Virus record (IMG/VR): IMGVR_UViG_3300042542_000678
Coordinates: 1 to 59,458 of that record
Source: a virus
Taxonomy: Duplodnaviria > Caudoviricetes
Length of the DNA: 59,458 nt
Direction: 5' to 3' (one strand)
Under the pieces are notes generated by a model. That model did no database searches and was not told the DNA's origin. It was given only the letters and a program-made list of their open reading frames with translations. This document shows, in pieces, positions 1-59,458 of this stretch. The position numbers and the translations under genes were made by a program. Positions within the stretch are counted from its first letter, which is position 1. Each line of letters starts with the position of its first letter.

Positions 1-110
1 GTTGTGCTTGCTGGAGCGTATGTCAGCGTGAAAGCAGTGGTAGTCCCGTCACCAGAAAACTGGTCAAACGGAAACGCTGCTGTGGTTGGCTCTGCGCCGA
101 TGTAGCTCAT
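1..110 (-). CDS. Tail fibre-type protein, N-terminal fragment (runs off left edge)
   Basis: ATG at 110 overlaps the stop of 107..1168; reads MSYIGAEPTTAAFPFDQFSGDGTTTAFTLTYAPAST, paralogous to the N-terminus of 1155..2480. Confidence 0.75.
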   Translation of the reverse strand, partial: MSYIGAEPTTAAFPFDQFSGDGTTTAFTLTYAPAST

Positions 111-1168
111 GCTGCCTCCAGTGCGGTGATGCGGGTTGTCAGGGCTGTAAGCTCAGCTTGCTGGGCAACTATAAGGGCTTGTTGCTCTTTAATCGCTGCA
201 ACTAAAAGGGGAATCACTTCGGTATAAGACACACCCAAATACTCTGTTCCATCTATCTCGCTTTTACCAATTGCTTCTGGCAAGACTTGCTGCACATCTT
301 GGGCAATTAAGAAGGGCCTTGGTGTCTTGTTTTTATCAGCAATAAAATTACCAATGACTGAGCGCAGGGCTGATACCTTGCTAATTGCATCTGCAATCGG
401 CACAAGGTTTTCTTTTAAGCGTTCATCAGAGTTTGATACCCATGATGTGCCTGCGTTTGCTAAGTAAACACCATTAGTCCCGACAGATGTGCTTCCACTA
501 CCCACATAAAAGTTACTGTCTGTACTGGATTTAAATCCTAAAGTTGCCTCAACTTGTGTGTCCTTGAACATGTACAAAGACAGCGCTGTATTTGCGGCGC
601 TTCTCAATTCAAGTTTGGCTTGCGTTGTTCTTGCCGATGTAGCTCCTACCAGAACAATGCCGCTGGAGTCGATACGAGCGCGTTCTGCGCCGTTAGTCTG
701 AAAAGTCATTGCAGCGTTAGACTGCTGAATTAACTCAACATTTCCACTATTACCAATTTTGTTGATGTAGAAATAATCACCCCCACCAAAGTTTGCACCA
801 TCCGCATCTAACCAAACTTGGGCAAGGCGACTTCCAGCCGTTGCGCTTGAGGTGGCATTAAAGCCGCCACCCGCATTATTTGCAGCGGTTGCATCGCCCG
901 TCCGAAATAATCCTATGCCTAGACCGCCAGTTCCTGCTACAGCCTCAAATTTTACTGTTGGTGTAGTCGTACCAACTCCCACAAAACCCGCCGAGTCAAT
1001 CCGCATAGCCTCCGCACCACCTTCAGCAAAAGCTATGGTGTCAGCCGCAGGGAAGAAGATGCCGGTGTTGGTGTCGCCGGTAGTCGTGATGGCTGGGGCC
1101 GCTGCTGAACCCGCCGGTACGGTCAAAGGAGCGGTCAGGCTGTCGCTGTCTATTTTACTGAGTGGCAT
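107..1168 (-). CDS. Tail fibre/spike with C-terminal intramolecular chaperone (peptidase S74-like)
   Basis: ERMRIDS.G.VG.GTT-type repeats; SDERLKEN motif followed by AQDVQQVLPEA...Y..VIPLLVAAIKEQQ coiled coil. Confidence 0.85.
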   Translation of the reverse strand: MPLSKIDSDSLTAPLTVPAGSAAAPAITTTGDTNTGIFFPAADTIAFAEGGAEAMRIDSAGFVGVGTTTPTVKFEAVAGTGGLGIGLFRTGDATAANNAGGGFNATSSATAGSRLAQVWLDADGANFGGGDYFYINKIGNSGNVELIQQSNAAMTFQTNGAERARIDSSGIVLVGATSARTTQAKLELRSAANTALSLYMFKDTQVEATLGFKSSTDSNFYVGSGSTSVGTNGVYLANAGTSWVSNSDERLKENLVPIADAISKVSALRSVIGNFIADKNKTPRPFLIAQDVQQVLPEAIGKSEIDGTEYLGVSYTEVIPLLVAAIKEQQALIVAQQAELTALTTRITALEAA

Positions 1169-2480
1169 TGTTGTTCTCCAGTGCGGTGATGCGGGTTGTC
1201 AGGGCTGTGATGAGGGCTTGTTGCTCTTTGATGGCGGCGACCAAAAGCGGGATGGTGTCGGTGTACGAGACTCCAAGGTACTGCTCTTCGCTTTTCTTGT
1301 CTGCAACGCTGACGGCTTCTGGCAAGACTGCTTGCACATCTTGGGCAATCAGGAACGGATGCCGTTTTTCCTCGGGTTCGTAGTTGTAGCGACCAATTAC
1401 TGTACGCAGTTGGCAAACTTTGGTGATGGCATCCGTAATAGGCTCAATGATTGTTTTTAGACGCTCATCTGAAGCCGATGTCCATGAAGTACCACGGTCA
1501 TTGAGGTACACGCCCCCTGTCAAAGCAGTGGTAAGCGAACTTGCCCCTTGAATATAAAAGTCGTTGCCGTTATCAGAGCAAAAGAAGCCGTAACCTCTTG
1601 TGCCATCTATCATTGTGATGCCGCCGCCAAAAGAACCCGTTGTTGTCAAAGCGGCAGTAGTGTCCCAGCCAGCCCCCGTATCAAAACTACCGTTAGAAGT
1701 TATTTTTCCGTATGCAGTTGTAGTCCCCACCAGCAAGTTACCGCTGGAGTCGATACGCATACGCTCTGTGCCGTCATTGGTAAATGTAATATTGCTGGCA
1801 ATACTATTGGCGGTATCCGCTTCAATATTTAGAGAATCACTAGACCAAGAAATCTTGTGGACTGCATCCGTAGGATTAGCACTTCTGCCGTATCCCATAG
1901 TAATTGCATTGAAATTTCCTGTTATTCCGGGTCGAATATCAAGTCCAGATTCTGGAGACGATTTACCAATTCCAAAATATCCACTGCTGTTAACAAACAC
2001 TCTCCCTGAACCACCAGTGCTGACAGCTACTGCGTCAGCCGCAGGGAAGAAGATGCCGGTGTTGGTGTCGCCTGTGGTGGTGATGGCTGGTAATGCCGCT
2101 GAACCCGCCGCAAAGGTTGTAACGCCCGTTACAGCTAGGGTCGTTGCAGCCAGCGTTGTAGCCGTCAGGTTCGTAGCCGTCACCGTGTTAAACGTAGCCG
2201 AAGTGCCAGACGGAATAGCCAAGCTCAGGTTGGTCGTGCTCAAGTACCTCACATACACATTGCTCGTACCCGATGATGGCGCTGCTGAGAATGTCAGGGT
2301 TGTGCCCGACACAGAATAGCCACTGGGAATCTGTTCGACATTGTTGACGATCACCTCGATGTCATTGACCGAGTTGACTGCCCTGCTCAGGGTGAAGTTG
2401 ACAGTTGTCCCATCCCCGTTGAAGTAGTCCGTCCCAGCAATGAAGCTCTGGGTTGTCGGTGTGGAGCCTATATAAGACAT
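1155..2480 (-). CDS. Tail fibre/spike with C-terminal intramolecular chaperone (peptidase S74-like)
   Basis: MSYIG N-terminal module, GDTNTGIFFPAAD, ERMRIDSSG, SDERLK...AQDVQAVLPEA motif. Confidence 0.85.
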   Translation of the reverse strand: MSYIGSTPTTQSFIAGTDYFNGDGTTVNFTLSRAVNSVNDIEVIVNNVEQIPSGYSVSGTTLTFSAAPSSGTSNVYVRYLSTTNLSLAIPSGTSATFNTVTATNLTATTLAATTLAVTGVTTFAAGSAALPAITTTGDTNTGIFFPAADAVAVSTGGSGRVFVNSSGYFGIGKSSPESGLDIRPGITGNFNAITMGYGRSANPTDAVHKISWSSDSLNIEADTANSIASNITFTNDGTERMRIDSSGNLLVGTTTAYGKITSNGSFDTGAGWDTTAALTTTGSFGGGITMIDGTRGYGFFCSDNGNDFYIQGASSLTTALTGGVYLNDRGTSWTSASDERLKTIIEPITDAITKVCQLRTVIGRYNYEPEEKRHPFLIAQDVQAVLPEAVSVADKKSEEQYLGVSYTDTIPLLVAAIKEQQALITALTTRITALENNNATQ

Positions 2481-2806
2481 TAAGCAATCTCCAGCAGTGA
2501 GCAGACTGCATCAGCAGACGTAGCCGCCGAAGTCACAACCAGCAAGACATCAGCCGCCTCAAGCACCACCTTCTGGTCGCCACCTACTATGACCAGCGAA
2601 CCCCCTACAGGAACCACGCCCGACTTAATCAGGTAGTAGTTAACCGCGCTGGAGGTGATGTACGCATCACAGGTGATGGGAGACGCCGAAGTGTTGGCTA
2701 TCGAGAACCCGATGATGGTGGTCTGCGTAGCCGATGGGCATGTGTAGACCGTAGCAGCAGATGTGCCCACGTTCTTGCTCAGGAAGTTTTTAAAAGTATT
2801 AGCCAT
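2480..2806 (-). CDS. Small virion/tail fibre-associated beta-rich protein
   Basis: 108 aa, coupled to fibre genes; resembles 16363..16698 (VYT.PS...I..I.N motif). Confidence 0.6.
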   Translation of the reverse strand: MANTFKNFLSKNVGTSAATVYTCPSATQTTIIGFSIANTSASPITCDAYITSSAVNYYLIKSGVVPVGGSLVIVGGDQKVVLEAADVLLVVTSAATSADAVCSLLEIA

Positions 2807-2819
2807 AATTTATCCTATT

Positions 2820-5063
2820 TTATCCTAACGCAATTGCCAAAGCAACAGCGGTTCCAGCGGGGTCCACTTGCAAACTAATCTGAGCATTAGCCACTGTTGA
2901 AGCGTTAGTGCCACCATTAGCAATAGCCACTATACCAGTTACATTAGCAGCCGTCCCTGTAGTGTTCTGATTCCATGTTGGAACAGTTCCAGTTAAACCG
3001 CTATAATCAACATTGGTTGCTGTAGCAGCAGTACCTGTAGTGTTCTGATTAAATGTAGGAAATGTAAAAGTGCCGGTGCTAAAGTTTCCAGATGTTGGAG
3101 TTCCAAGCGCTGGAGTAATTAGCGTAGGGCTAGTAGACATAACCACATCACCAGTACCAGTTATACCATTACTTACAAGGGCTTTTGTACCATCTGTAAA
3201 CACTGCCCTAGATGCAGTTAACGATGATAGCACAGGAGCGCTACTAAGTGTTTTTACACCAGCAACAGTTTGATTATTAACAACGTCTACGAAGTTAGCA
3301 GCTGTTAAAGTTGCCTGTGTCCAAGCACTGCCTGTCCACAAATACAATTCATTGCTTGTGCTATTCCAATATAACGCACCAACCAGCAAAGTGTTGCCAT
3401 CATTATCTACCGATGGAGCAGAAGCTTTTGGTCCAAGATAACGATCATCAAAGCTGTCGTAGCTGGCAGCAGCAGAAGTGGCGCTAGCAGAAGCATTGCT
3501 AGCAGAAGTAGAGGCATTGCTAGCTGAAGTGGCAGCGTTACTGGCAGAGGTGGCAGCGGCAGCGGCAGAAGCAGCAGCAGATGTTGTCGAGCCAAACAAC
3601 ACATCAATGTAGTTCTTTGTAGCAGCATCTTGTGCCAGCGTTGGGTCACCCATTCCAGTGATCTTGCTGGTACCCATTGCAATAGCACCAGACATTGTGC
3701 CGCCAGACAGTGACAACTTCAGCGCATCGGCAGTGTCAACATATACTTTAGTGGCAGCGTCTTGATTTGCTGAAGGATCACCCATACCAGTGATCTTGCT
3801 GGTACCCATAGCAATTGCACCCGACATTGTGCCACCAGCTAAGTTGAGTTTTAACGCATCAGCGGTGTCAACATATGTCTTAGTGGCTGCGTCTTGCGCC
3901 AGCGTTGGATCACCCATACCAGTGATCTTGTTAGTCCCCATAGCAATGGCACCAGACATAGTGCCGCCAGCAAGTGCCAGCTTAGCGGCAATAGAATTGG
4001 TTACAGTAGTGGAAAAGCTAGCGTCATCACCAAGAGCAGCAGCAAGTTCATCTAGTGTGTCTAACGCTCCGGGAGCAGCAGCTACTAAGTTGCTGATAGA
4101 AGTATCTACATATGTTTTAGTCGCAGCGTCTTGTGCAAGTGTCGGATCACCTAGTCCAGTGATCTTGCTTGTACCCATTGCAATGACACCAGACATGGTG
4201 CCACCACTAAGGTTTAGTTTTAATGCGTCAGCAGTGTCAACATATCCCTTGGTAGCAGCATCTCCGGTATTGGTGGGTGATGTAAGATTGGTAATGGTGG
4301 CAGCAGTGCCAGCATCCATATTCAAACCACCGTTGATGGTGACATCGTTAAATGTAGAAGTGCCGCTAGAAGCTGTTACATTACCAGTAAGATTACCAGT
4401 GACATTGCCGACAACAGCACCAGTGTGCGTACCGGCTGTATTACCAGTGACAGCACCAGTAAGACCACCAACAAAACCTGTACTGGCTGTAATAGTTGTA
4501 CCAGTAATTGCTTGAGCAGAAGAGCCACCAATCACTGCACCATCAATCGTACCAGCATTGATATCAGCAGACGCAATAACTGCTGCTGTGTTGACTGTCA
4601 AGTTAGTAACTGTAGCAGCAACAGGTGTTGTAGCTCCGATAACAGTGTTGTCAATAGTACCTGCATTGATGTCAGCAGTGTCAGCAACAAGACTATCAAT
4701 GTTTGCTGTGCCATCAATGTACAGGTCTTTAAACTCAAGAGCAGCAGTGCCAAGATCAATATCGTTATCTGTGACAGGAACAATGGCACCGTCTTGAACG
4801 CGCACTTGCTCAACAGCAGCAGCGGCAACTTCAACAAATACACCAACACGATTGTTGGCAGTGTCTACAGCAACTTTGTTAAGAGCGTCAGAGTCTGCAA
4901 TCAGGGTGACATAGTTACCCTCAGTGGCGCTGCCATCATGGCGGTGACCACTAGCAAGCAGGAAGGCATCACGCAACGCATTGAGTTCGTTATTGATTGG
5001 TGCTGCTCGTACAACGGCTGTTGGCACGATGTCGGCAGCAGATTGTCTTTGATATCCAGCCAA
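2820..5063 (-). CDS. Proximal tail fibre protein with internal repeats
   Basis: Follows tail tubular genes; DAATKxYVD repeats, APGALDTLDELAAALGDD motif, Ala/Ser-rich segment. Confidence 0.8.
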   Translation of the reverse strand: MAGYQRQSAADIVPTAVVRAAPINNELNALRDAFLLASGHRHDGSATEGNYVTLIADSDALNKVAVDTANNRVGVFVEVAAAAVEQVRVQDGAIVPVTDNDIDLGTAALEFKDLYIDGTANIDSLVADTADINAGTIDNTVIGATTPVAATVTNLTVNTAAVIASADINAGTIDGAVIGGSSAQAITGTTITASTGFVGGLTGAVTGNTAGTHTGAVVGNVTGNLTGNVTASSGTSTFNDVTINGGLNMDAGTAATITNLTSPTNTGDAATKGYVDTADALKLNLSGGTMSGVIAMGTSKITGLGDPTLAQDAATKTYVDTSISNLVAAAPGALDTLDELAAALGDDASFSTTVTNSIAAKLALAGGTMSGAIAMGTNKITGMGDPTLAQDAATKTYVDTADALKLNLAGGTMSGAIAMGTSKITGMGDPSANQDAATKVYVDTADALKLSLSGGTMSGAIAMGTSKITGMGDPTLAQDAATKNYIDVLFGSTTSAAASAAAAATSASNAATSASNASTSASNASASATSAAASYDSFDDRYLGPKASAPSVDNDGNTLLVGALYWNSTSNELYLWTGSAWTQATLTAANFVDVVNNQTVAGVKTLSSAPVLSSLTASRAVFTDGTKALVSNGITGTGDVVMSTSPTLITPALGTPTSGNFSTGTFTFPTFNQNTTGTAATATNVDYSGLTGTVPTWNQNTTGTAANVTGIVAIANGGTNASTVANAQISLQVDPAGTAVALAIALG
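3615..4270 (-). repeat. 44-aa (132 nt) tandem repeats inside the tail fibre
   Basis: GATCTTG anchor recurs at 3660, 3792, 3924 and 4161; unit ALKLNLAGGTMSGAIAMGTSKITGMGDPSANQDAATKVYVDTAD. Confidence 0.9.
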
Positions 5064-5065
5064 GA

Positions 5066-6622
5066 TTATCTCCTGTCGTTAAATGAAAAGTTCAAGACCA
5101 TACCTTGAATGTTATGACTGGCATTTGTATCAAACGTAACATACTTAAATGAAACAGAGAAACCAGAACCTGAAATGTTTGTCTTCACCACTGGTGAAGG
5201 GTTGCCATCGTATATAACACCACTATCGTACACAGCAGTATTATAATACGCTGCTGCACCAGCCGTTGTTATAGCATAGTTTGAGGGATTAAAAACATTA
5301 ACGCTGTCTTCAAAGTCATAAGATACAGAAAAAACAATGTTAGTACTTCCTTCACTACGCAAGAATGTAGTTATATTGTAGAAGTTCTTGCGGATAGTGG
5401 GGTCTTCAAAGTAGAAATATGGAGTTTGATAGATGCTAAGAATTTCACGAGTATCAAAGTTGCTGCCAGTTTCTTGCTTATAAACCTTGCCATTAGATGC
5501 GCCATGAATAATAATTTCATTAAAACCAATGTAGCCACTGGTAGCGCATGACACCACCATGTCAAACAACAAGCTATATTCAAAGCCAGAGCCACGATCT
5601 GTTTTACGAATGCCACCAAGAAATCCAAACAAGCCTTCAGTTGGTAACATAAACCGAAACTGACTCTTCTTATTTAGCACGATCATGCTAACTGTCTCAG
5701 TGTCGATGCTACCTGCAACTAGTTCATCTACAATCGAAACAACAGTACTTTGTACCTGTTTAGAAATAGTCTCAAGTTCAATGTCACCAATACGAGCAGT
5801 GCCAGAGATTGGTCTAAATCCGTCATGGCTAAGAAATATTAAGTTACCAGCAATCTCAACAACACTATCAGAAGCAACACAACCAAGGTTGCTAGTAACT
5901 TCTTCAATCTTAAAGTCTGCAATACTTGTTCCAGAAAGACGATTGATTGCATTCTTACCGAAGATGTACAGCGAATCACGAAAGCTTTTAATTTGTACAA
6001 TTGGAAAACCAACATTAATAACACCAGCACCATTGGCTGGAGTAAAGTCTGTCTCAGCCAGCGGTGCAGAGAAATATAAGTTGTAAGGGTCAGTTGTATC
6101 ACCAGCTAGAAATAAATGATTAGCAAAATGCGTTACAAACTTAGGCTTTGCCGGTGCTGGTGAAGCAAGCTGTGTATAGGTTGTACCATCATAGACAGCA
6201 GCACGATTGATACCATCTGCCAGCACCATCTTATCGGTACCCCAAGACAGGTTCTCAAAACGAACCTTCTTGACACCAACCATTGTTGGACTACCAGCAA
6301 GGGTAATGGCGACCCATGCAGACGTAGAAGTATTCCAGCGATAGAAATAATCAGTCGATGGAGATGTGGGCTTACGGCAAGCAAATATCCCATTGTTAAG
6401 ATTCTCAGAGATGTTTACACCAAGTACAGAACCTTCGCCGGGAACTGTGCCATATGTATTTGTATAGCCACTAATGCGGCGATATCCACCAGTAATAGAT
6501 GGCTCATAATTAACAAGCTGAAGACCGCTGCCGGGATACAACTCTCCCTGCGCTAACATGTCCTTGTTGGTATCTAAGCCACCTTGACAGCTTACTTTAT
6601 ATGCCTGAATCTTATCAGCCAT
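5066..6622 (-). CDS. Tail tubular/nozzle protein (beta-propeller-like)
   Basis: 518 aa beta-rich protein directly after the adaptor gene; podovirus synteny. Confidence 0.7.
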   Translation of the reverse strand: MADKIQAYKVSCQGGLDTNKDMLAQGELYPGSGLQLVNYEPSITGGYRRISGYTNTYGTVPGEGSVLGVNISENLNNGIFACRKPTSPSTDYFYRWNTSTSAWVAITLAGSPTMVGVKKVRFENLSWGTDKMVLADGINRAAVYDGTTYTQLASPAPAKPKFVTHFANHLFLAGDTTDPYNLYFSAPLAETDFTPANGAGVINVGFPIVQIKSFRDSLYIFGKNAINRLSGTSIADFKIEEVTSNLGCVASDSVVEIAGNLIFLSHDGFRPISGTARIGDIELETISKQVQSTVVSIVDELVAGSIDTETVSMIVLNKKSQFRFMLPTEGLFGFLGGIRKTDRGSGFEYSLLFDMVVSCATSGYIGFNEIIIHGASNGKVYKQETGSNFDTREILSIYQTPYFYFEDPTIRKNFYNITTFLRSEGSTNIVFSVSYDFEDSVNVFNPSNYAITTAGAAAYYNTAVYDSGVIYDGNPSPVVKTNISGSGFSVSFKYVTFDTNASHNIQGMVLNFSFNDRR

Positions 6623-7331
6623 TCATCACCCTAGTGGAAAGAGTTGGCCTAGTCAGCATAGCAGATCGCACCGATAGCGGCTCATCCATGAGCAGCCTTC
6701 GCATTGTCTTAACGCCTTGTTCAAACTTATCTTTGTGAATAGAAGCGCTTTGCTCATTACTGCGAAACAGCATCATGAACATCATAGCGCCATCAATAAT
6801 TACATTGTTGAAACGCTCTGGAATAATACATACATCAGAGAACAAAGAAAGAGAAGTTGGAAAGCTCCAGTATTTGTACTCAATAATATATGCTAAGTTT
6901 GGAGGTGGAGATACAATAAACTTATTCTCTTTAGTCTGGCTAACTATTCTAGGTGGTCCATATCCACCAGTGCCAGAAGATTCGTCTTTACCACGATATT
7001 CTTCAATGTATTGTGTATATGAAATAACTTCTAGATTGCCGGGTTCATTACTATTATTTAGCTGCTTAAGATAGAAGGTTTGCCAATCAACACTGTTCAA
7101 GGTTGCTGGAAAAGAATATGTTGCCTCACCAACAGTGAGGGTTTGTGGATATGTAACTAGTGTGAACGGCCATTCCTGTGCGGAATGCAACAGTTCCCTT
7201 ACGGATGAATTGATAGAGTCTTTAGCAAGAGCTTGGACATTACGGGAAGCGGCAAAGTTTGTAGAGTCAAGCTCTACTTCATTTAAGCGCCGTAGCAATT
7301 CATTCGTAAGGGCAAGGTAGGTTGATGACAT
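6615..7331 (-). CDS. Head-tail adaptor / tail tubular protein A
   Basis: TYLALTNELLRRLNE N-terminus, W.F motif, IPERF motif; position after capsid genes. Confidence 0.75.
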   Translation of the reverse strand: MSSTYLALTNELLRRLNEVELDSTNFAASRNVQALAKDSINSSVRELLHSAQEWPFTLVTYPQTLTVGEATYSFPATLNSVDWQTFYLKQLNNSNEPGNLEVISYTQYIEEYRGKDESSGTGGYGPPRIVSQTKENKFIVSPPPNLAYIIEYKYWSFPTSLSLFSDVCIIPERFNNVIIDGAMMFMMLFRSNEQSASIHKDKFEQGVKTMRRLLMDEPLSVRSAMLTRPTLSTRVMNG

Positions 7332-7347
7332 ATTAGCTTTGTTAAAA

Positions 7348-7376
7348 CAGAAAAGAAGAGGGCCAAAGCCCTCTTC
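7348..7376 (-). terminator. Intrinsic terminator after capsid decoration gene
   Basis: - strand GAAGAGGGC-TTTG-GCCCTCTTC followed by TTTTCTG. Confidence 0.8.
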
Positions 7377-7390
7377 CTAGTTACTAGCTA

Positions 7391-7882
7391 TTAAGCCAGT
7401 TGGTCGCGGTCAACTTCATCGGTTGCAGGACGGCCATCAACATTCATCAACACAGCCCACACACGAGCAACACCAGAAGTAGGTGCAGTGGTAGCAGTGG
7501 CGATCAACAAGTCAATAGTGTCAGCAGTAGCGCCAATCACGACAGGCTGGAAAGCAGCAGCGTTCTGTGCATAATCACCAGCGGCAGCAGCGTCAGCATC
7601 AAAACCATCAACGAATACATCAGCGTCAACACCAGTGATACCCAAATCGAAAGTGGTGTCGCTTGACTCACCAGCGAGGAGCGTAGTGATTTCGATACCA
7701 GCATTCAAGATGACAGTATTGACGGGAACAGAGATGCACTCAATCACATCAGCAGCAGCCAAGGCAGAACCTTTAGCGGTTGCAGCAGTGGCAAAGTTAA
7801 TAGTTTTATCAACCAGATAAGGCACGGAGCCAGCGGTGCGACCAGCAGTCGCGCCACCAGCAAGAGTTGTAACAGTAGCCAT
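7391..7882 (-). CDS. Capsid decoration / minor capsid protein
   Basis: 163 aa Ala/Thr-rich beta protein immediately downstream of the MCP. Confidence 0.6.
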   Translation of the reverse strand: MATVTTLAGGATAGRTAGSVPYLVDKTINFATAATAKGSALAAADVIECISVPVNTVILNAGIEITTLLAGESSDTTFDLGITGVDADVFVDGFDADAAAAGDYAQNAAAFQPVVIGATADTIDLLIATATTAPTSGVARVWAVLMNVDGRPATDEVDRDQLA

Positions 7883-7910
7883 TTTAAATTTCCTTTATGT
7901 GTAAATATAT

Positions 7911-7942
7911 AAACGGGGAAGCCTTGTGAGCCTCCCCTGTTT
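7911..7942 (-). terminator. Intrinsic terminator after major capsid gene
   Basis: - strand GGGGAGGC-TCACAAG-GCTTCCCC followed by GTTTATATATTT. Confidence 0.7.
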
Positions 7943-7944
7943 CA

Positions 7945-9015
7945 TCAAGCCACGTTGTACTTGGCAGTCACGATGCCTTCAGGACGAAGGATTTTGCGAC
8001 CATAGAGGTGCATACCGCGAACAATGTCAGCGAAGCTGTCAGGGTCACGATAGCTCTCGGTCTTGGTGATCTGCTGAGCAGTTGCAACAGCGCTGTCATG
8101 ACCGGCAACCATAACACCATAGTTGGAGTTCTGGTTAGCGGAGCCAGCGGTGCCGGGACCAGTACCAACTTTTGGCAGGTTGTTTGACACATACACACGG
8201 AAGCCGTGCAGATTGTTGATGACCAAACCGTTTTGCAGACCAGAACCACCAAAGTCGCCATTCAGAAGACGGCTGTCTTCGTCTTTTAGCATCTCGATAA
8301 AGGTTGGGTCAACAACAACCCAGCGACCTTGCGTGTCAACAAACTGTTGATCAAGCAAACGACCCATGCGCGAAATCACCATCAATGGCGAAGCTGTAGC
8401 AGTGGGAAGAGCGGTAGCGCCGGGAAGGCGTGGAGCCAAAGGAATCGAATGATCACCAGCAGAAGCTGTGGTGATGTTGCCAAAGCTGCTCTTGATCAAC
8501 TTCATTGTAGTCAACAGTTCGTCTGAACCGGCAGTGCTGACGGCTTTAGTACCGGAAGCGGCAGTACGAGCAGTGTCAGCATTTGCATGCTTAGCAGACT
8601 GTTGGAAGCCGGTCAGATAGCCAAGAACGTCTTGGTCATACTGGTCGCGCAGACGATAGGCGGCACGGTCAGAAGCCATCTGCATGAAATTCACATGCGA
8701 ATGAGCAGCTTCGATGTCATCAATCTTGAATGCGTAGTAGTTAGCTTGGTCAACAACCAGCGAGAAATCTTCGTCATCGAGATCTTGAGCGGTGATCTGA
8801 GTACCACGAGCATAGGCTTGCACCGACACTTCAGGTTCTTTGATGATCTTAACGCTATCGCCCATTGCGGCGATCTCACCGAAGTAGTCACTGTTAGTGA
8901 TGTCTTCAACGGTAGATGCTTTACGGAAAGCGAGTTGTACTTGTTTGCTATAAATTACAGCAGAGAAATTACCATTGGGTAAATTGCCGTAACCGGAAGC
9001 TGATGGAAAAGCCAT
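7945..9015 (-). CDS. Major capsid protein
   Basis: GNLPNGNFS.VIYSKQVQLAFRK N-terminus and DPDSFADIVRGMHLYGRKILRPE C-terminus; strong SD (AGGAG); portal-scaffold-MCP synteny. Confidence 0.92.
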   Translation of the reverse strand: MAFPSASGYGNLPNGNFSAVIYSKQVQLAFRKASTVEDITNSDYFGEIAAMGDSVKIIKEPEVSVQAYARGTQITAQDLDDEDFSLVVDQANYYAFKIDDIEAAHSHVNFMQMASDRAAYRLRDQYDQDVLGYLTGFQQSAKHANADTARTAASGTKAVSTAGSDELLTTMKLIKSSFGNITTASAGDHSIPLAPRLPGATALPTATASPLMVISRMGRLLDQQFVDTQGRWVVVDPTFIEMLKDEDSRLLNGDFGGSGLQNGLVINNLHGFRVYVSNNLPKVGTGPGTAGSANQNSNYGVMVAGHDSAVATAQQITKTESYRDPDSFADIVRGMHLYGRKILRPEGIVTAKYNVA

Positions 9016-9246
9016 TTTTAAATCTCCTATAGATATATTGGCATATATTTAAATACGCTGAACATACATACAGAGGCTGGCGTTAATGGGTGTATGTAGA
9101 GTGTTGAGTGCCCCCTCATCTACATAGGCCATCAAAACTTCAGGTAGTTCTGACAGTGCTATTTGCGTTACAGTTTGATCTTTAGTACAGGTTGCAAGCA
9201 AGTACTTAAGATACAAAGCAAAGCTACTCATGTAGCCTTGCTAAAA

Positions 9247-9276
9247 GTTATATCACTAAACTTAGGAAGTTGTCAA
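9247..9276 (-). promoter_or_regulatory. Sigma70-like promoter for the capsid gene
   Basis: TTGACA (9276-9271), 18 nt spacer ending TGa, TATAAC. Confidence 0.6.
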
Positions 9277-9288
9277 GCGATCTTAATT

Positions 9289-9364
9289 TGGTTGCGGAGG
9301 AGGGATTCGAACCCCCGATTCTTGGCTTATGAGGCCAAGCGGATGACCACTTCCATACTCCGCG
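9289..9364 (-). tRNA. tRNA-Met(CAT), initiator-like
   Basis: 76-nt cloverleaf: CGCGGAG/CTCCGCA acceptor (C1:A72 mismatch), TTGGC-CTCATAA-GCCAA anticodon arm, GGGGG-TTCGAAT-CCCTC T arm, encoded CCA. Confidence 0.92.
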
Positions 9365-9379
9365 CCATTAATTATTAAG

Positions 9380-10246
9380 TCATCGAGCTTTTCCGCTCAA
9401 ATCATAAACAAATTTACCACTACGCATTGCTTTAGCAATATCTTCTTGGTGATGTTCGTACTGCTTTGATGTTAGTTTAGCAACTTCTGATTCATAAATT
9501 ACACCATCTGTATCATTATCAGACGGGGCAGACTTACTACTGCGAGTGCCAACTCCTTGAGCAGCACTAGTATCTTCTTTAGGTTTCTTAGCCTTAGTCA
9601 AACCCATGTCGGCTTTGTAAAGATCAATGGCACGAGCAGCAGAACGAGCATCGTTATCATTCTCATACAGAGCCTGTTGAATCCAAGAAGGCTGTTCTTC
9701 AGCCCATGTATGGAACTCATCGGTGTCACGAATCTTGTCAAAGTCTGGATGCAAGCGGTTAAGTTCAAGCTCAGCTTTTTCACGAGCCGTTAGTTTCTCA
9801 CGCTCATCAAGCTTATTAAGGCGATCTTCAATGGCTAACGATTGTTCCTTTGCTTTTTTAATTGCAATGGTTTCAACAATCTTTGCAACATCTGGATAGG
9901 TCTTAGCCCATTCAGCAAGATCAGATTCAGATGTGGGAAGCTTAATTTGTTTCTCAGTGGACTTAGTAAGTTGTTCTTTCAACTCATCAATCTGCTTTTG
10001 AAAGGTTGTTTGCTGCTGTTGAGAATGACGGCGAAGATCACCATACCGCTTCTTAAAGCTTTTCTCTTCAGCATTCAACGAAGAGTCATCACCCTCTTCA
10101 GTCTCTTCTTTCTTTTTATCAGAGCCTTCCATAAGGCGTTTCAGTTCAGCCTCTTCAGTTTCGATACGCTCACGATTTGCATTGCGTGTACCGAATGGAA
10201 CCATTGCAGTCTTCTGCGTCTTTTGTTCAGCAACTACTTCTGTCAT
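9380..10246 (-). CDS. Capsid scaffolding protein
   Basis: Charged coiled coil with FKKRYGDLRRH, HPDF and C-terminal I..A.RSGKF.YD motifs; upstream of MCP. Confidence 0.75.
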   Translation of the reverse strand: MTEVVAEQKTQKTAMVPFGTRNANRERIETEEAELKRLMEGSDKKKEETEEGDDSSLNAEEKSFKKRYGDLRRHSQQQQTTFQKQIDELKEQLTKSTEKQIKLPTSESDLAEWAKTYPDVAKIVETIAIKKAKEQSLAIEDRLNKLDEREKLTAREKAELELNRLHPDFDKIRDTDEFHTWAEEQPSWIQQALYENDNDARSAARAIDLYKADMGLTKAKKPKEDTSAAQGVGTRSSKSAPSDNDTDGVIYESEVAKLTSKQYEHHQEDIAKAMRSGKFVYDLSGKAR

Positions 10247-10367
10247 AAATACCTTTTAAAGTTGGGGCCATCTGTAGCTAGAAATCTAGGGAGTAGGTAG
10301 CCAATAATGGTGGGAAATTATTATTTACCAACCAGCCCACCACTGGCTTTGGTATCTATATTATATA

Positions 10368-11816
10368 TCACTTACGAGAAGCAAGTCCTCTTTTAGCTTT
10401 AACTGCTGGTTTGTTTTTCTTTGTAACGAAGCCGCCTTTAGCAAGTCCTTCTCCTGCCCCAATACCACCACCTTCGTTTCCTGCGCCAGTAGTACCCCCA
10501 CTGTAACCACTGTCAGCGCCTGTATTGCCACTGTAAGCACCTTGCGATTCCAAGCTAGTATCTACTTCAGGACCAAAGTTTGTTGTAGTAATATCTGGTG
10601 CGCTTACAGGACTACTAATTGCGCCAGTATTTTGAACAGCAACAGCTTCATTTTCTGCTGCAACGGTAAGGCCAGAATTATTCACACTTTCGGCAGCAAT
10701 GGCAGCAGCCACACCTGCTTGTGCAGCGGATGTAGCGTTTGCTCCACCAAGCGTAGCGTTGGCAGCGGCTTGTGCAGCAGCAGCAACAGCTTCCGAAGAA
10801 TATCCAGCAGCAACGGCAGCGGCAGCAGCAGCAGTGCCAGCATTAGCAGCTTGACCACCTGTGCCTTGAGGGCCAGCGGTGGCAGGTGTAGCACCGCCCG
10901 GAATACCCATTTCATTACCATCTACAATTCCTTGTACCACATCAGCCGCATCTTTTGCATAACCTTTATTTAATGTATCATTCATTTGTCTTCCAACAAG
11001 TCCAAGCAAAGGAACACCTGTTACCAGCCCAATTACCGTACCAAGAATACCAGCCTGTGTATTAGTAAGACCAGTATTAGCGGCAGTTACAACGCCTGTG
11101 TTACTAATACTTGGAACAGCACCACCTTGTGATGTCCCCGGTGCTGGTCCGCTTGTTGGACCATCTCCCCCACCGCCGGTATCGACAGTTTTACCAGCGG
11201 CTGCTTTTGCAGCCACAGCAGCAGGGTCTTCTATAGTTGGAAGAATACCCTTCTTAGCGATATAACCAGCAGGAACAGCCAGTAATGGTTTTCCATTTAC
11301 ATGCGGAATATAAATGGTGTTACCAGACTCGTTGGTCATGGTCACCATCTCAAACCCTTTAATTGGGGATGACTTATACAAAGGTGCGTTAGCGGGATCA
11401 ACATAACCACCCTCAGCAAAGGCTGGCTCTTCAGTGCCCATGTCTTCGTTCATAATGGAATCAACTTCAGCACCAAATGTTTCATCGTCCATTTCAGACT
11501 CACCACCATGAAGAGCTTCAGCATTAGGTACTTCTTCAGCGTTACCCATCTGCCCAATCTCTTCCATCTTTTTCAAGCCTTCTTTGGCTTTGTCGCGCAT
11601 CTTCATGAGCGTAGAAAGACCAATGTATCGAGTAACATCAGCAGGGAAAATAAACTCACCTTCACTTATTTGTGCATCAATGTCATCACGCACTTCTTCT
11701 TGCAAAGCACCGGGAGGTACATCATTGCCAGACACGGGGTCTACTGTGTTGCCCTCTTGCATTACGCCGCCTTCAGCAAGCATGCGATCTGTTTCAGTTG
11801 TGTACATTGATTTCAT
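10368..11816 (-). CDS. Virion-associated protein, conserved N-terminal domain plus Gly/Ala-rich tail (start may be 11807)
   Basis: DPVSGNDVPPG...DDIDAQISEGEFIFPADV motif; between portal and scaffold; three xAxGG motifs. Confidence 0.6.
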   Translation of the reverse strand: MKSMYTTETDRMLAEGGVMQEGNTVDPVSGNDVPPGALQEEVRDDIDAQISEGEFIFPADVTRYIGLSTLMKMRDKAKEGLKKMEEIGQMGNAEEVPNAEALHGGESEMDDETFGAEVDSIMNEDMGTEEPAFAEGGYVDPANAPLYKSSPIKGFEMVTMTNESGNTIYIPHVNGKPLLAVPAGYIAKKGILPTIEDPAAVAAKAAAGKTVDTGGGGDGPTSGPAPGTSQGGAVPSISNTGVVTAANTGLTNTQAGILGTVIGLVTGVPLLGLVGRQMNDTLNKGYAKDAADVVQGIVDGNEMGIPGGATPATAGPQGTGGQAANAGTAAAAAAVAAGYSSEAVAAAAQAAANATLGGANATSAAQAGVAAAIAAESVNNSGLTVAAENEAVAVQNTGAISSPVSAPDITTTNFGPEVDTSLESQGAYSGNTGADSGYSGGTTGAGNEGGGIGAGEGLAKGGFVTKKNKPAVKAKRGLASRK

Positions 11817-12009
11817 CCTTCAGATATTTAAGTTGCCTTAGTGCGCCAATTGCACCTTGCGCTTTAAAGACATCACTCATTTCATTTGATTGTTCCAGCT
11901 TACGCCGCTGCTGTTCAATTTGATATTCAAGCATTTCAACAAATGCATCCCACTGATGGGGAGCAGTGAGCATCCCCTTCAGCTTTGGTAGATATGTCTT
12001 ATCGCTCAT
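11794..12009 (-). CDS. Small conserved protein downstream of portal
   Basis: 71 aa helical, FKAQG.I..LR.L motif, coupled to portal. Confidence 0.65.
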   Translation of the reverse strand: MSDKTYLPKLKGMLTAPHQWDAFVEMLEYQIEQQRRKLEQSNEMSDVFKAQGAIGALRQLKYLKDEINVHN

Positions 12010-14087
12010 GCCATCGGAGCCTGTGGAGGTGCAGCAGAGAAGCCTTGTTCGCCCGGAACTGGAGCAGCGCCAACACCAATGTTGCCACCACCACCACCAG
12101 ACATGTCAGCAACGCCCGGAGGTCCACCAACGCCTTGTGCTGGAACGCCACCGGCAGGAGGAGGTGTGGCACCAGATGTCTGTTGCAACAGAATGGCTTG
12201 CTTAGCTGCTTCTTCCATATTGTTAGTGACACGATCAGGGTCTAAGTCCATGCTCTTAGCAATTTCACGGATAATGTATGGGAACTTAGCAAACGGCATC
12301 AGAGATGGCTGGCTAGCTATCTGCAAGAATTGCATTAGACGCTGGCTGCGAACTTCATTTGCCATCAAGCTTTCAGTGCCACGAGCGTTAACTTCCAAGT
12401 CACCTTTAATCTCAGGGTCAAAGTCAAACTGCATGTTGAAGTTAAAGAATGCTTTACCCATTGGGCTAATAAGATAGTCATCAATGTTTTTAATGACAGT
12501 CTTTATTGAGCCACCGGCTGCGTTCATCAACATAGAAATGCCAGACGCTGTACGGCCTACACCGGACACTCCAGTTTGTCCGTGAGCAAACGATGGCATG
12601 CCAGTGGATTCATCAGCAAGCTGACGCGCCTTGTCAAACATCTGCATGTTTTCTTGAGACACGTTTGGAAACTTTGTACCGAAGATTGCTTGGCCGGGAG
12701 CGCCACCCTGACGGCGAAATACTTTGCCGGGATATACAGACATGTCTTGACCGGGCACCATGTTGGTTTCATCAACCTCAAAGATTAGATTGCCAGACAA
12801 GACGGCGTTATCAACGCCCATCCGCATGAAGCCATTCATCAATGTTTGGGTATCGTCCATGTTCTCAGCAACACCAACACCAGCAAGTGAGTATGGGTTC
12901 AGTTCGTATGGAGTTGCGTAGTAGGGAATACGAGATGGTTTAAACGGATTAAGGACAAGACGAATAATCTTGCCGTTGCAATACCAGATGTTGGCTTGCA
13001 TCTCATCACCGTCATCAAACTCTTCAGGAACATCAATCTCGTTTTCTTTGAGCAGTTCAATGGTGACATTGCCCCAATACTCCAACACTTCAAAACGATC
13101 AACTCCATAGTTCGGAGCGTAGTCTTTCAGATCGTCTTCCCAATACTTTTTAACATAGGACTCACCCTGCTCAATGAGTTGGTCAATGACATTCTTGCGG
13201 AAATGTGGACGGCGTTTCAGAGCGCGAAGCTGAGTGCGCGACATCTTGTGTCGTTCAATAATATACTGACAATCTTCTGTGTTGCTAGCGTCAGGGTCCC
13301 AATAGAAGTTCCAAAGAGAAACATGCGAACCCTCTGGTACAGTTTTGATTACTGGCTTGTACTCGCCTTGATCTGTCCAGTTTGGATATTCTTTGTTGAC
13401 TGCAAACGGACCCTTCATAACGCCTGTACCAAACAGTGCCATTTCAAATGCCGTAGCGCGAAGATGCTTACTCGCTCCACTCTCATCTAGCTGGTCATGG
13501 ATTTTCTTCTCCATCTTCTTAGCAGCCACCATAGCTGGACTAAATGTAAGTGACGATGGTGTAACGCCCGGACCCTTCTTAAGACCTTTAACATCCTTAA
13601 GGTCTTCTTTCAAAGCACCAAGCATATCTTCAATATTGTCTAAGCTGAAGTCTTTGCCAATGCTTGCAGAACCCTCATCGCCAAAAGGAATGGAAGGAAC
13701 ACTAGGAGCAGCAGCAGGGTCAAAATGTACAGCTTCAAGAACACCATCTGGTAAAACAGAAGGGTCGATGCTTAACGGGAACTTGTTGTTAGAAAACAAC
13801 ACATCTGTAATCTGACCATAGGCAGCAAGCGTTTTAGTCTTTGTAACCTTTACAAACACCCTGCTCTTTTCAGTAGAAGTAAACTGTACATCAGCACCAT
13901 ACAAACCACGATAGTTCCGATAAGCTTTGAGCCAACGAGTTTCATCAGATCGGCGGCTTTCTTCAGAACGACTAAATCGTTTCTCAATAAAGCTAAGCAA
14001 ACTATCCCCCTTGAAATCATCTGCTTTTTTAGAAGCATCATCAAGGGCTAATGACTTATCATTAGAGGGTTTATCAATTAGTGCCAT
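12006..14087 (-). CDS. Portal protein
   Basis: 693 aa after TerL; RTASGISMLM, K.VIKNIDD motifs typical of podovirus portals. Confidence 0.9.
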   Translation of the reverse strand: MALIDKPSNDKSLALDDASKKADDFKGDSLLSFIEKRFSRSEESRRSDETRWLKAYRNYRGLYGADVQFTSTEKSRVFVKVTKTKTLAAYGQITDVLFSNNKFPLSIDPSVLPDGVLEAVHFDPAAAPSVPSIPFGDEGSASIGKDFSLDNIEDMLGALKEDLKDVKGLKKGPGVTPSSLTFSPAMVAAKKMEKKIHDQLDESGASKHLRATAFEMALFGTGVMKGPFAVNKEYPNWTDQGEYKPVIKTVPEGSHVSLWNFYWDPDASNTEDCQYIIERHKMSRTQLRALKRRPHFRKNVIDQLIEQGESYVKKYWEDDLKDYAPNYGVDRFEVLEYWGNVTIELLKENEIDVPEEFDDGDEMQANIWYCNGKIIRLVLNPFKPSRIPYYATPYELNPYSLAGVGVAENMDDTQTLMNGFMRMGVDNAVLSGNLIFEVDETNMVPGQDMSVYPGKVFRRQGGAPGQAIFGTKFPNVSQENMQMFDKARQLADESTGMPSFAHGQTGVSGVGRTASGISMLMNAAGGSIKTVIKNIDDYLISPMGKAFFNFNMQFDFDPEIKGDLEVNARGTESLMANEVRSQRLMQFLQIASQPSLMPFAKFPYIIREIAKSMDLDPDRVTNNMEEAAKQAILLQQTSGATPPPAGGVPAQGVGGPPGVADMSGGGGGNIGVGAAPVPGEQGFSAAPPQAPMA

Positions 14088-14130
14088 GTATTTTCCACAT
14101 TAAATTTATTGTACCGTTGAAGGTATACCA

Positions 14131-15708
14131 TCAATAACCCATAACAGGGTCTGCAATAATCATTCCAGATTGAGAAGTTAGTGGGTTATAATCAAATAAT
14201 CCGCTACGAGGACGGCTCATAAGCCCATAACGAAGGGCATCATAGGTGTGATCATTGCTCACTTTAGTGTTGATATCCTCTGGATTCACCTTACTTAAGG
14301 GCAATGTAGGGAGGTCACCAATGATCTGAATACATGTGTTAAAGAATGTAATGCGTGGATTTTCAGTAAAACCATCCACTTGCAAGCGCCTATGCACCTC
14401 ATTCTTACCAGCAACACGGCTACCAGAGCTACGATCAGCGGGTCGCCAGCGGCATCCCTTCATAATCATACGCTCTGCAATGGATGGACCAGTGTCGCCA
14501 CGCTTATGCCAGCAACTACTGTCCAATACACCATATCTAATCTTCTCATTACTTTCAAGATTCAAAATCTTGACGGCTAAATCCTCTGCTAGCACCTTGC
14601 TAACGTACAATTCTCGATATACCACCACAGAATCGTCAGGAGCTACAGCAAACCACAGCACAGCGCTGTAACTTCCGTAGCCATAGTCGCAACTTCTGAA
14701 TCTAGGCCAGCTATGTGGTATTTCGTAGGGTTCAACAACGTGAATCGCCCTGTTAAACTCAGAGAAAGCTGCACCTTCTGCAATATCCCAGTTGCCATCA
14801 AGCAATTGCTTGCGTTGATGCTCTGGAAGGGACAGCAGCATGGCCTCATAGTCACCAGACTCAGCCAAATACGGGTTATCTGACAGCTTTGCTGGTATAA
14901 ACTTGCGTTTAAATAGCGCTTCACCCTCTCTGCTATGCCCTTTAGGGAATCTCATCACCTCGCCTGTCTCAATATCGGTGGCAAGGAACGATTTATTCGG
15001 TGGAGAAGGAAGAATAAACATCTTCCTAACCCATTGGTGGCCGGGACCACCCGGATTCGTAGTGGCTCTCATGTACAAAGGCAGATCATGAGCAGCAGTA
15101 CGCAGCCGTGAACGCATATAGTTGTACGCAAAGGGGGTTGCCCACTGTGTAAGCTCATCAAAAGCTATGTACGAGAAGCTCAAACCCTGATATCGCATAA
15201 CGTCTTCATCTCTATCGAGGTAAGACATCCACAATCTAGCGCCCGAAGGAGCTTGCCACTGCATCTTTCGCTCACTCCACTTGATGCCGGGATATATCTT
15301 TGGATACATCTCCTGACTTTTCCAAATCAGTTCACGAAGTTCCTCAGTAGTGTGGCGTAGAACAAGTCCAGAAAACTGTGGATGACCCATGTAACGCAAC
15401 GGGTCTGCTAAAATCGCATAACTCTTACCACCACCAGCAGAGCCACCATACAATACTTCACGCTCTGGCGCTGCTAAGAAAGAAGTCTGTGGGCCAGCAT
15501 TAGGCTTGAAGATGATGTTCTGTAATTCAACTACGGGTGCTGCTGTCGCTGAAGGTATTTCTGATGGCTCCGTAACGATCTGTGGTAAAGAAACTTTCTT
15601 GGCCGGTGCCTGTTCTTTTTTCGTACTCTTCCGCTTTCTTAAGGGCTTCTTCGTACCTGTCGGCAAGCTTTCTATAAGTAGACGATTTTCGTTTGTGGGA
15701 CTGCTCAT
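14131..15708 (-). CDS. terL: Terminase large subunit
   Basis: Walker A GGSAGGGKS, Walker B IAFDE, TTNPGG motif, RNase H-like nuclease (DYG...DHTYDALRY). Confidence 0.95.
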   Translation of the reverse strand: MSSPTNENRLLIESLPTGTKKPLRKRKSTKKEQAPAKKVSLPQIVTEPSEIPSATAAPVVELQNIIFKPNAGPQTSFLAAPEREVLYGGSAGGGKSYAILADPLRYMGHPQFSGLVLRHTTEELRELIWKSQEMYPKIYPGIKWSERKMQWQAPSGARLWMSYLDRDEDVMRYQGLSFSYIAFDELTQWATPFAYNYMRSRLRTAAHDLPLYMRATTNPGGPGHQWVRKMFILPSPPNKSFLATDIETGEVMRFPKGHSREGEALFKRKFIPAKLSDNPYLAESGDYEAMLLSLPEHQRKQLLDGNWDIAEGAAFSEFNRAIHVVEPYEIPHSWPRFRSCDYGYGSYSAVLWFAVAPDDSVVVYRELYVSKVLAEDLAVKILNLESNEKIRYGVLDSSCWHKRGDTGPSIAERMIMKGCRWRPADRSSGSRVAGKNEVHRRLQVDGFTENPRITFFNTCIQIIGDLPTLPLSKVNPEDINTKVSNDHTYDALRYGLMSRPRSGLFDYNPLTSQSGMIIADPVMGY

Positions 15709-15982
15709 TTTTTAATCGTTTAGATAAACCGACATGGCTGATTTCTCGACCAGTTACTTTCGTTAGCCATATAGCCACCTTTCGCACAGCGTATTGTTTA
15801 ACATACAGCTTTGCTTTTTCAAGCGCTTCAAGTTCTTGTGGTATAGGGATAAGCCAGTTGTCATCGTTCTCATCTTTTCTATAACCAAAAGGAACTGTCC
15901 TAGCCAATCGTGGAATAGGAACATATTCTTTTTTATCTTCTGGTTGTGGCAGTATCCATTTACCAAGCTCAAGTTCTTGCAT
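15527..15982 (-). CDS. Conserved phage protein with PFGY motif and probable HTH, overlapping terL 5' end
   Basis: RTVPFGY...VRKVAIWL...ISHVGL motif resembling recombinase-type DNA-binding domains. Confidence 0.65.
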   Translation of the reverse strand: MQELELGKWILPQPEDKKEYVPIPRLARTVPFGYRKDENDDNWLIPIPQELEALEKAKLYVKQYAVRKVAIWLTKVTGREISHVGLSKRLKNEQSHKRKSSTYRKLADRYEEALKKAEEYEKRTGTGQESFFTTDRYGAIRNTFSDSSTRS

Positions 15983-16350
15983 CAGTCTTCCTCGCGTTCC
16001 TTTGCTGGCAAGATCATAACACCATTTGTAGCTTCAACTTGAATCTTATCTGTTTTGGCAAGACCAGCACGATCAAGCAAATCTTTGGCAGCACTCATCT
16101 TCTCTTTGATGCCAAGCTCTGTTGGGTCAAGAATACCATCAACCATAGCAAGAGCAGCGCGTGGCGCATTCATTGCAATGTAAAGCTGAGTGGCTTCAAT
16201 GATTTCTTCTTTGAGATAGTTGGTGAGCAGACGGCTGTTGTAGCCCTCAGAGAAACCAGCTAGCTGTTTAGCTTTGTTGATGCTACCTTTGGCTTCACCA
16301 AATAATACATCAAGGAATTTCTTATGTTGTTCTGTAAGTTCTTTTGCCAT
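15982..16350 (-). CDS. Probable terminase small subunit
   Basis: LTEQHKKFL N-terminal HTH-like start, AAKDLLDRAG motif, upstream of terL. Confidence 0.55.
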   Translation of the reverse strand: MAKELTEQHKKFLDVLFGEAKGSINKAKQLAGFSEGYNSRLLTNYLKEEIIEATQLYIAMNAPRAALAMVDGILDPTELGIKEKMSAAKDLLDRAGLAKTDKIQVEATNGVMILPAKEREED

Positions 16351-16362
16351 TTTATTCTTTCG

Positions 16363-16698
16363 TTATTTGGTTGCTGCCAGATACTCTTCTTTAACTTTGA
16401 CAGATACGGTGATGACGTTGGCAACAGAAGCTAAGCCACGCAGAGTGTCATTAGGCTGAAGAATGAATCCGTCTGTCAGTTGAAGAACGCTATTTGGATA
16501 CATCACCACTTGCTCAGCAATGGTGTAAAATGTTGTAGTCTTTGAGTCATACCAATCAAGTGAGAAGGTGACATTGCTGCTAGACGCATTAGAAACAATA
16601 ATGCTGTCTACGCTAGCTTCAAAGCGTGAAGGTACGGTGTAGACAGTGCTGTTAGTTGTCAGCAACTCCTTACCAAGTGTTCTGTTTTTAGATGCCAT
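16363..16698 (-). CDS. Small beta-rich virion-type protein
   Basis: 111 aa; resembles 2480..2806. Confidence 0.55.
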   Translation of the reverse strand: MASKNRTLGKELLTTNSTVYTVPSRFEASVDSIIVSNASSSNVTFSLDWYDSKTTTFYTIAEQVVMYPNSVLQLTDGFILQPNDTLRGLASVANVITVSVKVKEEYLAATK

Positions 16699-16700
16699 GT

Positions 16701-17942
16701 TTATGTAAGATCATAAAAAGTAAGAGAACCAATACCACCACCAGTTCCTGTCAATGTTCTAGCAGCCAGTGTATAAATATCACTATCACCAGCTAAAGAA
16801 CTGCCAAGTTGTAAATCCCAGTTGTAACCAGACCCTGTAGCTAATGGCACTCTACCTGATTTTCCTGTGGTAAATTCAGTGTAACAAATAGTTCCACCAC
16901 TCATTGATGTTGATGCTATATCTTGTTCAACATTATTAGTAGAAGAAGCTGTTGTCCATGTTGGCGTTGTTAGTGTTGTATTTTTAAACAGGGCCAACTC
17001 ATAATTATCCGAAGTGGTTGGTAAGAAATTTAAATTGTATGGCAAAACTACAGCACCAAATGCTGCTGAGGCTAGTCTAATAGACACCAGTGGCTTGAAT
17101 GTTGTTGTTAAAAATGTACCTGTTGTAGCAGATGTCATCCTAGCTGAATGTTCTTGTGACACCGCTTCATATCCACCTTCAGACATTACTGAAGAACAAA
17201 TTTGTTTCAATGCTGATGAAGAAGCTACAGTGCCAGTATTAGTAATTTCATACCTGACAGGCAAGATTGCTGTTGTCATATACACAGCTGTTTGCTCATT
17301 GGCATTGTGAAACGTATGAGCAACAATAAACACTCCATTGATTACAAATCCACACCTAACACTACCAACACCCAACCATTCAAAATCTAGAAATAAAATC
17401 TGAGTTTTAGTTAAGTCTAGCGTAATTCCGCTAGAACCTGTACCATCTAGCTTATCCCCATTCCAACTAGCCTTAGCTGCATATCGCGCATCACTTGCGC
17501 TGCCGCTTGTGGATGTTCTTAAAACAAATGTAATGCCATTAGCACCTTGTTCTAAGAATACACCATTGCCTGTATTAAAGTAACCAACTCGCTGTCTTAG
17601 ATTGGTCTTGGCTGTATCCATTTTAAATGTAGCCAACAACAACAAACTCTTACCCGGCTGATAAGGAAACACTCTGAATGTCTGTCTTACTACTTCATCA
17701 GCTGAAGTTGTTGACACAGCCATACTTACAGAAGACTCATTAGATAAATGAGTGGCTGCTCCACTACCAGCAGTAGAGGTGCTAAACTGCCCATCAATAG
17801 CATATCTGTTCTGACTATCGAACAACGTGTAAGGCTCACTAACACGAAGTCTACCAAAGGCATCTGTGTTAGTACCGCCAAAGCTAACAGTGTTGCCACT
17901 GCTAGCAATGCGTACAAGTTCTGGATAGGAGGTTATGCTCAT
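16701..17942 (-). CDS. Conserved beta-rich phage protein (probable virion component)
   Basis: DAFGRLRVS, YQPGKS, WNGDKLDGTG.SG..LD, EWLGVG.VR motifs. Confidence 0.6.
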   Translation of the reverse strand: MSITSYPELVRIASSGNTVSFGGTNTDAFGRLRVSEPYTLFDSQNRYAIDGQFSTSTAGSGAATHLSNESSVSMAVSTTSADEVVRQTFRVFPYQPGKSLLLLATFKMDTAKTNLRQRVGYFNTGNGVFLEQGANGITFVLRTSTSGSASDARYAAKASWNGDKLDGTGSSGITLDLTKTQILFLDFEWLGVGSVRCGFVINGVFIVAHTFHNANEQTAVYMTTAILPVRYEITNTGTVASSSALKQICSSVMSEGGYEAVSQEHSARMTSATTGTFLTTTFKPLVSIRLASAAFGAVVLPYNLNFLPTTSDNYELALFKNTTLTTPTWTTASSTNNVEQDIASTSMSGGTICYTEFTTGKSGRVPLATGSGYNWDLQLGSSLAGDSDIYTLAARTLTGTGGGIGSLTFYDLT

Positions 17943-18059
17943 TATTTCTTTTTCTGTTTCACTTTAACTTCAGACAATATTTCAAACGATCTTTAAGTTT
18001 GACTACCAACAGCTTTACACTTTCTAAAGTTTCTTTAATGAAACGCTCTATATTATCTT

Positions 18060-18518
18060 TCATTTCTTAGCTTTCTGTGTTGGTGGTACTGAAGCGCCAC
18101 AGTTTGCCATGATCATGCCGCCTTTGGCATACTTTTTAGCCATGCCACCTTTGTTAAAATCCATAGCATCTGATTCACGATCAGCAGCTTTTTGAATGCT
18201 GTCGCGCATACTTTCGCTACTCATTGGTCTTTTCTTATTGGCATCAATTCTGTTTTCAACTTGCTTCTTGCTGAGTGAACCTTCGCGTTCTTTCTCTTTC
18301 AAAGACTTAACTGTTTCTTTGTTTTCTGATCTGCGTTCAAGTTCCATTTTAGAATAGTACTTATCGTCCGTTTCACCTGATTTGGCAATGGATTCAAGCT
18401 CAGCCTTTTTCTTTGAAACCATTTCCCTCATTTTAGTTAGATGCTCAACCTCAGATTGCACAGCGCCGGTAGCATCTTTCTTAATTGCCTTTGCTGCAAA
18501 TTTACCTAGAATAGACAT
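18060..18518 (-). CDS. Lys/Glu-rich hypothetical protein with xxKGG motifs
   Basis: 152 aa ORF in coupled cluster; FNKGG and YAKGG. Confidence 0.65.
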   Translation of the reverse strand: MSILGKFAAKAIKKDATGAVQSEVEHLTKMREMVSKKKAELESIAKSGETDDKYYSKMELERRSENKETVKSLKEKEREGSLSKKQVENRIDANKKRPMSSESMRDSIQKAADRESDAMDFNKGGMAKKYAKGGMIMANCGASVPPTQKAKK

Positions 18519-18520
18519 GA

Positions 18521-18691
18521 TTATTTACCCTTCTTAGCTATTGGCTTAGCAGCTGGCTTAGCAACACCAATCATGATGGCAATAGCTGGCTTACCACCCT
18601 TGCCCTCTTTAGCCATACACTTACCGGCAGCTTTACATTTGGCTGGTGTAGGGCATCCCTCACAAGGTTTAAACGCTTTCTTAGTAGCCAT
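18521..18691 (-). CDS. Small Lys-rich protein with four Cys (not in ORF track)
   Basis: MATKKAFKPCEGCPTPAKCKAAGKCMAKEGKGGKPAIAIMIGVAKPAAKPIAKKGK; fills the gap between neighbours. Confidence 0.7.
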   Translation of the reverse strand: MATKKAFKPCEGCPTPAKCKAAGKCMAKEGKGGKPAIAIMIGVAKPAAKPIAKKGK

Positions 18692-18693
18692 TA

Positions 18694-18984
18694 TCATTTA
18701 CCTTTCTTAGCCGAAGTGGGTTTCTTAGCCACACCACCCTTAGCCATCATTGGTGTCTTCATTGCATAACCACCACCCATCATCTTTGTCTCTTTATGCT
18801 TGGCTGTGCGGCTACCCCTTACAGGCAACATTGCACCACCCTTGTTCATTGTAGGCTTAGCAGCTGCTTTCTCAACAGCGTTGGCTTTGTCGAGATAGGT
18901 GTTACGGACAGCTTGTGGCAAGCTCTTGTCTTCAGCCATCTTACGGAATCGTGCAGCCATTTGTTCAGGAGTTTCAGTAGCCAT
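18694..18984 (-). CDS. Basic hypothetical protein with repeated MxKGG motifs
   Basis: MNKGG, MMGGG, MAKGG. Confidence 0.7.
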   Translation of the reverse strand: MATETPEQMAARFRKMAEDKSLPQAVRNTYLDKANAVEKAAAKPTMNKGGAMLPVRGSRTAKHKETKMMGGGYAMKTPMMAKGGVAKKPTSAKKGK

Positions 18985-18998
18985 TATATTTCTTTCAA

Positions 18999-19199
18999 TT
19001 AAATAATGCTGTTAGTGCGATCTATACAGACAACCGCTACAGCTTCAATAGGTTTGTCTTTCAACAAAACCACCAACTCTTTCATTTGCATAGACGCTGC
19101 AAGTTTGCAGCTTCCTATGTTGGTGTGCATAACATATGGCTCTCGTTCTAACAAAGTACACACCTGTGCCATGCATACAATGAACTGCGCTATATACAT
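18999..19199 (-). CDS. Small Cys-containing hypothetical protein
   Basis: 66 aa ORF in co-oriented cluster. Confidence 0.55.
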   Translation of the reverse strand: MYIAQFIVCMAQVCTLLEREPYVMHTNIGSCKLAASMQMKELVVLLKDKPIEAVAVVCIDRTNSII

Positions 19200-19201
19200 A
19201 A

Positions 19202-19435
19202 CTAACGATATTTAGCCGTCTTCTTTGCTACGCTCTTTGGCTGAGCAACAAACTGTTTACCCTTTGCTGTGCCCTCACGCTTGGCTTTGGTGGTGGCAGC
19301 ATATTCCTGTGAAGACAAAGCCTTGATGGCCTTCTCAGGCAGGTAGCGCTCCCCTGTCTCAGAGGAAGGCTTACCAGACTTTGTTTTCCATTTCTGATCG
19401 CCCCAATCCTTCAAAGACTTCTGAGGAGCTTTCAT
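19202..19435 (-). CDS. Basic protein, DUF5872-like C-terminal half
   Basis: QKSLKDW..QKW.TKSG...RYLPEKA motif. Confidence 0.65.
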   Translation of the reverse strand: MKAPQKSLKDWGDQKWKTKSGKPSSETGERYLPEKAIKALSSQEYAATTKAKREGTAKGKQFVAQPKSVAKKTAKYR

Positions 19436-19608
19436 TTGTATCCACCACCCTTAGCTTTATATTCTTTGGCAACCATCTGCGCCTTACGAGCGCTCCACTC
19501 GCCGGGGTCACCACCCTTGCTACCAGCCTTCACTTTAGCCACCAACGCCTTACGCATTGTTGGTTTGGTGTAATTGCCAGCAGCATTAACAGTAGATTTT
19601 ATTTTCAT
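19432..19608 (-). CDS. Basic protein, DUF5872-like N-terminal half (not in ORF track)
   Basis: NYTKPTMRK...KGGDPGEWSARKAQMVAKEYKAKGGGYK; ATGA overlap with next gene. Confidence 0.75.
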   Translation of the reverse strand: MKIKSTVNAAGNYTKPTMRKALVAKVKAGSKGGDPGEWSARKAQMVAKEYKAKGGGYK

Positions 19609-19621
19609 TATTCACCTTTAT

Positions 19622-19695
19622 TGGCACACCCCCAGAGATTCGAACTCCGACTAACAGTTTTGGAGACTGCTATGCTGCCGTTACATCAGAGGCAT
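19622..19695 (-). tRNA. tRNA-Trp(CCA)
   Basis: 74-nt cloverleaf: ATGCCTC/GGGGTGT acceptor, GCAGT-CTCCAAA-ACTGT anticodon arm, CGGAG-TTCGAAT-CTCTG T arm, G73, encoded CCA. Confidence 0.88.
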
Positions 19696-19709
19696 ATTCT
19701 TAACAAGTA

Positions 19710-19979
19710 TTACCACTTAACCTTATCAGCCCAATAGGCTGCTGACATCTTGCCTTTAGCAATGTTGCTGGCATGCCTAGCCTTGAAGCTCTCTTGCCTG
19801 TTCTTGTCCTTCTCAGTCTTTGGAGAAGCACCAGCACCGCTAACACCCTGCTGTCCAAACCTAATGAGCTTCACGCTGTCACCCTCTTTGGCTAACACAA
19901 CATGACTCTTAGTTGGATGCTTCGGTGTAGCTTTAGGCTTGTTATACCCTGAAAACTCTTCTTTGCCACGTTTAATCAT
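19710..19979 (-). CDS. Small basic conserved phage protein
   Basis: KLIRFGQQG...SFKARH...SAAYWA.KVKW motif. Confidence 0.75.
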   Translation of the reverse strand: MIKRGKEEFSGYNKPKATPKHPTKSHVVLAKEGDSVKLIRFGQQGVSGAGASPKTEKDKNRQESFKARHASNIAKGKMSAAYWADKVKW

Positions 19980-20257
19980 TAGTAACGACCCTTGCCTTTC
20001 CTATCGCGCCAGCCCTCAGCCTTCATAGCCGCTTCAACTCTGTCTAACGGAAAATAGAAACCTGTATGCTTTTCCAGCGCCGCTCTAACAAAGTAAACAT
20101 CAGAATGAGGGATGTGAACAGTTTCAGCTTTGTCTTTATATATAGCTTTATAGACATGAGTCGCCGCGCTATAGGGTAACACATCAAGAAGACCTGCATT
20201 AATCACTTGTTCTTTTGTTGAACAAACATTCAGTTTAATGGCATTAGTGCATTTCAT
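19979..20257 (-). CDS. Hypothetical protein, first gene of the late arm
   Basis: HIPHSDVYFVRAALE motif; stop coupled to next start. Confidence 0.6.
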   Translation of the reverse strand: MKCTNAIKLNVCSTKEQVINAGLLDVLPYSAATHVYKAIYKDKAETVHIPHSDVYFVRAALEKHTGFYFPLDRVEAAMKAEGWRDRKGKGRY

Positions 20258-20749
20258 ATCGTGAATTATTATTGTTATTCTATCTATTGTCTACTATATA
20301 GACTTTAAAGCTCTTTAGCGCTACAGGGATTCATTAATTACTATATTAATTGTTTGTTGTTTGTTACACAGAAGCTACAAGCATCATCAGCGTTGTTGTC
20401 TTCTAAGCCCCCTAATCCCCCAATAGAGGTAGTTTTACCGTTTTGAGAAATCTTGTCAAGTGTTATTTTTACATGGTGTTGCTTTCATGTTGAATTGTAG
20501 CACACTTAGGAAGACAAACAACAATGGCCCTAGTGCAAATAGCATCCGTCTATGTCTGCTACAGCATAGCTTAGCATGGATTAAACGACTGTGGTGGCAT
20601 TTGTTTTAGATGGCTGAGGGGTGGGTAGCTTAACCACTTTAAACGCCTGTGTTATTGCTCTCCACAAATCATAGCGTGTGGGAATGGCTGTAGAAAGCTG
20701 TGTGGTTAACAGACTCATTTTCCTGATTTTTGAGTGTGGCTGTATACAT

Positions 20750-21320
20750 ATAGCGCCGTACCCCCCACTGGCCCACACCCGCCCACGCTTAGCCGCGCAC
20801 TGGCGCACACTCGCGCAGCCCTGCACATCCAGCGGCAGGTGAGCGCTACAGCCCTGCGTAAATTCACCCGTCATTCAAAAGAGTCTTAAGAATCAATGAC
20901 TTATAAGACTCTTGAAACTGATTCAAAATCAGCTGCGACATGATATGTTACTGACTAACCGGTCATTAAATACCATACCCCTACACTGTGAAGGGTCGGT
21001 ATATCTATATCCCTATACATCGTATAGTGACTACTCAGTCTACATTGCAACTAATGAGTCAATGCTGCAATGCAATAAACGATGCAAATAATCAACAGCT
21101 TATATATCCCAATGCTGCAATGCAACAAACGACAATGTTGATGAAAGCCTCGCACAAACCGAAGGCTTGTCTACGCCAAGCTTCAGGCATACATACGCAG
21201 CAGCTTTGCTGCCAACAACAAACAACAAAACAATTAAATGACGAAAAGCCTCGCATGACATAGGCATCACTCGCGCATGTAATGCAAGCGTCATACGCCG
21301 CAGCTTTGCTGCCTGAGAAA
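20750..21320. repeat. Non-coding divergence region with direct/inverted repeats (probable termini/origin region)
   Basis: GC-rich block 20750-20860; IR AGAGTCTTA..TAAGACTCT 20880-20912; CAATGCTGCAATGCAA at 21060 and 21110; CATACGCmGCAGCTTTGCTGCC at 21192 and 21292. Confidence 0.7.
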
Positions 21321-21328
21321 CCCTACAC

Positions 21329-21358
21329 TTGACAGGGCTATTGAAATGTTTGTATAAT
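21329..21358 (+). promoter_or_regulatory. Early sigma70 promoter P1
   Basis: TTGACA-18 nt-TATAAT. Confidence 0.85.
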
Positions 21359-21416
21359 TGAGGCCGAAACAGCGATGTTGCTGCTTCAAAACGCTACACT
21401 ACCGAAGGTAAACACC

Positions 21417-21647
21417 ATGAAAAAATCACTCAAACGCATTTTCTTTATCTATAGCGAAGCTACTCTCGCTGTGTTCTTTGCCGCCATGTCACTGCTTGAA
21501 GTAGCTTGCTACTTTGCTATTCCGTCATCGGTAAGCTTTGCTGGTGAGCTTGCCCTAGGTGCTGCAATAGGCTTTGCCTTGATGACAGTTGTGTTGGTAA
21601 ATGTAATTTACCGGAATGAAAAGCGTAACAGCATTAACATTATCTGA
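21417..21647 (+). CDS. Small membrane protein (two hydrophobic segments)
   Basis: ATG at 21417 after AAGGT; MKKSLKRIFF... Confidence 0.6.
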   Translation: MKKSLKRIFFIYSEATLAVFFAAMSLLEVACYFAIPSSVSFAGELALGAAIGFALMTVVLVNVIYRNEKRNSINII

Positions 21648-21659
21648 AAGATAAACATC

Positions 21660-21857
21660 ATGCAAACCGAACAAATTATCACTGCCTTACACAATGCGAA
21701 GCTGTACGAAGCAGCGAAGCTGCAATGCAATAACTCTAACATTGACAAACTGTCAATGATTATTGCAGTGGCGACAGGGAATGTTGCAACATACAAAGTA
21801 TTGTATGAAATGTTTTGCGAATTGCAAAGCGGCAGCCAAACCTACAACATTATCTGA
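21660..21857 (+). CDS. Hypothetical early protein
   Basis: 65 aa ORF in coupled array. Confidence 0.6.
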   Translation: MQTEQIITALHNAKLYEAAKLQCNNSNIDKLSMIIAVATGNVATYKVLYEMFCELQSGSQTYNII

Positions 21858-21865
21858 AAGATAAC

Positions 21866-21973
21866 ATGAAACATTTGCTCAATTGGCTGACAAACCCTCA
21901 GCCTGTGTCATTAATGACATTCATGTCACCCGTCATAGTGCTTGCTGTGATGTTCGCCATTTTCACTTACTGA
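21866..21973 (+). CDS. 35-aa hydrophobic peptide (not in ORF track)
   Basis: MKHLLNWLTNPQPVSLMTFMSPVIVLAVMFAIFTY; bounded by the same hairpin motif as neighbouring genes. Confidence 0.55.
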   Translation: MKHLLNWLTNPQPVSLMTFMSPVIVLAVMFAIFTY

Positions 21974-21982
21974 AAGTAACTT

Positions 21983-22174
21983 ATGCAAATCGTCACATTG
22001 AAAACCGCCAAAATTGGTGAATACATTAAACGCAAAGCTGACAGCAAAGCTGTATACATCAAGGGTGCATATGACAGAACGACAAAGTCGTTTAGCTGCA
22101 TTGATGTCGAAGACATTTGCCGTGAGATATTTATCAAGGCTGATAAGCCTGTCGTAATCGGCTTCACATATTAA
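21983..22174 (+). CDS. Hypothetical early protein
   Basis: 63 aa ORF ending GFTY. Confidence 0.65.
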   Translation: MQIVTLKTAKIGEYIKRKADSKAVYIKGAYDRTTKSFSCIDVEDICREIFIKADKPVVIGFTY

Positions 22175-22200
22175 ATCGTAGATTTACCTGAAAGTAAACA

Positions 22201-22455
22201 ATGCAAACTATCCGCAACATTCTCGCAAAAGCCGTAGGCTTTACAGTCATTGGTAAGGGCAGCAAGAAACGCCATTACACATTCACATTCAGCGAAGCTG
22301 CTGAGTGGGCAGCATGCTATGGCAGACATGGTGGTGCAAGCATATACAAGGGTGGCATATGGGTAGCATCCAGAGGCAAGCATACGAAACCGCAGGTTTA
22401 TAAAGCTTGGGATGAAAGCCCTAGACTTGACAGGGTTATTGCAAAGTCGTTATAA
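22201..22455 (+). CDS. Hypothetical early protein
   Basis: 84 aa ORF; 3' end runs through promoter P2. Confidence 0.6.
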   Translation: MQTIRNILAKAVGFTVIGKGSKKRHYTFTFSEAAEWAACYGRHGGASIYKGGIWVASRGKHTKPQVYKAWDESPRLDRVIAKSL

Positions 22456-22456
22456 T
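22427..22456 (+). promoter_or_regulatory. Early sigma70 promoter P2
   Basis: TTGACA-18 nt-TATAAT; shares TATAATTGAGGCCGAAACAGC with P1. Confidence 0.85.
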
Positions 22457-22504
22457 TGAGGCCGAAACAGCAATTTCGCTGTGTCACTTACCATAGGTAA
22501 ACAA

Positions 22505-22714
22505 ATGGAAATTATCGTTGAAATTAAAAATGTCTACGGAGTAGAGCAAGTCTACCCTGTATGCAATAAAGCAAAGCTTTTTGCTTCAATTGCAGGGACT
22601 AAAACACTTACTTACAAAGTACTTGCCGATGTTGCGGTACTAGGTTACAAAGTAACCTTGAAAGTGCCAACATTCAATCAATCCCACATTTTGCGTTTGA
22701 AAAATTATTCCTGA
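22505..22714 (+). CDS. Hypothetical early protein
   Basis: ATG 22505; KNVYG...YPVC..AKLFA.IAGTKTLT motif. Confidence 0.7.
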   Translation: MEIIVEIKNVYGVEQVYPVCNKAKLFASIAGTKTLTYKVLADVAVLGYKVTLKVPTFNQSHILRLKNYS

Positions 22715-22727
22715 AAGGAAACACATC

Positions 22728-23483
22728 ATGTTCAAGTCTAAAGCTTTGCTTTCCATCAATGCCGATGCAAAAACTAGCAAGGGTGAAACCTTCGGTTTTC
22801 TGACAGGCATTCTCTATCTAGCACCTTACCTTTCCACAAAGTGGAATACATGCAGCATGGCTAAGATCGCTGAGTGCGGCGAAGCTTGCTTGTACACTGC
22901 TGGCCGTGGTGCGATGTCCACTGTGGCAAATGGCCGTATCAACAAAACCATTTGGTTTTTTACTGAACGAAACAGCTTCATGCAACAGCTTGCTGTAAAC
23001 ATTCGACAGCTAGTGAGCAAAGCTGCTAAGCAAAGCTTAATCCCATTGGTTAGACTCAATGGTACTAGCGACATTCGCTGGGAAAGCGTAGCTTTTACAG
23101 ACACCGATGGTGTGGAATACTCTAGCATCTTCGATGCTTTCCCTACAGTGCAATTCTACGACTACACAAAGGATGTGAATCGTAAGGCTTTGCCTTTAAA
23201 TTACGATCTTACATTCAGCTACAGTGGTGTTGTAGGCTTTCAGCCTTTTGTAAACAAAGCCATTGAAAATGGTATGCGACTCGCTGTTGTTTTCCGTAGT
23301 GTTGCTGCTATACCGAAGGTATTTAAAGGCATGTCGGTCATCGGTGGCGACAACAGTGACATTCGTCACTTAGAGGATAAGGGTGTGGTTGTTGCGCTGT
23401 ATGCCAAGGGCAAAGCGAAGCTTGATATGACAGGCTTTGTCGTTGATGCAGCTAAGCCTGTATTCATGCTGCAAGCCGCCTAA
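22728..23483 (+). CDS. GP88-like protein (Cys cluster, radical-SAM-like)
   Basis: C-x7-C-x3-C cluster followed by AGRG; VRLNGTSDI and QFYDYTK motifs. Confidence 0.65.
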   Translation: MFKSKALLSINADAKTSKGETFGFLTGILYLAPYLSTKWNTCSMAKIAECGEACLYTAGRGAMSTVANGRINKTIWFFTERNSFMQQLAVNIRQLVSKAAKQSLIPLVRLNGTSDIRWESVAFTDTDGVEYSSIFDAFPTVQFYDYTKDVNRKALPLNYDLTFSYSGVVGFQPFVNKAIENGMRLAVVFRSVAAIPKVFKGMSVIGGDNSDIRHLEDKGVVVALYAKGKAKLDMTGFVVDAAKPVFMLQAA

Positions 23484-23659
23484 GCTTAGGCATTCCGTGT
23501 AAGGTTGCGAGTCAGCCTTATGCAGAGTGTCTGTGCCATGATGATGCGAATAGCCATGTGATGATGGGTTGCATTGTGGCACAGGGATCTAGGCCAAGCT
23601 AAGCATATGTTATGCGAGGCAAAAGCCGACTAAGTTGTAGGGTTGTTTTTCTGCAACAG

Positions 23660-23689
23660 TTGACAAGCGAAGCAAGATGTTTGTATAAT
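23660..23689 (+). promoter_or_regulatory. Early sigma70 promoter P3
   Basis: TTGACA-18 nt-TATAAT. Confidence 0.85.
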
Positions 23690-23695
23690 GTAAGG

Positions 23696-23730
23696 GCACT
23701 GATCGTAGTGCAGCAAGTCGCTCTTTAAAA
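23696..23730 (+). promoter_or_regulatory. Hairpin plus boxA-like antitermination site
   Basis: GCACT-GATCGT-AGTGC hairpin, then CGCTCTTTAAAA (cf. boxA consensus YGCTCTTTAACA). Confidence 0.6.
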
Positions 23731-23765
23731 ATCTAATGCTAGTGTCGGTGAGGGTGTGTGTTTCT

Positions 23766-23934
23766 TAGCAGGGCATGCATCACCACTATGGACTAGCCCA
23801 ATCTGTACAGGGTGAATGTACAGGGCATGCTGACATATCATGCTGATAATATGTGAGTGAATCCATTGTGGCTGTTGGGTGATGGCTAGACAATGGGTTT
23901 CAGACAGTGTATTTTGATGCATTGCCTGAAGCTA
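23766..23934 (+). ncRNA. Candidate structured RNA (multibranch)
   Basis: Closing stem CAGG..ATGCATCA / TGATGCAT..CCTG enclosing three hairpins; no credible + strand ORF. Confidence 0.45.
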
Positions 23935-23965
23935 TTTCGCTTCGCTTTCCTATAAGGAAATAAAC

Positions 23966-24394
23966 ATGGCTAAAACAATTATCCCTGTCACTGCTGGTGT
24001 ATCAACATGGGGTGAGAGTGCAGACTGTACAGTCAGGGCACTAGCTAACAGCACTGGTCTACGATATGGCAATGCCCATAACATACTGCGTCAACATGGC
24101 AGGAAAGACAAGCGAGGCTGCACCTGTAATGTGTGGCACGATGCATACATTTCCAATGGCATGTCACTGGTAGGTGTCTACGGCACAACCAAAGGGGCAC
24201 GATACCTAGCGAAGAAGATATCTGTTGTGGCACAGAATGGCACAACCCTTGGCAGCATATTGCCTAAGCTTACAAATGGCAGCTACATAGTCATCATTAC
24301 ACGGCATGCATTGGCTGTGGTCAATGGTGGTGTCGTTGACATGAATTTAAATCGGTCTAACAGCCGTGTCATTGCAGTGTATAAACATTCCTGA
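23966..24394 (+). CDS. Putative papain/C39-like cysteine peptidase-fold protein
   Basis: DCTVRAL (Cys) and RHALAVVNGGVVD (His, Asp) motifs. Confidence 0.45.
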   Translation: MAKTIIPVTAGVSTWGESADCTVRALANSTGLRYGNAHNILRQHGRKDKRGCTCNVWHDAYISNGMSLVGVYGTTKGARYLAKKISVVAQNGTTLGSILPKLTNGSYIVIITRHALAVVNGGVVDMNLNRSNSRVIAVYKHS

Positions 24395-24407
24395 AAGGAA
24401 ACATATT

Positions 24408-24659
24408 ATGACTTATTGCCAAAAACACAATTATACAATTACCCTTTACCCATATGGTGAGGATGTGGGCATGGGTATCGTCAAGATATCACCCTCTACA
24501 CAGTATGGGTATTGGGAACATGGATACGGCAGCGAGGGTGGTGGGCTGTGGTTTGAGGGTAAAGAACTGGCAGATTTTGATGGTGATTATATGCTGCCAA
24601 AGGCAGTGGTTAAAATGCTGCGAGATAATGGTTATGCATTAGATGAATCGTTTGATTAA
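24408..24659 (+). CDS. Hypothetical early protein
   Basis: ATG 24408 after AAGGAA; EGGGLWF...L.DFDG...LPK.V motif. Confidence 0.7.
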   Translation: MTYCQKHNYTITLYPYGEDVGMGIVKISPSTQYGYWEHGYGSEGGGLWFEGKELADFDGDYMLPKAVVKMLRDNGYALDESFD

Positions 24660-24679
24660 CTCCTGAAAGGAAACATATT

Positions 24680-25048
24680 ATGTTAGGCATTAATGTTAGA
24701 AACACAAAGGACAAACCCTTTGCTGATTTAATTGTCGATGGTTTTAAAACTATAGAGACACGGGAAAGCAATAGCTTATATCCCTATGTTGGCAAGCGAA
24801 TAGCAATTGTCAGGACAGGTATGGGTAAGGCATTTGCCATAGGCGAAGTTACTATCACTGGTTTTAGTTGGACAAATAGTAAATCAATTTTCGATACCTA
24901 TCAGCCCCTGCACATGGTGACTGAGGACAATGCCTTTTATTTTAAAGAAGGCACAGGCAAGTTCATGTATTTCTTAGAGAATGCTGTGCGTTATAAAACA
25001 CCTGTTGCTGTTGGCAAGGGTATAGTGGCTAGACAATTAATATCCTGA
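24680..25048 (+). CDS. ASCH/PUA-like domain protein
   Basis: PFADLIVDGFKTIETR matches the ASCH GxKxxExR motif. Confidence 0.75.
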   Translation: MLGINVRNTKDKPFADLIVDGFKTIETRESNSLYPYVGKRIAIVRTGMGKAFAIGEVTITGFSWTNSKSIFDTYQPLHMVTEDNAFYFKEGTGKFMYFLENAVRYKTPVAVGKGIVARQLIS

Positions 25049-25061
25049 AAGGAAACATATT

Positions 25062-25451
25062 ATGAAAGTATTCGTATACTTTAACCTGCACCGCAAGCTG
25101 TTCAGTATCAAGGCACTTGAGGGTGACATGAAGGGGCGTGTCATAGCACATCGTCAACAGGTGCTGCTCAATGATGCGACATTCAAGGTGTCTGAGGCAG
25201 GACGGCAGCGTGTCATCCGTGAGCGGCGTAAGAATGTACATGCTGGTGTCAGTGGCACATGGTTTGGCGATGATGATGTTCAGGGCAGGACTATTGCATT
25301 CACCACCATCAATGGCTCTGCCATTATGTACAACCCTTACAGGTACAGCACATTCGTTCACTTGTATGGTGAGCATCCGATAACATCTGCCCGACTTGTA
25401 GCGCTGAATGTCAGCGACAGCAAGCGTCCATCCATCCACACTTGGGACTAA
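25062..25451 (+). CDS. Conserved hypothetical phage protein
   Basis: VYFNLH...FKVSEAGRQRV.RE.RKNVHA...YNPY motif. Confidence 0.75.
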   Translation: MKVFVYFNLHRKLFSIKALEGDMKGRVIAHRQQVLLNDATFKVSEAGRQRVIRERRKNVHAGVSGTWFGDDDVQGRTIAFTTINGSAIMYNPYRYSTFVHLYGEHPITSARLVALNVSDSKRPSIHTWD

Positions 25452-25456
25452 ATAAT

Positions 25457-25759
25457 ATGTTACTTAAACTAGGCATATGGAATGTTCGCATTGTTAATAT
25501 TGGCGATCAATATGGCGGGTGGCGTCTTCCTAATGACAAAGCACCGATGGTAGAGTTCTACGATAATAGATATCCGCATACTGACTATGGGCAGTTTGTC
25601 TCACGCTATTATATCTCCACTATACTTAGTCAAGACAGCCGTGGAGGTGAGTACTCTAACGGACTGTGCCTAGATGGTGGAGTGCCAGCATGGCAGGTAT
25701 CTGCTGAGGATATGGCACAGGTTATAACCTTTCTGAAAGAACACAATGGAAACACCTAA
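25457..25759 (+). CDS. Hypothetical protein
   Basis: VEFYD...GQFVSRYY...GLCLDGGVPAW; ATG 25457. Confidence 0.65.
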   Translation: MLLKLGIWNVRIVNIGDQYGGWRLPNDKAPMVEFYDNRYPHTDYGQFVSRYYISTILSQDSRGGEYSNGLCLDGGVPAWQVSAEDMAQVITFLKEHNGNT

Positions 25760-25958
25760 ATGTTATTACAGCTTTTCTCAATCAGCCGATGACGATATTA
25801 ATAATTGGAGCGTCATTGTAGATGGGTCACCAATATGCAGCAAGCGTACATTCCCTGAAGCTGTGCGCTGTGCTGAGAGTTTTAAACTAAACCCTTGCCT
25901 ATACTTTTGGAATGGTGTTATAGGACAGTTTGTTCAACTAGGTATATTGAAGAGGTGA
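25746..25958 (+). CDS. Hypothetical protein
   Basis: 70 aa ORF in array. Confidence 0.55.
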   Translation: METPKCYYSFSQSADDDINNWSVIVDGSPICSKRTFPEAVRCAESFKLNPCLYFWNGVIGQFVQLGILKR

Positions 25959-25962
25959 GAGC

Positions 25963-26181
25963 ATGACAACATACATAGACATGTTTAATGTAGACAACTA
26001 CTACACATGGGAGATGGCAGAGTTACAAGGTGCTGTATACACAGTGAAGATATACTCTGTTGATGACCCCAATGAGTTTCCCGGCTCATATATTATATCA
26101 GACATACTTGATGCCATCAATGTAACATGTGAGATGTTAGATGGTAGCCCACATGTTAGAACCCGTATTAGGAGCGAATAA
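25963..26181 (+). CDS. Hypothetical protein
   Basis: 72 aa ORF with GAGG SD. Confidence 0.55.
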   Translation: MTTYIDMFNVDNYYTWEMAELQGAVYTVKIYSVDDPNEFPGSYIISDILDAINVTCEMLDGSPHVRTRIRSE

Positions 26182-26182
26182 A

Positions 26183-26734
26183 ATGGCTAAAGCAGAACAA
26201 TCCCACGAAGACCAATTAAGCAATGTATTTTTTGCGGATGCATTTCCCGATGCTGATAGTCCCGCTGAACTGTATCGCCAAGTGTACAAATACACCGCTT
26301 GTGGTGCATATCTAAGTATGCAAATCGAATACTACAAAACCATAGAACCCGATGGGTTTAATGACTTTCCTTTTGACAAACTTATCAGCGAGTGGGTTCA
26401 TAGTGACGCACTACACCAACTTGGAACTTGGAAAGACTTAGACCAACAGGGAGTGCTGGTCACTGCAATGATGGTTGGCAGCATTGTCGAAGGCATAGAC
26501 CAATGCACAGAAAGTATTGAAGTCGAAGCCAATCAATTGGACGAAGAACCAGAGGAATTTCACAAGCGCTTTTATGCTGCCTTGGGTGAAGTTGAACAGG
26601 AAGCTGAGTCTATTTGGAATGATACTCATGGATGCGAAACATGTGCCGAACATTGGGGCATTAACCTTGACGAAAAACTGTCCCCTGTTTGGACTAAATG
26701 CCCTGATTGTCAAGGGCATGGTACACCAATTTAA
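26183..26734 (+). CDS. Acidic hypothetical protein with C-terminal CxxC...CxxC
   Basis: ATG 26183 after AGGAG; CETC and CPDC. Confidence 0.65.
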   Translation: MAKAEQSHEDQLSNVFFADAFPDADSPAELYRQVYKYTACGAYLSMQIEYYKTIEPDGFNDFPFDKLISEWVHSDALHQLGTWKDLDQQGVLVTAMMVGSIVEGIDQCTESIEVEANQLDEEPEEFHKRFYAALGEVEQEAESIWNDTHGCETCAEHWGINLDEKLSPVWTKCPDCQGHGTPI

Positions 26735-26752
26735 TTATTAGGAGCAAATGAA

Positions 26753-26983
26753 ATGGCTAAAGTAGTATTTGAAAACAATCAATATATTCTCAGGAATGAT
26801 TGGGGTATTGATGATGTTCGTGCTGTTATAGAATCCACTGACAATGCACGAATTAAATCTTTCACAGATGACGATTGTGTCCGTGTGCTTGAGATGGTAG
26901 CGGAGAGTTTCGATGCTAACTATGGCATCACATGGGATAGTTTGGAGCATGCCATCACTACATATATAGAGGATTCAAAATGA
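26753..26983 (+). CDS. Hypothetical protein
   Basis: AGGAG SD; FDANYGITW motif. Confidence 0.65.
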   Translation: MAKVVFENNQYILRNDWGIDDVRAVIESTDNARIKSFTDDDCVRVLEMVAESFDANYGITWDSLEHAITTYIEDSK

Positions 26984-27058
26984 GTGACGCAGTTATATAC
27001 TTGCTGCACATGATTGAGATCGTTATACTTTTTATTATCCATTGATGGAGCATTGCAA

Positions 27059-27235
27059 ATGAAAACATTTACAATAGTTATGACCCGTACAGTTTATCAA
27101 TGTGCTGAAATTGAAATAGAAGCGTCCTCTAAATCAGAAGCTGTGCAGCAAGTATTAGATACTCCAGAGCAGCATGTGTGGGAGACAGACTTTATATTAG
27201 ATTATGAAATTGCTTACCTAGAGGAAACAAAATGA
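27059..27235 (+). CDS. Small acidic protein (IEASS.SEA motif)
   Basis: ATG 27059 after GGAG. Confidence 0.6.
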   Translation: MKTFTIVMTRTVYQCAEIEIEASSKSEAVQQVLDTPEQHVWETDFILDYEIAYLEETK

Positions 27236-27408
27236 AACTAGAAGATGTTCAGATAGCGTTATTCGCTGCATATGATCTAAGTAATTCCATGATTGTCATG
27301 GGTTTAGGTTCACGACCAACTGAGAATGATACATTTGAGGAAAGCATTGCAGTGATCATTGATTTTTTAATTAGTCTTGAAACACAAATAGTAGAGGAAT
27401 CAAAATGA
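27232..27408 (+). CDS. Hypothetical protein (not in ORF track)
   Basis: 58 aa MKLEDVQIALFAAYDL..., ATGA overlaps at both ends. Confidence 0.6.
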   Translation: MKLEDVQIALFAAYDLSNSMIVMGLGSRPTENDTFEESIAVIIDFLISLETQIVEESK

Positions 27409-27638
27409 AACAATCAGACTATTCAAGACTTGAAGACATGTTAGGTCGTGCCTATGAATTGGCAGTACAGGTGGTGAACGGAGACAAGGCATCCATCTCA
27501 CTTGCTGAGGAAGTATCAGGTGAGTGCGCTGAGTTGCTAGCTCTAATGGATGGCGACATGGGTGCATTCGGTGAAGAGGAATTAATCGATAAAGAACTGC
27601 AATCTCTGGCTTTCGCATTAAACAAGGAAACAAAATGA
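27405..27638 (+). CDS. Hypothetical protein
   Basis: 77 aa, GAGG SD, coupled. Confidence 0.6.
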   Translation: MKQSDYSRLEDMLGRAYELAVQVVNGDKASISLAEEVSGECAELLALMDGDMGAFGEEELIDKELQSLAFALNKETK

Positions 27639-27907
27639 AAACATTCACAGTTATTGTATACTCCGATGCAGGGCATGCATGGGGTAAGGTGAAGCGTCAA
27701 GTGCTGGTGAATCTAGGCATTGCAGACAAGGTGTCTACATACAGCTACCAGTACAAGGACAATGTATATCTTGAAGAAGATTGCGATCTTAGGCTATTAA
27801 TGGAGGCACTGCCTGAAACAACTCGCATTAAGTTTGTTGAGAAGCACACTGATAATAACAGCCGCATCCGTTCATACTCTAGTTACTCCACAGAAAGCGC
27901 AACATGA
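27635..27907 (+). CDS. Conserved hypothetical protein
   Basis: DAGHAW...YSY...VYLEEDCD motif. Confidence 0.7.
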   Translation: MKTFTVIVYSDAGHAWGKVKRQVLVNLGIADKVSTYSYQYKDNVYLEEDCDLRLLMEALPETTRIKFVEKHTDNNSRIRSYSSYSTESAT

Positions 27908-28050
27908 TTGATACTAGAGTGCCATCAATTACACTGGTATATAAACTAGTGAACGCTGCCATACATGAGTTTAAAGATAAAGAATATGAAGAGGCTATTG
28001 AGTCACTTGAGATGGCGAAAAGAACTCTTGAGGATATAGCAGATGTCTAA
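27904..28050 (+). CDS. Hypothetical protein (not in ORF track)
   Basis: 48 aa helical ORF, ATGA-coupled. Confidence 0.5.
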   Translation: MIDTRVPSITLVYKLVNAAIHEFKDKEYEEAIESLEMAKRTLEDIADV

Positions 28051-28291
28051 TCTAATAAAGGTTACAATTTTCTGTGCGTTAGTATTAGCATCTAATGTAG
28101 CAAACTTTTGGGCAGGTGGTGAATATGAGCGCATGAAGCAAGAGCTTGTTGATGCACATGTTCAAAGTAGATGTTATGCTAAAGATAAGTTCGAAGCCTT
28201 CGTGGCTAAGGATGGTGTGGACTACGCTTGTTTCAAACAAAACATTGAGACAAAGAAGATTAGCAGATCATCAATTGTGTTAGATAATTAA
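28043..28291 (+). CDS. Hypothetical protein with N-terminal hydrophobic segment
   Basis: 82 aa ORF. Confidence 0.55.
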   Translation: MSNLIKVTIFCALVLASNVANFWAGGEYERMKQELVDAHVQSRCYAKDKFEAFVAKDGVDYACFKQNIETKKISRSSIVLDN

Positions 28292-28292
28292 T

Positions 28293-28457
28293 ATGTCACT
28301 AGAATATATGCTTGGATATATGCAAGGACGCAGAGGACAATTTCGTTTCCGGCAAAATGTCAGTGATGAATACAATGCCGGATACTTAAAAGGGTTTGCG
28401 TTATATGAGGGTGACATAATGATACTGAGACAACTAGTTAATAGGTACAACAAATGA
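28293..28457 (+). CDS. Hypothetical protein (not in ORF track)
   Basis: 54 aa, EY..GY repeats, coupled to next ORF. Confidence 0.5.
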   Translation: MSLEYMLGYMQGRRGQFRFRQNVSDEYNAGYLKGFALYEGDIMILRQLVNRYNK

Positions 28458-28807
28458 CAAAGAAACAATACACCATTGCAGATATATTACATACCGCTGC
28501 TGATAAATATTTAGTTTCTAATTCACGATATGAGGCAGATCATTTAAAAGAAAGGTTCTCATGCTGTGCAGTCTACTATGCCATCCGTGACATAACTGGT
28601 AACTTTTATGGTTTTGATTCAGAAATATTGCGTGATCAAGTCATGAAAGGATTAACTAATATGGGATGTAAAGTAGGAAGTCATACTTTGTTTGAGAAAT
28701 ATGGCGACCAACCTGATGTGTATGAAAGCATCACCCACGATGTGCAAGGTATGCGTTATATGTGGCTCAAGTGGGCAGCACTGATGGCTGAAGAGCAAGG
28801 GATTTAA
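28454..28807 (+). CDS. Hypothetical protein
   Basis: 117 aa ORF. Confidence 0.65.
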   Translation: MTKKQYTIADILHTAADKYLVSNSRYEADHLKERFSCCAVYYAIRDITGNFYGFDSEILRDQVMKGLTNMGCKVGSHTLFEKYGDQPDVYESITHDVQGMRYMWLKWAALMAEEQGI

Positions 28808-28808
28808 A

Positions 28809-29087
28809 ATGAAAGGCGCTTATATGATTACCGCAATTGATATCAATGACTTTGAAATCCATCCTGTCCGTGAGCTTTACAAGTGTAGGCCAAGGAGCTA
28901 TGTGCAGCTACCAACTGGTGATGTGTTCTACTACGATCACATTGACGGCTCGTACAGCTACTGCCTGAACATGTTCGGTGAGGTGTGTCACTTGGCTGCA
29001 TGGCAGAGTGTGCATCCGCTTGAAAGGGTCAGGCTTCGAATACCAGCACTTGATAAAGACCCTTCACCTGAGTCGGACATTACTTGA
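28809..29087 (+). CDS. Hypothetical protein
   Basis: DHIDGSYSYC...HLAAW motif. Confidence 0.65.
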   Translation: MKGAYMITAIDINDFEIHPVRELYKCRPRSYVQLPTGDVFYYDHIDGSYSYCLNMFGEVCHLAAWQSVHPLERVRLRIPALDKDPSPESDIT

Positions 29088-29113
29088 CAAACATTTAACT
29101 TATCGTTTACACT
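29084..29113 (+). promoter_or_regulatory. Sigma70 promoter P4
   Basis: TTGACA-18 nt-TACACT, followed by CAGCAATGTCGCTGTGTC similar to the P2 leader. Confidence 0.65.
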
Positions 29114-29158
29114 CTAACCCCTAGCAGCAATGTCGCTGTGTCTTTTAAGGAAACTTCA

Positions 29159-30001
29159 ATGTCTAAACATGTCATCTTCTCCCGCAATGCAAACAACACG
29201 GCCCTGACAACAGAGCGCATCCAACAGCTATCCCCTGCTGTGTTTGCCACTACCAAGCATGACCGCTTGACTGATCGTTATGTTGCGCTGCACACTAGCG
29301 ACCTCATCCCTGTGATGCAGGACTATGGATATGCTCCAGTGCAAGCAGCACAGAAGCGTAGCCGTAAGGTAGCTGCTGAGCATTCGGCCCACATGATTGC
29401 CTTTGCTCGTACTATCGACACTGACTTTGCTCAGGGTGATGTGCGTCCTGAAATCATCTTGTACAACAGCCATGATGGCAGCAGCAGCGTCAAGTTGTTT
29501 GCTGGTGCATTCCGTTTCATCTGCTCTAACGGCATCGTTGCTGGTGACGGCTTCCAGAATCGTATGTATCACAACACCTCTGCATTGTCAGGCTTTGAAG
29601 ACATGCTGCGTAACACAGTGGCTAACCTGCCAGCTATGATGGAGCGTATCAACCTGCTCAAGAGTGTGCAACTGTCCAGTGCATCAGCGTATGAGATGGC
29701 TAAGCGTAGCGTTGCTACTCGTTGGGACATGTACGATACACAGGAGAAGGGTGTCTATGCCATCGAGAAAACCATCACCGATGTGCTTGCCATCAACCGC
29801 AATGAGGATGACCACATGGATGCATTCACTGTGTTCAACCGCATTCAAGAGAGCGTCATCCGTGGCAAGGCATTCGTCAAGAGCCTGACTGAGGCAACAC
29901 CATACGGCTCTATCCGTAAGGCTCGACCCATCAACAGCGTGAAAGAAAACATCCGCATCAATGGCGAGTTGTGGGACATTGCTGAAGAGATGGCTGCGTA
30001 A
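29159..30001 (+). CDS. DUF932-family protein
   Basis: NSHDGSSS...AG.FRFICSNG and FNRIQE motifs. Confidence 0.85.
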   Translation: MSKHVIFSRNANNTALTTERIQQLSPAVFATTKHDRLTDRYVALHTSDLIPVMQDYGYAPVQAAQKRSRKVAAEHSAHMIAFARTIDTDFAQGDVRPEIILYNSHDGSSSVKLFAGAFRFICSNGIVAGDGFQNRMYHNTSALSGFEDMLRNTVANLPAMMERINLLKSVQLSSASAYEMAKRSVATRWDMYDTQEKGVYAIEKTITDVLAINRNEDDHMDAFTVFNRIQESVIRGKAFVKSLTEATPYGSIRKARPINSVKENIRINGELWDIAEEMAA

Positions 30002-30069
30002 CTAGTGTAGTACTTGATGCACATCATTTAAGTATGGTGTGCATTGACAACAACACAAGGGGTATATGT

Positions 30070-30900
30070 ATGGATAAAGACTATGCAATTGGCATGTTCA
30101 TTGGCACAGCTATCGGTGATGCGCTTGGCGCACCGCTAGAATTTACACAGCCAAACACAGGGCATCCGCTCACTGAGATGGTGGGTGGTGGCGCTCACGA
30201 TACTGCTGTTGGTGAGTGGACAGATGACACAGCCATGATGGTATGCATTGCCGATGCGTACATCAACTTCAAAACCTTTTCACCGAAGGTGATTGCTAAT
30301 AATTTCGTTGATTGGAAACGCTACGGCACACATGGTACTCGTGACTATTGCTTTGACATTGGCCGTACAACATCTGATGCACTGTCGAGCATTGAGAAGT
30401 CCCGCATCTATGGTGGCAGCACAGACTACAAGACCAGCGGCAATGGTTCTATCATGCGAATGGCAGCTAATGTTATGGTCAATCATCGATGCATGGCACT
30501 GGCTATTGGTGAGTCTGTTGCGACAGCACTGATTACACACGGCACAAAAGACACTGTGCAATATGTATCGGCACTGGCTGAAGAGCTTCATCGTGGCAGC
30601 AGACTGTCTTGCTATGATGGTCTGCGTGTCAAAGGTGCAGCAAAGCCTGATGGTTCTGTGATGGGCTGCTATGCTTCAGCATGGGATAGCATTGCTCGTA
30701 CAACAAGCTTTAAAGACGCTGTTGTACATGCCATCAACAAGGGTGGTGACGCTGACACAGTGGGTGCTGTCACTGGTATGATTGCTGGCCGTATCTATGG
30801 CTACTCTGCCATCCCTCAGCGCTGGCTCGACAAGCTGGTCAAGCATGATGAGTTGCTTGTCATGGCAAACGATTTGTACTATCTGTACGAAGGAGAATGA
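30070..30900 (+). CDS. ADP-ribosylglycohydrolase (DraG/ARH family)
   Basis: GDALG.P.EF, WTDDT, DIG.T, GNGS.MR and GGDADT motifs. Confidence 0.92.
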   Translation: MDKDYAIGMFIGTAIGDALGAPLEFTQPNTGHPLTEMVGGGAHDTAVGEWTDDTAMMVCIADAYINFKTFSPKVIANNFVDWKRYGTHGTRDYCFDIGRTTSDALSSIEKSRIYGGSTDYKTSGNGSIMRMAANVMVNHRCMALAIGESVATALITHGTKDTVQYVSALAEELHRGSRLSCYDGLRVKGAAKPDGSVMGCYASAWDSIARTTSFKDAVVHAINKGGDADTVGAVTGMIAGRIYGYSAIPQRWLDKLVKHDELLVMANDLYYLYEGE

Positions 30901-31175
30901 CAATGAAAAGAATGTGTGACGGGATGGGCGGGAATACCCCTTGCCCACACCCACAGGATTGCACAGTGAGTTGCGGGTTTAACAATGCAGGACTTGATCC
31001 TGTGGAGACTCGTAAGATCAAACCATATCCGTCCGTTCCAGATGATATTGAAGAGCTTAGCATAGAGTGGTACAGCATTGGACAGATGCTTATCGGTGCA
31101 ATATTTGCAGCACTTATAGTGGCGGCTGCGCTTTTAATATTCACTGGTATGTACATAGGCAGGATGCTCATATGA
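30897..31175 (+). CDS. Small membrane-anchored protein
   Basis: AAGGAG SD; C-terminal transmembrane segment. Confidence 0.6.
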   Translation: MTMKRMCDGMGGNTPCPHPQDCTVSCGFNNAGLDPVETRKIKPYPSVPDDIEELSIEWYSIGQMLIGAIFAALIVAAALLIFTGMYIGRMLI

Positions 31176-32269
31176 AACTACCACGCTACCTATTATCCTT
31201 CATCCGCTATGACACTACACACTACCGCTACAACCCTCCAGTAGATGCGATTGATGCTGGTATAGTTGAGCGTAAGGCGTGTGGCACAGACTACGAAGCT
31301 GCTGTCGAGTATGCTGAGAAGCATAATGCAATCATGGACTCGTGGCGTAAGGAACACCGCTACTTAAAAGACTTGTCTGAGAAGTCAAGGGTTGAAGACC
31401 TGTTCAAGTCTTACATCAACAGCATAGGCTACAAAGCCCTGTCTCCAAAGAGCAAGACTGATTATGTCTACTACCTGAAGCAATGGTTTCATGATGCTAC
31501 AGTGTCACAGGAGCTACTCAACACAAGGCTGTGTGACATTGCCACACCAATGTGCCAGCGTATCTACGACAAGCATGCAGAGAACAGTGTTAGCCTTGCC
31601 AATCACACACTGGCAGTCTATCGTTTGTTGTTTAGCTTTGCTATCCGCAATGGCTTTACAAAGCACAACCCCTTCACTGAGGTGAGCAGACGGCAAGACA
31701 AGCCGCGCCGTGTGGTGTGGGAAAAGAAACACATCAAGCAATTCATGGACAAGGCATTCACCAAGTATGAGTGGCGTAACATTGGGTTGCTGGTGTACAT
31801 GGCCTACTCATGGGGTCAGAGGCTAGGCGACATGCGACTGCTCACATGGGACAACTACGATGCTGACACAGGGGTGATGAAGCTGGAGCAGAGCAAGCGT
31901 AGGGCAAGGGTGGAGATACCAACCAGTGCTGCCTTGCGTGAGATGCTGGCACAGCAGAAGGCTGACATTGGCTGGCAGAAGTACATTGTTCCGTCCCCTA
32001 TTGGCGATGGTAGTGGTGGATTTAAACCTTACACCCTATTGCAATTGGCTAAGGTTGGTGGCACAATCATGCGAGAGTCTGGCATACCAGATCACCTTAA
32101 GATGATGGACATGAGGCGAACAGCAGTGACTGAAATGATTGAAGCTGGTGTACCGCTGACCAATGTCATGTCTGTCACAGGACATGCAACAACACACAGC
32201 CTTACACCCTACATTAAGAACACATTAAAGAGTGCATCTGTTGCACAAGATATGAGGGACATGATATGA
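31172..32269 (+). CDS. int: Tyrosine recombinase / integrase
   Basis: GQRLGD (catalytic R), QSK, MDMRRT, GH, PY; probable start MKLPRY at 31172. Confidence 0.88.
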   Translation: MKLPRYLLSFIRYDTTHYRYNPPVDAIDAGIVERKACGTDYEAAVEYAEKHNAIMDSWRKEHRYLKDLSEKSRVEDLFKSYINSIGYKALSPKSKTDYVYYLKQWFHDATVSQELLNTRLCDIATPMCQRIYDKHAENSVSLANHTLAVYRLLFSFAIRNGFTKHNPFTEVSRRQDKPRRVVWEKKHIKQFMDKAFTKYEWRNIGLLVYMAYSWGQRLGDMRLLTWDNYDADTGVMKLEQSKRRARVEIPTSAALREMLAQQKADIGWQKYIVPSPIGDGSGGFKPYTLLQLAKVGGTIMRESGIPDHLKMMDMRRTAVTEMIEAGVPLTNVMSVTGHATTHSLTPYIKNTLKSASVAQDMRDMI

Positions 32270-32427
32270 GTTACGCTCTTTCTACACCGCCCAAACCTGT
32301 TGGCGGTTATCGTATGGGTGATGAAGACAATGGTGGCTGGATTCTTTTCAGTTTGCCAAAGAAGCCCTGCTGGATTCACCGCATGGGTGTGCGTCTGGTG
32401 CTGGGCTGGAAGTGGGTGGACGCATGA
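32266..32427 (+). CDS. Hypothetical protein (not in ORF track)
   Basis: 53 aa ...KKPCWIHRMGVRLVLGWKWVDA; ATGA overlaps at both ends. Confidence 0.65.
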   Translation: MSYALSTPPKPVGGYRMGDEDNGGWILFSLPKKPCWIHRMGVRLVLGWKWVDA

Positions 32428-32840
32428 TCAAAGACGCAGCCCTGAAGCTGGCGCTGGGATATGTGGAGCGTAATTGCCCTGCTCTTGTATTTGGAGAAAT
32501 CAAAGAAGCCTTGGCACAGCCAGCGCAGGAGGCTACCTGCCCCGAATGCACAGCAGCAGTGTTGTATGAGTGCGTAGCTTGCAGTAGCAACAACTACCCA
32601 CCTAAGCCAGAGCAGGAGCCTGTGGGTCAAGTGGGTGAAGACAAGCATGGTCTTGTGGGTGATATTTATGATGATCGCAAAGTCAAAATCGGTGACAAGC
32701 TTTACACATCTTTACCACAGCGCACATGGGTAGGGCTGACGGATGAGGAAATTAATGCCTGTGACCCATCAGAGGAATGCTGGGGCTTGCATAAGATTGC
32801 CCGAGCCATTGAAGACAAGCTAAAGGAGAAAAACGCTTGA
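32424..32840 (+). CDS. Mosaic hypothetical protein (ALKLAL...ALAQP...WVGLTDEEI...AIE.KLKEKN type)
   Basis: Recognisable modular phage protein; CxxC...CxxC insert. Confidence 0.7.
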   Translation: MIKDAALKLALGYVERNCPALVFGEIKEALAQPAQEATCPECTAAVLYECVACSSNNYPPKPEQEPVGQVGEDKHGLVGDIYDDRKVKIGDKLYTSLPQRTWVGLTDEEINACDPSEECWGLHKIARAIEDKLKEKNA

Positions 32841-33520
32841 AAGTAACAATTGGTAAATATAAAAACTGGTTTGGTCCTTATCAACTAGCTCAGGCTCTTT
32901 GCTTTTGGATGAAGGATGACACTGATCGTGTACACAAGTTTGGTGAGTGGTTGGCACATGGTAGTGTGCGTCCTACACCAAAGAAAGGTGACACGATTGT
33001 GTTGAGGGATGATCGACCTATGACAATGCTGTATAAGTTTTTAACTTGGATACACACTTTTCGTGAACAAAAGATTGAGGTACGGATAGACCCGTGGGAT
33101 ACATGGAGTATGGATAATACACTTGCCCACATCGTATTGCCAATGCTTAAGCAGCTAGAGGCAAGTAAACATGGTGCGCCTCATGTTGATGACAAGGATG
33201 TGCCAGCTGAGTTGCGATCAACAGCAGCACCGCCCAAAGAAAATGAATATTGTGTTGATGATAATCATTTCAAACGATGGGATTGGGTGATGGCAGAAAT
33301 GATCTTTGCTTTTGAAAGTCAATTCAATGATTGGGAAGATGGCTTTCACACTGGCACTCATGACATAAGCTGGGTTCATAATGACAGTGGAATATATGAA
33401 ATGATTAAAGGTGACAGGGATACATACAAGTATGACTTGAAAGGTGCAGCCGTCTATCAGAAGCGGATATCCAATGGATATAAATTGTTCGGTAAATATT
33501 ACGAAAACTTATGGGATTAA
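32837..33520 (+). CDS. Conserved hypothetical phage protein
   Basis: TTG start after AAGGAG; IDPWDTWSMD.TLA...LFGKYY.NLWD. Confidence 0.75.
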   Translation: MKVTIGKYKNWFGPYQLAQALCFWMKDDTDRVHKFGEWLAHGSVRPTPKKGDTIVLRDDRPMTMLYKFLTWIHTFREQKIEVRIDPWDTWSMDNTLAHIVLPMLKQLEASKHGAPHVDDKDVPAELRSTAAPPKENEYCVDDNHFKRWDWVMAEMIFAFESQFNDWEDGFHTGTHDISWVHNDSGIYEMIKGDRDTYKYDLKGAAVYQKRISNGYKLFGKYYENLWD

Positions 33521-33521
33521 T

Positions 33522-33791
33522 ATGACTAAAGACGAAGCATTGAAGCTGGCGCTGAAGGCGCTGGATGTTGTGAAATTACAGTACACACAAAACCGCCATG
33601 TAAACGAAGCCCTCGCCGCCGTCAATCAATCCTTGGCACAGCCAGCGCAGCCATCAAAAGCAAAGCTACTAACCGACCAACAGATTCGTGACATGTGTGT
33701 GAAGTATGGATGGGATGATTCGTATCAATCAATCAAAGCCTATCGCACTGTTGAAGCTATGTCGCTTGAACTAAATCAACTGGAGAAATAA
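33522..33791 (+). CDS. Hypothetical protein, N-terminus paralogous to 32424..32840
   Basis: MTKDEALKLALKAL...SLAQPAQ. Confidence 0.65.
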   Translation: MTKDEALKLALKALDVVKLQYTQNRHVNEALAAVNQSLAQPAQPSKAKLLTDQQIRDMCVKYGWDDSYQSIKAYRTVEAMSLELNQLEK

Positions 33792-33944
33792 ATGTCAGCA
33801 TGGCTTATCGCCTATATCGGCGTAGTATATTTAGTGGTTGCTGTTGATTTAATTATCAATGGCAACACGGGATTGGGCGTAGCATTCATTGGATATAGTT
33901 TAGGTAATGTTGGTTTGTACATTGCAGCAAAGGGAGCAGTATGA
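33792..33944 (+). CDS. Small two-helix membrane protein (not in ORF track)
   Basis: MSAWLIAYIGVVYLVVAV...GYSLGNVGLY; GGAG SD. Confidence 0.65.
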   Translation: MSAWLIAYIGVVYLVVAVDLIINGNTGLGVAFIGYSLGNVGLYIAAKGAV

Positions 33945-34198
33945 CATGTAAATGCGCTAGCGACAATCCGTTTCTTTGGGATGTAAATCGTAGACCATCA
34001 TCGTTTGCCAATGACCCTTTGTATACAGCAAGACTTAGTAGCGGAAAAACAACAGGTCAAATTATGACGGATGTTGTAAAGAAGAAACGCGAAGACAATG
34101 TAAACTATGGCTCAATTTATGGGCTGAACAATGATAGAGAGGCTGCATTGCTTCGCACTAAATTGTTTAACATCTTTGCAAAAACTCCACCAAAATAG
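33941..34198 (+). CDS. Hypothetical protein
   Basis: 85 aa, GGGAG SD. Confidence 0.55.
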   Translation: MTCKCASDNPFLWDVNRRPSSFANDPLYTARLSSGKTTGQIMTDVVKKKREDNVNYGSIYGLNNDREAALLRTKLFNIFAKTPPK

Positions 34199-34202
34199 AG
34201 AC

Positions 34203-35813
34203 ATGGCTTTTATAAAGACACATACCCGATGTGACAAATGTGGTAGCAGTGATGGATGCGCTATCAATAATGATAGGTCAACCTATTGTTTTGTTTGTTC
34301 TGTATATACACCACCCGATGATGAGAAAGAATACACTGTGATTGATGTAGATATTAAAGTGCCAGACATGGCCTTCCTTAAGAATTATAATAAGGGAAAC
34401 TCAGTATCTGTTGTTGACAGACGCATTACTAAAACAACAATGGAACGCTTCGGTGTTGTTCGTGATGAGGACAAGTACTACTTCCCTTACTACGACAAAG
34501 ACCTACAGCTTGTAGCTGCTAAGGTCAGAGGTGTAAAGGACAAGACCTTTGTTGCCAGTGGTGCATGGTCTAGGGGCACACTGTTTGGGCAGAATCTTTT
34601 CCCCACTGCTGGCAAGTACATCACCATTGTTGAGGGTGAGTTTGATGCACTGGCTGCATACCAAATGACAGGTAGCAAATGGCCTGTCGTTAGCATCCGC
34701 AATGGTGCAGCTTCTGCTGTCAAAGACTGTCGTGCCAACTACGAATACTTGAACAGCTTTGAAACCATTGTCGTTTGCTTTGATGGTGATGCTGCTGGTA
34801 TCAAGGCCAGCAAAGAAGTGGCTGAGCTTTTCGGTAGCAAGTGCAAGGTGTTCAAGCCTGTTGCTGATCATAAGGATGCCTGTGATTGGCTTGCTGAAAG
34901 CAAGGAAGCAGCATTCGTTGATCGCTGGTGGAAGGCTGAATCGTTTGTGCCTGATGGCATTGTTGCTGGCAGCAGCCTATGGGATGTCGTGTGTACACCT
35001 ATGGCACCAGCCGATTGCAACTACCCGTGGGCAGGGTTGAATGAACTCACTTATGGCCTACGCTTTGGTGAGCTTGTCACTGTCACTGCTGGTAGCGGCT
35101 TAGGCAAGAGCCAAGTGCTGCGTGAGGTGGTGTGGCATCTGTTGCAGAAGACTAAGGACAACATAGGTCTGATGTTCCTTGAAGAGAGTGTTCGCAAGAC
35201 AGCGCTGTCAATGATGAGCTTGGCTGCTAACGCACCATTGCATCTACCTGATTCTGTTGTGTCCAATGAAGAGCGTGAACGAGCCTTTGCTGAGACACTT
35301 GGCACAGACAGACTGTTCTTGTTTGATCACTTTGGCAGCACATCAGTGGAGAACATTATCAATCGTGTACGCTACATGGCAAAGGGCATGGGATGTAAGT
35401 ACATATTCCTTGATCACCTGTCCATCATTGTGTCAGCACAAGACAATGGTGATGAGCGCAAAGCCATTGATGAAATCATGACGAAGCTGCGTATGCTGGT
35501 GCAAGAAACCAACATTGCCCTCATCATTGTTAGTCACTTGAAACGACCAGCCAATGAAGGCCATGAAGAAGGTGCGCTTACATCACTGTCACAGCTTCGC
35601 GGCTCTGCCGCAATTGCACAGCTGTCAGACATGGTGATTGGTCTTGAACGCAATGGACAATCTGAAGACCCTGTGATTCGCAACACCACTAAGGTGAGGG
35701 TGTTGAAGAATAGATACAGTGGGCAGACAGGACCAGCCTGTCACTTGCATTACAATAAGCACACTGGTAGGATGTTGGAAGTTGAACCTGAACCTGATGG
35801 AGAATTGCTATGA
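34203..35813 (+). CDS. T7 gp4-like DNA primase/helicase
   Basis: Zn finger CxxC...CxxC, TOPRIM EGEFDA/FDGD, Walker A AGSGLGKS, LDHLS, LRGS, KNR. Confidence 0.95.
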   Translation: MAFIKTHTRCDKCGSSDGCAINNDRSTYCFVCSVYTPPDDEKEYTVIDVDIKVPDMAFLKNYNKGNSVSVVDRRITKTTMERFGVVRDEDKYYFPYYDKDLQLVAAKVRGVKDKTFVASGAWSRGTLFGQNLFPTAGKYITIVEGEFDALAAYQMTGSKWPVVSIRNGAASAVKDCRANYEYLNSFETIVVCFDGDAAGIKASKEVAELFGSKCKVFKPVADHKDACDWLAESKEAAFVDRWWKAESFVPDGIVAGSSLWDVVCTPMAPADCNYPWAGLNELTYGLRFGELVTVTAGSGLGKSQVLREVVWHLLQKTKDNIGLMFLEESVRKTALSMMSLAANAPLHLPDSVVSNEERERAFAETLGTDRLFLFDHFGSTSVENIINRVRYMAKGMGCKYIFLDHLSIIVSAQDNGDERKAIDEIMTKLRMLVQETNIALIIVSHLKRPANEGHEEGALTSLSQLRGSAAIAQLSDMVIGLERNGQSEDPVIRNTTKVRVLKNRYSGQTGPACHLHYNKHTGRMLEVEPEPDGELL

Positions 35814-36055
35814 GACAAGAAGCTCAGAAGATTGCTAATTATTATATGACTAGAGCAAGTCAATTTGCGAATCTTGAACAAGCTGCTATAGAGTTTGATG
35901 AGGGCCATACGGGGGAGTGGATGTGGGATTTTCTATTTGAATACGCTCTCCATAAAGAAGAAGCTGACAAGATGTTTGATCTTCTTGATGACAAGACGAT
36001 TGATATGTTAGCTGGATTTAAAGTAAGTTTTATTATTGGTATTGCAGATGAGTGA
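35810..36055 (+). CDS. Hypothetical protein
   Basis: 81 aa, coupled. Confidence 0.55.
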   Translation: MRQEAQKIANYYMTRASQFANLEQAAIEFDEGHTGEWMWDFLFEYALHKEEADKMFDLLDDKTIDMLAGFKVSFIIGIADE

Positions 36056-36114
36056 TTGCAAACTGTCGGCATATGTTTACAACTACCTACCAAATGCAAC
36101 ATTAAGGATATCTA

Positions 36115-36498
36115 ATGACATGGCTTGATCGAACCCTGATAAGGGGTGACTACCTTTGTCTGTGTACAAATGAGGCTGAGTTTATAAAAGAACTTAAGCG
36201 AACAAAGGTGCCTACCCCGTGGCCTAAGTGGATTGATGATGATGCTCTTGCTATGACACACTATATTGTCACAGCAAAAGGAAACAGAGTTAGTTTTGTA
36301 TGTCTTTCTGAAAAGAAACTGGATGGTATACCAACAGCAGGACTGTTAGTACACGAGGCTGTACATGTAGTGCAAGAATACTTCAGATACATTGGTGAGG
36401 AATCACCAAGCATTGAGTTTCAGGCATATGCTATACAGGAGGTGAGCAATCATTTGATGTATGCGTATTCAGATAAACTATTAAAGAAAACCAAATGA
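36115..36498 (+). CDS. HEXXH-motif protein (putative metallopeptidase fold)
   Basis: LLVHEAVH...EFQAY. Confidence 0.6.
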   Translation: MTWLDRTLIRGDYLCLCTNEAEFIKELKRTKVPTPWPKWIDDDALAMTHYIVTAKGNRVSFVCLSEKKLDGIPTAGLLVHEAVHVVQEYFRYIGEESPSIEFQAYAIQEVSNHLMYAYSDKLLKKTK

Positions 36499-38207
36499 CA
36501 GTCTACCTAGACATAGAGACAAATCTAAAACACGACACTATTTGGTTATGTGTAACGAGGAAGGGACAAGAAACGATTCACTGGAGAACACCTGAAGGAC
36601 TACAAAGTTATTTAGACAACAGTTTAGTTGTCGCACATAATTTAATTGGCTTTGATGCTCCAATGCTTAAGAAGGTTTGGGGTGTTGGCATTCCCGCCAA
36701 CATGTTGGTAGATACATTGGTGATGTCGAGGCTTTATAAACCTGACATTGAAATGATTGTGCCTGATCAAGGTAAAGCACCCACTCCACACAGCCTTGAG
36801 GCATGGGGGTATCGCTTAGGTAGTCACAAGATAGGCTTCACTGACTTTGATGGTGGCTACACTCTAGAGATGGCTTCCTACTGTGAGCAAGATGTTCTCT
36901 TGCTAGAGAAACTGCACAACCACCTGACAGCAGCAATGGAGAGGGAAGGGTTTTCCCTACAGAGTATACAGCTTGAACATGAGGTGGCATTAATCTGCCG
37001 TGCTATGGAAGACAATGGGTTCATGCTTGATATGCCTAAAGCTATGACTCTTCATGCTCAGCTAAGTGGACGCATGATGGATATTGAAGCAGCTATGCAA
37101 CAAACTTTCCTGCCCATTGTAGAGCAGCGTATCTCAGAGAAAACAGGTAAAGTCTTGAAGGACAAGATCACTGTGTTTAATCCGGGGAGCCGTCAACAAA
37201 TTGCGGAGCGTCTTACTAGCATTGGGGTTAAGTTTACAAAGCATACAGAGAAAGGGTCTGTAATTGTAGATGAGACAGTGTTAGAAAAGATTGACCTACC
37301 CGAAGCTAAACTGGTAGCTGAATATTTAATGGTTCAAAAGAGAGTGGCTCAAGTGAGTAGCTGGTTAGAGCTAGTAGGTGATGATGGTAGGGTGCATGGT
37401 AGAGTTACCACCAATGGCGCTATCACTGGTAGAGCCACACACAGTAGCCCTAACATGGCACAGATACCAGCTGTGGGTAATCCCTATGGAGCAGAGTGCC
37501 GTGAGGTTTGGACAGTGCCTAAAGGGTATAAGCAGGTTGGGGTTGACCTATCTGGTATTGAGCTTCGCTGCTTAGGTCACTACCTGAATGATCAAGAATG
37601 GATGGATGAGTTGCTTAAAGGGGATATCCACTGGTTCAATGCACAAAGCTTTGGGCTGGTTGCAAAGGGTACAGTCAAGGATGACAAAAATCCTGAGCAT
37701 AAGAAGGCTAGGAATGTTACTAAAACTTTGACATATGGGGTGCTGTATGGAGCAGGTGCTACCAAGGCAGGTGCAATTGTTGGTGGTAACAGCAGCAAAG
37801 GTAAGAAACTTATTAATAGTTTTATTGACAACACTCCCAATCTAGCTACCTTGAAGAGCAAAATATCTAGGATGATGTCTAAGGGTCATCTTCCTGCACT
37901 GGATGGTAGGCGTGTGTGGGTTAGGTCAGAGCATGCAGCATTGAACACCCTGCTTCAAAGTGCTGGTGCTATCATAGCAAAACAATGGCTAGTGGAATCA
38001 ACAAAGCTGTTGCAAGCAAATGAAATTGATGCTAAACTGTTAGCGTTTGTTCATGATGAGACACAATGGGAAGTTAGAGAAGATCAAGCGGAGAAAGCAG
38101 CTAGACTAATAGAACAAGCAGCAGTCAAAGCAGGTGAAGCTTTAGGCTTTCGCTGTCCTGTTAATGCTGAAGGTAAGTTGGGTAACAACTGGCGTGAGTG
38201 CCATTAA
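36495..38207 (+). CDS. Family A DNA polymerase, T7-like, with 3'-5' exonuclease
   Basis: DIET, HNLIGFD, YCEQD exo motifs; DLSGIELR, K...YG..YG, VHDE polymerase motifs. Confidence 0.96.
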   Translation: MTVYLDIETNLKHDTIWLCVTRKGQETIHWRTPEGLQSYLDNSLVVAHNLIGFDAPMLKKVWGVGIPANMLVDTLVMSRLYKPDIEMIVPDQGKAPTPHSLEAWGYRLGSHKIGFTDFDGGYTLEMASYCEQDVLLLEKLHNHLTAAMEREGFSLQSIQLEHEVALICRAMEDNGFMLDMPKAMTLHAQLSGRMMDIEAAMQQTFLPIVEQRISEKTGKVLKDKITVFNPGSRQQIAERLTSIGVKFTKHTEKGSVIVDETVLEKIDLPEAKLVAEYLMVQKRVAQVSSWLELVGDDGRVHGRVTTNGAITGRATHSSPNMAQIPAVGNPYGAECREVWTVPKGYKQVGVDLSGIELRCLGHYLNDQEWMDELLKGDIHWFNAQSFGLVAKGTVKDDKNPEHKKARNVTKTLTYGVLYGAGATKAGAIVGGNSSKGKKLINSFIDNTPNLATLKSKISRMMSKGHLPALDGRRVWVRSEHAALNTLLQSAGAIIAKQWLVESTKLLQANEIDAKLLAFVHDETQWEVREDQAEKAARLIEQAAVKAGEALGFRCPVNAEGKLGNNWRECH

Positions 38208-38295
38208 GCTTGTTGTACAATAGGGTTTTCTTCTTTAGTAAAAGAAGCGGTGTGGGTGGCCTCGTTAGCGCCACTGTTTTTAAAAAGGAAATGAT

Positions 38296-38709
38296 ATGAC
38301 TGAAGAAGTTAAGGCTATCAAGATCAAGGCAGATGTGTTTTGGTGTCAGCATGACAAGATTAATGAGATGAGTGGCAAGTTCCAACTCAACCTGTGCAAT
38401 CTTTCTGACGCAGCTGTTGCTGCGTTTGAACAGATGGGCATCAGTGTGCAGATCGGTGAAGACAAGAAAGCCGACATGGGTAAATACATCACATGCAAAT
38501 CTGAGAAGCCTATTCGGGTATATGATACAGATGGTGATGAAGTTACTGGACAGATCGGTAATGGCAGCAAGTGCAAAGCGCTAGTTGGTAGTTACGATTG
38601 GACATATAAAAACAAGAAGGGTGTTAGCCCTGCACTGCGTAAGGTTGTCATTACTGACTTGGTTGAATATGCCGCTGGTGGCAACCTTGATGATGAAGAT
38701 ATTCTTTAA
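38296..38709 (+). CDS. Single-stranded DNA-binding protein (gp2.5-like)
   Basis: IGNGS motif, acidic C-terminal tail, position after polymerase. Confidence 0.7.
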   Translation: MTEEVKAIKIKADVFWCQHDKINEMSGKFQLNLCNLSDAAVAAFEQMGISVQIGEDKKADMGKYITCKSEKPIRVYDTDGDEVTGQIGNGSKCKALVGSYDWTYKNKKGVSPALRKVVITDLVEYAAGGNLDDEDIL

Positions 38710-38720
38710 TCTTCACATGT

Positions 38721-39428
38721 ATGACAACAGCACTGATCGACAGTGACATTGTTGCATATCGTATAGCATTCGCATGCCAGAATGAAAATGAAGTCACTGC
38801 TAGGCGTAGGCTTGACAGCTACTTAACAGACATTCTTGTGTGCGGTGTTGATAGCACATACCCTGCTTGCTTCGTAGATAGTTGGCAATTGTTTCTCACT
38901 GGAAAGAATAACTTCCGGTATGACATTGCAACAACAGCTGTCTACAAAGGAAATAGGATTGCCCCAAAGCCCGAACATTTGCCAGCATTACGCAAGCATA
39001 TGATAGAGGAATGGGGCGCTTGTGTTTCCGATGGTCACGAAGCTGACGATGATGTAGCTATAGCTGGCACTACAATGGGCGATGATGGCATCATGGTGTC
39101 ATTGGATAAGGACATTGATCAGGTGGCAGGGTGGCATTACAACTTCGTGAAGAAGACAGGCTACTATGTCTCTGAAGCAGAAGGCTTATTCAAACTGTAC
39201 TGTCAGATATTGACAGGAGACACAGCAGATAACATTATTGGTATCAAAGGTGTTGGTCCAGTGAAGGCTAACAAGATACTAGAAGACAGCACTGATGAGT
39301 ACGACATGTACTGTCGTTGTGTTGAAGCATATGATGGTAATGAAGATCGTGTAATTGAGAATGCTCGATTACTTTATTTACGCAGAACAAAGGACGAACC
39401 TTTATGGACCCCACCAGAGAAGACATGA
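38721..39428 (+). CDS. 5'-3' exonuclease (T7 gp6-like)
   Basis: ALIDSD, EADD, DKD, GD.ADNI.GIKGVG motifs. Confidence 0.9.
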   Translation: MTTALIDSDIVAYRIAFACQNENEVTARRRLDSYLTDILVCGVDSTYPACFVDSWQLFLTGKNNFRYDIATTAVYKGNRIAPKPEHLPALRKHMIEEWGACVSDGHEADDDVAIAGTTMGDDGIMVSLDKDIDQVAGWHYNFVKKTGYYVSEAEGLFKLYCQILTGDTADNIIGIKGVGPVKANKILEDSTDEYDMYCRCVEAYDGNEDRVIENARLLYLRRTKDEPLWTPPEKT

Positions 39429-39751
39429 AACCAAATGATGTGGCGATGATACTGCGTCCAATTATTGTAGAAGGCGAAGAATGGGATGGAGGTTTTGAAG
39501 TATTAATTGCTGGTATTGGACCTATAACAATGCCAGAAGACAGCATCCGTGAGTTGATCAGCATGGCAATGTTGGTAGCTACTACTATTCCTATGATGGA
39601 GAGTGATTCAGAGCTTACAGAAAAGATCATGATTGAGTGCGCTAAGGTGTACGGCGATGCTGATGATGTTGATATTCAAACCATGATAGACAGCACAGAG
39701 GGAGGCTCATCTTTTACAATTAATAGTAAGACTGTTGGGGGTATGCAATGA
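39425..39751 (+). CDS. Hypothetical protein
   Basis: ATG 39425 coupled to exonuclease stop. Confidence 0.6.
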   Translation: MKPNDVAMILRPIIVEGEEWDGGFEVLIAGIGPITMPEDSIRELISMAMLVATTIPMMESDSELTEKIMIECAKVYGDADDVDIQTMIDSTEGGSSFTINSKTVGGMQ

Positions 39752-40185
39752 GGAGCAATTGCAATGGTTGTTTTTATCTAGACCAAGAGAGAGAACAGGA
39801 GCCTTGCTACACCTGTCATAGCTATTGCAACTGGGTTGCCAAAGACTTTTTAGCTAGCGTTCCTGATACACCTGTTACACTGAAGTCGGGCGTTAAATTT
39901 GATCAGGACAAGCCTCAGTGGACACTAGTACCCTTCAAAGCATTGGACGAAGTGGTGGAGGTGCTAACCATTGGTGCAAGGAAGTATGCTCCTGACAACT
40001 GGAAGAAAGTTCCTAACGCACGGCAGCGCTACATTGATGCAGCGTTCCGTCACATGTCAGCCTACGCTGCTGGTGAAAAGCTTGATGTTGAGACAGGTAA
40101 GAATCATTTGGCACATGCTATGTGCTGCTTGTTGTTCTTGCTAGCGTTTGATCTTGATAAAACTTTGGAGAAAACTAATGGCTAA
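39748..40185 (+). CDS. DUF5664-like dATP/dGTP diphosphohydrolase domain protein
   Basis: GVKFDQDK, GARKYAPDNW, A.RH, D.ETG..HLAHA motifs. Confidence 0.75.
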   Translation: MRSNCNGCFYLDQEREQEPCYTCHSYCNWVAKDFLASVPDTPVTLKSGVKFDQDKPQWTLVPFKALDEVVEVLTIGARKYAPDNWKKVPNARQRYIDAAFRHMSAYAAGEKLDVETGKNHLAHAMCCLLFLLAFDLDKTLEKTNG

Positions 40186-40351
40186 GGTTACTGTCACTGT
40201 TGAGTTTCATGTAGATGTAGACGATCTTGGCGCTGCTTATAGCAATGAAGATTATCTCATTGAAGAAATCAAAGATCAGATATCATATGGGTTGTACAGG
40301 TTTGATGCTCAAGAGATTGTCTTCACTCGTGTTGATATTGAAGGACTATAA
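40178..40351 (+). CDS. Hypothetical protein
   Basis: ATG 40178 after GGAG. Confidence 0.55.
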   Translation: MAKVTVTVEFHVDVDDLGAAYSNEDYLIEEIKDQISYGLYRFDAQEIVFTRVDIEGL

Positions 40352-40551
40352 TGGATAGTATTGTTATTCGATTAGCAGCTAATGGTTTTATCGTTAGTTA
40401 CATGGGTGATGAGGATAATGGTTTTTGTCAGCAAGACTACATTGCGTATGACATTACAGAAGTTTGTAGCATTGTTCGTGACATCTTACGGGCAGAGACA
40501 TACAATGTTGACATGTCCAATGTGGTAACAGACACTGTGCCAGATGCATAA
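40351..40551 (+). CDS. Hypothetical protein
   Basis: AANGFIV motif, coupled. Confidence 0.6.
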   Translation: MDSIVIRLAANGFIVSYMGDEDNGFCQQDYIAYDITEVCSIVRDILRAETYNVDMSNVVTDTVPDA

Positions 40552-40912
40552 CTCTGGTGAATGGACTGACGCGAGGTTCCGAAGCTTCATCACTTCGGCG
40601 CTTCGTGCTGCGTCCAGACGCTGGCCTCCTAAGTACAAGTCTTTGAAAGAAGCCTTTGTCGGTAAGAAAGTTAATGCAAAAACTGGTAAGATTGCAATGC
40701 ACTACAAGTGCGTTACCTGTGACGGCATCTTTGTTGCTGCTGATGTACAGGTAGACCACATCGATCCTGTTGTAGACCCAAGGAAGGGCTTCATTAGTTG
40801 GGATGTGTACATCACTAGGATGTTCTGTGAGATAGAAGGACTTCAGGTGATGTGTAGGCCATGTCATAAAGAGAAAACTACACAAGAGAAACTTGAAAGG
40901 AAAACGAAATGA
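40544..40912 (+). CDS. HNH-family endonuclease
   Basis: CxxC...VDHI.P...LQV.CxxCH..KT. Confidence 0.8.
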   Translation: MHNSGEWTDARFRSFITSALRAASRRWPPKYKSLKEAFVGKKVNAKTGKIAMHYKCVTCDGIFVAADVQVDHIDPVVDPRKGFISWDVYITRMFCEIEGLQVMCRPCHKEKTTQEKLERKTK

Positions 40913-41115
40913 AAATTACAGTTGAATCTATTAAAGAGAATGAAGACGGGTCTGCTGATTGCAACATCTATCTTGATGAAGATGCTAAAGAATTTTTAAT
41001 TCGGTATGCCATCATTGCCTGTCTAACAGAGGCTGTTGAAAATGGTAGGAAAGCAACCCCTCCTGTTGCAGAAACAACACAGGATGAGAATAAAGAAAGC
41101 AAGGCAGATGAGTAG
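40909..41115 (+). CDS. Hypothetical protein
   Basis: ENEDGSA motif. Confidence 0.65.
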   Translation: MKITVESIKENEDGSADCNIYLDEDAKEFLIRYAIIACLTEAVENGRKATPPVAETTQDENKESKADE

Positions 41116-41141
41116 GGTATAACTGTCTTCCATCTTTTATC

Positions 41142-41161
41142 GGGGCTTCGGCCCCTTTTTC
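41142..41161 (+). terminator. Intrinsic terminator before nrdA
   Basis: GGGGC-TTCG-GCCCC followed by T run. Confidence 0.8.
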
Positions 41162-41179
41162 ACCTGCCTGAATAGCATT

Positions 41180-42985
41180 ATGAATAGGAACATGAATAGC
41201 ATTATGAATAAATACCCAGTGGTATTGGACATTTCTAGAGACTCTTTATTTGATGAACTTGGACTTCAAAGGCTTAAAGAAAGCTACATGCGCGAGGATG
41301 AGACTAGCCCACAGGAGCGCTTTGCTGCTGTATCGTCAGCGTTTGCAACAAATGCTGCACATGCTCAGAGGCTTTATGAATACAGTAGTAAGCACTGGCT
41401 TAGTTATTCTACACCTATCTTATCTTTCGGTAGGTCTAAGCGTGGTCTGCCTATCAGTTGCTTTCTTAACTATATTGATGATAGTGCAGAGGGTCTTGTT
41501 GATAATCTATCTGAAACTAACTGGCTTTCGATGTTAGGTGGTGGTGTCGGTATCCACATGGGTATCCGCAACAGCGATGACAAGTCTGCTGGCATCATGC
41601 CTCACTTGAAAATCTATGACGCTAGTTCATTGGCCTACAAGCAGGGTAGCACACGCCGTGGTAGCTATGCTGCCTACCTGAACATCAATCATCCAGACAT
41701 CATTGCCTTCCTTGAGATGCGTAAGCCAACAGGTGATCAGAACCTACGCACATTGAACCTGCATCATGGTGTCAATCTGTCTGACAAGTTCATGTCCCTC
41801 ATTGATGAGTGCATGAAAGACCCTGATGCTGACGATGCCTTTGAGCTAGTCAATCCATCTAATCAACAGGTTGTTGAGGTGGTGTCTGCTAAGTATCTGT
41901 GGCAAAAGATACTTGATCTTCGCATGCAAACTGGTGAACCCTATCTTGTCTTCATTGATACAGCCAATGCTGCTGTGCCACAATGGCTCAAGGACAAAGG
42001 ACTCACCATCAATGGCAGCAATCTATGCACTGAAATCTTCTTGCCAACAAGTGAGAAGCGCACGGCTGTATGCTGCTTGTCCTCTTTGAATCTTGAATAC
42101 TACGATGATTGGAAGAACAATGAATATTTTATCAACGATGTTATGGAAATGCTGGACAATGTACTTCAGTATTTTATCGACAATGCTCCTACCCACATTA
42201 GTCGCGCTAAAGTCAGTGCCACTATGGAGCGTAGTGTCGGGTTGGGCGCGTTAGGCTTTCATGCCTATCTGCAAAAGAAACGCATTAGCTTCAATGGTGT
42301 GCTGGCAAAGAGTATCAACATTGAAATGTTTAAGCACATTCACAAACAATGTCTCAAAGCAGATGAGCTTTTGGTTGAGCTTCGTGGTCCATGTCCTGAC
42401 TCTATGTTCTCTGAGAAGCCTCGCCGCTTCAGCCATCACATGGCAGTAGCACCTAACGCTAGCAGCAGCCTCATCATGGGCAATACATCCCCATCAATCG
42501 AGCCTTATCGCGCTAATGTATACCGTCAGGATACATTAAGTGGCGCATTCGTTCACAAGAACAGGTTCCTTGTTAAAGAGCTTGAGGCGCTTGGAATGAA
42601 TGACGATGACACATGGGCATCAATCATTGGCAATGACGGCTCTGTGCAGCATCTAGACATCCCTGACATCATCAAGGGAGTGTTCCAGACAGCGATGGAG
42701 ATTGACCAGCGATGGATTATTGAGCATGCTGCTGACCGCCAGAAGTACATTGATCAGGGTCAGAGTGTGAATCTTTTCTTTCCAGCAACTGTGAGTATCA
42801 AGTATTTGCACAGCGTCCACTTTATGGCATGGAAGAATGGACTAAAGAGCTTATACTATCTGCGTAGTGAGAAGGTCAAGAAGGCTGACAAGGTTGGCTC
42901 ACAGATTAAACGACAGCGCATTGAAGATGATATTGATTTAAAACAAATTGCAGATGGTGACACCTGCTTAGCTTGCGAAGGATGA
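41180..42985 (+). CDS. nrdA: Ribonucleotide reductase class Ia alpha subunit (start may be 41192 or 41204)
   Basis: PISCF, SNLCTEI, APNASS, SLYYLR, C-terminal CLACEG. Confidence 0.95.
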   Translation: MNRNMNSIMNKYPVVLDISRDSLFDELGLQRLKESYMREDETSPQERFAAVSSAFATNAAHAQRLYEYSSKHWLSYSTPILSFGRSKRGLPISCFLNYIDDSAEGLVDNLSETNWLSMLGGGVGIHMGIRNSDDKSAGIMPHLKIYDASSLAYKQGSTRRGSYAAYLNINHPDIIAFLEMRKPTGDQNLRTLNLHHGVNLSDKFMSLIDECMKDPDADDAFELVNPSNQQVVEVVSAKYLWQKILDLRMQTGEPYLVFIDTANAAVPQWLKDKGLTINGSNLCTEIFLPTSEKRTAVCCLSSLNLEYYDDWKNNEYFINDVMEMLDNVLQYFIDNAPTHISRAKVSATMERSVGLGALGFHAYLQKKRISFNGVLAKSINIEMFKHIHKQCLKADELLVELRGPCPDSMFSEKPRRFSHHMAVAPNASSSLIMGNTSPSIEPYRANVYRQDTLSGAFVHKNRFLVKELEALGMNDDDTWASIIGNDGSVQHLDIPDIIKGVFQTAMEIDQRWIIEHAADRQKYIDQGQSVNLFFPATVSIKYLHSVHFMAWKNGLKSLYYLRSEKVKKADKVGSQIKRQRIEDDIDLKQIADGDTCLACEG

Positions 42986-42986
42986 T

Positions 42987-43943
42987 ATGAATAAAGTTGG
43001 CGATATTACCGAAGAGCGTATTACATTTAAACCATTCAAGTATCCGTGGGCATACGATGCTTGGCTGCAACATGAGCAGAGCCACTGGCTGCACACTGAA
43101 GTGCCAATGTCTGAGGATGTTAAAGACTACAAGAAGCTAACGAAAGAGGAGCAGGAGTTTCTGACAAAGATACTTCGCTTCTTTGTGCAAGGTGACTTGG
43201 ATATTGGTAGTGGTTATCATGACCATTACATCCCTGTGTTCAAGCAGCCAGAGGTGAAGATGATGCTGTCAGGCTTTGCCTCACGCGAAGCTTTGCATGT
43301 GGCAGCATACGCTCACTTGATTGAAACACTTGGCTTGCCTGAGTCTACATACAATGAGTTCTTGCAGCACAAAGAAATGGTGGAGAAGCATGACTATGTG
43401 CAGGGGCTGGACGATGCACCAATGGCTGCAAAGATTGCCACCATCAGCGCATTCGGTGAAGGTATGCAGCTATTCTCCAGCTTCGTTATGTTGCTAAACT
43501 TCGCAAGAAATGGTAAGCTAAAGGGGTTGGGTCAGATCATTGCATGGTCTATTGTTGATGAAACACAGCATGCTGAAGGCATGATAAAGGTATATCGTGA
43601 ATATGTTAAACACCACAAAGATGAAACTACACCTGAGCAAATTAAAGCTATCGCTGAAGAAATGGTTCAGATCGAAGACGCTTTCATTGATCTTGCTTTT
43701 GGAATGCTTGATGTCGAAAGGCTTACCAAAGAAGAAGTGAAGAAATATATCCGCTACATTGCAGACAGACGGCTGATATCTATGGGGATGAAGGGCATCT
43801 ACAAGATCAAGAAGAATCCTCTGCCGTGGGTTGATGGTATGCTTGGTACATCACACACCAACTTCTTTGAGCAGCGTGTCACAGACTACAGCAAGGGTGC
43901 TACCACTGGCACATGGGATGATGTATGGGGGAAAGCAGCATGA
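42987..43943 (+). CDS. nrdB: Ribonucleotide reductase class I beta subunit
   Basis: EALH..AY (radical Tyr), EG, DETQH di-iron ligands, NFFE. Confidence 0.95.
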   Translation: MNKVGDITEERITFKPFKYPWAYDAWLQHEQSHWLHTEVPMSEDVKDYKKLTKEEQEFLTKILRFFVQGDLDIGSGYHDHYIPVFKQPEVKMMLSGFASREALHVAAYAHLIETLGLPESTYNEFLQHKEMVEKHDYVQGLDDAPMAAKIATISAFGEGMQLFSSFVMLLNFARNGKLKGLGQIIAWSIVDETQHAEGMIKVYREYVKHHKDETTPEQIKAIAEEMVQIEDAFIDLAFGMLDVERLTKEEVKKYIRYIADRRLISMGMKGIYKIKKNPLPWVDGMLGTSHTNFFEQRVTDYSKGATTGTWDDVWGKAA

Positions 43944-44140
43944 ACGATGATGAACGACTTAAGAAAATAGTAGCGGAGTTCTTTACAAACTACTTAGACT
44001 ACACTGAGGATAGCGATAGCGGTGTAATGTTTAACCCTATTTACATCTCATGTTGCAGGGCATTAAAGCTTGAGCCGCTAGAGAAACTTCTTATTGAAAT
44101 GAAGACACTTGCTGGTGTTAGCAACAAAGGGCAAGAATGA
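43940..44140 (+). CDS. Hypothetical protein
   Basis: YTEDSDSGVMFNP..ISCCR. Confidence 0.6.
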   Translation: MNDDERLKKIVAEFFTNYLDYTEDSDSGVMFNPIYISCCRALKLEPLEKLLIEMKTLAGVSNKGQE

Positions 44141-44613
44141 TTGAGGTAGCTGTTAGTGCGGCTATGCTTGTCGAAGCAAGAGATAAAGCAGCAGAGATGG
44201 GCAGGTTGTACAACAGTATTATCAGGGGTGCTGGCAACATTGCTGGATTCATTGGTGAAGACATAGCTCGACAAGTGTTAGGTGGAGAACTAAACAACAC
44301 CTATGACTATGATCTTGTGTTACCATGTGGCAAGACTATTGATGTAAAGACAAAGCAGACCAGTGTTAAGCCTCTTGAAACCTATGAGTGTTCTATTGCT
44401 GCACTTAATACAACCCAAGAGTGCGACTACTACTGCTTTGTTCGCGTCAAGAATGACTTCACTGTAGGCTGGTATCTTGGTGTGTATGACAAGAAACAAT
44501 ACATGCTTGATTCAGTCTTTATGAAGAAAGGAACTGTTGACGCTAGCAATGGTTATACAGTAAAATCTGATTGTTACAATCTTAAAATCTCTAGCTTGAA
44601 AGACATGATATGA
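44137..44613 (+). CDS. Putative PD-(D/E)xK nuclease-fold protein
   Basis: GE...YDYD...IDVKTK motif. Confidence 0.6.
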   Translation: MIEVAVSAAMLVEARDKAAEMGRLYNSIIRGAGNIAGFIGEDIARQVLGGELNNTYDYDLVLPCGKTIDVKTKQTSVKPLETYECSIAALNTTQECDYYCFVRVKNDFTVGWYLGVYDKKQYMLDSVFMKKGTVDASNGYTVKSDCYNLKISSLKDMI

Positions 44614-44903
44614 ATCACCCTAACAATTTACCAGAAAAGAAAACAGTAGTTGATATGACCAGCTTGTCAGCAAGGATTAAGGAGGTTGTGTACACAACTG
44701 TGCCAAACAGCACCCTTACCCTGTGTCTGTTGTACATGAAGAACGGATATGTTGTTCTTGGTAAGAGCGCATGCGTTGATGCTTCTAAGTTTAATACTGC
44801 TGTTGGCGAGAAGTATGCGTATGAGGATGCGCTTAATAATCTGTGGCCTCTTGAGGGCTATCTGATGGCAGAACGACTGATGGAGAGTAAAGATGCAGAT
44901 TAA
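44610..44903 (+). CDS. N4 Gp49 / Sf6 gp66 family protein
   Basis: T.C.L..KNG..V.G.SACVD...F....G...A...A...LW.LEGY. Confidence 0.8.
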   Translation: MNHPNNLPEKKTVVDMTSLSARIKEVVYTTVPNSTLTLCLLYMKNGYVVLGKSACVDASKFNTAVGEKYAYEDALNNLWPLEGYLMAERLMESKDAD

Positions 44904-45090
44904 GGCAGAACGATTTCCACCACTGCGTATCCAAGCAGAGCAAGGCTACAAAGCTTTCTACAAAGGATGGATGGTCAACAGCTACAATCCTGATACCATT
45001 GCTGGTAAGGAGTGGCAGCGAGGCTTTGACTATGCTTACTTTGAAAACATCCACTATCTAACAAACCCGAAGCCAGCACAACAGCACTAA
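44893..45090 (+). CDS. Hypothetical protein, last gene of the + arm
   Basis: EW.RG.D.AYF motif. Confidence 0.65.
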   Translation: MQIKAERFPPLRIQAEQGYKAFYKGWMVNSYNPDTIAGKEWQRGFDYAYFENIHYLTNPKPAQQH

Positions 45091-45120
45091 AAAGAAAGCC
45101 AGCAACTAAGCTGGCTTTTT
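45089..45120. terminator. Bidirectional intrinsic terminator between the convergent arms
   Basis: A-run, AAAGCCAGC-AACTAA-GCTGGCTTT, T-run between stop codons at 45090 and 45124. Confidence 0.85.
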
Positions 45121-45123
45121 CAT

Positions 45124-48100
45124 TTATCGTCTAGTAGCTAGGCCACCTCTTGCAAGCTTGGGAGTCATCTCCCTCACCTTCTGCAATGACAGCTTTCGTT
45201 TGTCTTCTTTTATTGCGGGTGTGCCAGTAGCATTGTCTGTTGCTGAAAACTCACGAAGTCTATCCCGCAGTTCCAACAGGTTCTTAGCTTTTTGAGTTGC
45301 CCCAACACTTCTAAGAATGTCAGCAACATCTGGCAGTTTATCAACAACGCCTCCGTGAAAAGCATCATCAATAAATTGGTCAATGCTGGATTGATATTGC
45401 TGACCTGTGCCAGAGCGAACAGTACCCTTAGACATGTTCATATAGTCATTCATTAAGTTACGAACAGCCGTGTAGGACTTATAAGCAAACTTAGCAGATT
45501 CTCTTTCATCAAAAGAATCTAAAGCATTGTCCATTAACTCTTTCAATTCATCTCGTGTTTTAATTATTTCAGCTTTTGGTTTAATGCCAATAAGTGCCCT
45601 GTTAAAAACTTCATCTTTAGGGTTAAGAGCTTTCAGTTTAACATTGTTACCTTTAACACTAAGCTTATTAGCTTCAATTATCATATCTTCTGTTTCATTA
45701 AATCCAGCGCGTGGCAATGATATTGGACGAACAAAGTCTGGCACACCAGTAACAGCACGAATAATAGTGTTCATATCCTTAGCATCATATCCCTTTGGTG
45801 GCATGTTGATGCGAGAGAACTTGTAATCAGCATATGGAATATCAGTATACATAAAGTTATCTACATTGCGCCCACCAAAAGAATTGGCATTAAATCCAAG
45901 ATTCAAATCTTTTGTAAATGAAGGACCACCCACATTCATTTCAAAATGTCCAGTTGTACTTCTTGTTGGGTCATAGAATCCAGACCTATTAAGCTTTTCC
46001 ATTTTCTCTGGTAGACCACCATGATACAAGCGAATGGGTGGAACATCTTTATACTGTTCACGCAATTGTTCAAGCTTGTTTTGTAGCCGCATAGCCATGT
46101 CTTTAGCTTCAGCCATTCCCTCTTTAGTCTTAGGTGAAAGTTCTACATTATACTTTGCACGATATTCGCCTAACAATGTACCAAGAACTTCATCATCAAT
46201 GGTAGCAAAGTTGATGTCATCTCGTAGCCTGAAGAAAGAATCTTCTCGCTTGTTCCTAATCTCTTTAATGATTGCATTGCGCTGAGTAACAGAAGTTTTA
46301 TTAACTTGTTTGTTCAAGTCGCCTATATAAATCTTATCGATCTTTTCTTCAGATAGTGATAGTCTTGGTTTAAGGAATGCTTTAATATCTGATATTGAGT
46401 CGCCTATTGGATTTCCATTATCATCGTACAAAACTTCATCCGTCAAAGATGTAGCGCTATCATCTGTCTTCTTACCAAACGGATTTGCTGGCATCTCATT
46501 CCATTTAACACCAGCAGCTTGACCAGTGTACGAGTGAGCAGTACTCATGTAGTCATCGTAGTTGGCAATCTTCCAGTTCTTAACAAACTCTGGAGTGTAG
46601 TTCTCAGCCATCAGCTTTTCACCAGCGGCGTACTGATCAGGGGTAAAGCCACCAGTGGGCGGTATGACATCATCAAGCTGCTTAGAAGCATCTTGCAAGT
46701 CATCTGCCAGATTAGGCATAGGAGCGGTTTCAACAGCAGCAGCAGGGGGAGGCATGACCTCTTCCATTTGACTCGCCATAGGGGCTTCTGGCTCGATTGG
46801 TGGCACTGGCTCAGAGGCAGCAACAGTCTTCTTGGCAGCAGCCTTCTTAACTGTTGGGATAGCTGTAGTTGTTTGAGGAGCAACAGCTGGTGTTGGTAGA
46901 TTCTTATTAAGAATGTTATCAATAGTAGAAGTATCTACAGGAATGTCAGGAGTGTTTATTGTTCTGAGCCTAGATAAGAAGCCTTGAACTGGAATGTTAG
47001 AGGCTGCTTTACCAGCAAACTTAGATGCCATACCACCAACAGCAAACCTTAAGTCACCAAGCATTGCCTTATATGCGTCAACTTGCATATAGTCATTGGC
47101 TTCTTCAAGCGTCTTACCTTGATTGTCTTTGGCATATCGTTCATTAATAACCTTACGCTCATCACTGGTAAGCTTATTAAATTGCATCTTCTTAACACGA
47201 AGAAGATCATCACTCATAAACTTAGCATCGGTAATATCCCGTGCTATGCTAGTCATTTCGCTAACAGAATTACCAAGCGCCATCTTCTGTTCTGTTGGGC
47301 TTAGTTTCTGATATCGCTCATCATTCATTGCCCGTTTAATTGTTTCAATAACTAATGGGTTTGCCGTTTCAACAAAGGCACGATCATAGCTCTTGTCACC
47401 AGACGAAGGACCATACAGCTTGTATGGGTCAATACCAAGTCTAACGATTTCAGATTCAGCAGGAGTCTTTGCTGGAGTTTCACGGACACCCACCAAGCTG
47501 TAGAAGAACTCACCTTCTTTGTACACTGGACCATCACGCAAGCGAGGAACAGCTTCAGGTAAGCTCTCTTTAAGGATTGGCAGCTTGCTTTGAACACGCT
47601 GTGCGCCAGCTTCAACCAACGTAGGAACGGGCATTCCCATAACTGTCTTATCACCAGTGATGACATTAGGGTCACGCTGGATAGAGCCTTCCTCACGGAA
47701 CAAATCAAGAAACTCATAGGCACTCTTGAATACAAACGGCTGTGAGAATCGTGCAGTGAAGTCACCCAATACTTTACCAATTGCAATCTCAAGCTTATCT
47801 GCGTCTTTCTCAGAAGACACAGCAGCGAATACCTGATCAAGTAATTGAGCTTGTGTACCAGCTGGCATTTTCATACCAACAATGGCTTCAACCATTTCAG
47901 CTGTCTTTGGCTCAAGGCCAAGCTTGCGTTTGGCTAAGAAGTCAGCAACGGCAAGTGTTGGTCCAAGCGGAAAGATTGAGCGAGTATCATAAGTACCGCC
48001 ATCATCCTTCTTCATATTAAACCAATCAGTGTCTTGGTTGTTTAGACGATAGTCATACGCAGCAGCAAGCGCTGCCGTACCAACAATACCTTTAGCGATG

Positions 48101-50361
48101 TTCTCTTGACCTTGACGAATCAAACCATCACCGGCATTAGAGCCAGAGGCTTTCATAAGTGCGCCACGATAAATGTCTTCTGCTCCAGATGCTGCACCAA
48201 AAACGCTGTAGCGATATTGGAAGGCAATAGCATTAGACATAAAGCGTGGGAAGGTGACAAGTAAACTACCACCGGGAAATTCAGCTGCCTTAACAAATAG
48301 ATTACCAGCTGCTTCCGCACCGGCTTCAAAGGTTTGAATACCTTTCTTCTGCACCTTCGGTGTATACGAGAAGGTTGCCTTCAGAGTTTCGTCTGTAGCT
48401 TGTTGCAAGATAGATGCAGGAATTGCCTTGCCTTCACCAATTACCTGATACATGTCCATACCAGCACGGCGCATGTGCTTCTCAACAGCAGCGTTAAAGA
48501 TTGCTTTACGGAAGAAAGCATCCTGTGCTACGTTCAATGTGTTAAAGACTTGAGCAGCTTTAGAAAGCTGGTTAGTAGAAGACTCCTGTGTAGCGCTCAA
48601 TAGATTGTTACGCAGAGCAGGATTGTGCTGAAGCAAGTTGTTCGTCACTTCAGTGGACAAACCATTCTTAGCCATATATCCATACACGCTGAATGCGTCA
48701 CGGAATGTATCACCAAGACTGCTCATTGCTGTCTCAACACGCTTACCGCTGGCGGCACCATCCAGTGTTCTGCCAACAGTGTACATTGCCCCTTCAATCA
48801 ACGATCCTGCTGAACTGTAAGTAAGGCCGACTGATGTACCCATAATGTTACGCACTGTAGTACCAATGCCGCTAACAACAAATGCTTTTGATTCACGCTC
48901 TACTGTTCGTATAACTTGACCGATACGCCCAAGGGCAGATACATATTCATCTGGTTTATTAAACAAGCCATCGACAATCTTAGCAGCTTCAGGGTCAATC
49001 TGAGTCATGCGAGTAAGAATCTTAGACGCAGCAGAATATTGCTGCATCACACGAGCAGCATCGGAAACAGTCATCAAGTTTGCTTGTGCAAATTGCTCAA
49101 CACTCAGTCCTTCTCTACGGATGGCTTGTTCAAGAACAGCATCGTCAATGGTGTCTAGATTTGAGAAGACGCTGGCGATAGCGTCACTTGTTTTTTGATT
49201 GGGCTTTAAACGAAAGGTTGGGTCAGCATCAATGACATGCATTGCCACCCGTACAGCACGAGCAGACAAATCACTTTGAATCTTTGAATCAGTTAATGCA
49301 GTGGCAGGGTCAATCTCATCTAAAATCCTACGACCTTCTTGTTTGTTAAACTGAGACACAAGCTCATCCATGTTTTGTGAAATAGGATCAGCAACCATTC
49401 TCTCAAACTCTGTGACAGGAGCATTGGGGTCTTTAGGTACTTTAGCCTTGAGAAGCTTTTCACTAAACTGTTCAGCACCAGACTTACCACCGGTTATAGC
49501 AAGAGCGCCACGGCCTTCAAGGAATCCACCAACACTACCAAACAATGCTGCCACACCTAATTGTGCAGGGTCAAGGTCTTTTGGTTCTTCACGCATTGCC
49601 TTAGCAACTTCTTGCTTCTTCTTTTGTTCAATTACGTTTTGACCAACAGCAAGGCCAGCTTCTGTAGCTGTAGTGACAGCAGTGATGCCAGTAGGTGTAA
49701 GCAAGCTAGCAATCTTAGACTTGGCAGCAGCCTCACCAGCCTCACCAATGATAGCTTTAGTAGCAAGCTCTGTAGCTTCTTTAGCAGCCTTCTTCTTTAA
49801 ACCAGTACCAACACCAAAACCAATATAGTTTGTCAGGTCAGTCAATGCTGCTTTAGCAATGTCTACATATGGACCAGCACCCGGTTGACCACCTTTAGTA
49901 CCAGCGCTTGCAATCTCATCATACAGACGATTACCAAGTGCCAGCTTCTCTTGATCTGGCAAGGGAGAGTTTCGCAGCTTGTTCAGCGCAGCAACATTAG
50001 AGAATGTATTCCATTCTTCACCACGCATGTTAGCCATGAAGCTGTTAACAAACTCTTTCTTGTCAGTGCCTTCCTTGTATGTGGAGTTCATTGCCACTTT
50101 AGAATAGTCAGTGATGACCTTAAAGATTTCGGGATTGCTATACAACTCATCGTAAGTAAACTTAGGCTTGTTGCGCTCAGCTTCTGCTTCTGCGCGGACC
50201 TTCTGAGCAGCATCATCCCTACGAAACGGGCGTGACATCGTGCCAAAGGCTGGCTTAGTTAGATCAACTTCTGGTGCAGGTGGCTTTGCTGGAATTAAAT
50301 CAGCATAGGTGTCTGCACCACCGGCTTTAGCAGCGGGTATCAAATCAGCATAATCAGCCAT
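45124..50361 (-). CDS. Large internal virion (ejection) protein with possible C-terminal ART-like domain
   Basis: 1745 aa, last late gene, mostly helical; RLYHG...PSFT...ETE near the C-terminus. Confidence 0.7.
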   Translation of the reverse strand: MADYADLIPAAKAGGADTYADLIPAKPPAPEVDLTKPAFGTMSRPFRRDDAAQKVRAEAEAERNKPKFTYDELYSNPEIFKVITDYSKVAMNSTYKEGTDKKEFVNSFMANMRGEEWNTFSNVAALNKLRNSPLPDQEKLALGNRLYDEIASAGTKGGQPGAGPYVDIAKAALTDLTNYIGFGVGTGLKKKAAKEATELATKAIIGEAGEAAAKSKIASLLTPTGITAVTTATEAGLAVGQNVIEQKKKQEVAKAMREEPKDLDPAQLGVAALFGSVGGFLEGRGALAITGGKSGAEQFSEKLLKAKVPKDPNAPVTEFERMVADPISQNMDELVSQFNKQEGRRILDEIDPATALTDSKIQSDLSARAVRVAMHVIDADPTFRLKPNQKTSDAIASVFSNLDTIDDAVLEQAIRREGLSVEQFAQANLMTVSDAARVMQQYSAASKILTRMTQIDPEAAKIVDGLFNKPDEYVSALGRIGQVIRTVERESKAFVVSGIGTTVRNIMGTSVGLTYSSAGSLIEGAMYTVGRTLDGAASGKRVETAMSSLGDTFRDAFSVYGYMAKNGLSTEVTNNLLQHNPALRNNLLSATQESSTNQLSKAAQVFNTLNVAQDAFFRKAIFNAAVEKHMRRAGMDMYQVIGEGKAIPASILQQATDETLKATFSYTPKVQKKGIQTFEAGAEAAGNLFVKAAEFPGGSLLVTFPRFMSNAIAFQYRYSVFGAASGAEDIYRGALMKASGSNAGDGLIRQGQENIAKGIVGTAALAAAYDYRLNNQDTDWFNMKKDDGGTYDTRSIFPLGPTLAVADFLAKRKLGLEPKTAEMVEAIVGMKMPAGTQAQLLDQVFAAVSSEKDADKLEIAIGKVLGDFTARFSQPFVFKSAYEFLDLFREEGSIQRDPNVITGDKTVMGMPVPTLVEAGAQRVQSKLPILKESLPEAVPRLRDGPVYKEGEFFYSLVGVRETPAKTPAESEIVRLGIDPYKLYGPSSGDKSYDRAFVETANPLVIETIKRAMNDERYQKLSPTEQKMALGNSVSEMTSIARDITDAKFMSDDLLRVKKMQFNKLTSDERKVINERYAKDNQGKTLEEANDYMQVDAYKAMLGDLRFAVGGMASKFAGKAASNIPVQGFLSRLRTINTPDIPVDTSTIDNILNKNLPTPAVAPQTTTAIPTVKKAAAKKTVAASEPVPPIEPEAPMASQMEEVMPPPAAAVETAPMPNLADDLQDASKQLDDVIPPTGGFTPDQYAAGEKLMAENYTPEFVKNWKIANYDDYMSTAHSYTGQAAGVKWNEMPANPFGKKTDDSATSLTDEVLYDDNGNPIGDSISDIKAFLKPRLSLSEEKIDKIYIGDLNKQVNKTSVTQRNAIIKEIRNKREDSFFRLRDDINFATIDDEVLGTLLGEYRAKYNVELSPKTKEGMAEAKDMAMRLQNKLEQLREQYKDVPPIRLYHGGLPEKMEKLNRSGFYDPTRSTTGHFEMNVGGPSFTKDLNLGFNANSFGGRNVDNFMYTDIPYADYKFSRINMPPKGYDAKDMNTIIRAVTGVPDFVRPISLPRAGFNETEDMIIEANKLSVKGNNVKLKALNPKDEVFNRALIGIKPKAEIIKTRDELKELMDNALDSFDERESAKFAYKSYTAVRNLMNDYMNMSKGTVRSGTGQQYQSSIDQFIDDAFHGGVVDKLPDVADILRSVGATQKAKNLLELRDRLREFSATDNATGTPAIKEDKRKLSLQKVREMTPKLARGGLATRR

Positions 50362-51767
50362 TACAAATCCTGACCTGTGGTTTGTTTAAATCGTGCTTTA
50401 ACAGCAGCGGAATCAGCGCCTCCACTAATTGCAGCATTTGCTTTTCTACGCTCCTCTTGTATATTAACTTGAGGTGCTGCCTCTGTCCTACCACCACTTG
50501 ATGATGGGGGCAATGCTGGTGCAGCCGGTGCTGGTGTAGTTGGAGCAGCTTCTTGCATTTGTGCTGGTGCTTTAAAGCTATTCAATACGCTAGCAACATC
50601 CCTATTGATTGGCATGCCCTTGCTGTCGGTATACAACGACAAAGCAGTTTGGGCAGCACTGGCTTGCAAATCAAGAATAGCTTTACGAGTGGTGGCATCT
50701 GTTCCAACATAGCTAAATCGGGTGCTACCATCTGCATTTTCAATAATAGCAAGTTGTTTTGATTTAAGCAAATCACCATACTTCGCAGCAAGTGCGCGAC
50801 CAACAGCAGCGCCGGTAAAGGTATTAAGCGTAGACAGGTTTGGAACCTTACCTTCACCATCATCTCCACGAACTTTCTTAGCCTCAGCCTCACGGCGTTC
50901 AAGCTCCCATATCCTAAGCAACTCTGTGTCAGCGCGTTTCTTTTCTTCAGGAGTTCCATTTAAAGAAGCGTTCTTAAGAGTGACAATCCTTTCAGAGAAT
51001 TTTACCTGTTCGCTACTCATACTATCTTTAATACTATTAACAATTGCCAAGTCTGCTTGTGCCAATTTAGTGGCAGTAGGGTCATTATTTTTAGTAGCTA
51101 AAAGAATCCTAGCCTTAGCATCATCTTCTTGTTGAGCAAAAGTCTTCGGAGGACGAAGCTTAGACATATCGTATGTAGCATTAACCTCAGCTGTTGGACG
51201 AACAAATCCCTGTGCCGCTTTAAGACGCTCAAGCGGAACACCAAGCGCCTGTGCCTGTTCAAGCATGGCTTTCTCTTTAGCAGAGCCACTAGACTTACTC
51301 AGCATATCCCTGATGATGTTGCCAGAAGAAGGCTCAAGCTGTTTAGTAATTGTATCCCTAGCGGCAGTAGGAAGAACAGACAACATCTTGACGCGCTCAA
51401 GAGCGGTGGCTGTTGATGAGTTGTCGTTTACAACCTTGGCAAAGTTACCAAGCTTAAAGCTTCCAGCATCAAAGCCATCCTTCTTGATGTAGTCAGTAAT
51501 CGAAGTCATGACAGGTGCGCTAGTAGCAACAGCGTACAACTCACTCTCACTAGCTGTTGGGTCATACGTCTTCAAGATGTTAATGTTGTTGACTAGCTCT
51601 GCTTCTTTCTTTTTATTATCTTCAACTACAGTTTTGTAATTGGTATAAAGATTCTTAACAGCCTCAGTTCCTCTAAGCTCTGCAAGCTTTCGTTCTTTTT
51701 GAATGTCATCAACAGCAGCTTCAGCAAAGCCACCAGCGAATGAGCTTAAATTAAATCCCATTTGCAT
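50361..51767 (-). CDS. Probable internal virion protein
   Basis: Starts FNLSSFAGGFA, helical, in the ejectosome position. Confidence 0.6.
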   Translation of the reverse strand: MQMGFNLSSFAGGFAEAAVDDIQKERKLAELRGTEAVKNLYTNYKTVVEDNKKKEAELVNNINILKTYDPTASESELYAVATSAPVMTSITDYIKKDGFDAGSFKLGNFAKVVNDNSSTATALERVKMLSVLPTAARDTITKQLEPSSGNIIRDMLSKSSGSAKEKAMLEQAQALGVPLERLKAAQGFVRPTAEVNATYDMSKLRPPKTFAQQEDDAKARILLATKNNDPTATKLAQADLAIVNSIKDSMSSEQVKFSERIVTLKNASLNGTPEEKKRADTELLRIWELERREAEAKKVRGDDGEGKVPNLSTLNTFTGAAVGRALAAKYGDLLKSKQLAIIENADGSTRFSYVGTDATTRKAILDLQASAAQTALSLYTDSKGMPINRDVASVLNSFKAPAQMQEAAPTTPAPAAPALPPSSSGGRTEAAPQVNIQEERRKANAAISGGADSAAVKARFKQTTGQDL

Positions 51768-52269
51768 TCTCCATTGTTGTAGGCTTACGCGCCATCAATC
51801 CAGACAATTCAACAACAGGCGCTGCTATTTCATCTGCTGTAGTTTCTTTCTTAGCCATTGCTTTTTTAATAGCAGCATTAATAACTCGTACAGGTATCTG
51901 TGTATCATCAGGATCAGCAGGGAATATTGTGTATTCAACCTTGTGTATTTCAGCAACAGTCTTCAGCATCTCAATGATGACAGGCATAACCAATAGGCCA
52001 GCATCAATTGTATGAACACCAGCAGCAACACCAGAAAGCATTAAGGCTTCTGCCATAGAAGCCAAAGGAACTTTTGTTTCAACTACGTCTAGCGTACTAT
52101 TAATAACATCAGGGGAAGATAGTTTATCAATATACTTTTGAGCAATCTCATCAGTCTTAACAAGCTTAGGCGGGTTTAACCAATTGTGACTCTTAGGCAT
52201 ATCTGTCCAAGAACCACCAATCGGTACTGGTTTAATGACATCAACTGGTGAAAGATCATTTGCGGCCAT
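51751..52269 (-). CDS. Conserved virion-region protein
   Basis: P.PG.S.T-like start, G.HTID motif, GLMARK near the C-terminus. Confidence 0.65.
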   Translation of the reverse strand: MAANDLSPVDVIKPVPIGGSWTDMPKSHNWLNPPKLVKTDEIAQKYIDKLSSPDVINSTLDVVETKVPLASMAEALMLSGVAAGVHTIDAGLLVMPVIIEMLKTVAEIHKVEYTIFPADPDDTQIPVRVINAAIKKAMAKKETTADEIAAPVVELSGLMARKPTTMENANGI

Positions 52270-52468
52270 TGGTCATTTCCTCTTTAGCTTTACGAATACC
52301 ATAAACAAATTGAGCAATGACATCAAGCTCACTACGCTTCTCATTACCACTGTCTTTCTCAGGCATCCTTGACGAAAGAAATCCTTTAGACTTTGGTTTG
52401 TTTTCTTTAGAAGATTGTACAGCAAGTATTGCTTCAATTTTATCAATATAGCTTTTAATGTGTTTCAT
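52256..52468 (-). CDS. Small hypothetical protein
   Basis: 70 aa, KGFLSSR. Confidence 0.6.
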   Translation of the reverse strand: MKHIKSYIDKIEAILAVQSSKENKPKSKGFLSSRMPEKDSGNEKRSELDVIAQFVYGIRKAKEEMTNGRK

Positions 52469-52473
52469 AATAC

Positions 52474-54480
52474 TTACCAGCCTTTAATAACTTCATACGC
52501 AAGCTTTCCCCAAGCAGCATTGCTAGCGGCATCTGCTGTTGTTTCTGCCGCTGACACGGCAGCAGACTTGTTGATAGACGCAACCGCTAAGTCCCTAATC
52601 CTGTCCTTCTCGCTTTCGCCTGTCTTGAATGAGTATGATAACAGATCACGATATGTTTGTGATAGCTGTGCATATGAGGCAGAGGATAAGTCTGAAGCAT
52701 TCTTAGCATTGATCGCATTAGCTGCATTAATGGCAGCAGTGTTTGCTGTTGAAATGTCAGCCAATATTTTAGCGTTAGCTACATTAATCTCAGCAGACAT
52801 GCGTGAGTTAAACTCAGAACGATCATTAGCTTCTTGTGCGTTAAACTTAACCAACTCATTAGCAGCATTCAGATTTGCAACCCTAACCTTGTTGGTTTCA
52901 GAAGCATTATATTGCTGAGCAGTGAGAGCAAGTGTAGCAGATATCTTATCGGCTTCCAGTTTATTGCTGGCATTAGTTGCAGCAGCAGCATTGGCGTAGC
53001 CAGCATCACTGGTCAACGAATCAGCAATTGCCTTTGCTTTAAACACAGAAGTTTGCTGTGCAATGTCAAGATTCTTGAGGTCCATGTTCAAGAAAGCTTT
53101 GGCATTATCAACAGCAACAAGTTGTCGATTGTTTAGATTAGCTGTTTCAAGAGAAGCAACCTGTGCTGCTTCAGCAAGCTGCATAGCATTACGCGCTGAC
53201 AGATTGGCAATGTTTGTAGTGCTGGCAATACGGGCATTCTCAAGAGCAATGGTGACAGTGGCATCAAAGTTCTTGTTAGCAATGTCGCTGATTGTGGCAG
53301 CATTCTTAACACGAGTTTGAAAAGCTTGATCAAACTCTTGCCCAAGAAAAGCAGCACGTTGCTTACCAAGATCAAGGGCAATAGCCTGTCGATTGGACAA
53401 GTTCTGTAAAGCCATTGTCTCTTGTATCTTTGCATCAGCAGCAGCAATCGGTGACGCAGCCTCAAGCGTTGCTTGAATAATTGCTTGACCAGCCATGCTG
53501 GAAGCGCCAACACCACGAGCAGCCATCAGTGCTGTAGCTGCTCTCATAGAAGCAGCAGCCCATGCGGGTGGCTTACCAGCGTCAAAGTTTGTCAGCAGCT
53601 TATTAAGCTGACCTTGTACAGTCATCTCTTCAGCAACAACACCCTGAGCAGCCTGAGTCTTAGCAAGGCTTTCTTCAACCTTTGCCATATCAACAGCAGG
53701 ACCAGCCACCATTTCACCAGCTTGCACTGTACGCTCAGCAACTGGAGCGACAGTAGTGGCTGTTGCCTGAGCAGCTTCAACACCGCCAACGGCAGTGGTT
53801 GTTGGCTCTTGTGTGACGGCTTTTGCCGTTGCTGCATCAGATACAGCACCCTGCACAGCTGGCATAGCAGCCAAACTTTCAGCAACAGAAGGAGCAGCAA
53901 ATGTTGGAGCAACAGTGGCAGCAGTCACTGGAGCAGAAGGAGCAGCAGTGGCGGCTTCAGCAATCTGTGCTGGTATAGCTTGTGCAGCAGCTGGTGCTGT
54001 AGGAGATGCTATTTTCATTGCATCCGTAACAGCGGTTGTTGCTGCTGTATAACCCGGCGCAGTAGTCAGCACTGGAGCGCCAGCGTCTGGTGCAACAGTT
54101 GAGATTGGTGTAGTTATTAGCTTAGGAGGAGTGGTTGGTGGTCCTGATCTTGGAACTTGAATACGTTCACCCGTTGGTGAATATGCGTATACCATTCCCT
54201 CATTTGGTATCACCGCTGTATAAGCCCCCATAGGAGGGGCATCGTAGCTATAGCCTTCTGGTAAAACATTACCACCCTCAGCATACTTACGCATCGGAAC
54301 TTTGGCGACAACCATACCACCCTTAGCCATACGCTCTGCAAACTTAGAAGTTACAGCAGCATAGCGTTGAGCGTCAGAAGGTGTAGATGCAAGATACTCA
54401 TCGAACATCTGCATTGGACCATCATAGCCCATCTTACGAGCTACAATCTCTTTTTGTTTTGCTGTAAAGTTTTCAGCCAT
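52474..54480 (-). CDS. Probable internal virion protein (Ala/Gln/Asn-rich coiled coil)
   Basis: TVQGQL..L...F..G.PP.WA, NLSNRQ repeats; MAKGG and YAEGG motifs. Confidence 0.65.
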   Translation of the reverse strand: MAENFTAKQKEIVARKMGYDGPMQMFDEYLASTPSDAQRYAAVTSKFAERMAKGGMVVAKVPMRKYAEGGNVLPEGYSYDAPPMGAYTAVIPNEGMVYAYSPTGERIQVPRSGPPTTPPKLITTPISTVAPDAGAPVLTTAPGYTAATTAVTDAMKIASPTAPAAAQAIPAQIAEAATAAPSAPVTAATVAPTFAAPSVAESLAAMPAVQGAVSDAATAKAVTQEPTTTAVGGVEAAQATATTVAPVAERTVQAGEMVAGPAVDMAKVEESLAKTQAAQGVVAEEMTVQGQLNKLLTNFDAGKPPAWAAASMRAATALMAARGVGASSMAGQAIIQATLEAASPIAAADAKIQETMALQNLSNRQAIALDLGKQRAAFLGQEFDQAFQTRVKNAATISDIANKNFDATVTIALENARIASTTNIANLSARNAMQLAEAAQVASLETANLNNRQLVAVDNAKAFLNMDLKNLDIAQQTSVFKAKAIADSLTSDAGYANAAAATNASNKLEADKISATLALTAQQYNASETNKVRVANLNAANELVKFNAQEANDRSEFNSRMSAEINVANAKILADISTANTAAINAANAINAKNASDLSSASYAQLSQTYRDLLSYSFKTGESEKDRIRDLAVASINKSAAVSAAETTADAASNAAWGKLAYEVIKGW

Positions 54481-54495
54481 TATTAACCTTTTATA

Positions 54496-54960
54496 TTAAG
54501 CCACAAGGCCGTTCAGATATACAGTCTTACCATCTTTTTTGACAGCTGTCAACGCTTGGCACTTGAGATTGTTACTATCGTATGATACATGAACCCATCC
54601 GCTATCTGGAATACCCGGAGTATAAAACTCCAAAATCAATTGTGTATATTGTAAACTATCTTTGATATATTGTGCAAGTGTTGCGTTAGGAATACCAGCA
54701 ATTTCAATGTCAGCAGCTTGTCCTTTGCAATGGTCGCTAGTGCGACTGCCACCAACAGCAGCATTAACATCTGGACTGCGATAGCCACTGTTGACTTTAA
54801 TGCCAACACCATAGTGGTCACGCAATGGCTGCAACACTTTCTCAGCCAGCAGCTTTAGATTTGCAATGTCAGCTTCTGTTGGTTCATTGGGCATGCCTTT
54901 ACGCAGAGCAGTCTCGCTCTTTGTCATTTCATGCAAGGAGAAGTTTGCTGTCAGATTCAT
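54496..54960 (-). CDS. Endolysin, peptidase M15A family
   Basis: SGYRS...S.H..G.AADI...WVHVS Zn-peptidase motifs. Confidence 0.88.
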   Translation of the reverse strand: MNLTANFSLHEMTKSETALRKGMPNEPTEADIANLKLLAEKVLQPLRDHYGVGIKVNSGYRSPDVNAAVGGSRTSDHCKGQAADIEIAGIPNATLAQYIKDSLQYTQLILEFYTPGIPDSGWVHVSYDSNNLKCQALTAVKKDGKTVYLNGLVA

Positions 54961-55367
54961 TTCTTAACTTTCATATCCATAATCTTTTCTAATGTGCGTC
55001 CACCAAAATAGAAACTCATCACAAGCATACCCCATTGTCCTAACAAAGTAACATATACTTCATTGGCATCTAGTCCAAAGGCGCTCATCATTGCAAACGT
55101 AAAGTAACCAACAAAGATGGCGACCAGTGTCATTGGCCTAATATTCTTAGACAACCAAGAGTCTGATGCCATGTCTGACTTCAATCTATCGGTCAGATTA
55201 TTCTGTTCAGTTTTGTACAAGTCAGTATCATTAGCCATCTTAGCCAATTCACCATCCTGTGCCATTTGAGCCAAGTCAAGTTGTGCCTTAGCTTTAGCTT
55301 GAGGATCAGGAATAAGTTTGTCAATCAACTTACCGCCAACATTTAAAAGTGCGTCAAGACCAATCAT
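54957..55367 (-). CDS. Holin (3TM/GTA-holin-like)
   Basis: SWLSKNIRP, two TM segments, YFGGRTLEK; adjacent to endolysin. Confidence 0.8.
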   Translation of the reverse strand: MIGLDALLNVGGKLIDKLIPDPQAKAKAQLDLAQMAQDGELAKMANDTDLYKTEQNNLTDRLKSDMASDSWLSKNIRPMTLVAIFVGYFTFAMMSAFGLDANEVYVTLLGQWGMLVMSFYFGGRTLEKIMDMKVKK

Positions 55368-55972
55368 TGTTTACTCCTAGATAACATAGTTGCTGCAATT
55401 TGTAGCATTGCACGAGTCTTTTCTAAATTGTCAGGTGGTGATGCCCATCCAACAGTAATCTGTCCAACGAACCTACCCGGTTCTGGTGGAACACTAATAC
55501 GACAAGTATAACCAACACCTTTTTCAATATACCAAATTCCCATTTCGCTTTGCGCTGATGTATATTCACCGCATGGAATTTCATTTGCCATCAGCTTAAC
55601 TACATCCGCATTATTAGATGCGTTCTGAGTAAACAATCCAACATCAAGGCCGTCATTAGTTTTATCTCGACCTTCTCTGGTGTAAGCCCTGTGCAATATA
55701 CGAGTTCCAAACATACTATTCACTTTAAACACTGCCACTATGACAGCACCACTTTGTTTGAATAGATGACCAGCTGCATCCTCTACACGATCTTCAGCAA
55801 TGCTTGGAATCTTTTTAGATTCTTTATAAGCACCAATCAAAAGCTCTTGGTTTGTATATACAAAATAACCACTGAAGGCAAGCACTGCCATCAATACCAT
55901 TGCGAACAGACGAAAAGGACTGCTGACATATGCCAGCACTTTATCAATTATACTAAGACGCTCATCACTCAT
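55364..55972 (-). CDS. Membrane-anchored lysis-region protein, T4 holin T-like architecture
   Basis: Single N-terminal TM and globular C-domain ending G.ITVGW...AATMLSRSK. Confidence 0.5.
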   Translation of the reverse strand: MSDERLSIIDKVLAYVSSPFRLFAMVLMAVLAFSGYFVYTNQELLIGAYKESKKIPSIAEDRVEDAAGHLFKQSGAVIVAVFKVNSMFGTRILHRAYTREGRDKTNDGLDVGLFTQNASNNADVVKLMANEIPCGEYTSAQSEMGIWYIEKGVGYTCRISVPPEPGRFVGQITVGWASPPDNLEKTRAMLQIAATMLSRSKQ

Positions 55973-56460
55973 TTCTGAAAACTACAATTACCGGCACACT
56001 GTGTAAGTATCTCAATTGAGAAATAACCAATGGCACCTACCATAATAAAAAATACAAGTGCTATCAGAACAATTTCAATAAGCTCATCCATTTCTTTTTT
56101 ATGCTTTGCCGCTGCTTCTCGCTCACGCCTAGCATCATGGGCTGACTCAACATCCATTGCCGCTGCTCGTGATTTAATCTTGTTCCAAACATCTACTTTG
56201 CCACTCTGCATAAACAAAAGCTGTAGCTCATCTTCAAAGCGCTTAGCTTGATCAAGCGCCATCTCGATTTGGATGGCAGTACCCATTGATGACTTAGACT
56301 TCTTTGCCTGTACAACCGCTTTAGTTGCTGTTGACTTGGCATCGAAGTACTTTCCCAAAACAGGACCAAGCGAAGACACATCGTCAACAGTTTTGCTAAC
56401 CTTCTTGATTAGCGCAACCGCCGCCTGTATACCTGCTAGTGCTGTTAAAGGATCAATCAT
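55969..56460 (-). CDS. Membrane protein in lysis cluster
   Basis: MIDPLTALA start, coiled coil, C-terminal TM. Confidence 0.6.
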   Translation of the reverse strand: MIDPLTALAGIQAAVALIKKVSKTVDDVSSLGPVLGKYFDAKSTATKAVVQAKKSKSSMGTAIQIEMALDQAKRFEDELQLLFMQSGKVDVWNKIKSRAAAMDVESAHDARREREAAAKHKKEMDELIEIVLIALVFFIMVGAIGYFSIEILTQCAGNCSFQK

Positions 56461-56573
56461 TTCTTTTCTTTCCAAACAAGACACCAAACGTGCTGTCTAT
56501 CGGAAGACCACGACCATCTCTTGCACTCATAAACGGCATAAGCAGCAGGAGGAGGTGGTGGCAGAGCATCCAT
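56457..56573 (-). CDS. 38-aa Pro/Trp/Cys-rich peptide (not in ORF track)
   Basis: MDALPPPPPAAYAVYECKRWSWSSDRQHVWCLVWKEKK; overlaps neighbouring stop/start codons at both ends. Confidence 0.55.
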   Translation of the reverse strand: MDALPPPPPAAYAVYECKRWSWSSDRQHVWCLVWKEKK

Positions 56574-56800
56574 TAGTGACTCTTAAAGTCTTGGATGAAG
56601 ACAGCTATAGCAGCAATGAGGCCACCAATCCAAAGCAAAGGCTTTGCCAGCTTGCTCAGGGTTTCTAACACTTTAAATGCTCCTTGAGCAGCAGCAAAGG
56701 CTGTTGTTACATCAGCCGTGCGATCAGTCAAGGCATCAACCTTAGCTTCAACAGCCACCAGCCTGTCGTAGATTTCTCGGTGAGTGATGTCTTCGGTCAT
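56573..56800 (-). CDS. Small coiled-coil + C-terminal TM protein
   Basis: 75 aa, precedes lysis genes. Confidence 0.65.
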   Translation of the reverse strand: MTEDITHREIYDRLVAVEAKVDALTDRTADVTTAFAAAQGAFKVLETLSKLAKPLLWIGGLIAAIAVFIQDFKSH

Positions 56801-56949
56801 GGTGCATCAGCCGGTAATGGCGTGTTGCCCTCTGCCAGCCATGCGAGGTATTGCTGGTAGTCGGTGTTGTCTGGGTCAAAGGGGATGCTATCAATAGCGC
56901 CGTCTTGCTTTTTAAAAACAATATTTGGATATTTTGACAATATATACAT
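56797..56949 (-). CDS. Tail fibre assembly-type small protein (not in ORF track)
   Basis: IPFDPDNTDYQQYLAWLAEGNTP motif. Confidence 0.8.
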   Translation of the reverse strand: MYILSKYPNIVFKKQDGAIDSIPFDPDNTDYQQYLAWLAEGNTPLPADAP

Positions 56950-56950
56950 T

Positions 56951-58009
56951 TTATAACTCCGCAGTAAATGCTACAGACGCAGAAGCATTACTCGTATAAA
57001 CATACGCAGACGCTCCAGAAGTGCCTGATGCCTCAGCAGTATTATATAAAAAACTACAAGTTGTTGATATTTGATACGCAGTAAAAGAATCAAATACATC
57101 AGCGGCAGCTCGGGCGGCCGTATAGTAGCCAGTGCCAGATGCGGCTGAAAGTGTGGGCGTAGATCGCATTGTTACAGGGAAATAAACCCCGCATGCAACT
57201 TCTGCTGCTTGAACATATCCTCCAATGCCAACACATTTTCCAGAACCACTAGCGTGAAGGTAATAATAGCGTTGTGCTAATTGCAGTTCCGTCCCATAAG
57301 GCCGGTAGTCAAACGATGTGGCTGTGCTGCCTTTTTCAAGCTGTACGCCTGTGATATTTAGGGTTGAGCCGTTTACTTGAGAGATAAACTTTAAATTGCC
57401 AGTTACCCCATAGACATTTGAAGCTAGCCATGAGCCAGCAGTTGAGTATCGTGATGCGTCACTACCCATATCAAAACCAAGATACATTCCAGCCGCATTA
57501 GTTGTAGGCCATGTTCCTGAAGTATCTCCAGTAATTGAAACTGTTTGATAAGCCCAAGAAGTAGTTACAGGAACTGACACAAGATATGACCGACCTGCGT
57601 TGTTTCCTAAAAAAGCAGAATAATTACCTGCAACACTTCCTTTAATCCAAAAACCCACGGCAATAGTTTGCGCTCCGGCAGCACCAAAACCAAGGTCAAT
57701 AACATTAAACCCCTCAATTGGTTGCCAAAGAATGTTATACGATGCCGGTGTAGCCGATGAGGCCACAGTAACTTTTAAAGAGAACTTAAAACCAGCAGGA
57801 GCGTCTGCCACTTGTTGGTAGGTGAGTTTTGACGCATCACTGGGTACGGCTTGCCAACGATCAACAAGGTAGGTGTTAGTAGCAGGAGTCACCGCCGCCC
57901 CAGCGTTCCTCTGATCCAAAACCATTTGGCCGTTGATGATGCGGTTCTTGAAGCCGTTGTACTGGGCTTGGGTGTCCAGCATCCCTGCGTTTACTGTTGT
58001 GAGTGTCAT
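56951..58009 (-). CDS. Tail fibre-associated protein
   Basis: KNRIING...QR, DRW, GVQLEKG..AT.F..R....EL..AQRYY motifs. Confidence 0.8.
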   Translation of the reverse strand: MTLTTVNAGMLDTQAQYNGFKNRIINGQMVLDQRNAGAAVTPATNTYLVDRWQAVPSDASKLTYQQVADAPAGFKFSLKVTVASSATPASYNILWQPIEGFNVIDLGFGAAGAQTIAVGFWIKGSVAGNYSAFLGNNAGRSYLVSVPVTTSWAYQTVSITGDTSGTWPTTNAAGMYLGFDMGSDASRYSTAGSWLASNVYGVTGNLKFISQVNGSTLNITGVQLEKGSTATSFDYRPYGTELQLAQRYYYLHASGSGKCVGIGGYVQAAEVACGVYFPVTMRSTPTLSAASGTGYYTAARAAADVFDSFTAYQISTTCSFLYNTAEASGTSGASAYVYTSNASASVAFTAEL

Positions 58010-58167
58010 GCCAGTTGCTCCTCAGTGGGTCGTGCCAGCGTGGGGTGTTCCCACTTGGCTATGTAGTCACCCCTGCCGTCAGAGTCGTTCTGGAGGGTAA
58101 TGGTGGTCAGGAAGTCCTGCTGTGTCAGCGCAGGGTACAGCGCCATGATTTTGTCGTAGAGGGTCAT
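58006..58167 (-). CDS. XkdW-like small tail protein (not in ORF track)
   Basis: LQNDSDGRGDYIAKWEHPTLARPTEEQL. Confidence 0.8.
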   Translation of the reverse strand: MTLYDKIMALYPALTQQDFLTTITLQNDSDGRGDYIAKWEHPTLARPTEEQLA

Positions 58168-58625
58168 ACTGCGCTCCTAACCATTGCACCGCTAAAAGTA
58201 TTGTCGCCTGATCCTGTTTGAAAAACCAACGCGCCACCAGAACTTTGCCAAGCATAAAATTCTACATAATCAGTAGAACCATTTAAAGATATAACACTTG
58301 ATGCTGTTGCCATCCCACCAATAGATGTGTTGTTAATTATTCCGCTGCCGCCTGCAATTTTTACACCATTTTTATATATTGCCACCATAACATAACCTAC
58401 AGCAGACCCAGCAAACGATATATTCCCATTTATTTGGTAATACCCCGCCACAGTTGGCGTAAAACGATAATTAGTTGTTGGGTCGTAATTTGAATTTGTG
58501 TCAAAAGTTTCTACGTTAAATTGAACTTTAGTAAAAGTAGAATTTGAAAACGATTGCGCCGTAACTGTGTTGGCACTAAACGCAGGGCCGTTGCCCAGTG
58601 CTGCGAGAGTTACTGCTGCTGTCAT
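58164..58625 (-). CDS. C1q/TNF-like beta-sandwich tail protein
   Basis: PAFSA...FDT...Y..RFTP.VAGYY...LNG.TDYVE. Confidence 0.75.
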   Translation of the reverse strand: MTAAVTLAALGNGPAFSANTVTAQSFSNSTFTKVQFNVETFDTNSNYDPTTNYRFTPTVAGYYQINGNISFAGSAVGYVMVAIYKNGVKIAGGSGIINNTSIGGMATASSVISLNGSTDYVEFYAWQSSGGALVFQTGSGDNTFSGAMVRSAV

Positions 58626-58870
58626 GGTGTGACTCTTTCAGCTTGTGCGGCTTGGTAGGCTGCGATGACTTCCGCTGTCCACGCTGCGTTGCAGATTGCC
58701 ACGACATTGGCAGGTTGACCAGTGAGGTCTTGTGCTGGTGTCAGGCTTGTGCGGTGGTAGGTCTGAGCAATCTGGTCGCCGTCTTTTAGGATGCGTGTAG
58801 CCTCGCGGTACAGCACAATGCCGTTCTCGGTAACGGTGATTTGGTCGATGACTTTGGTTTCGGTTAGCAT
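58622..58870 (-). CDS. Small tail fibre chaperone-like protein
   Basis: YHR...V.AIC.AAWT.EVIAAY motif; AAGGA SD. Confidence 0.7.
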   Translation of the reverse strand: MLTETKVIDQITVTENGIVLYREATRILKDGDQIAQTYHRTSLTPAQDLTGQPANVVAICNAAWTAEVIAAYQAAQAERVTP

Positions 58871-58878
58871 GTTTTTCC

Positions 58879-59458
58879 TTAAACTATATAAAAGAAAGTA
58901 AATATAATTGTGGCTGTCCCTGCTGTATACGCGGGGTTGTAAACGCCGTTGGTGGTATTTTCAAAAAAACCAGTGCCCGGATAACTTAAATTATCGCCAA
59001 CAAAAACAACAGGGCAAGAAGATGTACTTGTAAATGGCATGCCGGTTACTCGCGTATTACCACCGGCAGAAGTTAAAGATGTTGCAGCTTGAAGTGTGCC
59101 GCGAACAAATACAGTTCGGCCTATTTTTGTGTATGTTCCCGTTAGCGTTGTTGCACCAACAGCGGTAAAACCTACAGCCAAAACAGGAGTCCAAGTCCCT
59201 TCCTCATAGTCATCCAGCGTGTTTGCGTCAGATGATGCCACTTGGGTTGCGGGGAACTGAATACCGCCGCCGTTGGCTGCAACAATCCCGCTGAACGTAG
59301 CTGCTGCTCCTGTTATGGCTGAATTAAAAGTCACCGTCCCCGTTACTGTGCCGCCTGTCAGTGGGAGGGCGTTGGTCAGCGAAGTCAGGGTGTAGTACTC
59401 AATCGTGACCAGATCACCCGCAGTTGCTGCGCTTGCCAGCGTGATTGTTGTGCCGTTG
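58879..59458 (-). CDS. Tail fibre protein, C-terminal fragment (frame open to the right edge)
   Basis: NGTTITLASAATAGDLVTIEY... continues into ANTLDDYEEGTWTP...GTYTKIGRTV. Confidence 0.8.
   Translation of the reverse strand, partial: NGTTITLASAATAGDLVTIEYYTLTSLTNALPLTGGTVTGTVTFNSAITGAAATFSGIVAANGGGIQFPATQVASSDANTLDDYEEGTWTPVLAVGFTAVGATTLTGTYTKIGRTVFVRGTLQAATSLTSAGGNTRVTGMPFTSTSSCPVVFVGDNLSYPGTGFFENTTNGVYNPAYTAGTATIIFTFFYIV

Follow-up and report, generated by a model that had tools for sequence, protein, structure and literature searches.

A recurrent Gly-Gly peptide motif on unrelated late proteins of an HMO-2011-type marine podovirus, possibly a tag for loading internal head proteins

Five unrelated late proteins of the phage analysed here carry the same short peptide motif around a Gly-Gly pair. 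The window is the whole stretch of DNA analysed (59,458 nucleotides) and represents a complete 59.5-kb genome of an HMO-2011-type marine podovirus; phages of this type are among the most abundant marine phage groups. The motif is real and restricted to these families, it is positionally conserved in their homologues, and it co-occurs with a conserved region of the post-portal protein, called A1. Judging from its distribution, it may be a docking or loading tag for the internal head proteins of HMO-2011-type podoviruses, a reading that we rank above the others and regard as about as likely as not.

The sequence-only reading had listed 11 instances in five ORFs, and all 11 were found where it had placed them. 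For our own ORF set, we took the 94 longest ORFs that did not overlap and had 40 aa or more (18,750 aa in total). The pattern [FYML][AN]xGG matched 15 times in this set, compared with 2.9 ± 1.7 matches expected from per-protein shuffles; the highest count among the 2000 shuffles was 10, so that none attained 15. The stricter pattern [FYML][AN][EKR]GG matched 11 times (0.4 expected, shuffle maximum 4), and again 0 of 2000 shuffles attained the observed count. As first proposed, the motif was commoner in late than in early proteins: 14 of the [FYML][AN]xGG matches were on the minus strand, which is late (44 ORFs, 11,317 aa), and one on the plus strand, which is early (50 ORFs, 7,433 aa). These enrichment figures somewhat overstate the significance, as the pattern was defined after seeing the sequence; conservation in relatives was the independent test, and it was passed.

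It is very improbable that the recurrence is a mere by-product of composition or of a post hoc pattern, with no common function. The pattern was picked post hoc, Gly- and Ala-rich linkers make such pentapeptides likelier, and some matches are evidently unrelated (YAAGG in the SSB tail, poly-Gly runs in HTVC033P and YLAEGG in some terminases). However, the shuffles kept the composition of each protein, the sites are orthologous with invariant GG columns, and the motif is absent from abundant conserved structural proteins.

Four matches were outside the original list (FAEGG, MNVGG, LNVGG and YAAGG; Table 1). The FAEGG of the tail-fibre ORF is possibly a chance match, and no informative homologue N-terminus was retrieved for comparison. 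MNVGG lies inside a domain of the 1745-aa protein and is probably no tag. YAAGG was set aside because it belongs to the acidic tail of an SSB resembling gp2.5. Synonymous codons varied from motif copy to copy, which means that selection acts on the peptide; a DNA-level repeat as the source of the motif was rejected for the same reason.

Table 1. Positions of motif copies, tagged proteins and candidate partners in the window
Feature	Position	Strand	Details
FAEGG of tail-fibre ORF 107..1168	1016..1030	-	residue 47, N-terminal region
Major capsid protein, candidate receptor	7945..9015	-	phrog_267, PF25209
288-aa highly charged protein, presumed scaffolding, candidate receptor	9380..10246	-	between post-portal and capsid genes; function-unknown PHROG
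Post-portal 482-aa protein	10368..11816	-	gene order: portal, 71-aa ORF, then this gene
LAKGG(FVTKK), C-terminal tag	10431..10445	-	residue 458 of 482
FAEGG	11406..11420	-	residue 133 of 482-aa protein; end of conserved core, before linker
LAEGG	11766..11780	-	residue 13 of 482-aa protein; start of A1 region
SU10-type portal protein, candidate receptor	12006..14087	-	PF23899, phrog_332
152-aa lysine-rich small protein	18060..18518	-	C-terminal tags FNKGG 18144-18158 and YAKGG 18117-18131 (residues 121/130)
96-aa small basic protein	18694..18984	-	helical N-terminal part, then MNKGG 18835-18849 and MAKGG 18733-18747 (the latter at residue 80)
142-aa early protein	23966..24394	+	invariant Cys21/His114/Asp125; papain/C39-like predicted fold
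YAAGG of early ORF 38296..38709			residue 125
1745-aa giant internal-type protein	45124..50361	-	FAVGG, MNVGG, LARGG
LARGG of C-terminus LARGGLATRR	45142-45156	-	residue 1736 of 1745
MNVGG	45925-45939	-	residue 1475 of 1745-aa protein, within domain
FAVGG	47032-47046	-	residue 1106 of 1745-aa protein, body/linker junction
668-aa internal-type protein	52474..54480	-	MAKGG 54316-54330 and YAEGG 54271-54285 (residues 51/66)
LNVGG of holin-like ORF 54957..55367			residue 8

Since GG was mostly followed by a hydrophobic residue, the motif extends beyond the [FYML][AN]xGG initially described. Ahead of GG, the hydrophobic-enriched position was three residues before the first Gly, and Lys was enriched on both sides of the core. 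The tag core may be written approximately as [KR]-K-[MFLY]-A-[KE]-G-G-[MLV]-[VA]-K-K. C-terminal copies stopped a fixed 5–6 residues past GG across families (LASRR, LATRR, LVERR and FVSKR). Small proteins in relatives carried four to five tandem copies, ~10–15 residues apart, in 64–99 aa. The tag modules were conserved, and the adjoining linkers diverged. The positions of the copies agreed with the original description of motifs at domain boundaries, beside low-complexity linkers or near termini.

The related-locus search from the 468-aa protein amounted to one locus; five whole related records were compared instead. Across ten genomes, 62 of 209 GG dipeptides in the five internal families were part of the motif versus 18 of 670 elsewhere, with the homologues not being independent of each other. 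The five tagged families were mutually unmatched: the members of each had their best BLAST match to a different protein of this genome. In addition, the tagged proteins of this genome had no Pfam or PHROG family in common. The loose count was attained by some shuffle in three genomes: L001 (8, maximum 8), G001 (8, maximum 8) and G003 (8, maximum 9). Genome-wide, the loose pattern was not above chance in the distant isolates HMO-2011 (4 versus 2.2) and CRP-1 (3 versus 2.7). The matches in these two isolates nonetheless fall in orthologous proteins.

The post-portal family gave the largest sample. In 80 related loci, 44 of its 52 members carried the motif (117 motifs in 25,489 aa), with orthologous sites at residues ~10–13, at residues ~125–133 and at the C-terminus. 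The 482-aa protein of this genome is arranged as a tag (13), the A1 region (~13–185), a tag within it (133), an Ala/Gly/Thr-rich linker, a tag (458) and a basic C-terminus, KRGLASRK. Among the 120 best database homologues, the site of LAEGG had a motif match in all 120, though the search profile itself includes this site. FAEGG had a match at the corresponding distance in 104, and a C-terminal motif, which is outside the search profile, was found ≤30 residues from the end in 84. The family comprises at least 7,995 database homologue clusters, all unnamed.

The other families behaved similarly. The motif was found in 19 of 22 homologues of the 96-aa protein, and the GG of tag 1 was invariant in the alignment of this family (A4). 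For the 152-aa protein, three of four homologues from related loci had the motif, and its last 45 residues gave no tblastn match in the phage collection. The orthologous site of the giant protein is its last 10 residues: the C-terminal pattern x-K-G-G-L-[AV]-x-R-[RK] was conserved in six of nine aligned homologues and absent from the other three (HMO-2011, CRP-1 and CRP-207). We also considered whether the giant protein ends in an ADP-ribosyltransferase domain; Pfam, a PDB sequence search and a comparison with one ART-PolyVal homologue did not support this. The 668-aa protein begins with a conserved N-terminal module of ~70 aa ending in two tags (orthologous sites at residues ~50–66), which a Pro/Ala/Thr linker joins to a C-terminal body, likewise conserved. 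Hence, the common signal proposed on unrelated late proteins held up: it was enriched, under selection at the peptide level and conserved at orthologous sites in relatives.

The A1 region of the post-portal protein was highly conserved yet predicted to be non-globular (AF2 mean pLDDT 62, pTM 0.25). Its alignment had 32 invariant columns, the GG of the first tag among them. This combination suggests a binding region more than a folded domain. No Pfam family, Mu F domain included, was above noise in the 482-aa protein and 48 alignment members, and in a PDB sequence search no match of the N-region had an E value lower than 1.9. An Atlas search of the N-region returned unnamed viral clusters only, plus a weak, unconfirmed match (0.84) to a crAss cargo protein. 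The N-domain had also been named as a candidate protease; this did not hold, as the AF2 model was not compact and the PDB sequence and Pfam searches were without a match. In some post-portal homologues, an ART-PolyVal domain sits N-terminal to A1, and in some the motif falls exactly between this effector domain and the A1 region. Relatives keep the same gene order, with the post-portal gene downstream of the portal gene.

The major head proteins mostly lacked the motif. It was found in 2 of 74 portal homologues, in 0 of 23 capsid protein homologues and in 0 of 44 homologues of the scaffold-like 288-aa protein, which is presumed to be the scaffolding protein from its position and composition. 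A1 and tags were both present in ten genomes (this one, G001–G005 and L001–L004), both in weak forms in L006 and both absent in three (L005, phiM6 and Slicky01); this co-occurrence tracks phylogeny and perhaps represents only two or three independent events. In phiM6 and Slicky01, homologues of the portal, scaffold-like, adaptor and tail-tube proteins are nevertheless present, and their homologues of the 668-aa protein keep the body, with the N-terminal tag module absent.

Under the docking-tag reading, the tag would mark internal proteins for incorporation into the procapsid, and the tagged proteins would be carried in the head and ejected later. No virion proteomics for the HMO-2011-type group was found in the literature searched; the virion location of the tagged proteins therefore rests on gene position and analogy. 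We infer both this location and the binding of the tag to some partner. Tagged proteins would follow one plan, with a tag, a flexible linker and a body, or the reverse. Tandem copies may serve multivalent binding, which the 4–5 copies of the small proteins fit. The tags and the A1 region may form one lineage-specific package, with the post-portal protein as a putative hub whose A1 region binds the tags. Alternatively, the post-portal protein and the other tagged proteins may share a single binding site on the shell, the scaffold or the portal. The ART-PolyVal fusions of post-portal homologues are as expected of injected cargo carriers.

The sequence-only reading had left a choice between a double-glycine cleavage site and a capsid-loading tag. 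We consider cleavage rather unlikely. In that case, the motif would be a proteolytic site, and a protease cut at or after Gly-Gly would free domains of internal or polyvalent proteins and trim termini during head maturation or after injection. The placement of Gly-Gly beside linkers, at domain boundaries and between ART-PolyVal and A1 would fit this. The adenovirus protease provides a parallel, cleaving several core proteins at (M/I/L)XGG-X. Both this site and the C39 leader (N-terminal, ending in GG, with hydrophobics at -4, -7 and -12) resemble the motif in having a hydrophobic residue ahead of Gly-Gly, and the adenovirus site is likewise common to several unrelated virion core proteins. However, the hydrophobic residue is one position nearer to GG in the C39-leader and adenain consensus sequences than the three residues seen here. 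Moreover, C39 leaders are N-terminal only, while most copies here are not N-terminal.

The genome also encodes a possible enzyme. The early protein at 23966 has a Cys-His-Asp triad, with the Cys at a helix start and the His on a beta strand of a predicted papain-type fold. By this model, it looks like a papain-type (clan CA) cysteine peptidase in the size class of C39, the double-glycine peptidases. It had been named as the second protease candidate, and the predicted fold agrees with that, but the protein was not conserved together with the motif. BLAST detected it in 1 of 11 relatives, and an HMM matched 2 of 2,442 proteins (in this genome and G004); overall, it was present in 2 of the 15 genomes compared (this one and 1 of 14 relatives). 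The difference was also apparent in the databases, with 33 clusters for this protein versus the thousands of the post-portal family. Its restriction to two of the compared genomes excludes it as a general partner for the motif. Its gene lies among the early ones. A prohead protease was found neither by Pfam (94 ORFs) nor by PHROGs (44 late and 7 of 50 early ORFs), in line with the original observation that no classical one was evident, and no protease family was found in the conserved core or the late genes.

The form of the motif also argues against cleavage. The residues past GG are conserved, and a cut in the C-terminal tags would free just 5–6 residues; a constant length of this kind is more easily explained if the free end is recognised than if it is a fragment to be discarded. 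Proteins of 64–99 aa with four to five sites would become pieces of ~10 residues. The fixed C-terminal spacing, the conservation past GG, the tandem copies and the lack of a co-conserved protease make the choice lean to the loading tag.

A self-associating or DNA-condensing 'sticker' is also an improbable role for the motif; the internal proteins would then co-condense with each other or with the packaged DNA, and no specific receptor pocket would be involved. The small proteins are lysine-rich with 2–5 repeats each, Lys is over-represented on either side of the core, the tags are spaced by long Ala/Gly/Thr or Pro/Ala/Thr stretches, and A1 is predicted to be non-globular, all of which would suit a sticker. 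But the copy with the strongest conservation, FAEGGMNDE at the start of A1, has an acidic character and is a poor fit to DNA binding, and the constant distance of the C-terminal tags from the free end suggests a defined pocket. The sticker and docking readings overlap, and the former may be a variant of the latter.

To our knowledge, the selection of packaged and injected proteins by short-tailed phages is poorly understood outside T4. If the docking-tag reading is true, the injected proteome of this group would be definable from sequence alone, and the recruitment of effector domains such as ART-PolyVal would be explained. It would also provide a simple handle for putting foreign proteins into podovirus capsids. 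A full-text literature search, with subscription journals outside its coverage, found no description of the tag, and no phage paper was among the matches listed for the literal pentapeptide.

The genes of SPP1 gp7 and Mu F directly follow the portal gene. The post-portal gene has a similar place, here with a 71-aa ORF in between. As in these proteins and other 'polyvalent' injected proteins, the C- or N-terminal parts are variable, including some ART-PolyVal fusions. In contrast, the post-portal protein is without a Mu F or other Pfam domain, and its conserved region is predicted to be non-globular.

In T4, as described in PMC9026906, a peptide of ~10 residues (CTS) is common to the unrelated internal proteins IPI–IPIII and Alt and directs them into the prohead, and diverse cargo is interchangeable behind it. 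The tag resembles the CTS as a short peptide common to unrelated, here putatively head-internal, proteins. The CTS is an N-terminal propeptide that gp21, the prohead protease, cleaves off; the tag, in contrast, is found at either terminus and at internal junctions, frequently as tandem copies, in a genome in which no prohead protease gene was found. The two sequences are unrelated.

Encapsulin cargo-loading peptides likewise contain Gly together with hydrophobic and terminal basic residues. According to the account in PMC7355545, they are short, conserved, C- or N-terminal peptides on several cargo proteins, attached by a flexible linker, and their binding site is a hydrophobic pocket that the HK97-fold shell presents on its inner face. 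The tags share the terminal peptide of ~10 residues, the flexible linker and the several cargo proteins. The differences are that the container here is a phage capsid with scaffold and portal, that the tags are often repeated and co-occur with the hub-like A1 protein, and that the receptor is at candidate level. The post-portal gene is ~1.4 kb upstream of the capsid gene, and the other tagged genes are 9–45 kb off. Tentatively, the portable Gly-Gly tag and the non-globular post-portal hub might form a modular cargo-loading system, encapsulin-like but inside an infectious capsid, that would let the phage swap its injected proteins, ADP-ribosyltransferase effectors included.

The pentapeptide [FYML][AN]xGG occurs 15 times in the window, compared with 2.9 ± 1.7 times in per-protein shuffles (shuffle maximum 10; 0 of 2000 shuffles reached 15). 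The strict form, [FYML][AN][EKR]GG, gave 11 matches against 0.4 by shuffling (shuffle maximum 4). Both counts refer to the 94 longest non-overlapping ORFs of ≥40 aa on the coding strand of each block, which were our own calls and uncurated. All 11 pentapeptides listed in an earlier, sequence-only reading were found, and the enrichment in late over early proteins that it proposed as a check was present: 14 matches in 44 late ORFs and 1 in 50 early ORFs. Four matches went beyond its list, namely a tail fibre, a second internal site of the giant 1745-aa protein, a holin-like ORF and an early ORF. The early match lies within the acidic tail of a gp2.5-like SSB and was treated as unrelated. The codons beneath the motif differ (GGT/GGC, AAA/AAG, GAA/GAG), so selection acted on the peptide rather than on the DNA.

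The record is a complete virus of 59,458 bases. Late genes are on the minus strand (1–21,300 and 45,124–59,458), with early and replication genes on the plus strand between. Its recognisable structural genes also include tail fibres.

Features of the window and presence of the motif in their families across the surveyed loci
Feature	Coordinates	Strand	Family members with motif
Tail fibre with motif	107..1168		
Tail tube B-type protein	5066..6622	minus (late block)	
Adaptor	6615..7331	minus (late block)	
Capsid protein, P22-like	7945..9015	minus (late block)	0/23
288-aa scaffold-like protein	9380..10246	minus	0/44
Post-portal protein, 482 aa	10368..11816	minus	44/52 (117 motifs in 25,489 aa)
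Post-portal protein, basic C-terminus	10368-10394	minus	
Portal, SU10-type	12006..14087	minus (late block)	2/74
Large terminase	14131..15708	minus (late block)	10/76 (single unrelated conserved site YLAEGGDYE)
152-aa protein	18060..18518	minus	3/4
58-aa ORF	18521..18697		
96-aa protein	18694..18984	minus	19/22
Cys-His-Asp protein, 142 aa	23966..24394	plus	
ADP-ribosylglycohydrolase (PF03747)	30034-30900	plus	
Tyrosine integrase (PF00589)	31067-32269	plus	
Early ORF with motif	38296..38709		
Giant protein, 1745 aa	45124..50361	minus	
Giant protein, C-terminal 500 residues	45124-46650	minus	
668-aa protein	52474..54480	minus	

The nearest named relatives are Puniceispirillum phage HMO-2011 and Roseobacter phages CRP-1 and CRP-207, and some Pelagibacter phages are more distant. 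The closest record is MW202701.1 (73% nucleotide identity across the head genes). The integrase gene is kept in 8 of 11 relatives, which suggests a temperate lifestyle of the phage group.

Motif enrichment was mixed in the six GenBank relatives. It was found in MW202701.1 (loose form 8 vs 2.0 expected, strict form 5 vs 0.26) and CRP-207 (7 vs 2.6 and 5 vs 0.36). HMO-2011 (4 vs 2.2) and CRP-1 (3 vs 2.7) showed no genome-wide enrichment, but their matches sit in orthologous proteins. HTVC104P had degenerate forms and Pelagibacter phage HTVC033P poly-Gly matches only. Five related near-complete virus records (G001–G005) had 8–13 matches each against 2.2–3.0 expected; in G001 and G003, the loose count was equalled or exceeded by a shuffle.

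We then surveyed 80 loci around portal homologues, with members assigned to the window proteins by BLAST (E ≤ 1e-5); the results per family are in the table. The motif was also present in 28 of 694 unassigned ORFs, and many of these were small lysine-rich proteins with 4–5 tandem copies in 64–99 residues. In ten genomes, the motif accounted for 62 of the 209 GG dipeptides of the five internal families, compared with 18 of 670 elsewhere; as the homologues are related, the Fisher p-value of this comparison is inflated. The observation itself is genuine and conserved, and chance recurrence is very improbable.

The wider consensus is approximately [KR]-K-[MFLY]-A-[KE]-G-G-[MLV]-[VA]-K-K (270 distinct instances, with the first two core positions set by the search pattern). 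At orthologous columns, the Ala position also accepts S, M, E, D or K. Tags occur in four settings. They flank the conserved part of the post-portal protein, here called A1, at both ends; all 48 aligned sequences keep the GG of the first tag. A C-terminal form, with 5–6 residues from the GG to the end (LARGGLATRR, LAKGGLASRR, LAKGGLVERR, LAKGGFVSKR), was carried by the giant protein and the post-portal family, among others. The 668-aa family carries the tag in an N-terminal module of ~70 residues, beyond which the sequences diverge completely. Finally, tags are repeated within small basic proteins.

The post-portal family (the window protein and 120 database homologues) has a conserved basic C-terminus, K-R-G-[LI]-A-S-[KR]-K. 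This tail resembles the end of the giant protein, GG-L-A-[ST]-R-R, minus one Gly; hence, G(G)-L-A-S-R-K at a free end may be the actual C-terminal signal.

One small-protein family, comprising residues 130–152 of the 152-aa protein and small ORFs in five related loci (L043, L048, L067, L013 and L020), has a Cys-containing conserved tail, GG-[YM]-x-N-C-G-A-S-V-P-P, after the last tag. The 58-aa ORF adjoining the 152-aa gene is rich in Cys and Lys. In the giant protein, the last 500 residues make up a domain of their own after a Pro/Ala/Thr linker. This domain had no Pfam relative and no PDB sequence relative, and a guess that it is an ADP-ribosyltransferase was unsupported.

The A1 region has 32 invariant columns. 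An AF2 model from 48 sequences contained scattered helices and one hairpin only (mean pLDDT 62, pTM 0.25), and the post-portal protein had no Pfam family, no PDB sequence relative and no named Atlas cluster above 0.84. We infer that A1 consists of linear binding elements in a row and would fold on a partner. A1 has at least 7,995 database homologues, and tag sites were scored in the best 120. A tag was present at the A1 start in 120/120, a site that is part of the search profile, and a second tag followed 100–150 residues further on in 104/120. A C-terminal tag (≤30 residues from the end), which is outside the profile, was found in 84/120. In some phages (G003 in the L018 region; loci L034–L036), A1 is a stand-alone ORF of ~122–126 aa and a second gene encodes the tagged C-terminal body; the post-portal protein thus occurs in split and fused forms.

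In other phages, an ART-PolyVal domain precedes A1, with tags at the junction. The early ADP-ribosylglycohydrolase gene of the window (E 8.7e-47; present in 4 of 11 relatives) is of interest because post-portal homologues in related phages bear this ADP-ribosyltransferase domain.

The sequence-only reading saw no classical prohead protease, and indeed no such family was found in the genome. Peptidase-named domains among the late genes were limited to an M15 endolysin and an S74 tail-fibre chaperone. The highly charged 288-aa protein, whose gene lies between those for the post-portal and capsid proteins, is a presumed scaffold by position and composition only.

The Cys-His-Asp protein, proposed earlier as a candidate protease, has invariant C21, H114 and D125 and a confident predicted model (pLDDT 87.7, pTM 0.85). 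Foldseek matches of the model were weak (best E 0.04). In an exhaustive VIA search, papain-type enzymes ran all through the top rows, which makes the protein a probable small papain-like peptidase, of a size class whose characterised members cut after Gly-Gly. Double-glycine peptidases, ubiquitin clippases and viral DUBs are among its structural neighbours. However, as the general protease of the motif it was ruled out: its gene is in the early block, it was found in 1 of 11 relatives by BLAST and, by HMM among 2,442 proteins, in the window and G004 only, and its database clusters number 33, compared with at least 7,995 of the post-portal family. It cannot be a general requirement of the motif; it could still have a local role in this phage, and its target might be a host ubiquitin-like defence or a further Gly-Gly substrate instead of virion proteins.

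A shared signal thus exists, as the sequence-only reading had proposed, and of the two functions it left side by side, a loading tag is more likely than a cleavage site. Cleavage would fit the placement of Gly-Gly at junctions between domains and the C39-like fold encoded by the window, but we consider it unlikely: the residues after the GG are conserved, the distance to the free C-terminus is short and fixed, there are tandem and 4–5-fold repeats, and no protease is conserved. For these reasons, we favour a docking or loading tag, to which we give about an even chance. In a variant, the motif would be a receptor-less sticker driving condensation; the acidic copy at the A1 start speaks against this, and we regard it as rather improbable. 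A small share of the probability is given to none of these readings.

The A1 profile and tags occur together in the window, G001–G005, MW202701.1, HMO-2011, CRP-1 and CRP-207, and weakly in HTVC104P. Neither was found in HTVC033P, in Sinorhizobium phage phiM6 (first 50 kb of 68 kb) or in Pseudoalteromonas phage Slicky01 (whole genome). The latter two keep homologues of the portal, scaffold-like protein, adaptor, tail tube B, a 172-aa protein and the 668-aa body, and their counterparts of the 668-aa and giant proteins are missing the tag modules. Accordingly, tags and A1 seem to have been added in this lineage to a common chassis. The partner suggested by this is either A1 or a pocket, specific to the lineage, on one of the chassis proteins; the pattern follows phylogeny and includes few independent events.

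No description of the tag was found in openly accessible main texts on the phage group (proteomics, cryo-EM and internal virion proteins), on the peptides themselves or on capsid targeting. The closest functional parallel among phages is the T4 capsid targeting sequence. It is a 10-residue N-terminal propeptide common to internal proteins, removed by gp21 and sufficient to load foreign proteins (PMC9026906). In architecture, encapsulin cargo-loading peptides come closest: several cargo proteins carry these ~10 residues at one terminus or the other, and the HK97-fold shell binds them in a hydrophobic pocket on its luminal side (PMC7355545). Compared with either of these, the tag described here has a different sequence, is placed at N- and C-termini as well as at junctions, comes in multiple copies and accompanies a post-portal protein that is conserved yet predicted to be non-globular.

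Follow-up and report, generated by a model that had tools for sequence, protein, structure and literature searches.

The early region of a temperate freshwater phage holds 32 perfect hairpins between positions 21200 and 23322, about one every 66 bp, whose stems measure 5-8 bp and whose loops are always 3 nt long. The window (the whole stretch of 59,458 nucleotides that was analysed) is the entire 59-kb genome of this phage, which encodes an integrase and has its early genes directed rightward and its late genes leftward. We presume, with a probability of about 0.4, that this hairpin field consists of selected-for DNA mini-hairpins (not RNA ones), predicted from the sequence, that lie on the sense strand in an early region under heavy transcription, where their role would be linked to transcription. 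The field appears to be maintained by selection, since 54 of 74 related loci keep it, its stems co-vary, and amino acids change to fit. A wider proposal is more doubtful, namely that the field is an undescribed cis-acting DNA layer: dozens of extrudable triloop mini-hairpins running through immediate-early coding sequence would be read as structure during host transcription, form a distributed zone of replication start or of single-stranded DNA shielding, and dictate amino acids in a conserved enzyme. Full-text literature searches, covering main texts, found no earlier description of such a field; the word “hairpin” is absent from the main text of the HMO-2011-type phage paper.

Extent of the field and the rule of its hairpins

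The unit counted was a perfect hairpin with a stem of at least 5 bp and a loop of 3 nt, and the statistics refer to the 2284-bp interval 21200-23483. None of 1000 shuffles reached the observed 32 under any of three null models: synonymous codons shuffled within genes (9.21 ± 2.15, maximum 17), pooled synonymous codons (7.84) and dinucleotides (3.03, maximum 10); the codon shuffles leave non-coding DNA unchanged, and 8 of the hairpins touch such DNA. The first-pass annotation had named codon- and dinucleotide-preserving shuffles as the control for its claim of enrichment, and the enrichment survives both. It is regional and not genome-wide: other intervals of the same length outside 20.5-26.5 kb hold at most 9 hairpins (median 3), and a weaker tail extends past the dense field to about 26-27 kb. 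Hairpins with 3-nt loops reach 8.6 per kb in 21-26 kb vs 1.47 per kb elsewhere. In the same scan, loops of 0, 1, 2, 4, 6 and 7 nt stay near background without enrichment (for 4 nt, 2.4 per kb vs 1.74), and 5-nt loops at stems of at least 5 bp give 3.6 per kb vs 1.71. The excess of 5-nt loops at stems of at least 4 bp arises because 3-nt-loop hairpins with stems of at least 5 bp are then read one pair shorter. A lambda-type nut boxB, with its 5-bp stem and GNRNA pentaloop, was considered and set aside on these counts of 5-nt loops.

The annotation had started from a single motif, AGCRAAGCT. All 12 copies that it listed are where it placed them; ten have complementary flanks giving a stem of at least 4 bp, the two at 21534 and 23016 stop at 3 bp, and the three named variants (23083, 23184 and 23310) are also present. 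Its expectation of under 0.1 copies is approached by dinucleotide shuffles only (0.12 in 21200-23483); synonymous-codon shuffles give 3.15 ± 0.96, and 0 of 1000 shuffles of either kind reach 12. The whole window has 19 copies (100 dinucleotide shuffles: mean 2.06, maximum 7), and exact copies of GCGAAGC number 6 inside the field and 5 outside it. However, AGC-N3-GCT cores account for 12 of the 43 perfect hairpins that the field holds at a stem of at least 4 bp and a 3-nt loop; AGC-RAA-GCT is one stem among many in the 32-hairpin set, and therefore not the sequence “code” it was taken for. What stands of the proposed DNA-level code is a structural signal at the level of nucleic acid, not of protein: the loops occupy all three codon phases (11, 4 and 9), the stems vary, the changes are compensatory, and the loop and closing pair obey a GNA-type rule.

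This rule defines the unit of the field as any Watson-Crick stem of 5-8 bp around a pyrimidine-[purine-N-A]-purine 3-nt loop. Of the 32 hairpins, 29 show the loop pattern Y-[R-N-A]-R on one of their strands, vs 0 of 45 in the late region (19 of 157, or 12%, there at stems of at least 4 bp); a GNA-type pyrimidine-purine closing pair with a G/A-N-A loop is likewise found in 29 of 32. As judged from the sequence, Y-[R-N-A]-R is the sheared-pair DNA mini-hairpin form, and the loop and closing-pair rule matches that of DNA GNA-type mini-hairpins. A logo built from 1133 unique field hairpins of relatives shows C (0.42), T (0.37) or G (0.06) as the 5' closing base and, along the loop, R (0.86) at the first position, A (0.58) or T (0.20) at the second and A (0.73) at the third. 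It is flat everywhere else, the stem being otherwise free. The conserved bases of N4 promoters (-11 purine, -10 G, -8 G, +1 C) do not appear in it, and an L5-type stoperator or operator array with one shared recognition sequence was also rejected, the stems varying by site and by relative.

Stems are longer than chance, with extension ratios of 0.47 and 0.38 in the field vs 0.26 outside. Among one-mismatch hairpins with R-N-A loops, G·T was counted 45 times vs 70 for A·C; in 14 conserved helices of the relatives that carry the field, the cells are Watson-Crick in 2340 cases, G·T in 217, A·C in 281 and other in 685. G·T is thus not favoured over A·C, and there is therefore no RNA-type wobble. 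The same columns are only 37% paired in the loci lacking the field. By nearest-neighbour rules, folding is weak (mean -2.6 kcal/mol for DNA and -3.05 for RNA) and neither strand is favoured; the parameter sets (-0.9 to -5.7 kcal/mol) give both strands the same value and therefore include no GNA bonus. These weak and strand-blind energies count against our preferred reading.

Genes, promoters and strand

The field starts just upstream of P1, the first early promoter-like site of consensus sigma-70 type (21329-21358, plus strand; TTGACA, 18-nt spacer, TATAAT, 12/12). Upstream of it lie two minus-strand copies of a repeat unit ending in GCAGC-TTT-GCTGC, at 21192-21213 (hairpin 21200-21212, about 117 nt upstream of the -35 hexamer) and 21292-21313 (hairpin 21300-21312, 17 nt upstream). 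P2 (22427-22456, plus strand, 12/12) opens a promoter-leader module as at P1; the dense field stops short of the third promoter copy, P3 (23660-23689, plus strand, 12/12). At the start of each transcript comes a leader hairpin, and another hairpin marks the ribosome-binding site; the leader hairpin TTACC-ATA-GGTAA at 22488-22500 (plus strand) lies 4 nt before the ATG at 22505.

The small early ORFs, all on the plus strand, contain further hairpins. The ORF of 76 aa (21417-21647), which has no convincing family, contains one at 21596-21612 (GTA loop); that of 65 aa (21660-21857), two at 21711-21723 (GAA) and 21740-21758 (8-bp stem, AAC). Then come ORFs of 35 aa (21866-21973) and of 63 aa (21983-22174; hairpins 22041-22053, AAA, 22078-22092, AAA, and 22104-22116, GAA), one of 84 aa (22201-22455; 22228-22242, GTA, 22387-22399, GCA, and a 4-bp hairpin at 22290) and one of 69 aa (22505-22714; 22533-22545, GGA, 22568-22580, AAA, 22609-22621, ACA, and 22642-22658, AAA). 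Plus-strand hairpins also mark the gene junctions. TTATCT-GAA-AGATAA at 21640-21654, with the TGA stop of the upstream ORF overlapping its loop, has a second copy at 21850-21864; TTACT-GAA-AGTAA lies at 21967-21979, TAAATC-GTA-GATTTA at 22172-22186, and TTCCT-GAA-AGGAA, conserved in many relatives, at 22708-22720 before the GP88 gene. In the junction hairpins, the loop contains a TGA stop, and AGGA or AAGG, resembling a Shine-Dalgarno sequence, lies in the 3' arm. This arrangement resembles an RNA-level device and counts against a reading at the DNA level.

The GP88-family gene (22728-23483, plus strand, 251 aa) matches PF17338 at 125 bits (cut-off 24.4; E 5.4e-36) and phrog_1617 (E 4e-59). 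Twelve hairpins start inside it, with these plus-strand loops: 22740 TTT, 22786 TTC, 22832 AAA, 23027 AAA, 23067 CAT, 23083 GTA, 23101 GAT, 23124 TTC, 23184 TTT, 23234 TTC, 23260 GAA and 23310 GAA. The predicted structure of the protein (pLDDT 81.6) gave no Foldseek match at E <= 0.001; 18 of the best 20 VIA-align rows are radical SAM enzymes, with Z of only 4.9-6.9. The invariant cysteines C42, C50 and C54 form CX7CX3C, whereas radical SAM enzymes are defined by the spacing CX3CX2C together with a partial TIM-barrel fold.

Strand preference was assessed by counting unique hairpins from relatives as R-N-A or T-N-Y. The ratio is 123:38 upstream of GP88 and 243:61 downstream, which places the stable loop on the sense (non-template) strand; it is reversed to 3:28 on the leftward-transcribed side and is about 1:1 far away. 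Considering that the stable loop stays on the sense strand to either side of the point of divergence, a transcription-linked role fits better than an end-linked one. The choice of strand is not strict, because GP88 holds both orientations (85:96 unique) and its T-N-Y hairpins are conserved.

The phage encodes a primase-helicase, a family A DNA polymerase and an exonuclease. Among the ORFs scanned none was recognised as an RNA polymerase, and the virion ORFs of 1744, 667 and 467 aa have no RNA polymerase match in Pfam, PHROGs or PDB sequences. By Atlas language-model features, the 1744-aa ORF resembles polyvalent virion proteins (LPD/MuF-like); a small N4 gp49-family gene adjoins the largest virion gene. 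The ORF scan revealed neither a Tap nor a Tpg homologue, and no repressor was identified. Rfam covariance models run over 19500-27000 at E <= 1 matched only a tRNA-Trp. No terminal repeat bounds the window, whose two ends interrupt an ORF; the one relative examined that is labelled as having direct terminal repeats has a repeat of 127 nt, which resembles an assembler overlap.

Distribution and covariation among relatives

The field is kept in one clade of relatives (the 54 loci, plus the window) and is absent from the outer clade, from two inner lineages and from two cultured phages having a GP88 gene, Limnohabitans phage DC31 (65% identity) and pelagiphage HTVC023P. The GP88 genes of the outer clade and of these two phages lack it, and it is therefore not required by the protein. 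On the tree, one gain and two losses are needed. The GP88 branches after the losses measure 0.25 and 0.31, vs 0.004 for a sister, which suggests that a constraint was released. Every positive locus examined has the promoter-leader module before GP88, which lies mid-operon in the outer clade. In one relative (L025) the module is kept and the GP88 hairpins are lost, and no flanking gene tracks the presence of the field; both observations count against our preferred reading. Hairpins occur in whichever accessory ORF fills the region, and the DNA polymerase of positive genomes is of either family A or the phrog_1252 type. In relatives, the field thins out over some 3-6 kb. Some of their contigs end a few hundred bases from a conserved non-coding element at 20.7-20.9 kb; many continue straight through the region.

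Single hairpins turn over among relatives with the density kept, and the stem at a given position varies with the structure kept. Loops flip from GAA to TTC and from TTT to AAA. Helix pairing in relatives is 65.3%, vs 31.6-43.7% with the partner slid, and cells changed on both sides number 323, vs 171.5 ± 11.2 in shuffles (0/500); the structure under test had itself been drawn from these sequences. Of five covariation measures, two do no better than the shuffles (both-side-changed pairs, 32 vs 33.4; pair types, 92 vs 97.9). Compensatory stem changes sometimes alter amino acids, as at 23083, where S-V-A, T-V-G and A-V-S occur.

Proposed role, alternatives and known systems

We presume that host RNA polymerase fires heavily at the early promoters, and that the trailing DNA would be left underwound or engaged in an RNA-DNA hybrid. 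Hairpins could then fold from the sense strand, or from both strands in the form of small cruciforms, and the array would keep the immediate-early DNA opened and resistant to SSB and nucleases. The likeliest use of this state would be a transcription-dependent start of replication for the T7-like primase-helicase and DNA polymerase of a phage apparently without its own RNA polymerase; alternatively, it may shield the exposed strand. Two features of the field weigh against this proposal. The field is one-sided, and therefore unlike the prediction for a bidirectional origin; GC skew in it is near zero, and the sense strand is therefore not G-rich, unlike classical R-loop zones.

The strongest competitor, which we nonetheless consider unlikely, places the hairpins in immediate-early mRNA, where they would tune translation or guard the transcript against scanning by RNase E, loading of Rho or RNA-guided defence, with the junction hairpins coupling neighbouring ORFs. 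It would account for a sense-strand bias that tracks transcription on both sides, for a field that begins at strong promoters with a leader and a ribosome-binding-site hairpin opening each transcript, and for the stop codons and Shine-Dalgarno-like sequences of the junctions; the mean spacing of about 66 nt is near the unstructured length that Rho needs, and dense short hairpins have been reported in capsidless RNA viruses. However, G·U is not favoured over A·C, the enrichment is confined to 3-nt loops, and the loop rule is that of DNA sheared pairs. The conserved T-N-Y hairpins of GP88, the flipping of loops, the two canonical hairpins upstream of the P1 -35 hexamer, the marginal predicted RNA stability and the lack of an Rfam family match in the region searched also speak against the RNA reading. 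The strictly Watson-Crick pairing would suit a mutational by-product, which we regard as rather improbable: imperfect palindromes, nucleated by stable triloops in often single-stranded DNA, would be repeatedly “corrected” into perfect ones through template switching within a strand, a mechanism taken from work on quasi-palindrome mutation in E. coli, and would seem to co-vary without having a function. Arms that change together even at amino-acid cost, stems longer than chance and hairpins in any accessory ORF agree with it; a regional field, its indifference to the polymerase family and the long GP88 branches after the losses do not, and known hotspots of this kind involve longer stems.

A slightly lower probability is given to a signal on the first-entering DNA end, suggested by the first-pass annotation, that would block exonucleases, load proteins or control entry; such a signal might also spoil the ssDNA fragments which host systems acquire from that end. 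The decay of density over about 6 kb, counted from where the early region starts, the three consensus host promoters opening the region (as at the T7 left end), the contigs ending near the non-coding element and the reported resistance of GNA hairpins to single-strand nucleases are in its favour, but many contigs run on through the region, and an end model does not predict the reversal of loop orientation on the left side; a 3' overhang or 5' resection at the left end would expose the T-N-Y minus strand. Operators or “stoperators” inside the early operons, bound by a sequence-specific dimeric repressor of a temperate phage, are very improbable. The integrase, the two identical GCAGC-TTT-GCTGC palindromes in a repeated 22-nt unit upstream of P1 and the shared AGC-N3-GCT cores would suit them, yet there is no common stem sequence, the stem at one position differs between relatives, and no repressor was identified. 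The least probable candidate is a set of N4-type promoters read by a virion-carried RNA polymerase. Stem length, loop length and the sheared-pair loop are as reported for N4 early promoters, and the layout (early rightward, late leftward) and the gp49-family gene are N4-like; against this, the flanking sequence is not conserved, the stable loop is on the sense and not the template strand, the 1744-aa ORF matches no RNA polymerase in Pfam, PHROGs or PDB sequences and by language-model features resembles polyvalent virion proteins, and consensus host promoters are present.

Several known systems share parts of the pattern. The N4 promoter hairpins are described as having 5-7 bp, a 3-nt loop and a sheared G:A pair and as extruding at physiological supercoiling; SSB is reported to leave the template-strand hairpin unmelted, and the three promoters, with conserved bases from -17 to +1, to be read on the template strand by a 3500-residue polymerase. 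The present field is alike in its stems (5-8 bp), its loops and its place in the earliest-expressed DNA, but has at least 32 free-stem hairpins, mostly on the sense strand and inside coding sequence, and no such polymerase was found among the ORFs scanned. GNA mini-hairpins are reported to bind SSB poorly and to be recognised by primases. Folded single strands of the d(GCGAAGC) type are exceptionally stable to heat and nucleases. The priming sites with d(GCGAAGC)/GNA hairpins (G4-type complementary-strand origins, RSF1010 ssiA) share the compact motif, and GCGAAGC occurs in the field; they occur singly, in single-stranded replicons or plasmid origins, whereas the field is kilobase-scale in a dsDNA phage and has common AAA and ATA loops, and a link to primase is conjectural. 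The GNA-loop palindromes of Streptomyces telomere overhangs, which are reported to resist single-strand nucleases, number seven within the final 180 nt of a linear replicon capped by protein and are bound by Tap and Tpg. Close packing and folding in single-stranded DNA are common to both; unlike them, the field spans 2-6 kb inside genes, and no terminal-protein genes were seen. The hairpins reported for capsidless RNA viruses (peHaPi), found in RNA viruses and pararetroviruses, are genome-wide, with stems of 7-14 nt and no loop motif. They resemble the field as dense, uniform, short hairpins through coding sequence with altered codon pairing; the field differs in being regional, in having triloops only and no wobble pairing, and in belonging to a dsDNA phage.

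Mycobacteriophage L5 stoperators have one shared 13-bp asymmetric sequence in one orientation. They, too, are many short sites across the early operons of a temperate phage with GP88- and gp82-family genes, but the field conserves structure and not sequence. At transcription-primed origins (T4 oriF/oriG, ColE1, T7 primary origin), a promoter is followed by unwound DNA in which the transcript primes DNA synthesis, the opening relying on an AT-rich unwinding element or a G-rich hybrid tens to hundreds of bases long. A comparable role is what we propose for the field, which is, in contrast, a hairpin array.

Where codes overlap in phage genes, the additional one is usually an RNA structure or a protein-binding site, whereas the constraint described here bears the signature of DNA mini-hairpins: triloops only, the sheared-pair rule and no wobble. 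It extends over kilobases of coding DNA in freshwater phages of a widespread group and was gained once and lost at least twice; a clade with and without the field offers a ready comparison for finding what reads the hairpins. If they form in vivo, they would be natural small cruciforms or non-template hairpins acting at physiological supercoiling, beyond the three N4 promoters, and the proposed role, if true, bears on how T7-like replisomes start in phages without their own RNA polymerase. It also raises the question of how such phages tolerate host systems reported to be triggered by palindromic DNA (DdmABC). In practice, codon-based and dN/dS analyses of early genes will be skewed wherever such fields occur.

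Extent and form of the hairpin field

The first-pass annotation had described a cluster of AGC-RAA-GCT palindromes, and all twelve of its sites lie where it placed them (21202, 21302, 21453, 21534, 21713, 22043, 22291, 22570, 22742, 23016, 23029 and 23414), ten of them with complementary flanks; the three stem variants that it named are also present in the window. The motif, found 19 times in the whole window against 2.06 in dinucleotide shuffles, is real, yet it is only a subset of a broader feature, hairpins with widely differing stems. The stretch 21200-23322, called the field here, contains 32 perfect hairpins whose stems measure 5-8 bp and whose loops are exactly 3 nt long; with stems of at least 4 bp allowed the count is 43.

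The excess outlasts both kinds of shuffling: synonymous-codon shuffles of the seven ORFs, which left the 8 hairpins touching non-coding DNA unchanged, gave 9.21 +/- 2.15 hairpins (maximum 17) and dinucleotide shuffles 3.03 (maximum 10), with none of 1000 replicates reaching 32 in either case. The loops occupy all three codon phases (11, 4 and 9), so the hairpins are not a codon artefact. The enrichment is regional, since equal-sized windows outside 20.5-26.5 kb hold at most 9 hairpins (median 3), and it is confined to loops of 3 nt; loops of 0, 1, 2, 4, 6 and 7 nt are near background, and an apparent excess of 5-nt loops at a stem of at least 4 bp proved to be the same triloop hairpins read one pair shorter. 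The hexamer AAGCTT occurs 8 times in the 2.3 kb at 21178-23482 against 36 times in the other 57 kb; this excess is a by-product of the AAGC/GCTT stems and not a separate signal.

Loop and closing pair, read on one strand, follow the form pyrimidine-(purine-N-A)-purine in 29 of the 32 field hairpins (+ strand 22, - strand 7). None of the 45 hairpins in the 35 kb of late genes does so; we rejected an avoidance of canonical hairpins there, because the signal vanishes at a stem of at least 4 bp (19/157, 12%, about the chance level). The loop rule is enriched in the field, and no avoidance elsewhere is claimed. Hairpins at ORF junctions have the form stem-CT-GAA-AG-stem, the loop being overlapped by the TGA stop of the upstream ORF and the 3' arm containing an AGGA- or AAGG-like sequence 7-10 nt ahead of the following ATG. 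Three perfect sigma-70-type sites (TTGACA, 18 nt, TATAAT) on the + strand at 21329 (P1), 22427 and 23660 are copies of one promoter-leader module, and two identical GCAGC-TTT-GCTGC hairpins, each closing one copy of a 22-nt repeat unit, precede the P1 -35 hexamer by 17 and about 117 nt.

The mean nearest-neighbour energy at 37 C is modest, -2.6 kcal/mol as DNA and -3.05 as RNA, and separates neither DNA from RNA nor strand from strand; the values are identical for both strands, so the special stability reported for GNA loops is not part of these parameter sets.

Distribution and conservation among relatives

The protein of GP88, a PF17338-family gene (22728-23483, + strand, 251 aa), served as the query and brought up 80 loci, 53-96% identical to it, on viral metagenome contigs. 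L027, L037 and L076 were left out of the positional density profile around GP88; these three together with L049, L070 and L078, six loci in which the gene is cut by the contig end, were left out of later analyses, and the tree was built additionally without L042 and L054.

The mean hairpin density in the relatives is 0.8-1.9 per kb more than 1 kb upstream of GP88, climbs to 3.9 and then 6.2 per kb in the last kilobase before it, has its maximum of 9.6 per kb over the gene's first 500 bases and has dropped again to about 1.5-2 by +4 kb. With the start of the first late gene taken as zero, the field sets in at about +0.5-1 kb, holds 7-8 per kb until +4 kb and reaches the baseline at about +6.5-7 kb. 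At least 5 hairpins per kb are found within GP88 in 54 of 74 relatives and in the window; L025 and L026 have 1.3 and 2.6, and the outer clade (L056-L079) mostly 0-2.8, with L064 borderline at 5.6. On a quick maximum-likelihood tree this pattern requires one gain and two losses, both losses falling on long branches (0.31 and 0.25).

Several hairpins hold their position while the stem sequence varies. At 23083-23095, AAAGC-GTA-GCTTT is replaced by AAACC-GTA-GGTTT in 28 sequences and by AAGCT-GTA-AGCTT in 6, the three variants encoding S-V-A, T-V-G and A-V-S, respectively; at 23234, 47 sequences show six stem variants, and the loop flips between relatives from GAA to TTC or back at 23310 and between TTT and AAA at 23184. 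Covariation was assessed in a DNA alignment of 75 sequences with 14 helices, the structure being taken from the same 75 sequences, which favours the result: 65.3% of cells are paired against 31.6-43.7% with a slid partner, 323 cells are altered on both sides against 171.5 +/- 11.2 in shuffles (0/500), and the covariation score is 0.160 against 0.107 (0/500). Neither the pairs with any double change (32 vs 33.4 in shuffles) nor the pair types (92 vs 97.9) are in excess. At the same columns the Watson-Crick share is 66% in the positive clade, which carries the field, and 37% in the negative loci. Many hairpins are confined to part of the clade, and the small accessory ORFs of the region, whichever are present, are filled with hairpins. 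The density is a conserved property, while individual sites turn over.

L016, L024 and L035 have 18 nt inserted in frame close to the 3' end of GP88 (alignment A2, columns ~817-834). The insertion holds a complete TTCCT-GAA-AGGAA hairpin, the same as the one preceding GP88 at gene junctions, which suggests that hairpin units can be copied into coding sequence.

No gene was found to track the field: of 34 ORFs in the window, not one distinguishes the 60 positive loci from the 20 negative ones. GP88 is present in two cultured phages, Limnohabitans phage DC31 (65% identity) and Pelagibacter phage HTVC023P (40%), and the field is absent from both, so the protein does not require the palindromes. 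A promoter with at most one mismatch to the consensus is absent from 19 positive loci, which by eye have weaker versions of the same module.

GP88 matched no PDB sequence, and Foldseek returned nothing at E <= 0.001. A confident predicted model of the protein (pLDDT 81.6) has as its best structural neighbours nearly exclusively radical SAM enzymes (PFL-activating enzyme, NifB, QueE, viperin), with Z of only 4.9-6.9, and C42, C50 and C54 (CX7CX3C) are invariant. GP88 may be an iron-sulfur enzyme that is produced as soon as infection begins.

Transcribed DNA or RNA, and the possible use

We believe that the evidence, taken together, favours DNA over RNA. Triloops alone are enriched, and the field follows the same loop and closing-pair rule as has been described for DNA mini-hairpins, N4 promoter hairpins and Streptomyces telomere palindromes. 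G·T pairs are not favoured over A·C in conserved helices (217 vs 281), and hairpins with one mismatch give 45 vs 70 for R-N-A (purine-N-A) loops and 34 vs 28 for T-N-Y loops of the opposite orientation; within GP88 both orientations are conserved, and two canonical hairpins lie upstream of P1. Protection or coupling at the RNA level, which we consider unlikely though the strongest of the rivals, draws on the strand bias outside GP88, where unique hairpins with the R-N-A loop on the sense strand prevail by 123:38 upstream of the gene and by 243:61 downstream (the ratio reverses to 3:28 where the genes are leftward and is about 1:1 far away), on the strong promoters at the field start and on the resemblance of the junction and leader hairpins to translation-coupling devices. 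No Rfam family matched. In our view the sense-strand bias implicates the non-template strand of DNA under transcription.

Heavy early transcription by the host polymerase would leave the DNA of the field underwound or leave RNA-DNA hybrids; the sense strand could then fold into hairpins, or both strands into small cruciforms, and the array would hold the region open, resistant to SSB and nucleases. In N4, hairpins of like size and with this type of loop are extruded when supercoiling is at its physiological level, and SSB leaves them folded. Near-zero GC skew over the field, its one-sidedness and the loss of the hairpins in L025 with the promoter kept speak against such a mechanism. By analogy with the origins of T4, T7 and ColE1, the likeliest use would be a transcription-dependent start for the T7-like replisome of a phage in which no RNA polymerase of its own was found.

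Correction of palindromes by templating, which would make the field functionless, seems rather improbable and is weakened by the independence of the field from the family of polymerase. A lead to such a dependence came from L026, a hairpin-free genome with a phrog_1252-type polymerase in which the family A enzyme, the gp82-like gene and the gene for the ADP-ribosylglycohydrolase are missing; the lead was rejected because the positive L006 and L051 have the phrog_1252-type enzyme and the hairpin-free outer clade has family A, as do the positive L013, L016, L023, L044, L046, L066 and the window. An entry-end signal, as supposed in the first-pass annotation, ranks lower and is improbable in our estimate; the record is cut arbitrarily, since an ORF runs off its end and it has no terminal repeat. 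Sites for a regulator are a very improbable explanation of hairpins with so varied stems. Promoters of the N4 type, which share the loop rule, we find hardly credible; no phage RNA polymerase was found among the ORFs scanned with Pfam, PHROGs or, for the 1744-aa virion ORF, PDB sequences.

A full-text literature search found no description of such a field. The nearest published cases are the N4 promoters, three in number, the single mini-hairpins of priming sites and the telomere palindromes, and also the hairpin architecture described for the RNA of capsidless RNA viruses. We regard the field as a variant of DNA mini-hairpin signals not described before; that it represents a distributed structural element of a new kind is a tentative suggestion, which we hold to be possible but not probable.

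Genome setting and side observations

The window is the entire record, a single contig of 59,458 bases from a tailed phage. Genes on the + strand from 21.4 to 44.9 kb include the integrase, a T7-like primase-helicase, the family A DNA polymerase, an exonuclease and ribonucleotide reductase; the structural genes (terminase, portal, major head protein and tail fibres among them) are on the - strand, where they extend from 20,257 to 107 and from the far end to 45,124. The early-middle region contains the integrase (31067-32269), an ADP-ribosylglycohydrolase-like gene (30034-30900) and a DUF932 gene (29138-30001), and in view of the integrase the phage is probably temperate. Genes for tRNA-Met (9289-9364) and tRNA-Trp (19622-19695) lie on the - strand among the late genes. 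The 1744-aa virion-region ORF (45124-50361, - strand), which has no Pfam, PHROG or PDB-sequence match, resembles polyvalent virion proteins by language-model features, the nearest named clusters carrying LPD or MuF-C domains; a small gene of the N4 gp49 family (PF13876, 44610-44903) adjoins it. The ORF at 39748-40185 encodes the N-terminal domain of a dATP/dGTP diphosphohydrolase (PF18909, of the MazZ type, which is associated with 2-aminoadenine genomes); the ORFs listed for the window include no evident gene of PurZ size. A DNA search of the phage collection gave a single weak match of 93 nt.

The DNA polymerase gene is exchanged at the same position within the phage family, family A for the unrelated phrog_1252 type, and the latter is 90-92% identical across the genomes of L026 (L086 2147-4216), L006 and L051. 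In L026, tandem ACAGCAACACAGC-like repeats upstream of GP88 (4730-4850) replace the promoter-leader module, and an extra ORF with paired CxxC motifs is found at 3833-4342. A contig from X22, a public RNA-labelled run, joins window position 21365 to 22707, that is, the P1 leader directly to the GP88 junction, with the six small ORFs skipped, and L001 and L003 partly share the shortened arrangement. The cover by X22 does not differ between coding and non-coding parts and thus reveals neither transcription nor ends; in the four runs compared with the window, uncovered parts carry no meaning.

A 127-nt repeat in L051, considered as a physical terminus, looks like an assembly overlap; the L039 record is labelled 'linear'. 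The 1-kb gap separating the divergent operons contains a non-coding GC-rich element (20680-20935), conserved at the DNA level in many relatives, the hairpin-free L026 among these, and the contigs of several relatives begin within a few hundred bases of it. The element is a candidate for a terminus, for an attachment site or for a small RNA.

What the first reader, a model, noticed from the sequence alone, without database searches (positions are those of the whole stretch)
21400..25748. A covarying triloop hairpin precedes 11 early start codons
Seen, each ending 1-8 nt before an ATG: TACC-GAA-GGTA (21400), TTATCT-GAA-AGATAA (21640, 21850), TTACT-GAA-AGTAA (21967), TTTAC-CTGAAA-GTAAA (22183), TTACC-ATA-GGTAA (22488), TTCCT-GAA-AGGAA (22708, 24388), TTTCCT-ATA-AGGAAA (23946), TCCT-GAA-AGGA (24661, 25043), TTCT-GAA-AGAA (25731); 11 triloops plus one hexaloop variant. 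Stems change but pairing is kept. The 3' arm occupies the SD position even when it is not an SD, and the upstream TGA stop often lies in the hairpin. CCTGAAAGGAAACATATTATG is exact three times, and two adjacent genes both end NII-stop. Inference: a shared translational-control/RNA-processing element (the ASCH protein is a candidate reader) and/or recombination joints making the early genes exchangeable cassettes.
Basis: partly seen in the sequence, partly recalled or inferred. Interest (0 to 1): 0.8.

Follow-up and report, generated by a model that had tools for sequence, protein, structure and literature searches.

The report
Hairpin junctions between phage early genes
In a lake-water phage and dozens of uncultured relatives, almost every early gene is preceded by the same tiny hairpin, which holds the previous gene's stop signal and the next gene's ribosome-binding site, and the early genes themselves are packed with similar hairpins whose purpose is unknown.

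Summary
All 12 hairpins sit where stated, 1-8 nt before an ATG. The window is a complete 59-kb freshwater HMO-2011-type podophage.

A covariance model finds only these 12 copies in the window. It finds 241 more in 75 related loci, all on the early-gene strand.

The element reads TTCC-TGA-AAGGAA-ACA-N-ATG. The upstream stop sits at the loop in 6 of 12 copies. GAAAGGA is an ordinary ribosome-binding word of this phage, and only the 5' arm is specific to early genes.

Pairing covaries, but family-wide the stem is nearly invariant.

New finding: the early genes are themselves packed with perfect triloop hairpins. There are 14.3/kb against about 1.4/kb elsewhere, and 24 against 3.3 in synonymous shuffles. 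They are conserved through compensatory changes that alter amino acids.

Gene gain, loss and order changes between relatives break exactly at the motif.

Best reading: a standard stop/restart junction of hairpin-rich early transcripts, acting on RNA, which also gives exchangeable cassettes. Whether the hairpins act in RNA or DNA, and what they are for, remains open.

The parts
21329..21358 (+). Early promoter P1: TTGACA, 18 nt, TATAAT (12 of 12 consensus matches)
   Evidence: the sequence from -10 onward, TATAATTGAGGCCGAAACAGC, recurs at P2
21400..21410 (+). Junction hairpin TACC-GAA-GGTA before ATG 21417. First gene after P1, with no stop codon in the loop
   Evidence: covariance model 25.5 bits
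21640..21654 (+). Junction hairpin TTATCT-GAA-AGATAA before ATG 21660. The TGA of gene 21417-21647 lies inside it
21850..21864 (+). Junction hairpin TTATCT-GAA-AGATAA before ATG 21866. The TGA of gene 21660-21857 lies inside it
21967..21979 (+). Junction hairpin TTACT-GAA-AGTAA before ATG 21983. The TGA of gene 21866-21973 lies inside it
22183..22198 (+). Junction hairpin TTTAC(C)T-GAA-AGTAAA with one bulged C, before ATG 22201. The upstream stop TAA lies 9 nt before it
22427..22456 (+). Early promoter P2 (12 of 12). The stop of gene 22201-22455 overlaps its -10 box
22488..22500 (+). Junction hairpin TTACC-ATA-GGTAA before ATG 22505. First gene after P2
22708..22720 (+). Junction hairpin TTCCT-GAA-AGGAA before ATG 22728 (GP88-family gene). 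The TGA of gene 22505-22714 lies inside it
23660..23689 (+). Early promoter P3 (12 of 12), followed by an untranslated leader of about 270 nt
23946..23960 (+). Junction hairpin TTTCCT-ATA-AGGAAA before ATG 23966. First gene after P3, and the only copy whose fold is individually significant (RNA -4.0 kcal/mol, z -3.25)
24388..24400 (+). Junction hairpin TTCCT-GAA-AGGAA before ATG 24408. The TGA of gene 23966-24394 lies inside it
24661..24671 (+). Junction hairpin TCCT-GAA-AGGA before ATG 24680 (ASCH gene). The upstream TAA ends 1 nt before it
25043..25053 (+). Junction hairpin TCCT-GAA-AGGA before ATG 25062 (L5 gp82-like gene). The TGA of the ASCH gene lies inside it
25731..25741 (+). Weakest copy, TTCT-GAA-AGAA, before ATG 25746. 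It lies inside the overlapping gene 25457-25759 and is not the predicted minimum-energy fold
21401..23500 (+). Hairpin-dense zone: 30 perfect triloop hairpins with stems of 5-8 bp, most of them inside the first seven early genes

Best explanation
The motif is the standard junction of the early operons in a clade of uncultured freshwater HMO-2011-type podophages.

Read on the mRNA it is UUCC-UGA-AAGGAA-ACA-N(2-4)-AUG. That is a weak hairpin with a 4-6 bp stem and a 3-nt loop. The upstream gene's UGA sits at the loop. The ribosome-binding word GAAAGGA spans the loop and the 3' arm. The start codon follows 1-8 nt later.

I think it acts on the RNA. The hairpin half-closes the ribosome-binding site. 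The ribosome that finishes the upstream gene opens it, so the small early genes are translated as a coupled chain. At promoter-proximal genes the same hairpin, without UGA, gives every early gene a similar start region.

It is one instance of a clade-wide habit of filling the early transcripts with short, perfect triloop hairpins, roughly one per 70 nt. These most likely protect or pace the early RNA. That purpose is not established.

Because all junctions share 16-21 near-identical bases, recombination between them adds, deletes and reorders early genes as cassettes.

Shown here: the anatomy, the strand and early-gene specificity, covariation, conservation in 50 or more phages, and breakpoints at the motif.

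Inferred: action in RNA rather than DNA, coupling, protection, and recombination being caused by the motif.
For: Anatomy: there are 12 copies, each 1-8 nt before an ATG. The upstream TGA is inside the hairpin in 6 of 12, which is 6 of the 8 junctions that lie within an operon. In 80 genomes it is inside in 82 of 154 distinct CTGAAAG-type junctions.

The 3' half is the phage's ordinary ribosome-binding site. Non-early genes carry aaggaaacaaaATG and gaggaaacaaaATG without a 5' arm. GAAAG lies upstream of 10 of 75 non-early genes, against a 2.3% chance.

The next block of genes downstream (27232-28807) uses 4- and 8-nt stop/start overlaps instead. The hairpin junction is therefore a distinct early-gene style of linking genes.

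Specificity: the model finds 12 hits in the window and then a gap to 16.6 bits. All 241 hits in 661,777 bases of relatives are on the early-gene strand.

Pairing is selected. See the homology-chosen set. At the two variable pairs, changes are always two-sided (8 and 5 sequences, none broken).

The hairpin is the predicted minimum-energy RNA fold for 11 of 12 copies.

The hairpin-rich regime is documented. The motif and the intragenic hairpin density occur together: 57 loci have at least 4 hairpins per kb and carry motifs, and 22 loci have fewer than 4 per kb with motifs in 2 only. The closing pair 5'C..G3' outnumbers 5'G..C3' by 528 to 61 in early regions, against 76 to 58 in background. This argues for real folding.

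Cassettes: 47 of 136 distinct blastn alignment ends lie within 15 nt of a junction hairpin, against 8.0% expected. Junction alignments show insertions, deletions and replacements that begin and end in the motif. Contigs of related phages from lake metagenomes join 21415 to 21659 and 25041 to 25456.

The RNA-unfolding model of translational coupling is established for other genes (passages of PMC12548453).
Against: The hairpins are weak. RNA free energies are -0.8 to -4.0 kcal/mol at 37 C, only 1 of 12 has z below -2, and one copy is not predicted to fold at all. Such stems should barely hinder a ribosome.

Half of the window's copies do not contain the upstream stop. TGA-containing copies also occur at promoter-proximal genes in relatives.

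Coupling cannot explain the far more numerous hairpins inside genes.

There is no RNA signature. Single-mismatch variants of intragenic hairpins are G.T 14, A.C 16 and other 37. DNA parameters give similar energies.

GNA triloops are the type that makes unusually stable DNA mini-hairpins in phage N4 (passages of PMC4496689). Four triloop hairpins lie upstream of P1 in 20901-21400, where no rightward transcript is expected.

Breakpoints at gene borders are expected for any viable mosaic, and here gene borders and motifs are the same places. The coincidence therefore does not show that the motif causes recombination.

No expression or RNA-end data exist.
Confidence: 0.45

Rival explanations
1. 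The hairpins act in DNA. Short triloop inverted repeats extrude from the supercoiled or transcribed early region, as phage N4 promoter hairpins do, or fold in the non-template strand of the transcription bubble, as the ops element does. They would act on transcription, replication start or genome entry. On this view their overlap with stop codons and ribosome-binding sites is only an accommodation.
For: Only Watson-Crick pairs are kept, with no G.U excess. The enrichment is specific to 3-nt loops: 14.3/kb, against about 5/kb for loops of 4-6 and background for the other sizes. Closing pairs are 80% pyrimidine-5'/purine-3'. GAA and GTA loops, and their complement TTC, dominate. Hairpins also lie upstream of P1. 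N4 shows that 5-7 bp stems with 3-nt loops extrude at physiological supercoiling (passages of PMC4496689). A non-template-strand hairpin recruits RfaH (search listing and abstract of PMC5995543).
Against: All 241 junction copies are on the coding strand, at a fixed distance from ATG. That is an RNA or translation property. Loop composition favours the sense strand: GTA 89 against TAC 29, and AAA 132 against TTT 66, although coding bias could cause this. No N4-type virion RNA polymerase was recognised: the 1745-aa virion protein has no Pfam or PHROG hit, which is inconclusive. Perfect sigma-70 promoters already explain early transcription.
Confidence: 0.2
2. The hairpins are recognition tags for a trans-acting protein that marks early mRNA. 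This could be a translational repressor or an endoribonuclease that shuts early genes off, as T4 RegA and RegB do (recalled). ASCH or another early protein would be the reader.
For: The sequence is near-invariant over 84 distinct copies, including the loop, the closing pair and the AAACA flank. It is restricted to early transcripts. The stems are too weak to act alone. The trait is clade-specific, which would fit a clade-specific reader.
Against: ASCH is absent from 4 of 5 near-complete genomes that carry the motif. The gp82-like protein is present in 38 of 38 hairpin-rich loci with enough flank, but also in hairpin-poor L058, and in HMO-2011, where the hairpin density is only slightly raised and no junction motif is seen. 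It has no structural match that would suggest RNA binding. Intragenic hairpins have many different stems and loops, so a sequence-specific reader cannot cover them. At the GP88 start the loop varies (GAA, AAA, AA, TA) while pairing is kept.
Confidence: 0.15
3. The element is kept because it is a recombination joint. Identical junctions let the phages trade early genes, as PeSL elements of T4-type phages are proposed to do. On this view the hairpin promotes the exchange.
For: Breakpoints fall at the motif to the nucleotide. Gene 21983-22174 and the 22482-22706 cassette are absent from L014. L014 has an extra 300 bp between two motif copies. ASCH is replaced in L012, and a gene order is swapped in L012. 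Alignment ends are enriched about four-fold at the junction hairpins. The PeSL precedent comes from passages of PMC4122927.
Against: Selection for future exchangeability is a weak force. The joints coincide with gene borders, where any viable breakpoint must lie. This does not explain the conserved distance to ATG, the stop codon in the loop, or the hairpins inside genes. I therefore treat exchange as a consequence of the motif.
Confidence: 0.12
4. There is no selected structure. The motif would be a repeated ribosome-binding site that happens to be palindromic, and the intragenic hairpins would be a by-product of templated (quasi-palindrome) mutation in a region prone to it.
For: Most individual intragenic hairpin sites turn over. 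At 23 sites, distinct variants are 67 perfect, 67 with one mismatch and 673 with two or more. Pairs are Watson-Crick only. New hairpins appear through several simultaneous changes (column 187).
Against: Two-sided changes occur without broken intermediates at the junction. Some intragenic sites keep a hairpin in 13 of 13, or 45-46 of 72, sequences through different stems. The closing-pair bias is strong. Excess over synonymous shuffles is seen in 48 of 51 relatives and is absent in 19 of 21 hairpin-poor relatives that carry the same gene.
Confidence: 0.08

Closest known systems
Start-associated sequences (SAS) and extended SAS of Cluster K mycobacteriophages (Pope et al. 2011, PMC3203893; passages read)
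   Same: A short conserved sequence that includes the ribosome-binding site lies immediately upstream of the start codons of a subset of genes. It occurs in 11-19 copies, in one orientation, and only in the non-structural half of the genome. About half of the copies are joined to inverted repeats. The function is unknown, and a role in translation initiation is suspected.
   Different: The sequence is different (GGGATAGGAGCCC). The ESAS inverted repeats are 17 bp, imperfect, separated by 4-13 bp, and lie upstream of the SAS. Here the 4-6 bp inverted repeat contains the ribosome-binding site itself and the upstream stop codon. The passages I read report neither dense intragenic hairpins nor cassette breakpoints for SAS.
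PeSL elements (promoter-early stem-loops) of T4-type phages (Comeau et al. 2014, PMC4122927, passages read; Arbiol et al. 2010, PMC2839356, search listing only)
   Same: They are repeated regulatory cassettes between small early ORFs in plastic regions. They contain a stem-loop and end in an SD and start codon. Insertions, deletions and swaps between close relatives map to them.
   Different: A PeSL is a composite of a terminator-like stem-loop plus a full sigma-70-type promoter in every copy. Here only 3 promoters serve 12 junctions, the stem-loop is the ribosome-binding site itself, and there is no U-tract.
Translational coupling by RNA unfolding, e.g. phage f1 genes VII/IX and MS2 coat/lysis (review PMC12548453; passages read)
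   Same: There is structure around the downstream ribosome-binding site, and the upstream reading frame ends in or next to it, so the terminating ribosome would open it.
   Different: In the known cases the structures are single, gene-specific and inhibitory. Here one weak stereotyped hairpin is repeated at nearly every junction, including promoter-proximal genes that have no upstream reading frame.
Phage N4 early promoter hairpins (review PMC4496689; passages read)
   Same: The stems are 5-7 bp with 3-nt loops and a sheared G:A pair. They lie in the early region, and stem bases may vary as long as pairing is kept.
   Different: N4 has three such hairpins, on the template strand, read by a 3500-aa virion RNA polymerase. 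Here there are dozens, the GNA loops are on the coding strand, consensus sigma-70 promoters are present, and no such polymerase was recognised.

Membership tests
SAS/ESAS of Cluster K mycobacteriophages | The conserved 13-bp sequence GGGATAGGAGCCC | tested here: not met
   The consensus here is TTCCTGAAAGGAAACA. The SAS sequence is taken from PMC3203893.
SAS/ESAS of Cluster K mycobacteriophages | Lies immediately upstream of start codons, in one orientation, in non-structural genes only, at about 11-19 copies per genome | tested here: met
   There are 12 copies, all on the + strand, 1-8 nt before an ATG, and only in 21400-25741.
SAS/ESAS of Cluster K mycobacteriophages | ESAS: 17-bp imperfect inverted repeats with a 4-13 bp spacer, upstream of the SAS | tested here: not met
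   The arms are 4-6 bp, the spacer is 3 nt, and the 3' arm is the ribosome-binding site itself.
PeSL (T4-type phages) | Every element carries a sigma-70-type early promoter | tested here: not met
   Only three 12-of-12 promoters serve 12 junctions.
PeSL (T4-type phages) | A stem-loop lies upstream of the promoter, and the SD and ATG lie at the 3' end | tested here: not met
   Here the stem-loop contains the SD.
PeSL (T4-type phages) | Insertions, deletions and replacements between close relatives map to the elements | tested here: met
N4-type hairpin promoters | A 5-7 bp stem and a 3-nt purine-rich loop | tested here: met
   Stems are 4-8 bp with GAA, GTA and ATA loops.
N4-type hairpin promoters | The stable hairpin is on the template strand, there are few copies, and the transcription start lies about 11 nt downstream of the loop | tested here: not met
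   The GNA loops are on the coding strand. There are dozens of copies, most of them inside genes.
N4-type hairpin promoters | A virion-packaged single-subunit RNA polymerase | tested here: inconclusive
   The 1745-aa protein (45124-50361, - strand) has no Pfam or PHROG match. It was not folded.
Translational coupling by RNA unfolding | Structure covers the downstream ribosome-binding site, and the upstream stop lies in or next to it | tested here: met
   The stop is inside the hairpin in 6 of 12 copies and within 9 nt in 2 more. Across the family it is inside in 82 of 154.
Translational coupling by RNA unfolding | Downstream translation depends on upstream translation | not testable with these tools
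   This needs reporter assays.
T4 RegB targets (recalled, not from a call) | GGAG in early ribosome-binding sites | tested here: not met
   AGGAG and GGAGG occur upstream of 0 of 13 early genes.

The most novel reading that the evidence does not exclude
A clade of freshwater podophages keeps about one perfect, Watson-Crick-only triloop hairpin per 70 nt throughout its host-transcribed early region. It does so even at the cost of coordinated amino-acid changes, and it builds every early gene junction as such a hairpin. This would point to an unrecognised hairpin-dependent process at the start of infection. One possibility is nascent-RNA or non-template-strand hairpins that keep the host RNA polymerase from backtracking or from Rho while it transcribes, and perhaps pulls in, the early DNA. 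Another is a shield against a host defence that attacks single-stranded early RNA. Close relatives that carry the same genes do without it.
Probability: 0.3. Interest if true: 0.85.

Novelty: new variant of a known kind. Interest (0 to 1): 0.7.

Why it matters
Repeated start-associated motifs in phage early regions, such as SAS/ESAS and PeSL, have been known for more than ten years without a mechanism. This case is unusually readable. It has a 13-nt hairpin with visible parts: stop, ribosome-binding word and start. There are hundreds of natural copies, natural compensatory variants, and close relatives that lack the trait.

It gives a clean system for three questions. Do weak stereotyped hairpins couple or standardise translation of small early genes? 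Do standard junctions drive cassette exchange of early, probably host-takeover, genes? Why would a phage load its first transcripts with hairpins?

The intragenic hairpin load is a measurable, clade-specific genome trait. It can be screened for in other viral genomes, and it constrains protein evolution in those genes.

Tried and rejected

It is present in 38 of 38 hairpin-rich loci against 2 of 16 hairpin-poor loci with at least 5 kb of flank. That split is confounded by phylogeny. The protein is also present in hairpin-poor L058 and in HMO-2011. Its model is confident (pLDDT 93), but there is no Foldseek PDB match at E <= 0.001, nothing convincing in a PDB sequence search (best E 0.028), nothing in NCBIfam and nothing in the protein atlas. 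The pdb_via_wide library was not available.

Rfam gave 0 matches at E <= 1 in 20300-26500.

Host identification failed. GP88 relatives in genome contigs are 6 distant hits in assorted metagenome bins. The host stays unknown, so the 16S 3' tail that GAAAGGA should pair with is recalled, not checked.

RNA evidence is lacking. The two RNA libraries that hold part of the stretch are kept as contigs, which cannot show transcription, ends or strand. No raw-read run was offered.

RNA against DNA was not decided. The tests were the G.U test, RNA and DNA folding energies, loop strand asymmetry and the codon phase of loops, which was 54/31/27.

A direct-terminal-repeat relative (G005) places the early region about 15 kb from the record's ends. 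The repeat may only mark a circular assembly, so the idea that the early region enters the cell first could not be tested.

Consensus promoters do not separate hairpin-rich from hairpin-poor relatives cleanly.

Literature: I found no description of such hairpins in searches. There were 0 occurrences of hairpin, stem-loop, promoter or early in the main HMO-2011-type paper, PMC9038755. Supplementary files were not seen.

Full report
WHAT THE WINDOW IS

The window is one complete IMG/VR virus record of 59,458 bases. Structural genes lie on the minus strand at 1-20.9 kb and 45-59 kb. They include the portal and the large terminase. A rightward arm starts at 21.3 kb. It carries small early genes, then a tyrosine integrase, a T7-type primase-helicase, a family A DNA polymerase and ribonucleotide reductase.

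The portal is 70% identical to that of Puniceispirillum phage HMO-2011 and 80% identical to an uncultured spring-water podovirus. The phage is therefore an HMO-2011-type podophage without an RNA polymerase that I could recognise.

The stretch is held by 19 DNA runs of lake or freshwater metagenomes from 16 studies, besides three runs that may be its source. The host is unknown.

Three perfect sigma-70 consensus promoters (TTGACA, 18 nt, TATAAT; 12 of 12 matches) stand at 21329, 22427 and 23660 on the plus strand.

CHECK OF THE OBSERVATION

The 21-mer CCTGAAAGGAAACATATTATG is exact three times. Two neighbouring genes end NII-stop. In 6 of 12 copies the upstream gene's TGA lies inside the hairpin, formed by the last stem T and the first two loop bases.

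The copy at 22183 is a GAA triloop with one bulged C and not a hexaloop. Its orthologue in a relative is a perfect six-pair stem.

The numbers are far above chance:
- 62 triloop hairpins against 21.0 +/- 4.7 in shuffles.
- 16 GAA loops against 0.3.
- 30 hairpins followed by ATG against 4.8.

A covariance model built from the 12 copies finds nothing else in the window above 16.6 bits. The copies themselves score 23.1-30.3 bits.

THE ELEMENT IN RELATIVES

An exact-pattern scan of viral contigs gave 29 loci, many with several copies. A search with the GP88-family protein (22728-23483) gave 178 relatives, of which the best 80 loci were kept.

In 75 of these sources (661,777 bases, both strands searched) the model finds 241 copies at E <= 0.05. 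All 241 are on the strand of the early genes.

In a census of 80 genomes I found 154 distinct CTGAAAG-type junctions in front of true ORF starts. In 82 of them the TGA is the stop of an upstream ORF of at least 35 codons. The stems are TTCCT/AGGAA (93), TCCT/AGGA (37) and TTTCCT/AGGAAA (18). Rarer stems are TTACC/GGTAA, TTCT/AGAA, TTTACT/AGTAAA and TTATCT/AGATAA.

Family-wide, then, the element is nearly invariant in sequence, and the window's first operon holds an unusual share of the variants. Among the best 150 matches (84 distinct), two of the six pairs vary. They vary only by changes on both sides (C-G to A-U or U-A in 8 sequences, U-A to C-G in 5), and none is broken. That is 13 such cells against 0.9 +/- 0.9 in shuffles. 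This alignment is fitted to the structure.

As an unbiased set, I therefore took the start regions of the GP88 gene from 52 distinct sequences, chosen by protein homology alone. In that set 75.4% of cells pair, against 61.5 +/- 2.0 shuffled. The covariation score is 0.450 against 0.239, and no shuffle of 500 reaches either value. Slid controls give 0.02-0.14. In that set the loop varies (GAA, AAA, AA, TA) while the arms stay complementary. The sequences are related, so these figures are not probabilities.

WHAT THE PARTS ARE

The 3' half of the element is not special to early genes. Other genes of the phage start with aaggaaacaaaATG, gaggaaacaaaATG or taaggaaac...ATG, without any 5' arm.

GAAAG lies within 22 nt upstream of 10 of 75 non-early genes, against a 2.3% chance. 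That is as frequent as AAGGA, at 9 of 75. GAAAGGA would pair with a 16S rRNA tail ending CCUCCUUUCU. I recall that tail for many bacteria but could not check it for the unknown host.

The loop plus the 3' arm is therefore the ribosome-binding site. What marks early genes is the pyrimidine 5' arm that pairs with it, and the stop codon placed at the loop.

The next block of genes downstream (27232-28807) is linked by 4- and 8-nt stop/start overlaps instead. The phage thus uses two styles of gene junction.

As free RNA the hairpins are weak, at -0.8 to -4.0 kcal/mol at 37 C. They are the minimum-energy fold in 11 of 12 cases, but only one has z below -2. DNA parameters give -0.6 to -3.3 kcal/mol for the 8 copies I folded.

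THE UNEXPECTED PART: HAIRPINS INSIDE THE GENES

Listing all triloop hairpins showed that the junction copies are a minority.

With stems of at least 5 bp, 21401-23500 holds 30 of them, or 14.3 per kb. The bulk of the genome holds 0.7-1.7 per kb. Loops of 4-6 nt reach only about 5 per kb, and other loop sizes are at background.

Inside the coding interiors of the first seven early genes there are 24. Three hundred shuffles that keep each protein and the codon pool give 3.3 +/- 1.6, with a maximum of 9. The third operon is only mildly enriched, at 4 against 1.4.

The trait is shared across relatives:
- Over 79 relatives the density peaks at 9.7 per kb at the 5' end of the GP88 gene. It stays at 4-6 per kb from 1 kb upstream to 2.5 kb downstream, over a baseline of about 1.4.
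- Four near-complete relatives each show a single peak of 12-20 per 2 kb at their early region.
- In the GP88 gene of 51 distinct hairpin-rich phages the mean is 8.2, against 1.6 in synonymous shuffles. In 48 of the 51, none of 60 shuffles reaches the observed number.

Several sites are kept through compensatory change. One site has a hairpin in 13 of 13 sequences, as AAAGC-GTA-GCTTT, GAAACC-GTA-GGTTTC, GAAGCT-GTA-AGCTTC or AAACC-ATA-GGTTT. This changes the protein from S-V-A to T-V-G or A-V-S. Another site shows nine different stems around a TTC loop.

The closing pair is 5'C..G3' in 528 distinct hairpins and 5'G..C3' in 61. In the same phages outside the early region the counts are 76 and 58. 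Stems are also longer in the early region. This is what selection for folding would give, and not what a double-stranded protein site would give.

Most individual sites nevertheless turn over. At 23 sites, 67 variants are perfect, 67 have one mismatch and 673 have two or more. What is conserved is mainly the load of hairpins.

THE TRAIT IS CLADE-SPECIFIC AND TRAVELS WITH THE JUNCTION MOTIF

Of the 79 loci, 57 have at least 4 triloop hairpins per kb, and most of these carry TGAAAG-type junctions. The other 22 have fewer than 4 per kb. Among those 22, the model finds junction copies in only two, L058 (1 copy) and L059 (2 copies).

The hairpin-poor group has the same GP88 gene, with 1.2 hairpins against 1.0 expected.

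Four further phages have little or none of the trait and no junction motif:
- G005, a near-complete relative with 72% GP88 identity.
- The spring-water podovirus.
- Limnohabitans phage DC31.
- HMO-2011 itself, which shows only a slight rise at its first 4 kb.

So the trait is not needed by the proteins. It belongs to a lineage.

CASSETTES

Homology between the window and its closest relatives breaks at the junctions:
- Gene 21983-22174 is absent from L014, whose single junction looks like a hybrid of the two that flank the gene in the window.
- The 22482-22706 cassette, which holds the hairpin and gene 22505, is absent from L014.
- L014 carries an extra 300 bp between two copies of atatcctgaaaggaaaca, at the place of window 25057.
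- The ASCH gene is replaced by another small gene in L012, between two junctions.
- The first two genes are in the opposite order in L012.

Of 136 distinct ends of blastn alignments of at least 80 nt, excluding ends at locus or query edges, 47 lie within 15 nt of a junction hairpin. A uniform spread would put 8.0% there. Most of the other ends are fade-outs inside diverged genes.

Contigs of related phages in lake metagenomes, laid at 85% likeness, join 21415 to 21659 and 25041 to 25456. The latter joint has 17 other letters in between, which again end in aaaggaaacaat.

But the junction motif fills almost the whole space between genes, so any viable breakpoint must fall there. The data show that cassettes are bounded by the motif. 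They do not show that the motif causes the exchange.

ASCH (24680-25048; Pfam E 5e-5) is found in 1 of 5 near-complete relatives, all of which have the motif. One has nine copies and no ASCH.

Comparing the window with four hairpin-rich genomes and one hairpin-poor genome picked out two candidates: the L5 gp82-like gene (25062-25451) and an ADP-ribosylglycohydrolase (30034-30900). Both are present in the former and absent from the latter. The gp82-like gene also occurs in hairpin-poor L058 and in HMO-2011. It folds confidently but matches no solved structure. No reader is identified.

HOW IT MOST LIKELY WORKS

I commit to an RNA-level reading at about 45%. On this reading the junction is a stereotyped stop/restart module. 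The ribosome-binding word is partly paired, the terminating ribosome stands on it and opens it, and the next small gene is read in a coupled way. This is the RNA-unfolding form of translational coupling (passages of PMC12548453).

The reasons are:
- The strict coding-strand orientation of the copies.
- The fixed distance to ATG.
- The stop codon in the loop.
- The confinement to transcripts that start at the three consensus promoters.
- A further covarying hairpin that opens each leader, for example CAGC-GATGTT-GCTG at 21370-21383 and ACAGC-AATTTC-GCTGT at 22467-22482.

The hairpins inside genes would then serve the same transcripts in another way. They might protect against endonucleases, deny Rho a landing site, or block backtracking of the polymerase. 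I saw the literature on nascent RNA structure and elongation only as search listings and abstracts.

Against this reading:
- The stems are weak.
- Half of the window's copies lack the in-frame stop.
- There is no G.U signal: 14 G.T against 16 A.C single mismatches.

The DNA-level rival (about 20%) rests on four points. Only Watson-Crick pairs are kept. The enrichment is specific to triloops. GNA loops are like those that let N4 promoter hairpins extrude from supercoiled DNA. Four hairpins lie upstream of P1.

The other rivals are a trans-acting early-mRNA tag reader (about 15%), selection for exchangeability (about 12%) and a mutational by-product (about 8%).

COMPARISON WITH WHAT IS KNOWN

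The closest kinds are the start-associated sequences of Cluster K mycobacteriophages and the PeSL cassettes of T4-type phages. The first are the same idea with a different sequence and geometry, and their function is still unknown. The second show the same link to cassette shuffling, but they are promoter-terminator composites. This element fails defining features of both, so it is a new variant and not a member of either.

I found no description of a triloop-hairpin load inside early genes. That statement rests on searches and on the term search in PMC9038755. Subscription journals and supplementary files were not covered.

VERDICT

The feature is real, selected and widespread in one uncultured freshwater phage clade. 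The larger and more puzzling fact is the hairpin-filled early region of which the junction is a part.

Noticed in passing
window 21401-23500 (weaker to about 28000): Perfect triloop hairpins with 5-8 bp stems are about ten times denser inside the first early genes than elsewhere. They exceed synonymous-shuffle expectation (24 against 3.3) and are conserved in relatives through compensatory changes that alter amino acids.
   Followed up: yes
window 21353-21384 and 22451-22482: P1 and P2 share an identical -10 box and start region (TATAATTGAGGCCGAAACAGC). It is followed by a small leader hairpin whose stem differs between copies and between relatives (CAGC..GCTG, ACAGC..GCTGT, GGC..GCC) while pairing is kept.
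   Followed up: partly
window 23484-23965: This is a 480-nt gene-free stretch. It holds P3 and a leader of about 270 nt before gene 23966. Part of it (23720-23960) is 72-74% identical in distant relatives L011 and L019. There is no Rfam match. It may be a structured leader or a small RNA.
   Followed up: no
window 20900-21330: The gene-free control region between the divergent arms holds two pairs of direct repeats. One is CAATGCTGCAATGCAA(T/C)AAACGA, near 21060 and 21110. The other is CATACGC(A/C)GCAGCTTTGCTGCC, near 21190 and 21295, and its second copy abuts the -35 box of P1. The 13-bp palindrome GCAGC-TTT-GCTGC looks like an operator for a dimeric repressor, and the phage has an integrase.
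   Followed up: no
window 27232-28807: The small genes after the early block are chained by 4- and 8-nt stop/start overlaps (for example 27408/27405, 27638/27635, 27907/27904, 28457/28454) and not by hairpin junctions.
   Followed up: partly
window 22728-23483 and 25062-25451: The two most conserved early genes belong to families named after mycobacteriophage L5 (GP88, PF17338; gp82, PF25735). The gp82-like gene even gives 68-70% DNA identity over about 180 nt to many Mycobacterium phages, although the phage is of a type known from Alphaproteobacteria. HMO-2011 has the same two genes first in its map.
   Followed up: partly
window 45124-50361 (- strand): This is a 1745-aa protein among the virion genes with no Pfam or PHROG match. 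It is only 24-59% identical among close relatives. It is probably an internal or ejection protein, but it was not examined further.
   Followed up: no
window 30034-30900 and 29159-30001: An ADP-ribosylglycohydrolase gene and a DUF932 gene sit between the early block and the integrase. The glycohydrolase is present in the four hairpin-rich complete relatives and absent from hairpin-poor G005. With one negative genome, this is not a finding.
   Followed up: partly
loci L089, L092, L096, L099, L101, L102, L107 (GP88 start regions): Hairpin-poor relatives share a different conserved start region, cttatcAAGGATCGATAcatcATG. In it, AAGGA lies between short complementary arms (TATC..GATA). This may be another lineage's version of a stereotyped start site.
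   Followed up: no

Follow-up and report, generated by a model that had tools for sequence, protein, structure and literature searches.

The non-coding stretch between the promoter at 23660 and the gene starting at 23966 specifies a conserved, folded, untranslated RNA of ~240 bases that lies at the start of a long early operon in a group of freshwater phages. It represents a new, widespread and strand-specific family of structured RNAs, with more than 125 sequence variants in abundant uncultured freshwater phages, and it probably borrows the rRNA antitermination machinery of the host in an undescribed way. The window in which it was found, that is, the whole stretch of DNA analysed here, is a complete IMG/VR virus record of 59,458 bp.

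Setting and architecture of the leader RNA

Genes in the window are directed leftward from ~19.7 kb, rightward from ~21 to 44.6 kb and leftward again from 45.1 kb. The rightward arm holds a GP88-family gene (22728-23483) and genes for a primase-helicase, a family-A DNA polymerase, an exonuclease and ribonucleotide reductase, and is opened by three perfect TTGACA-18-TATAAT sites, at 21329, 22427 and 23660, the leader sitting behind the third. No additional perfect promoter was found on the + arm past 23660. When up to one mismatch was allowed, the window contained four such sites against 0.44 expected, a number reached by none of 100 shuffles. The site at 23660, which the first-pass annotation had singled out as a consensus promoter (P3), matches sigma-70 at all 12 positions. 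The features of the leader and of its transcription unit are as follows.

23660-23689, + strand: promoter P3, TTGACA, 18-nt spacer, TATAAT, 12/12 match to sigma-70
23696-23711, + strand: 5'-terminal hairpin GCACUG/UAGUGC in the centroid fold, at the predicted transcript start
23720-23730, + strand: boxA, GCTCTTTAAAA, perfect match to GYTCTTTAANA
23739-23796, + strand: domain 1, stem P1 (23739-23743 / 23792-23796) enclosing the variable hairpin P1b (23747-23763 / 23771-23787)
23797-23824, + strand: pseudoknot 1, S1 23797-23799 / 23810-23812, S2 23802-23808 / 23818-23824, loops AA, A and UGAAU
23825-23854, + strand: pseudoknot 2, S1 23825-23829 / 23839-23843, S2 23833-23838 / 23849-23854, loop 3 UGAUA
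23855-23861, + strand: purine-rich linker between pseudoknot 2 and P4
23862-23897, + strand: hairpin P4, outer stem 23862-23869 / 23890-23897, inner stem 23871-23875 / 23882-23886, conserved apical loop GGGU(C/G)
23897-23932, + strand: hairpin P5, conserved base GUUU.../...AAGC and variable top, in the minimum-energy fold
23927-23944, + strand: weak terminator-like hairpin P6 from a terminator scan, overlapping the base of P5
23954-24394, + strand: ribosome-binding site AAGGAAA and first gene (start 23966), 142 aa, phrog_3754, a PHROG without assigned function
41142-41155, + arm: strong intrinsic terminator, GGGGC-UUCG-GCCCC plus U run, just before the ribonucleotide reductase genes
45093-45120: bidirectional terminator between the convergent arms, closing the + arm

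The leader is thus ordered as promoter, 5' hairpin, boxA, P1 with its inner P1b, two adjacent H-type pseudoknots, P4, P5 and first gene. The pseudoknots abut, the first ending at 23824 and the second beginning at 23825, and their third loops are both A-rich and nearly invariant (UGAWAAU in pseudoknot 2). From P1 to P5 the RNA measures ~195 nt, or ~237 nt when counted from the predicted start, which we infer from the position of the -10 element; the ~165 nt given in the first-pass annotation have to be revised accordingly. The hairpins named there were all recovered, namely GCACT/AGTGC at the start of the transcript and three downstream (CTGTACA/TGTACAG, ACATAT/ATATGT and CCATTGT../..ACAATGG), the latter three being conserved with compensatory changes; stem P1, the two H-type pseudoknots and hairpin P5 were missing from that drawing.

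Several other features of the window were recorded. The promoters at 21329-21358 and 22427-22456 display extended similarity (TTGACAGGGYTATTG...) and similar initial transcripts (TGAGGCCGAAACAGC..., a hairpin), and neither is accompanied by boxA or by the RNA. The 176-nt spacer between the GP88 gene and P3 (23484-23659) is unusually structured (z -3.89 for a 217-nt fold, with 0/200 shuffles as good) and is common to the closest relatives only. A gene-junction motif, YCTGAAAGRWAAC, is found between 21643 and 25744 and elsewhere on the + strand; in it, the stop TGA lies inside a TTCC/GGAA hairpin that carries the ribosome-binding site. It occurs 10 times at up to one mismatch, against 0.84 expected, and always on the + strand. 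Among the structural genes, a 1745-aa ORF on the - strand (45124-50361) has no Pfam match, and the replication arm of this apparently lytic-style genome encodes a DUF932 protein, an ADP-ribosylglycohydrolase and a phage-integrase-family protein (29138-32269).

Covariation evidence for the fold

The folding energy of the window sequence alone was moderately unusual (-90.3 kcal/mol and z -2.55 for the 270-nt leader in single-sequence folding; z -2.47 on the + strand and -2.07 on the - strand for the 168-nt core), and the case for the structure rests on covariation. The minimum-energy fold of the window consists of local hairpins and the centroid of the 168-nt piece contains a long-range stem; since the two differ, one sequence cannot decide the architecture. 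When 50 distinct sequences were aligned, RNAalifold recovered P1, two long hairpins and P4, with compensatory changes in 24/34 pairs. Inspection of this alignment by eye revealed that, for each of the first two hairpins, the stretch on its 5' side varies in concert with the 5' portion of its loop, which is the signature of an H-type pseudoknot. The loops are of lengths that can span the grooves, with a loop 1 of 2-3 nt over an S2 of 6-7 bp and a loop 3 of 5 nt over an S1 of 3-5 bp.

A covariance model, R1, was built over P1-P4; it comprises nested pairs alone and leaves boxA out. Because R1 cannot encode pseudoknots, the pseudoknot helices were counted separately on the R1 alignment of 100 matches. 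The proportion of cells in which the two partners can pair was compared with that obtained after sliding the partners, and the pairs changed on both sides were counted in three sets of sequences.

Full structure, 38 pairs, 50 sequences: 97.1% of 1885 cells paired; slid partners 31.6-47.8%; 31/38 pairs changed on both sides
Full structure, 38 pairs, 47 sequences (44 distinct): 98.6% of 1664 cells paired; slid partners 29.8-47.4%; 30/38 pairs changed on both sides
Pseudoknot helices only, 100 matches (85 distinct): 97.8% of 674 cells paired; slid partners 28.5-57.8%; 7/8 pairs changed on both sides

None of 500 shuffles reached the observed score in any set, but relatedness among the sequences makes this control overstate significance; sounder evidence comes from the slid partners and from how many distinct pair types occur. 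P1 has changes on both sides in 5/5 pairs, with 99.5% of cells paired. In pseudoknot 1, 7/7 pairs of S2 are compensatory, and S1, which is outside the search model, is paired in 99.2% of cells (85 distinct sequences) with 2/3 pairs compensatory. In pseudoknot 2, S1 has 5/5 compensatory pairs and 96.9% of cells paired, and S2 is 100% paired with 3/6 pairs compensatory. P4 is 99-100% paired, compensatory changes affecting 5/7 pairs of its outer stem and 3/5 of its inner stem. The frequent G-U pairs assign the RNA to the + strand.

Hairpin P1b and the top of P5 are variable. P1b folds locally in 62/62 distinct relatives with full flanks and has an apex ranging from a GUGACAG heptaloop to an inserted hairpin; in L017, L018, L022, L026, L028 and L032 the heptaloop is swapped for an extra hairpin of ~20 nt, and the apex thus tolerates insertions. 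A local hairpin P5, opening within 4 nt of P4, was found in 59/62 relatives (median z -5.1), its conserved base being GUUU/AAGC in 32. P6 is missing in several subgroups (L045, L046, L049, L051, L060 and L079).

The first-pass annotation had proposed a different architecture, in which a ~165-nt multibranched RNA is closed by a long-range stem (23769-23782 / 23915-23928). The complementarity is real in the window, where ATGCATCA (23775-23782) and TGATGCAT (23915-23922), together with CAGG and CCTG, are complementary and form the stem in the 168-nt centroid, though not in the minimum-energy fold. Across the family, in contrast, it stands at chance level. RNAduplex energies were uninformative for the long-range stem and contiguous complements were counted instead: one of at least 7 nt between the P1b and P5 regions was present in 6/62 distinct relatives and in 116/1240 shuffled controls, which is an equal rate. 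Both halves of the stem pair locally in relatives, the 3' half (TGATGCAT..CCTG) being the 3' strand of P5. In L008, which is 92% identical to the window, the alignment reads as an altered 3' half that breaks the long-range stem and leaves P5 able to pair. Chance-level complementarity, local pairing and the L008 sequence together indicate that the long-range stem is peculiar to the lineage of the window, and a multibranched RNA of this kind is extremely unlikely to be the functional structure.

That the element does not code for protein is indicated by the absence of a conserved ORF, any frame being open over the core in 26/85 distinct sequences, and by core lengths of 139-174 nt that leave all three remainders upon division by three (85 distinct sequences). 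Searches of Rfam at gathering thresholds returned from the window the two tRNAs alone, tRNA-Met (CAT) at 9289-9364 and tRNA-Trp (CCA) at 19622-19695, both on the - strand, and left the leader region unmatched. Raising the threshold to E up to 10 added five chance-level matches at E 2.4-9.5 within 23400-24100, with no riboswitch or ribozyme family among them. In line with the expectation of the first-pass annotation, an undescribed structured RNA therefore lies behind the consensus promoter, lacking an Rfam match and strongly covarying in relatives.

Distribution and genomic context in relatives

A blastn search of the region against 50,697 phage records yielded no match. The upstream GP88 protein was then used to scan IMG/VR, yielding 178 relatives of which 80 loci were kept. 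Where the GP88 protein is ~70-80% identical, blastn found the non-coding stretch from boxA (23720) to ~23964 conserved at 72-83% identity. R1 gave 52 matches in the 80 sources, with exactly one copy per locus; the RNA is a single-copy element of its genome. It found no RNA in GP88 relatives of ~65% identity or less, nor in Limnohabitans phage DC31, the nearest cultured relative by GP88 protein (65% identity), or in GenBank MW202701.

Pattern searches independent of GP88 enlarged the family. A 20-mer from the P4 loop identified 64 IMG/VR stretches, all 64 of which were confirmed by R1 (63 at full length and one cut off). A gapped pattern identified 76 viral stretches, with R1 confirming 13/15 additional loci (14 new and one from a related pattern), and 113 metagenomic stretches, with R1 confirming 64 of the 80 loci examined. 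In bacterial and archaeal genomes the 20-mer had 11 contig matches, about the number estimated for chance, and 0 real copies, a scan with one pattern that prophage copies of other subtypes could escape. In 10 of these 11, similarity was limited to the 20-mer; the remaining one, L097, aligns weakly over the full length, lacks pseudoknot 2 and falls in sequence that looks coding. Of 140 pattern-derived RNA loci, 102 have GP88 immediately upstream, 23 lack it despite at least 1 kb of room and 15 could not be judged.

Upstream of the RNA, relatives have a terminator hairpin and then, directly before the RNA, a promoter or a conserved block, an arrangement that makes the RNA the head of a transcription unit. 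Some relatives have a sigma-70 promoter there (TTGACA-18-CATAAT or TATAAT), others a conserved block ending TCTNTATAGGG; in about half of the relatives, the recognisable sigma-70 promoter is replaced by the block ending TATAGGG. Under a strict pattern the TATAGGG block occurs once per locus (12/14 loci), which rules it out as a promoter motif used throughout the phage genome; it may serve the element as a dedicated promoter or be transcribed along with it. Just upstream of boxA in loci such as L036, L046 and L141, the block reads G[GC]AGARTGYYATC...TTCTNTATAGGG and is followed by two small hairpins; its halves AGARK and MTTCT could pair, and the block may thus be transcribed. A hairpin between the promoter or block region and boxA is present in every group, with a sequence that differs by group. 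As to the statement in the first-pass annotation that the phage lacks an RNA polymerase, a search for the T7-type enzyme (PF00940) gave no match in the record or in five complete relatives, a weak negative given that control genomes were silent too.

Downstream, in the window and in relatives alike, P5 is followed by a ribosome-binding site without a conserved U-tract, suggesting that transcription continues into the genes. The first gene 3' of the RNA differs widely among relatives, with at least 10 different N-termini in the 50-sequence alignment, which argues against a gene-specific regulator. One of the genes further down, at 25062-25451 in the window, belongs to the L5 gp82 family (PF25735, phrog_586) and encodes an arginine-rich stretch. 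A gp82-like gene lies 273-2062 nt downstream of the RNA in 47/53 RNA-bearing loci, compared to 4/27 RNA-less ones, an association confounded by relatedness and by the 3-kb flanks. The gp82-like protein was considered as a partner of the RNA and not retained: it has no solved relative and belongs to a PHROG without assigned function, and the protein atlas returned its own family only.

Contigs from four RNA libraries of four studies span the core, for instance 23709-23847, 23743-23876 and 23746-23896. They cover the flanks too, have a depth of 3-4 in three of the four runs and are blind to ends, strand and level; they are compatible with transcription, nothing more.

boxA and the possible role of the RNA

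The boxA reported in the first-pass annotation, CGCTCTTTAAAA at 23719-23730, fits the consensus. Perfect matches to GYTCTTTAANA number two in the window against 0.33 expected, the second being antisense within a reductase gene and probably due to chance. In the family, the boxA core TCYTTAAMAA precedes the start of the R1 match by 4-5 nt in 125/125 distinct instances, each defined by 40 nt upstream plus the core. Since R1 lacks boxA, this invariance shows that boxA is not a chance match. The full GYTCTTTAANA is present in 95 of the 125 instances; in the remaining 30 boxA departs from it, mostly through the second position (GATC...), and the variants in these phages include GTTC, GCTC and GATC. 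This consensus is that of gamma-proteobacteria, according to the available part of PMC5725501. boxA has a predicted unpaired probability of 0.83 in the window and a family median of 0.69, compared to 0.36 for the whole RNA. RNAalifold allows four pairs between its UCUU and the purine linker before P4, an unproven pairing with changes on one side only.

We put at roughly 0.45, on sequence grounds, the probability that the RNA acts in cis as a leader, loading Nus factors and so bringing about processive antitermination. The RNA would be the leader of a long rightward operon made by the host RNA polymerase from a consensus sigma-70 promoter. Its single-stranded boxA would emerge first and be bound by host NusB-NusE (S10), in the manner of rrn leaders and lambda nut sites. 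The ensuing fold (P1/P1b, two stacked H-type pseudoknots, P4 and P5) would remain tethered to the same polymerase and lend the complex specificity or stability, taking the role of the lambda N protein or the HK022 put RNA. The modified polymerase might then resist Rho and intrinsic terminators over the ~21-kb arm, including the terminator at 41142-41155. Nus factor binding, action in cis and antitermination are the parts of this proposal that we infer. A main weakness is the class-B upstream block (TATAGGG). If a different polymerase reads this block, which roughly half of the relatives have, Nus factors would have no part in transcription from it; under T7 polymerase, boxA is reported to be without effect (PMC5725501, available part). 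The silent controls in the search for a phage polymerase weigh in the same direction. Also against it are the 30/125 boxA sequences that deviate from consensus, the lack of a conserved rrn boxC, the 4 bp that boxA could form with the purine linker and the fact that known Nus-dependent systems need no 190-nt fold, which may serve another purpose.

One close parallel is the rrn leader (boxB-boxA-boxC; NusA/B/E/G, SuhB and S4), with which the phage element shares a promoter-proximal boxA identical to consensus, a hairpin upstream of it and, as proposed here, transcription by the host polymerase. In the E. coli rrsH leader, GCTCTTTAACA stands 41 nt after the -10 of a TTGACT-16-TAATAT site, compared to 30 nt in the phage window. 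Unlike rrn leaders, the phage RNA heads a protein-coding operon, lacks a conserved GU-rich boxC and continues after boxA into a ~190-nt conserved fold with two pseudoknots that rrn leaders do not have. Of the rrn-type boxB-boxA-boxC order claimed in the first-pass annotation, boxA and the upstream hairpin were thus borne out; the GT-rich tract exists but is not a conserved boxC, being confined to the window and its subgroup, where it supplies the G-U-rich 5' strand of P1b. Lambda nut and the N protein, including the mEp021 group (PMC11893012, available part), likewise place a boxA in an early phage operon leader and imply host Nus factors. The phage RNA differs from them in having P1/P1b instead of a 15-nt hairpin, with no small A-rich-loop boxB hairpin right after boxA, and no conserved N-like gene adjoins it, the neighbouring genes varying. 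Since a boxC is not conserved and the boxB/N features are not matched, the element is assigned to neither rrn leaders nor nut sites.

The HK022 put RNA, like the phage RNA, is a nascent RNA shortly downstream of early promoters that could modify its own polymerase without a dedicated protein; unlike it, put is described in the available part of PMC9378689 as acting alone, while the phage RNA has an invariant boxA and a larger, pseudoknotted fold. An Rfam search at E up to 10 detected no sequence or model similarity between the two. The conAn2 RNA of conjugative plasmids, as presented in the accessible portion of PMC8191782, is also a large antiterminating RNA at the start of a very long operon, but acts with a protein processivity factor in Gram-positive plasmids, with no boxA reported in that portion and an unrelated sequence. 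The likeness to put and conAn2 is one of concept only. The boxA leaders of the suhB type have a consensus boxA in a 5' untranslated region outside rRNA, located within 50 nt of the start codon and repressing, as far as the available part of PMC5725501 describes them, whereas the phage boxA lies ~235 nt upstream of the start codon in the window and is joined to a conserved fold. A catalogue of candidate RNAs mined from the same IMG/VR collection likewise used intergenic covariation; its models span 29-151 nt, and its main text mentions neither boxA nor antitermination (PMC10690425). No description of the phage RNA was found in the literature, with the proviso that the supplementary lists of PMC10690425 may hold parts of it unnamed.

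The RNA may be an RNA-only processive antiterminator of a new class, in which boxA loads NusB-NusE and the double-pseudoknot fold does the job of lambda N, a proposal that we regard as rather unlikely. It is unlikely that the RNA is instead a regulatory leader, riboswitch or protein-binding attenuator, whose double-pseudoknot fold tunes expression of the operon on sensing a small molecule or a protein of phage or host origin, boxA merely shielding the long untranslated stretch from Rho or aiding repression as in the suhB leader. Such a leader would account for the highly conserved loop and junction nucleotides (UGAWAAU in pseudoknot 2, GGGU in the P4 loop and GUC(G/A)G in P1) and for the 3-5 nt by which the P5 base overlaps the terminator-like P6 in the window and many relatives; boxA elements moreover control ordinary genes, repressing in the case of suhB (PMC5725501, available part). 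P6 is lacking in several subgroups, however, with no family-wide alternative pairing, the downstream genes differ, and matches to riboswitch families are absent even at E up to 10.

Decidedly unlikely is a stable RNA acting in trans, made in bulk and released from the leader to serve as a sponge for NusB-NusE or another host protein or as an anti-defence decoy. Excess boxA RNA can compete for host factor, and the perfect promoter, the compact fold beside an exposed boxA and the coverage of the core by contigs from the four RNA libraries of four studies would agree with such a role. Yet neither a terminator nor a U-tract is conserved behind P5, the RNA in every case leads on to a ribosome-binding site and a gene, and the contigs reveal neither ends nor levels and cover the flanks equally. 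It is very unlikely that the RNA cleaves itself or is a processing element, giving the operon mRNA a defined end by trimming of the 5' leader. Pseudoknotted folds are typical of small ribozymes, of which phages carry many, but no ribozyme family matches here, two separate H-type pseudoknots plus hairpins correspond to no known class, and such a role would not explain the invariant boxA.

Few systems of processive antitermination are known, namely rrn, lambda N and Q, HK022 put, EAR/LoaP and conAn. A widespread phage RNA in which a Nus-factor site without exception adjoins a large pseudoknotted fold would solve the problem in a new way, and would serve as a tool for asking what, beyond boxA, builds a termination-resistant polymerase. 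If the RNA-only proposal is true, the fold would grip the elongation complex or NusA with no need for an antiterminator protein, in a hybrid of the rrn/nut and put strategies. Whatever its function, it is a well-supported new family of structured RNAs with a testable handle, boxA.
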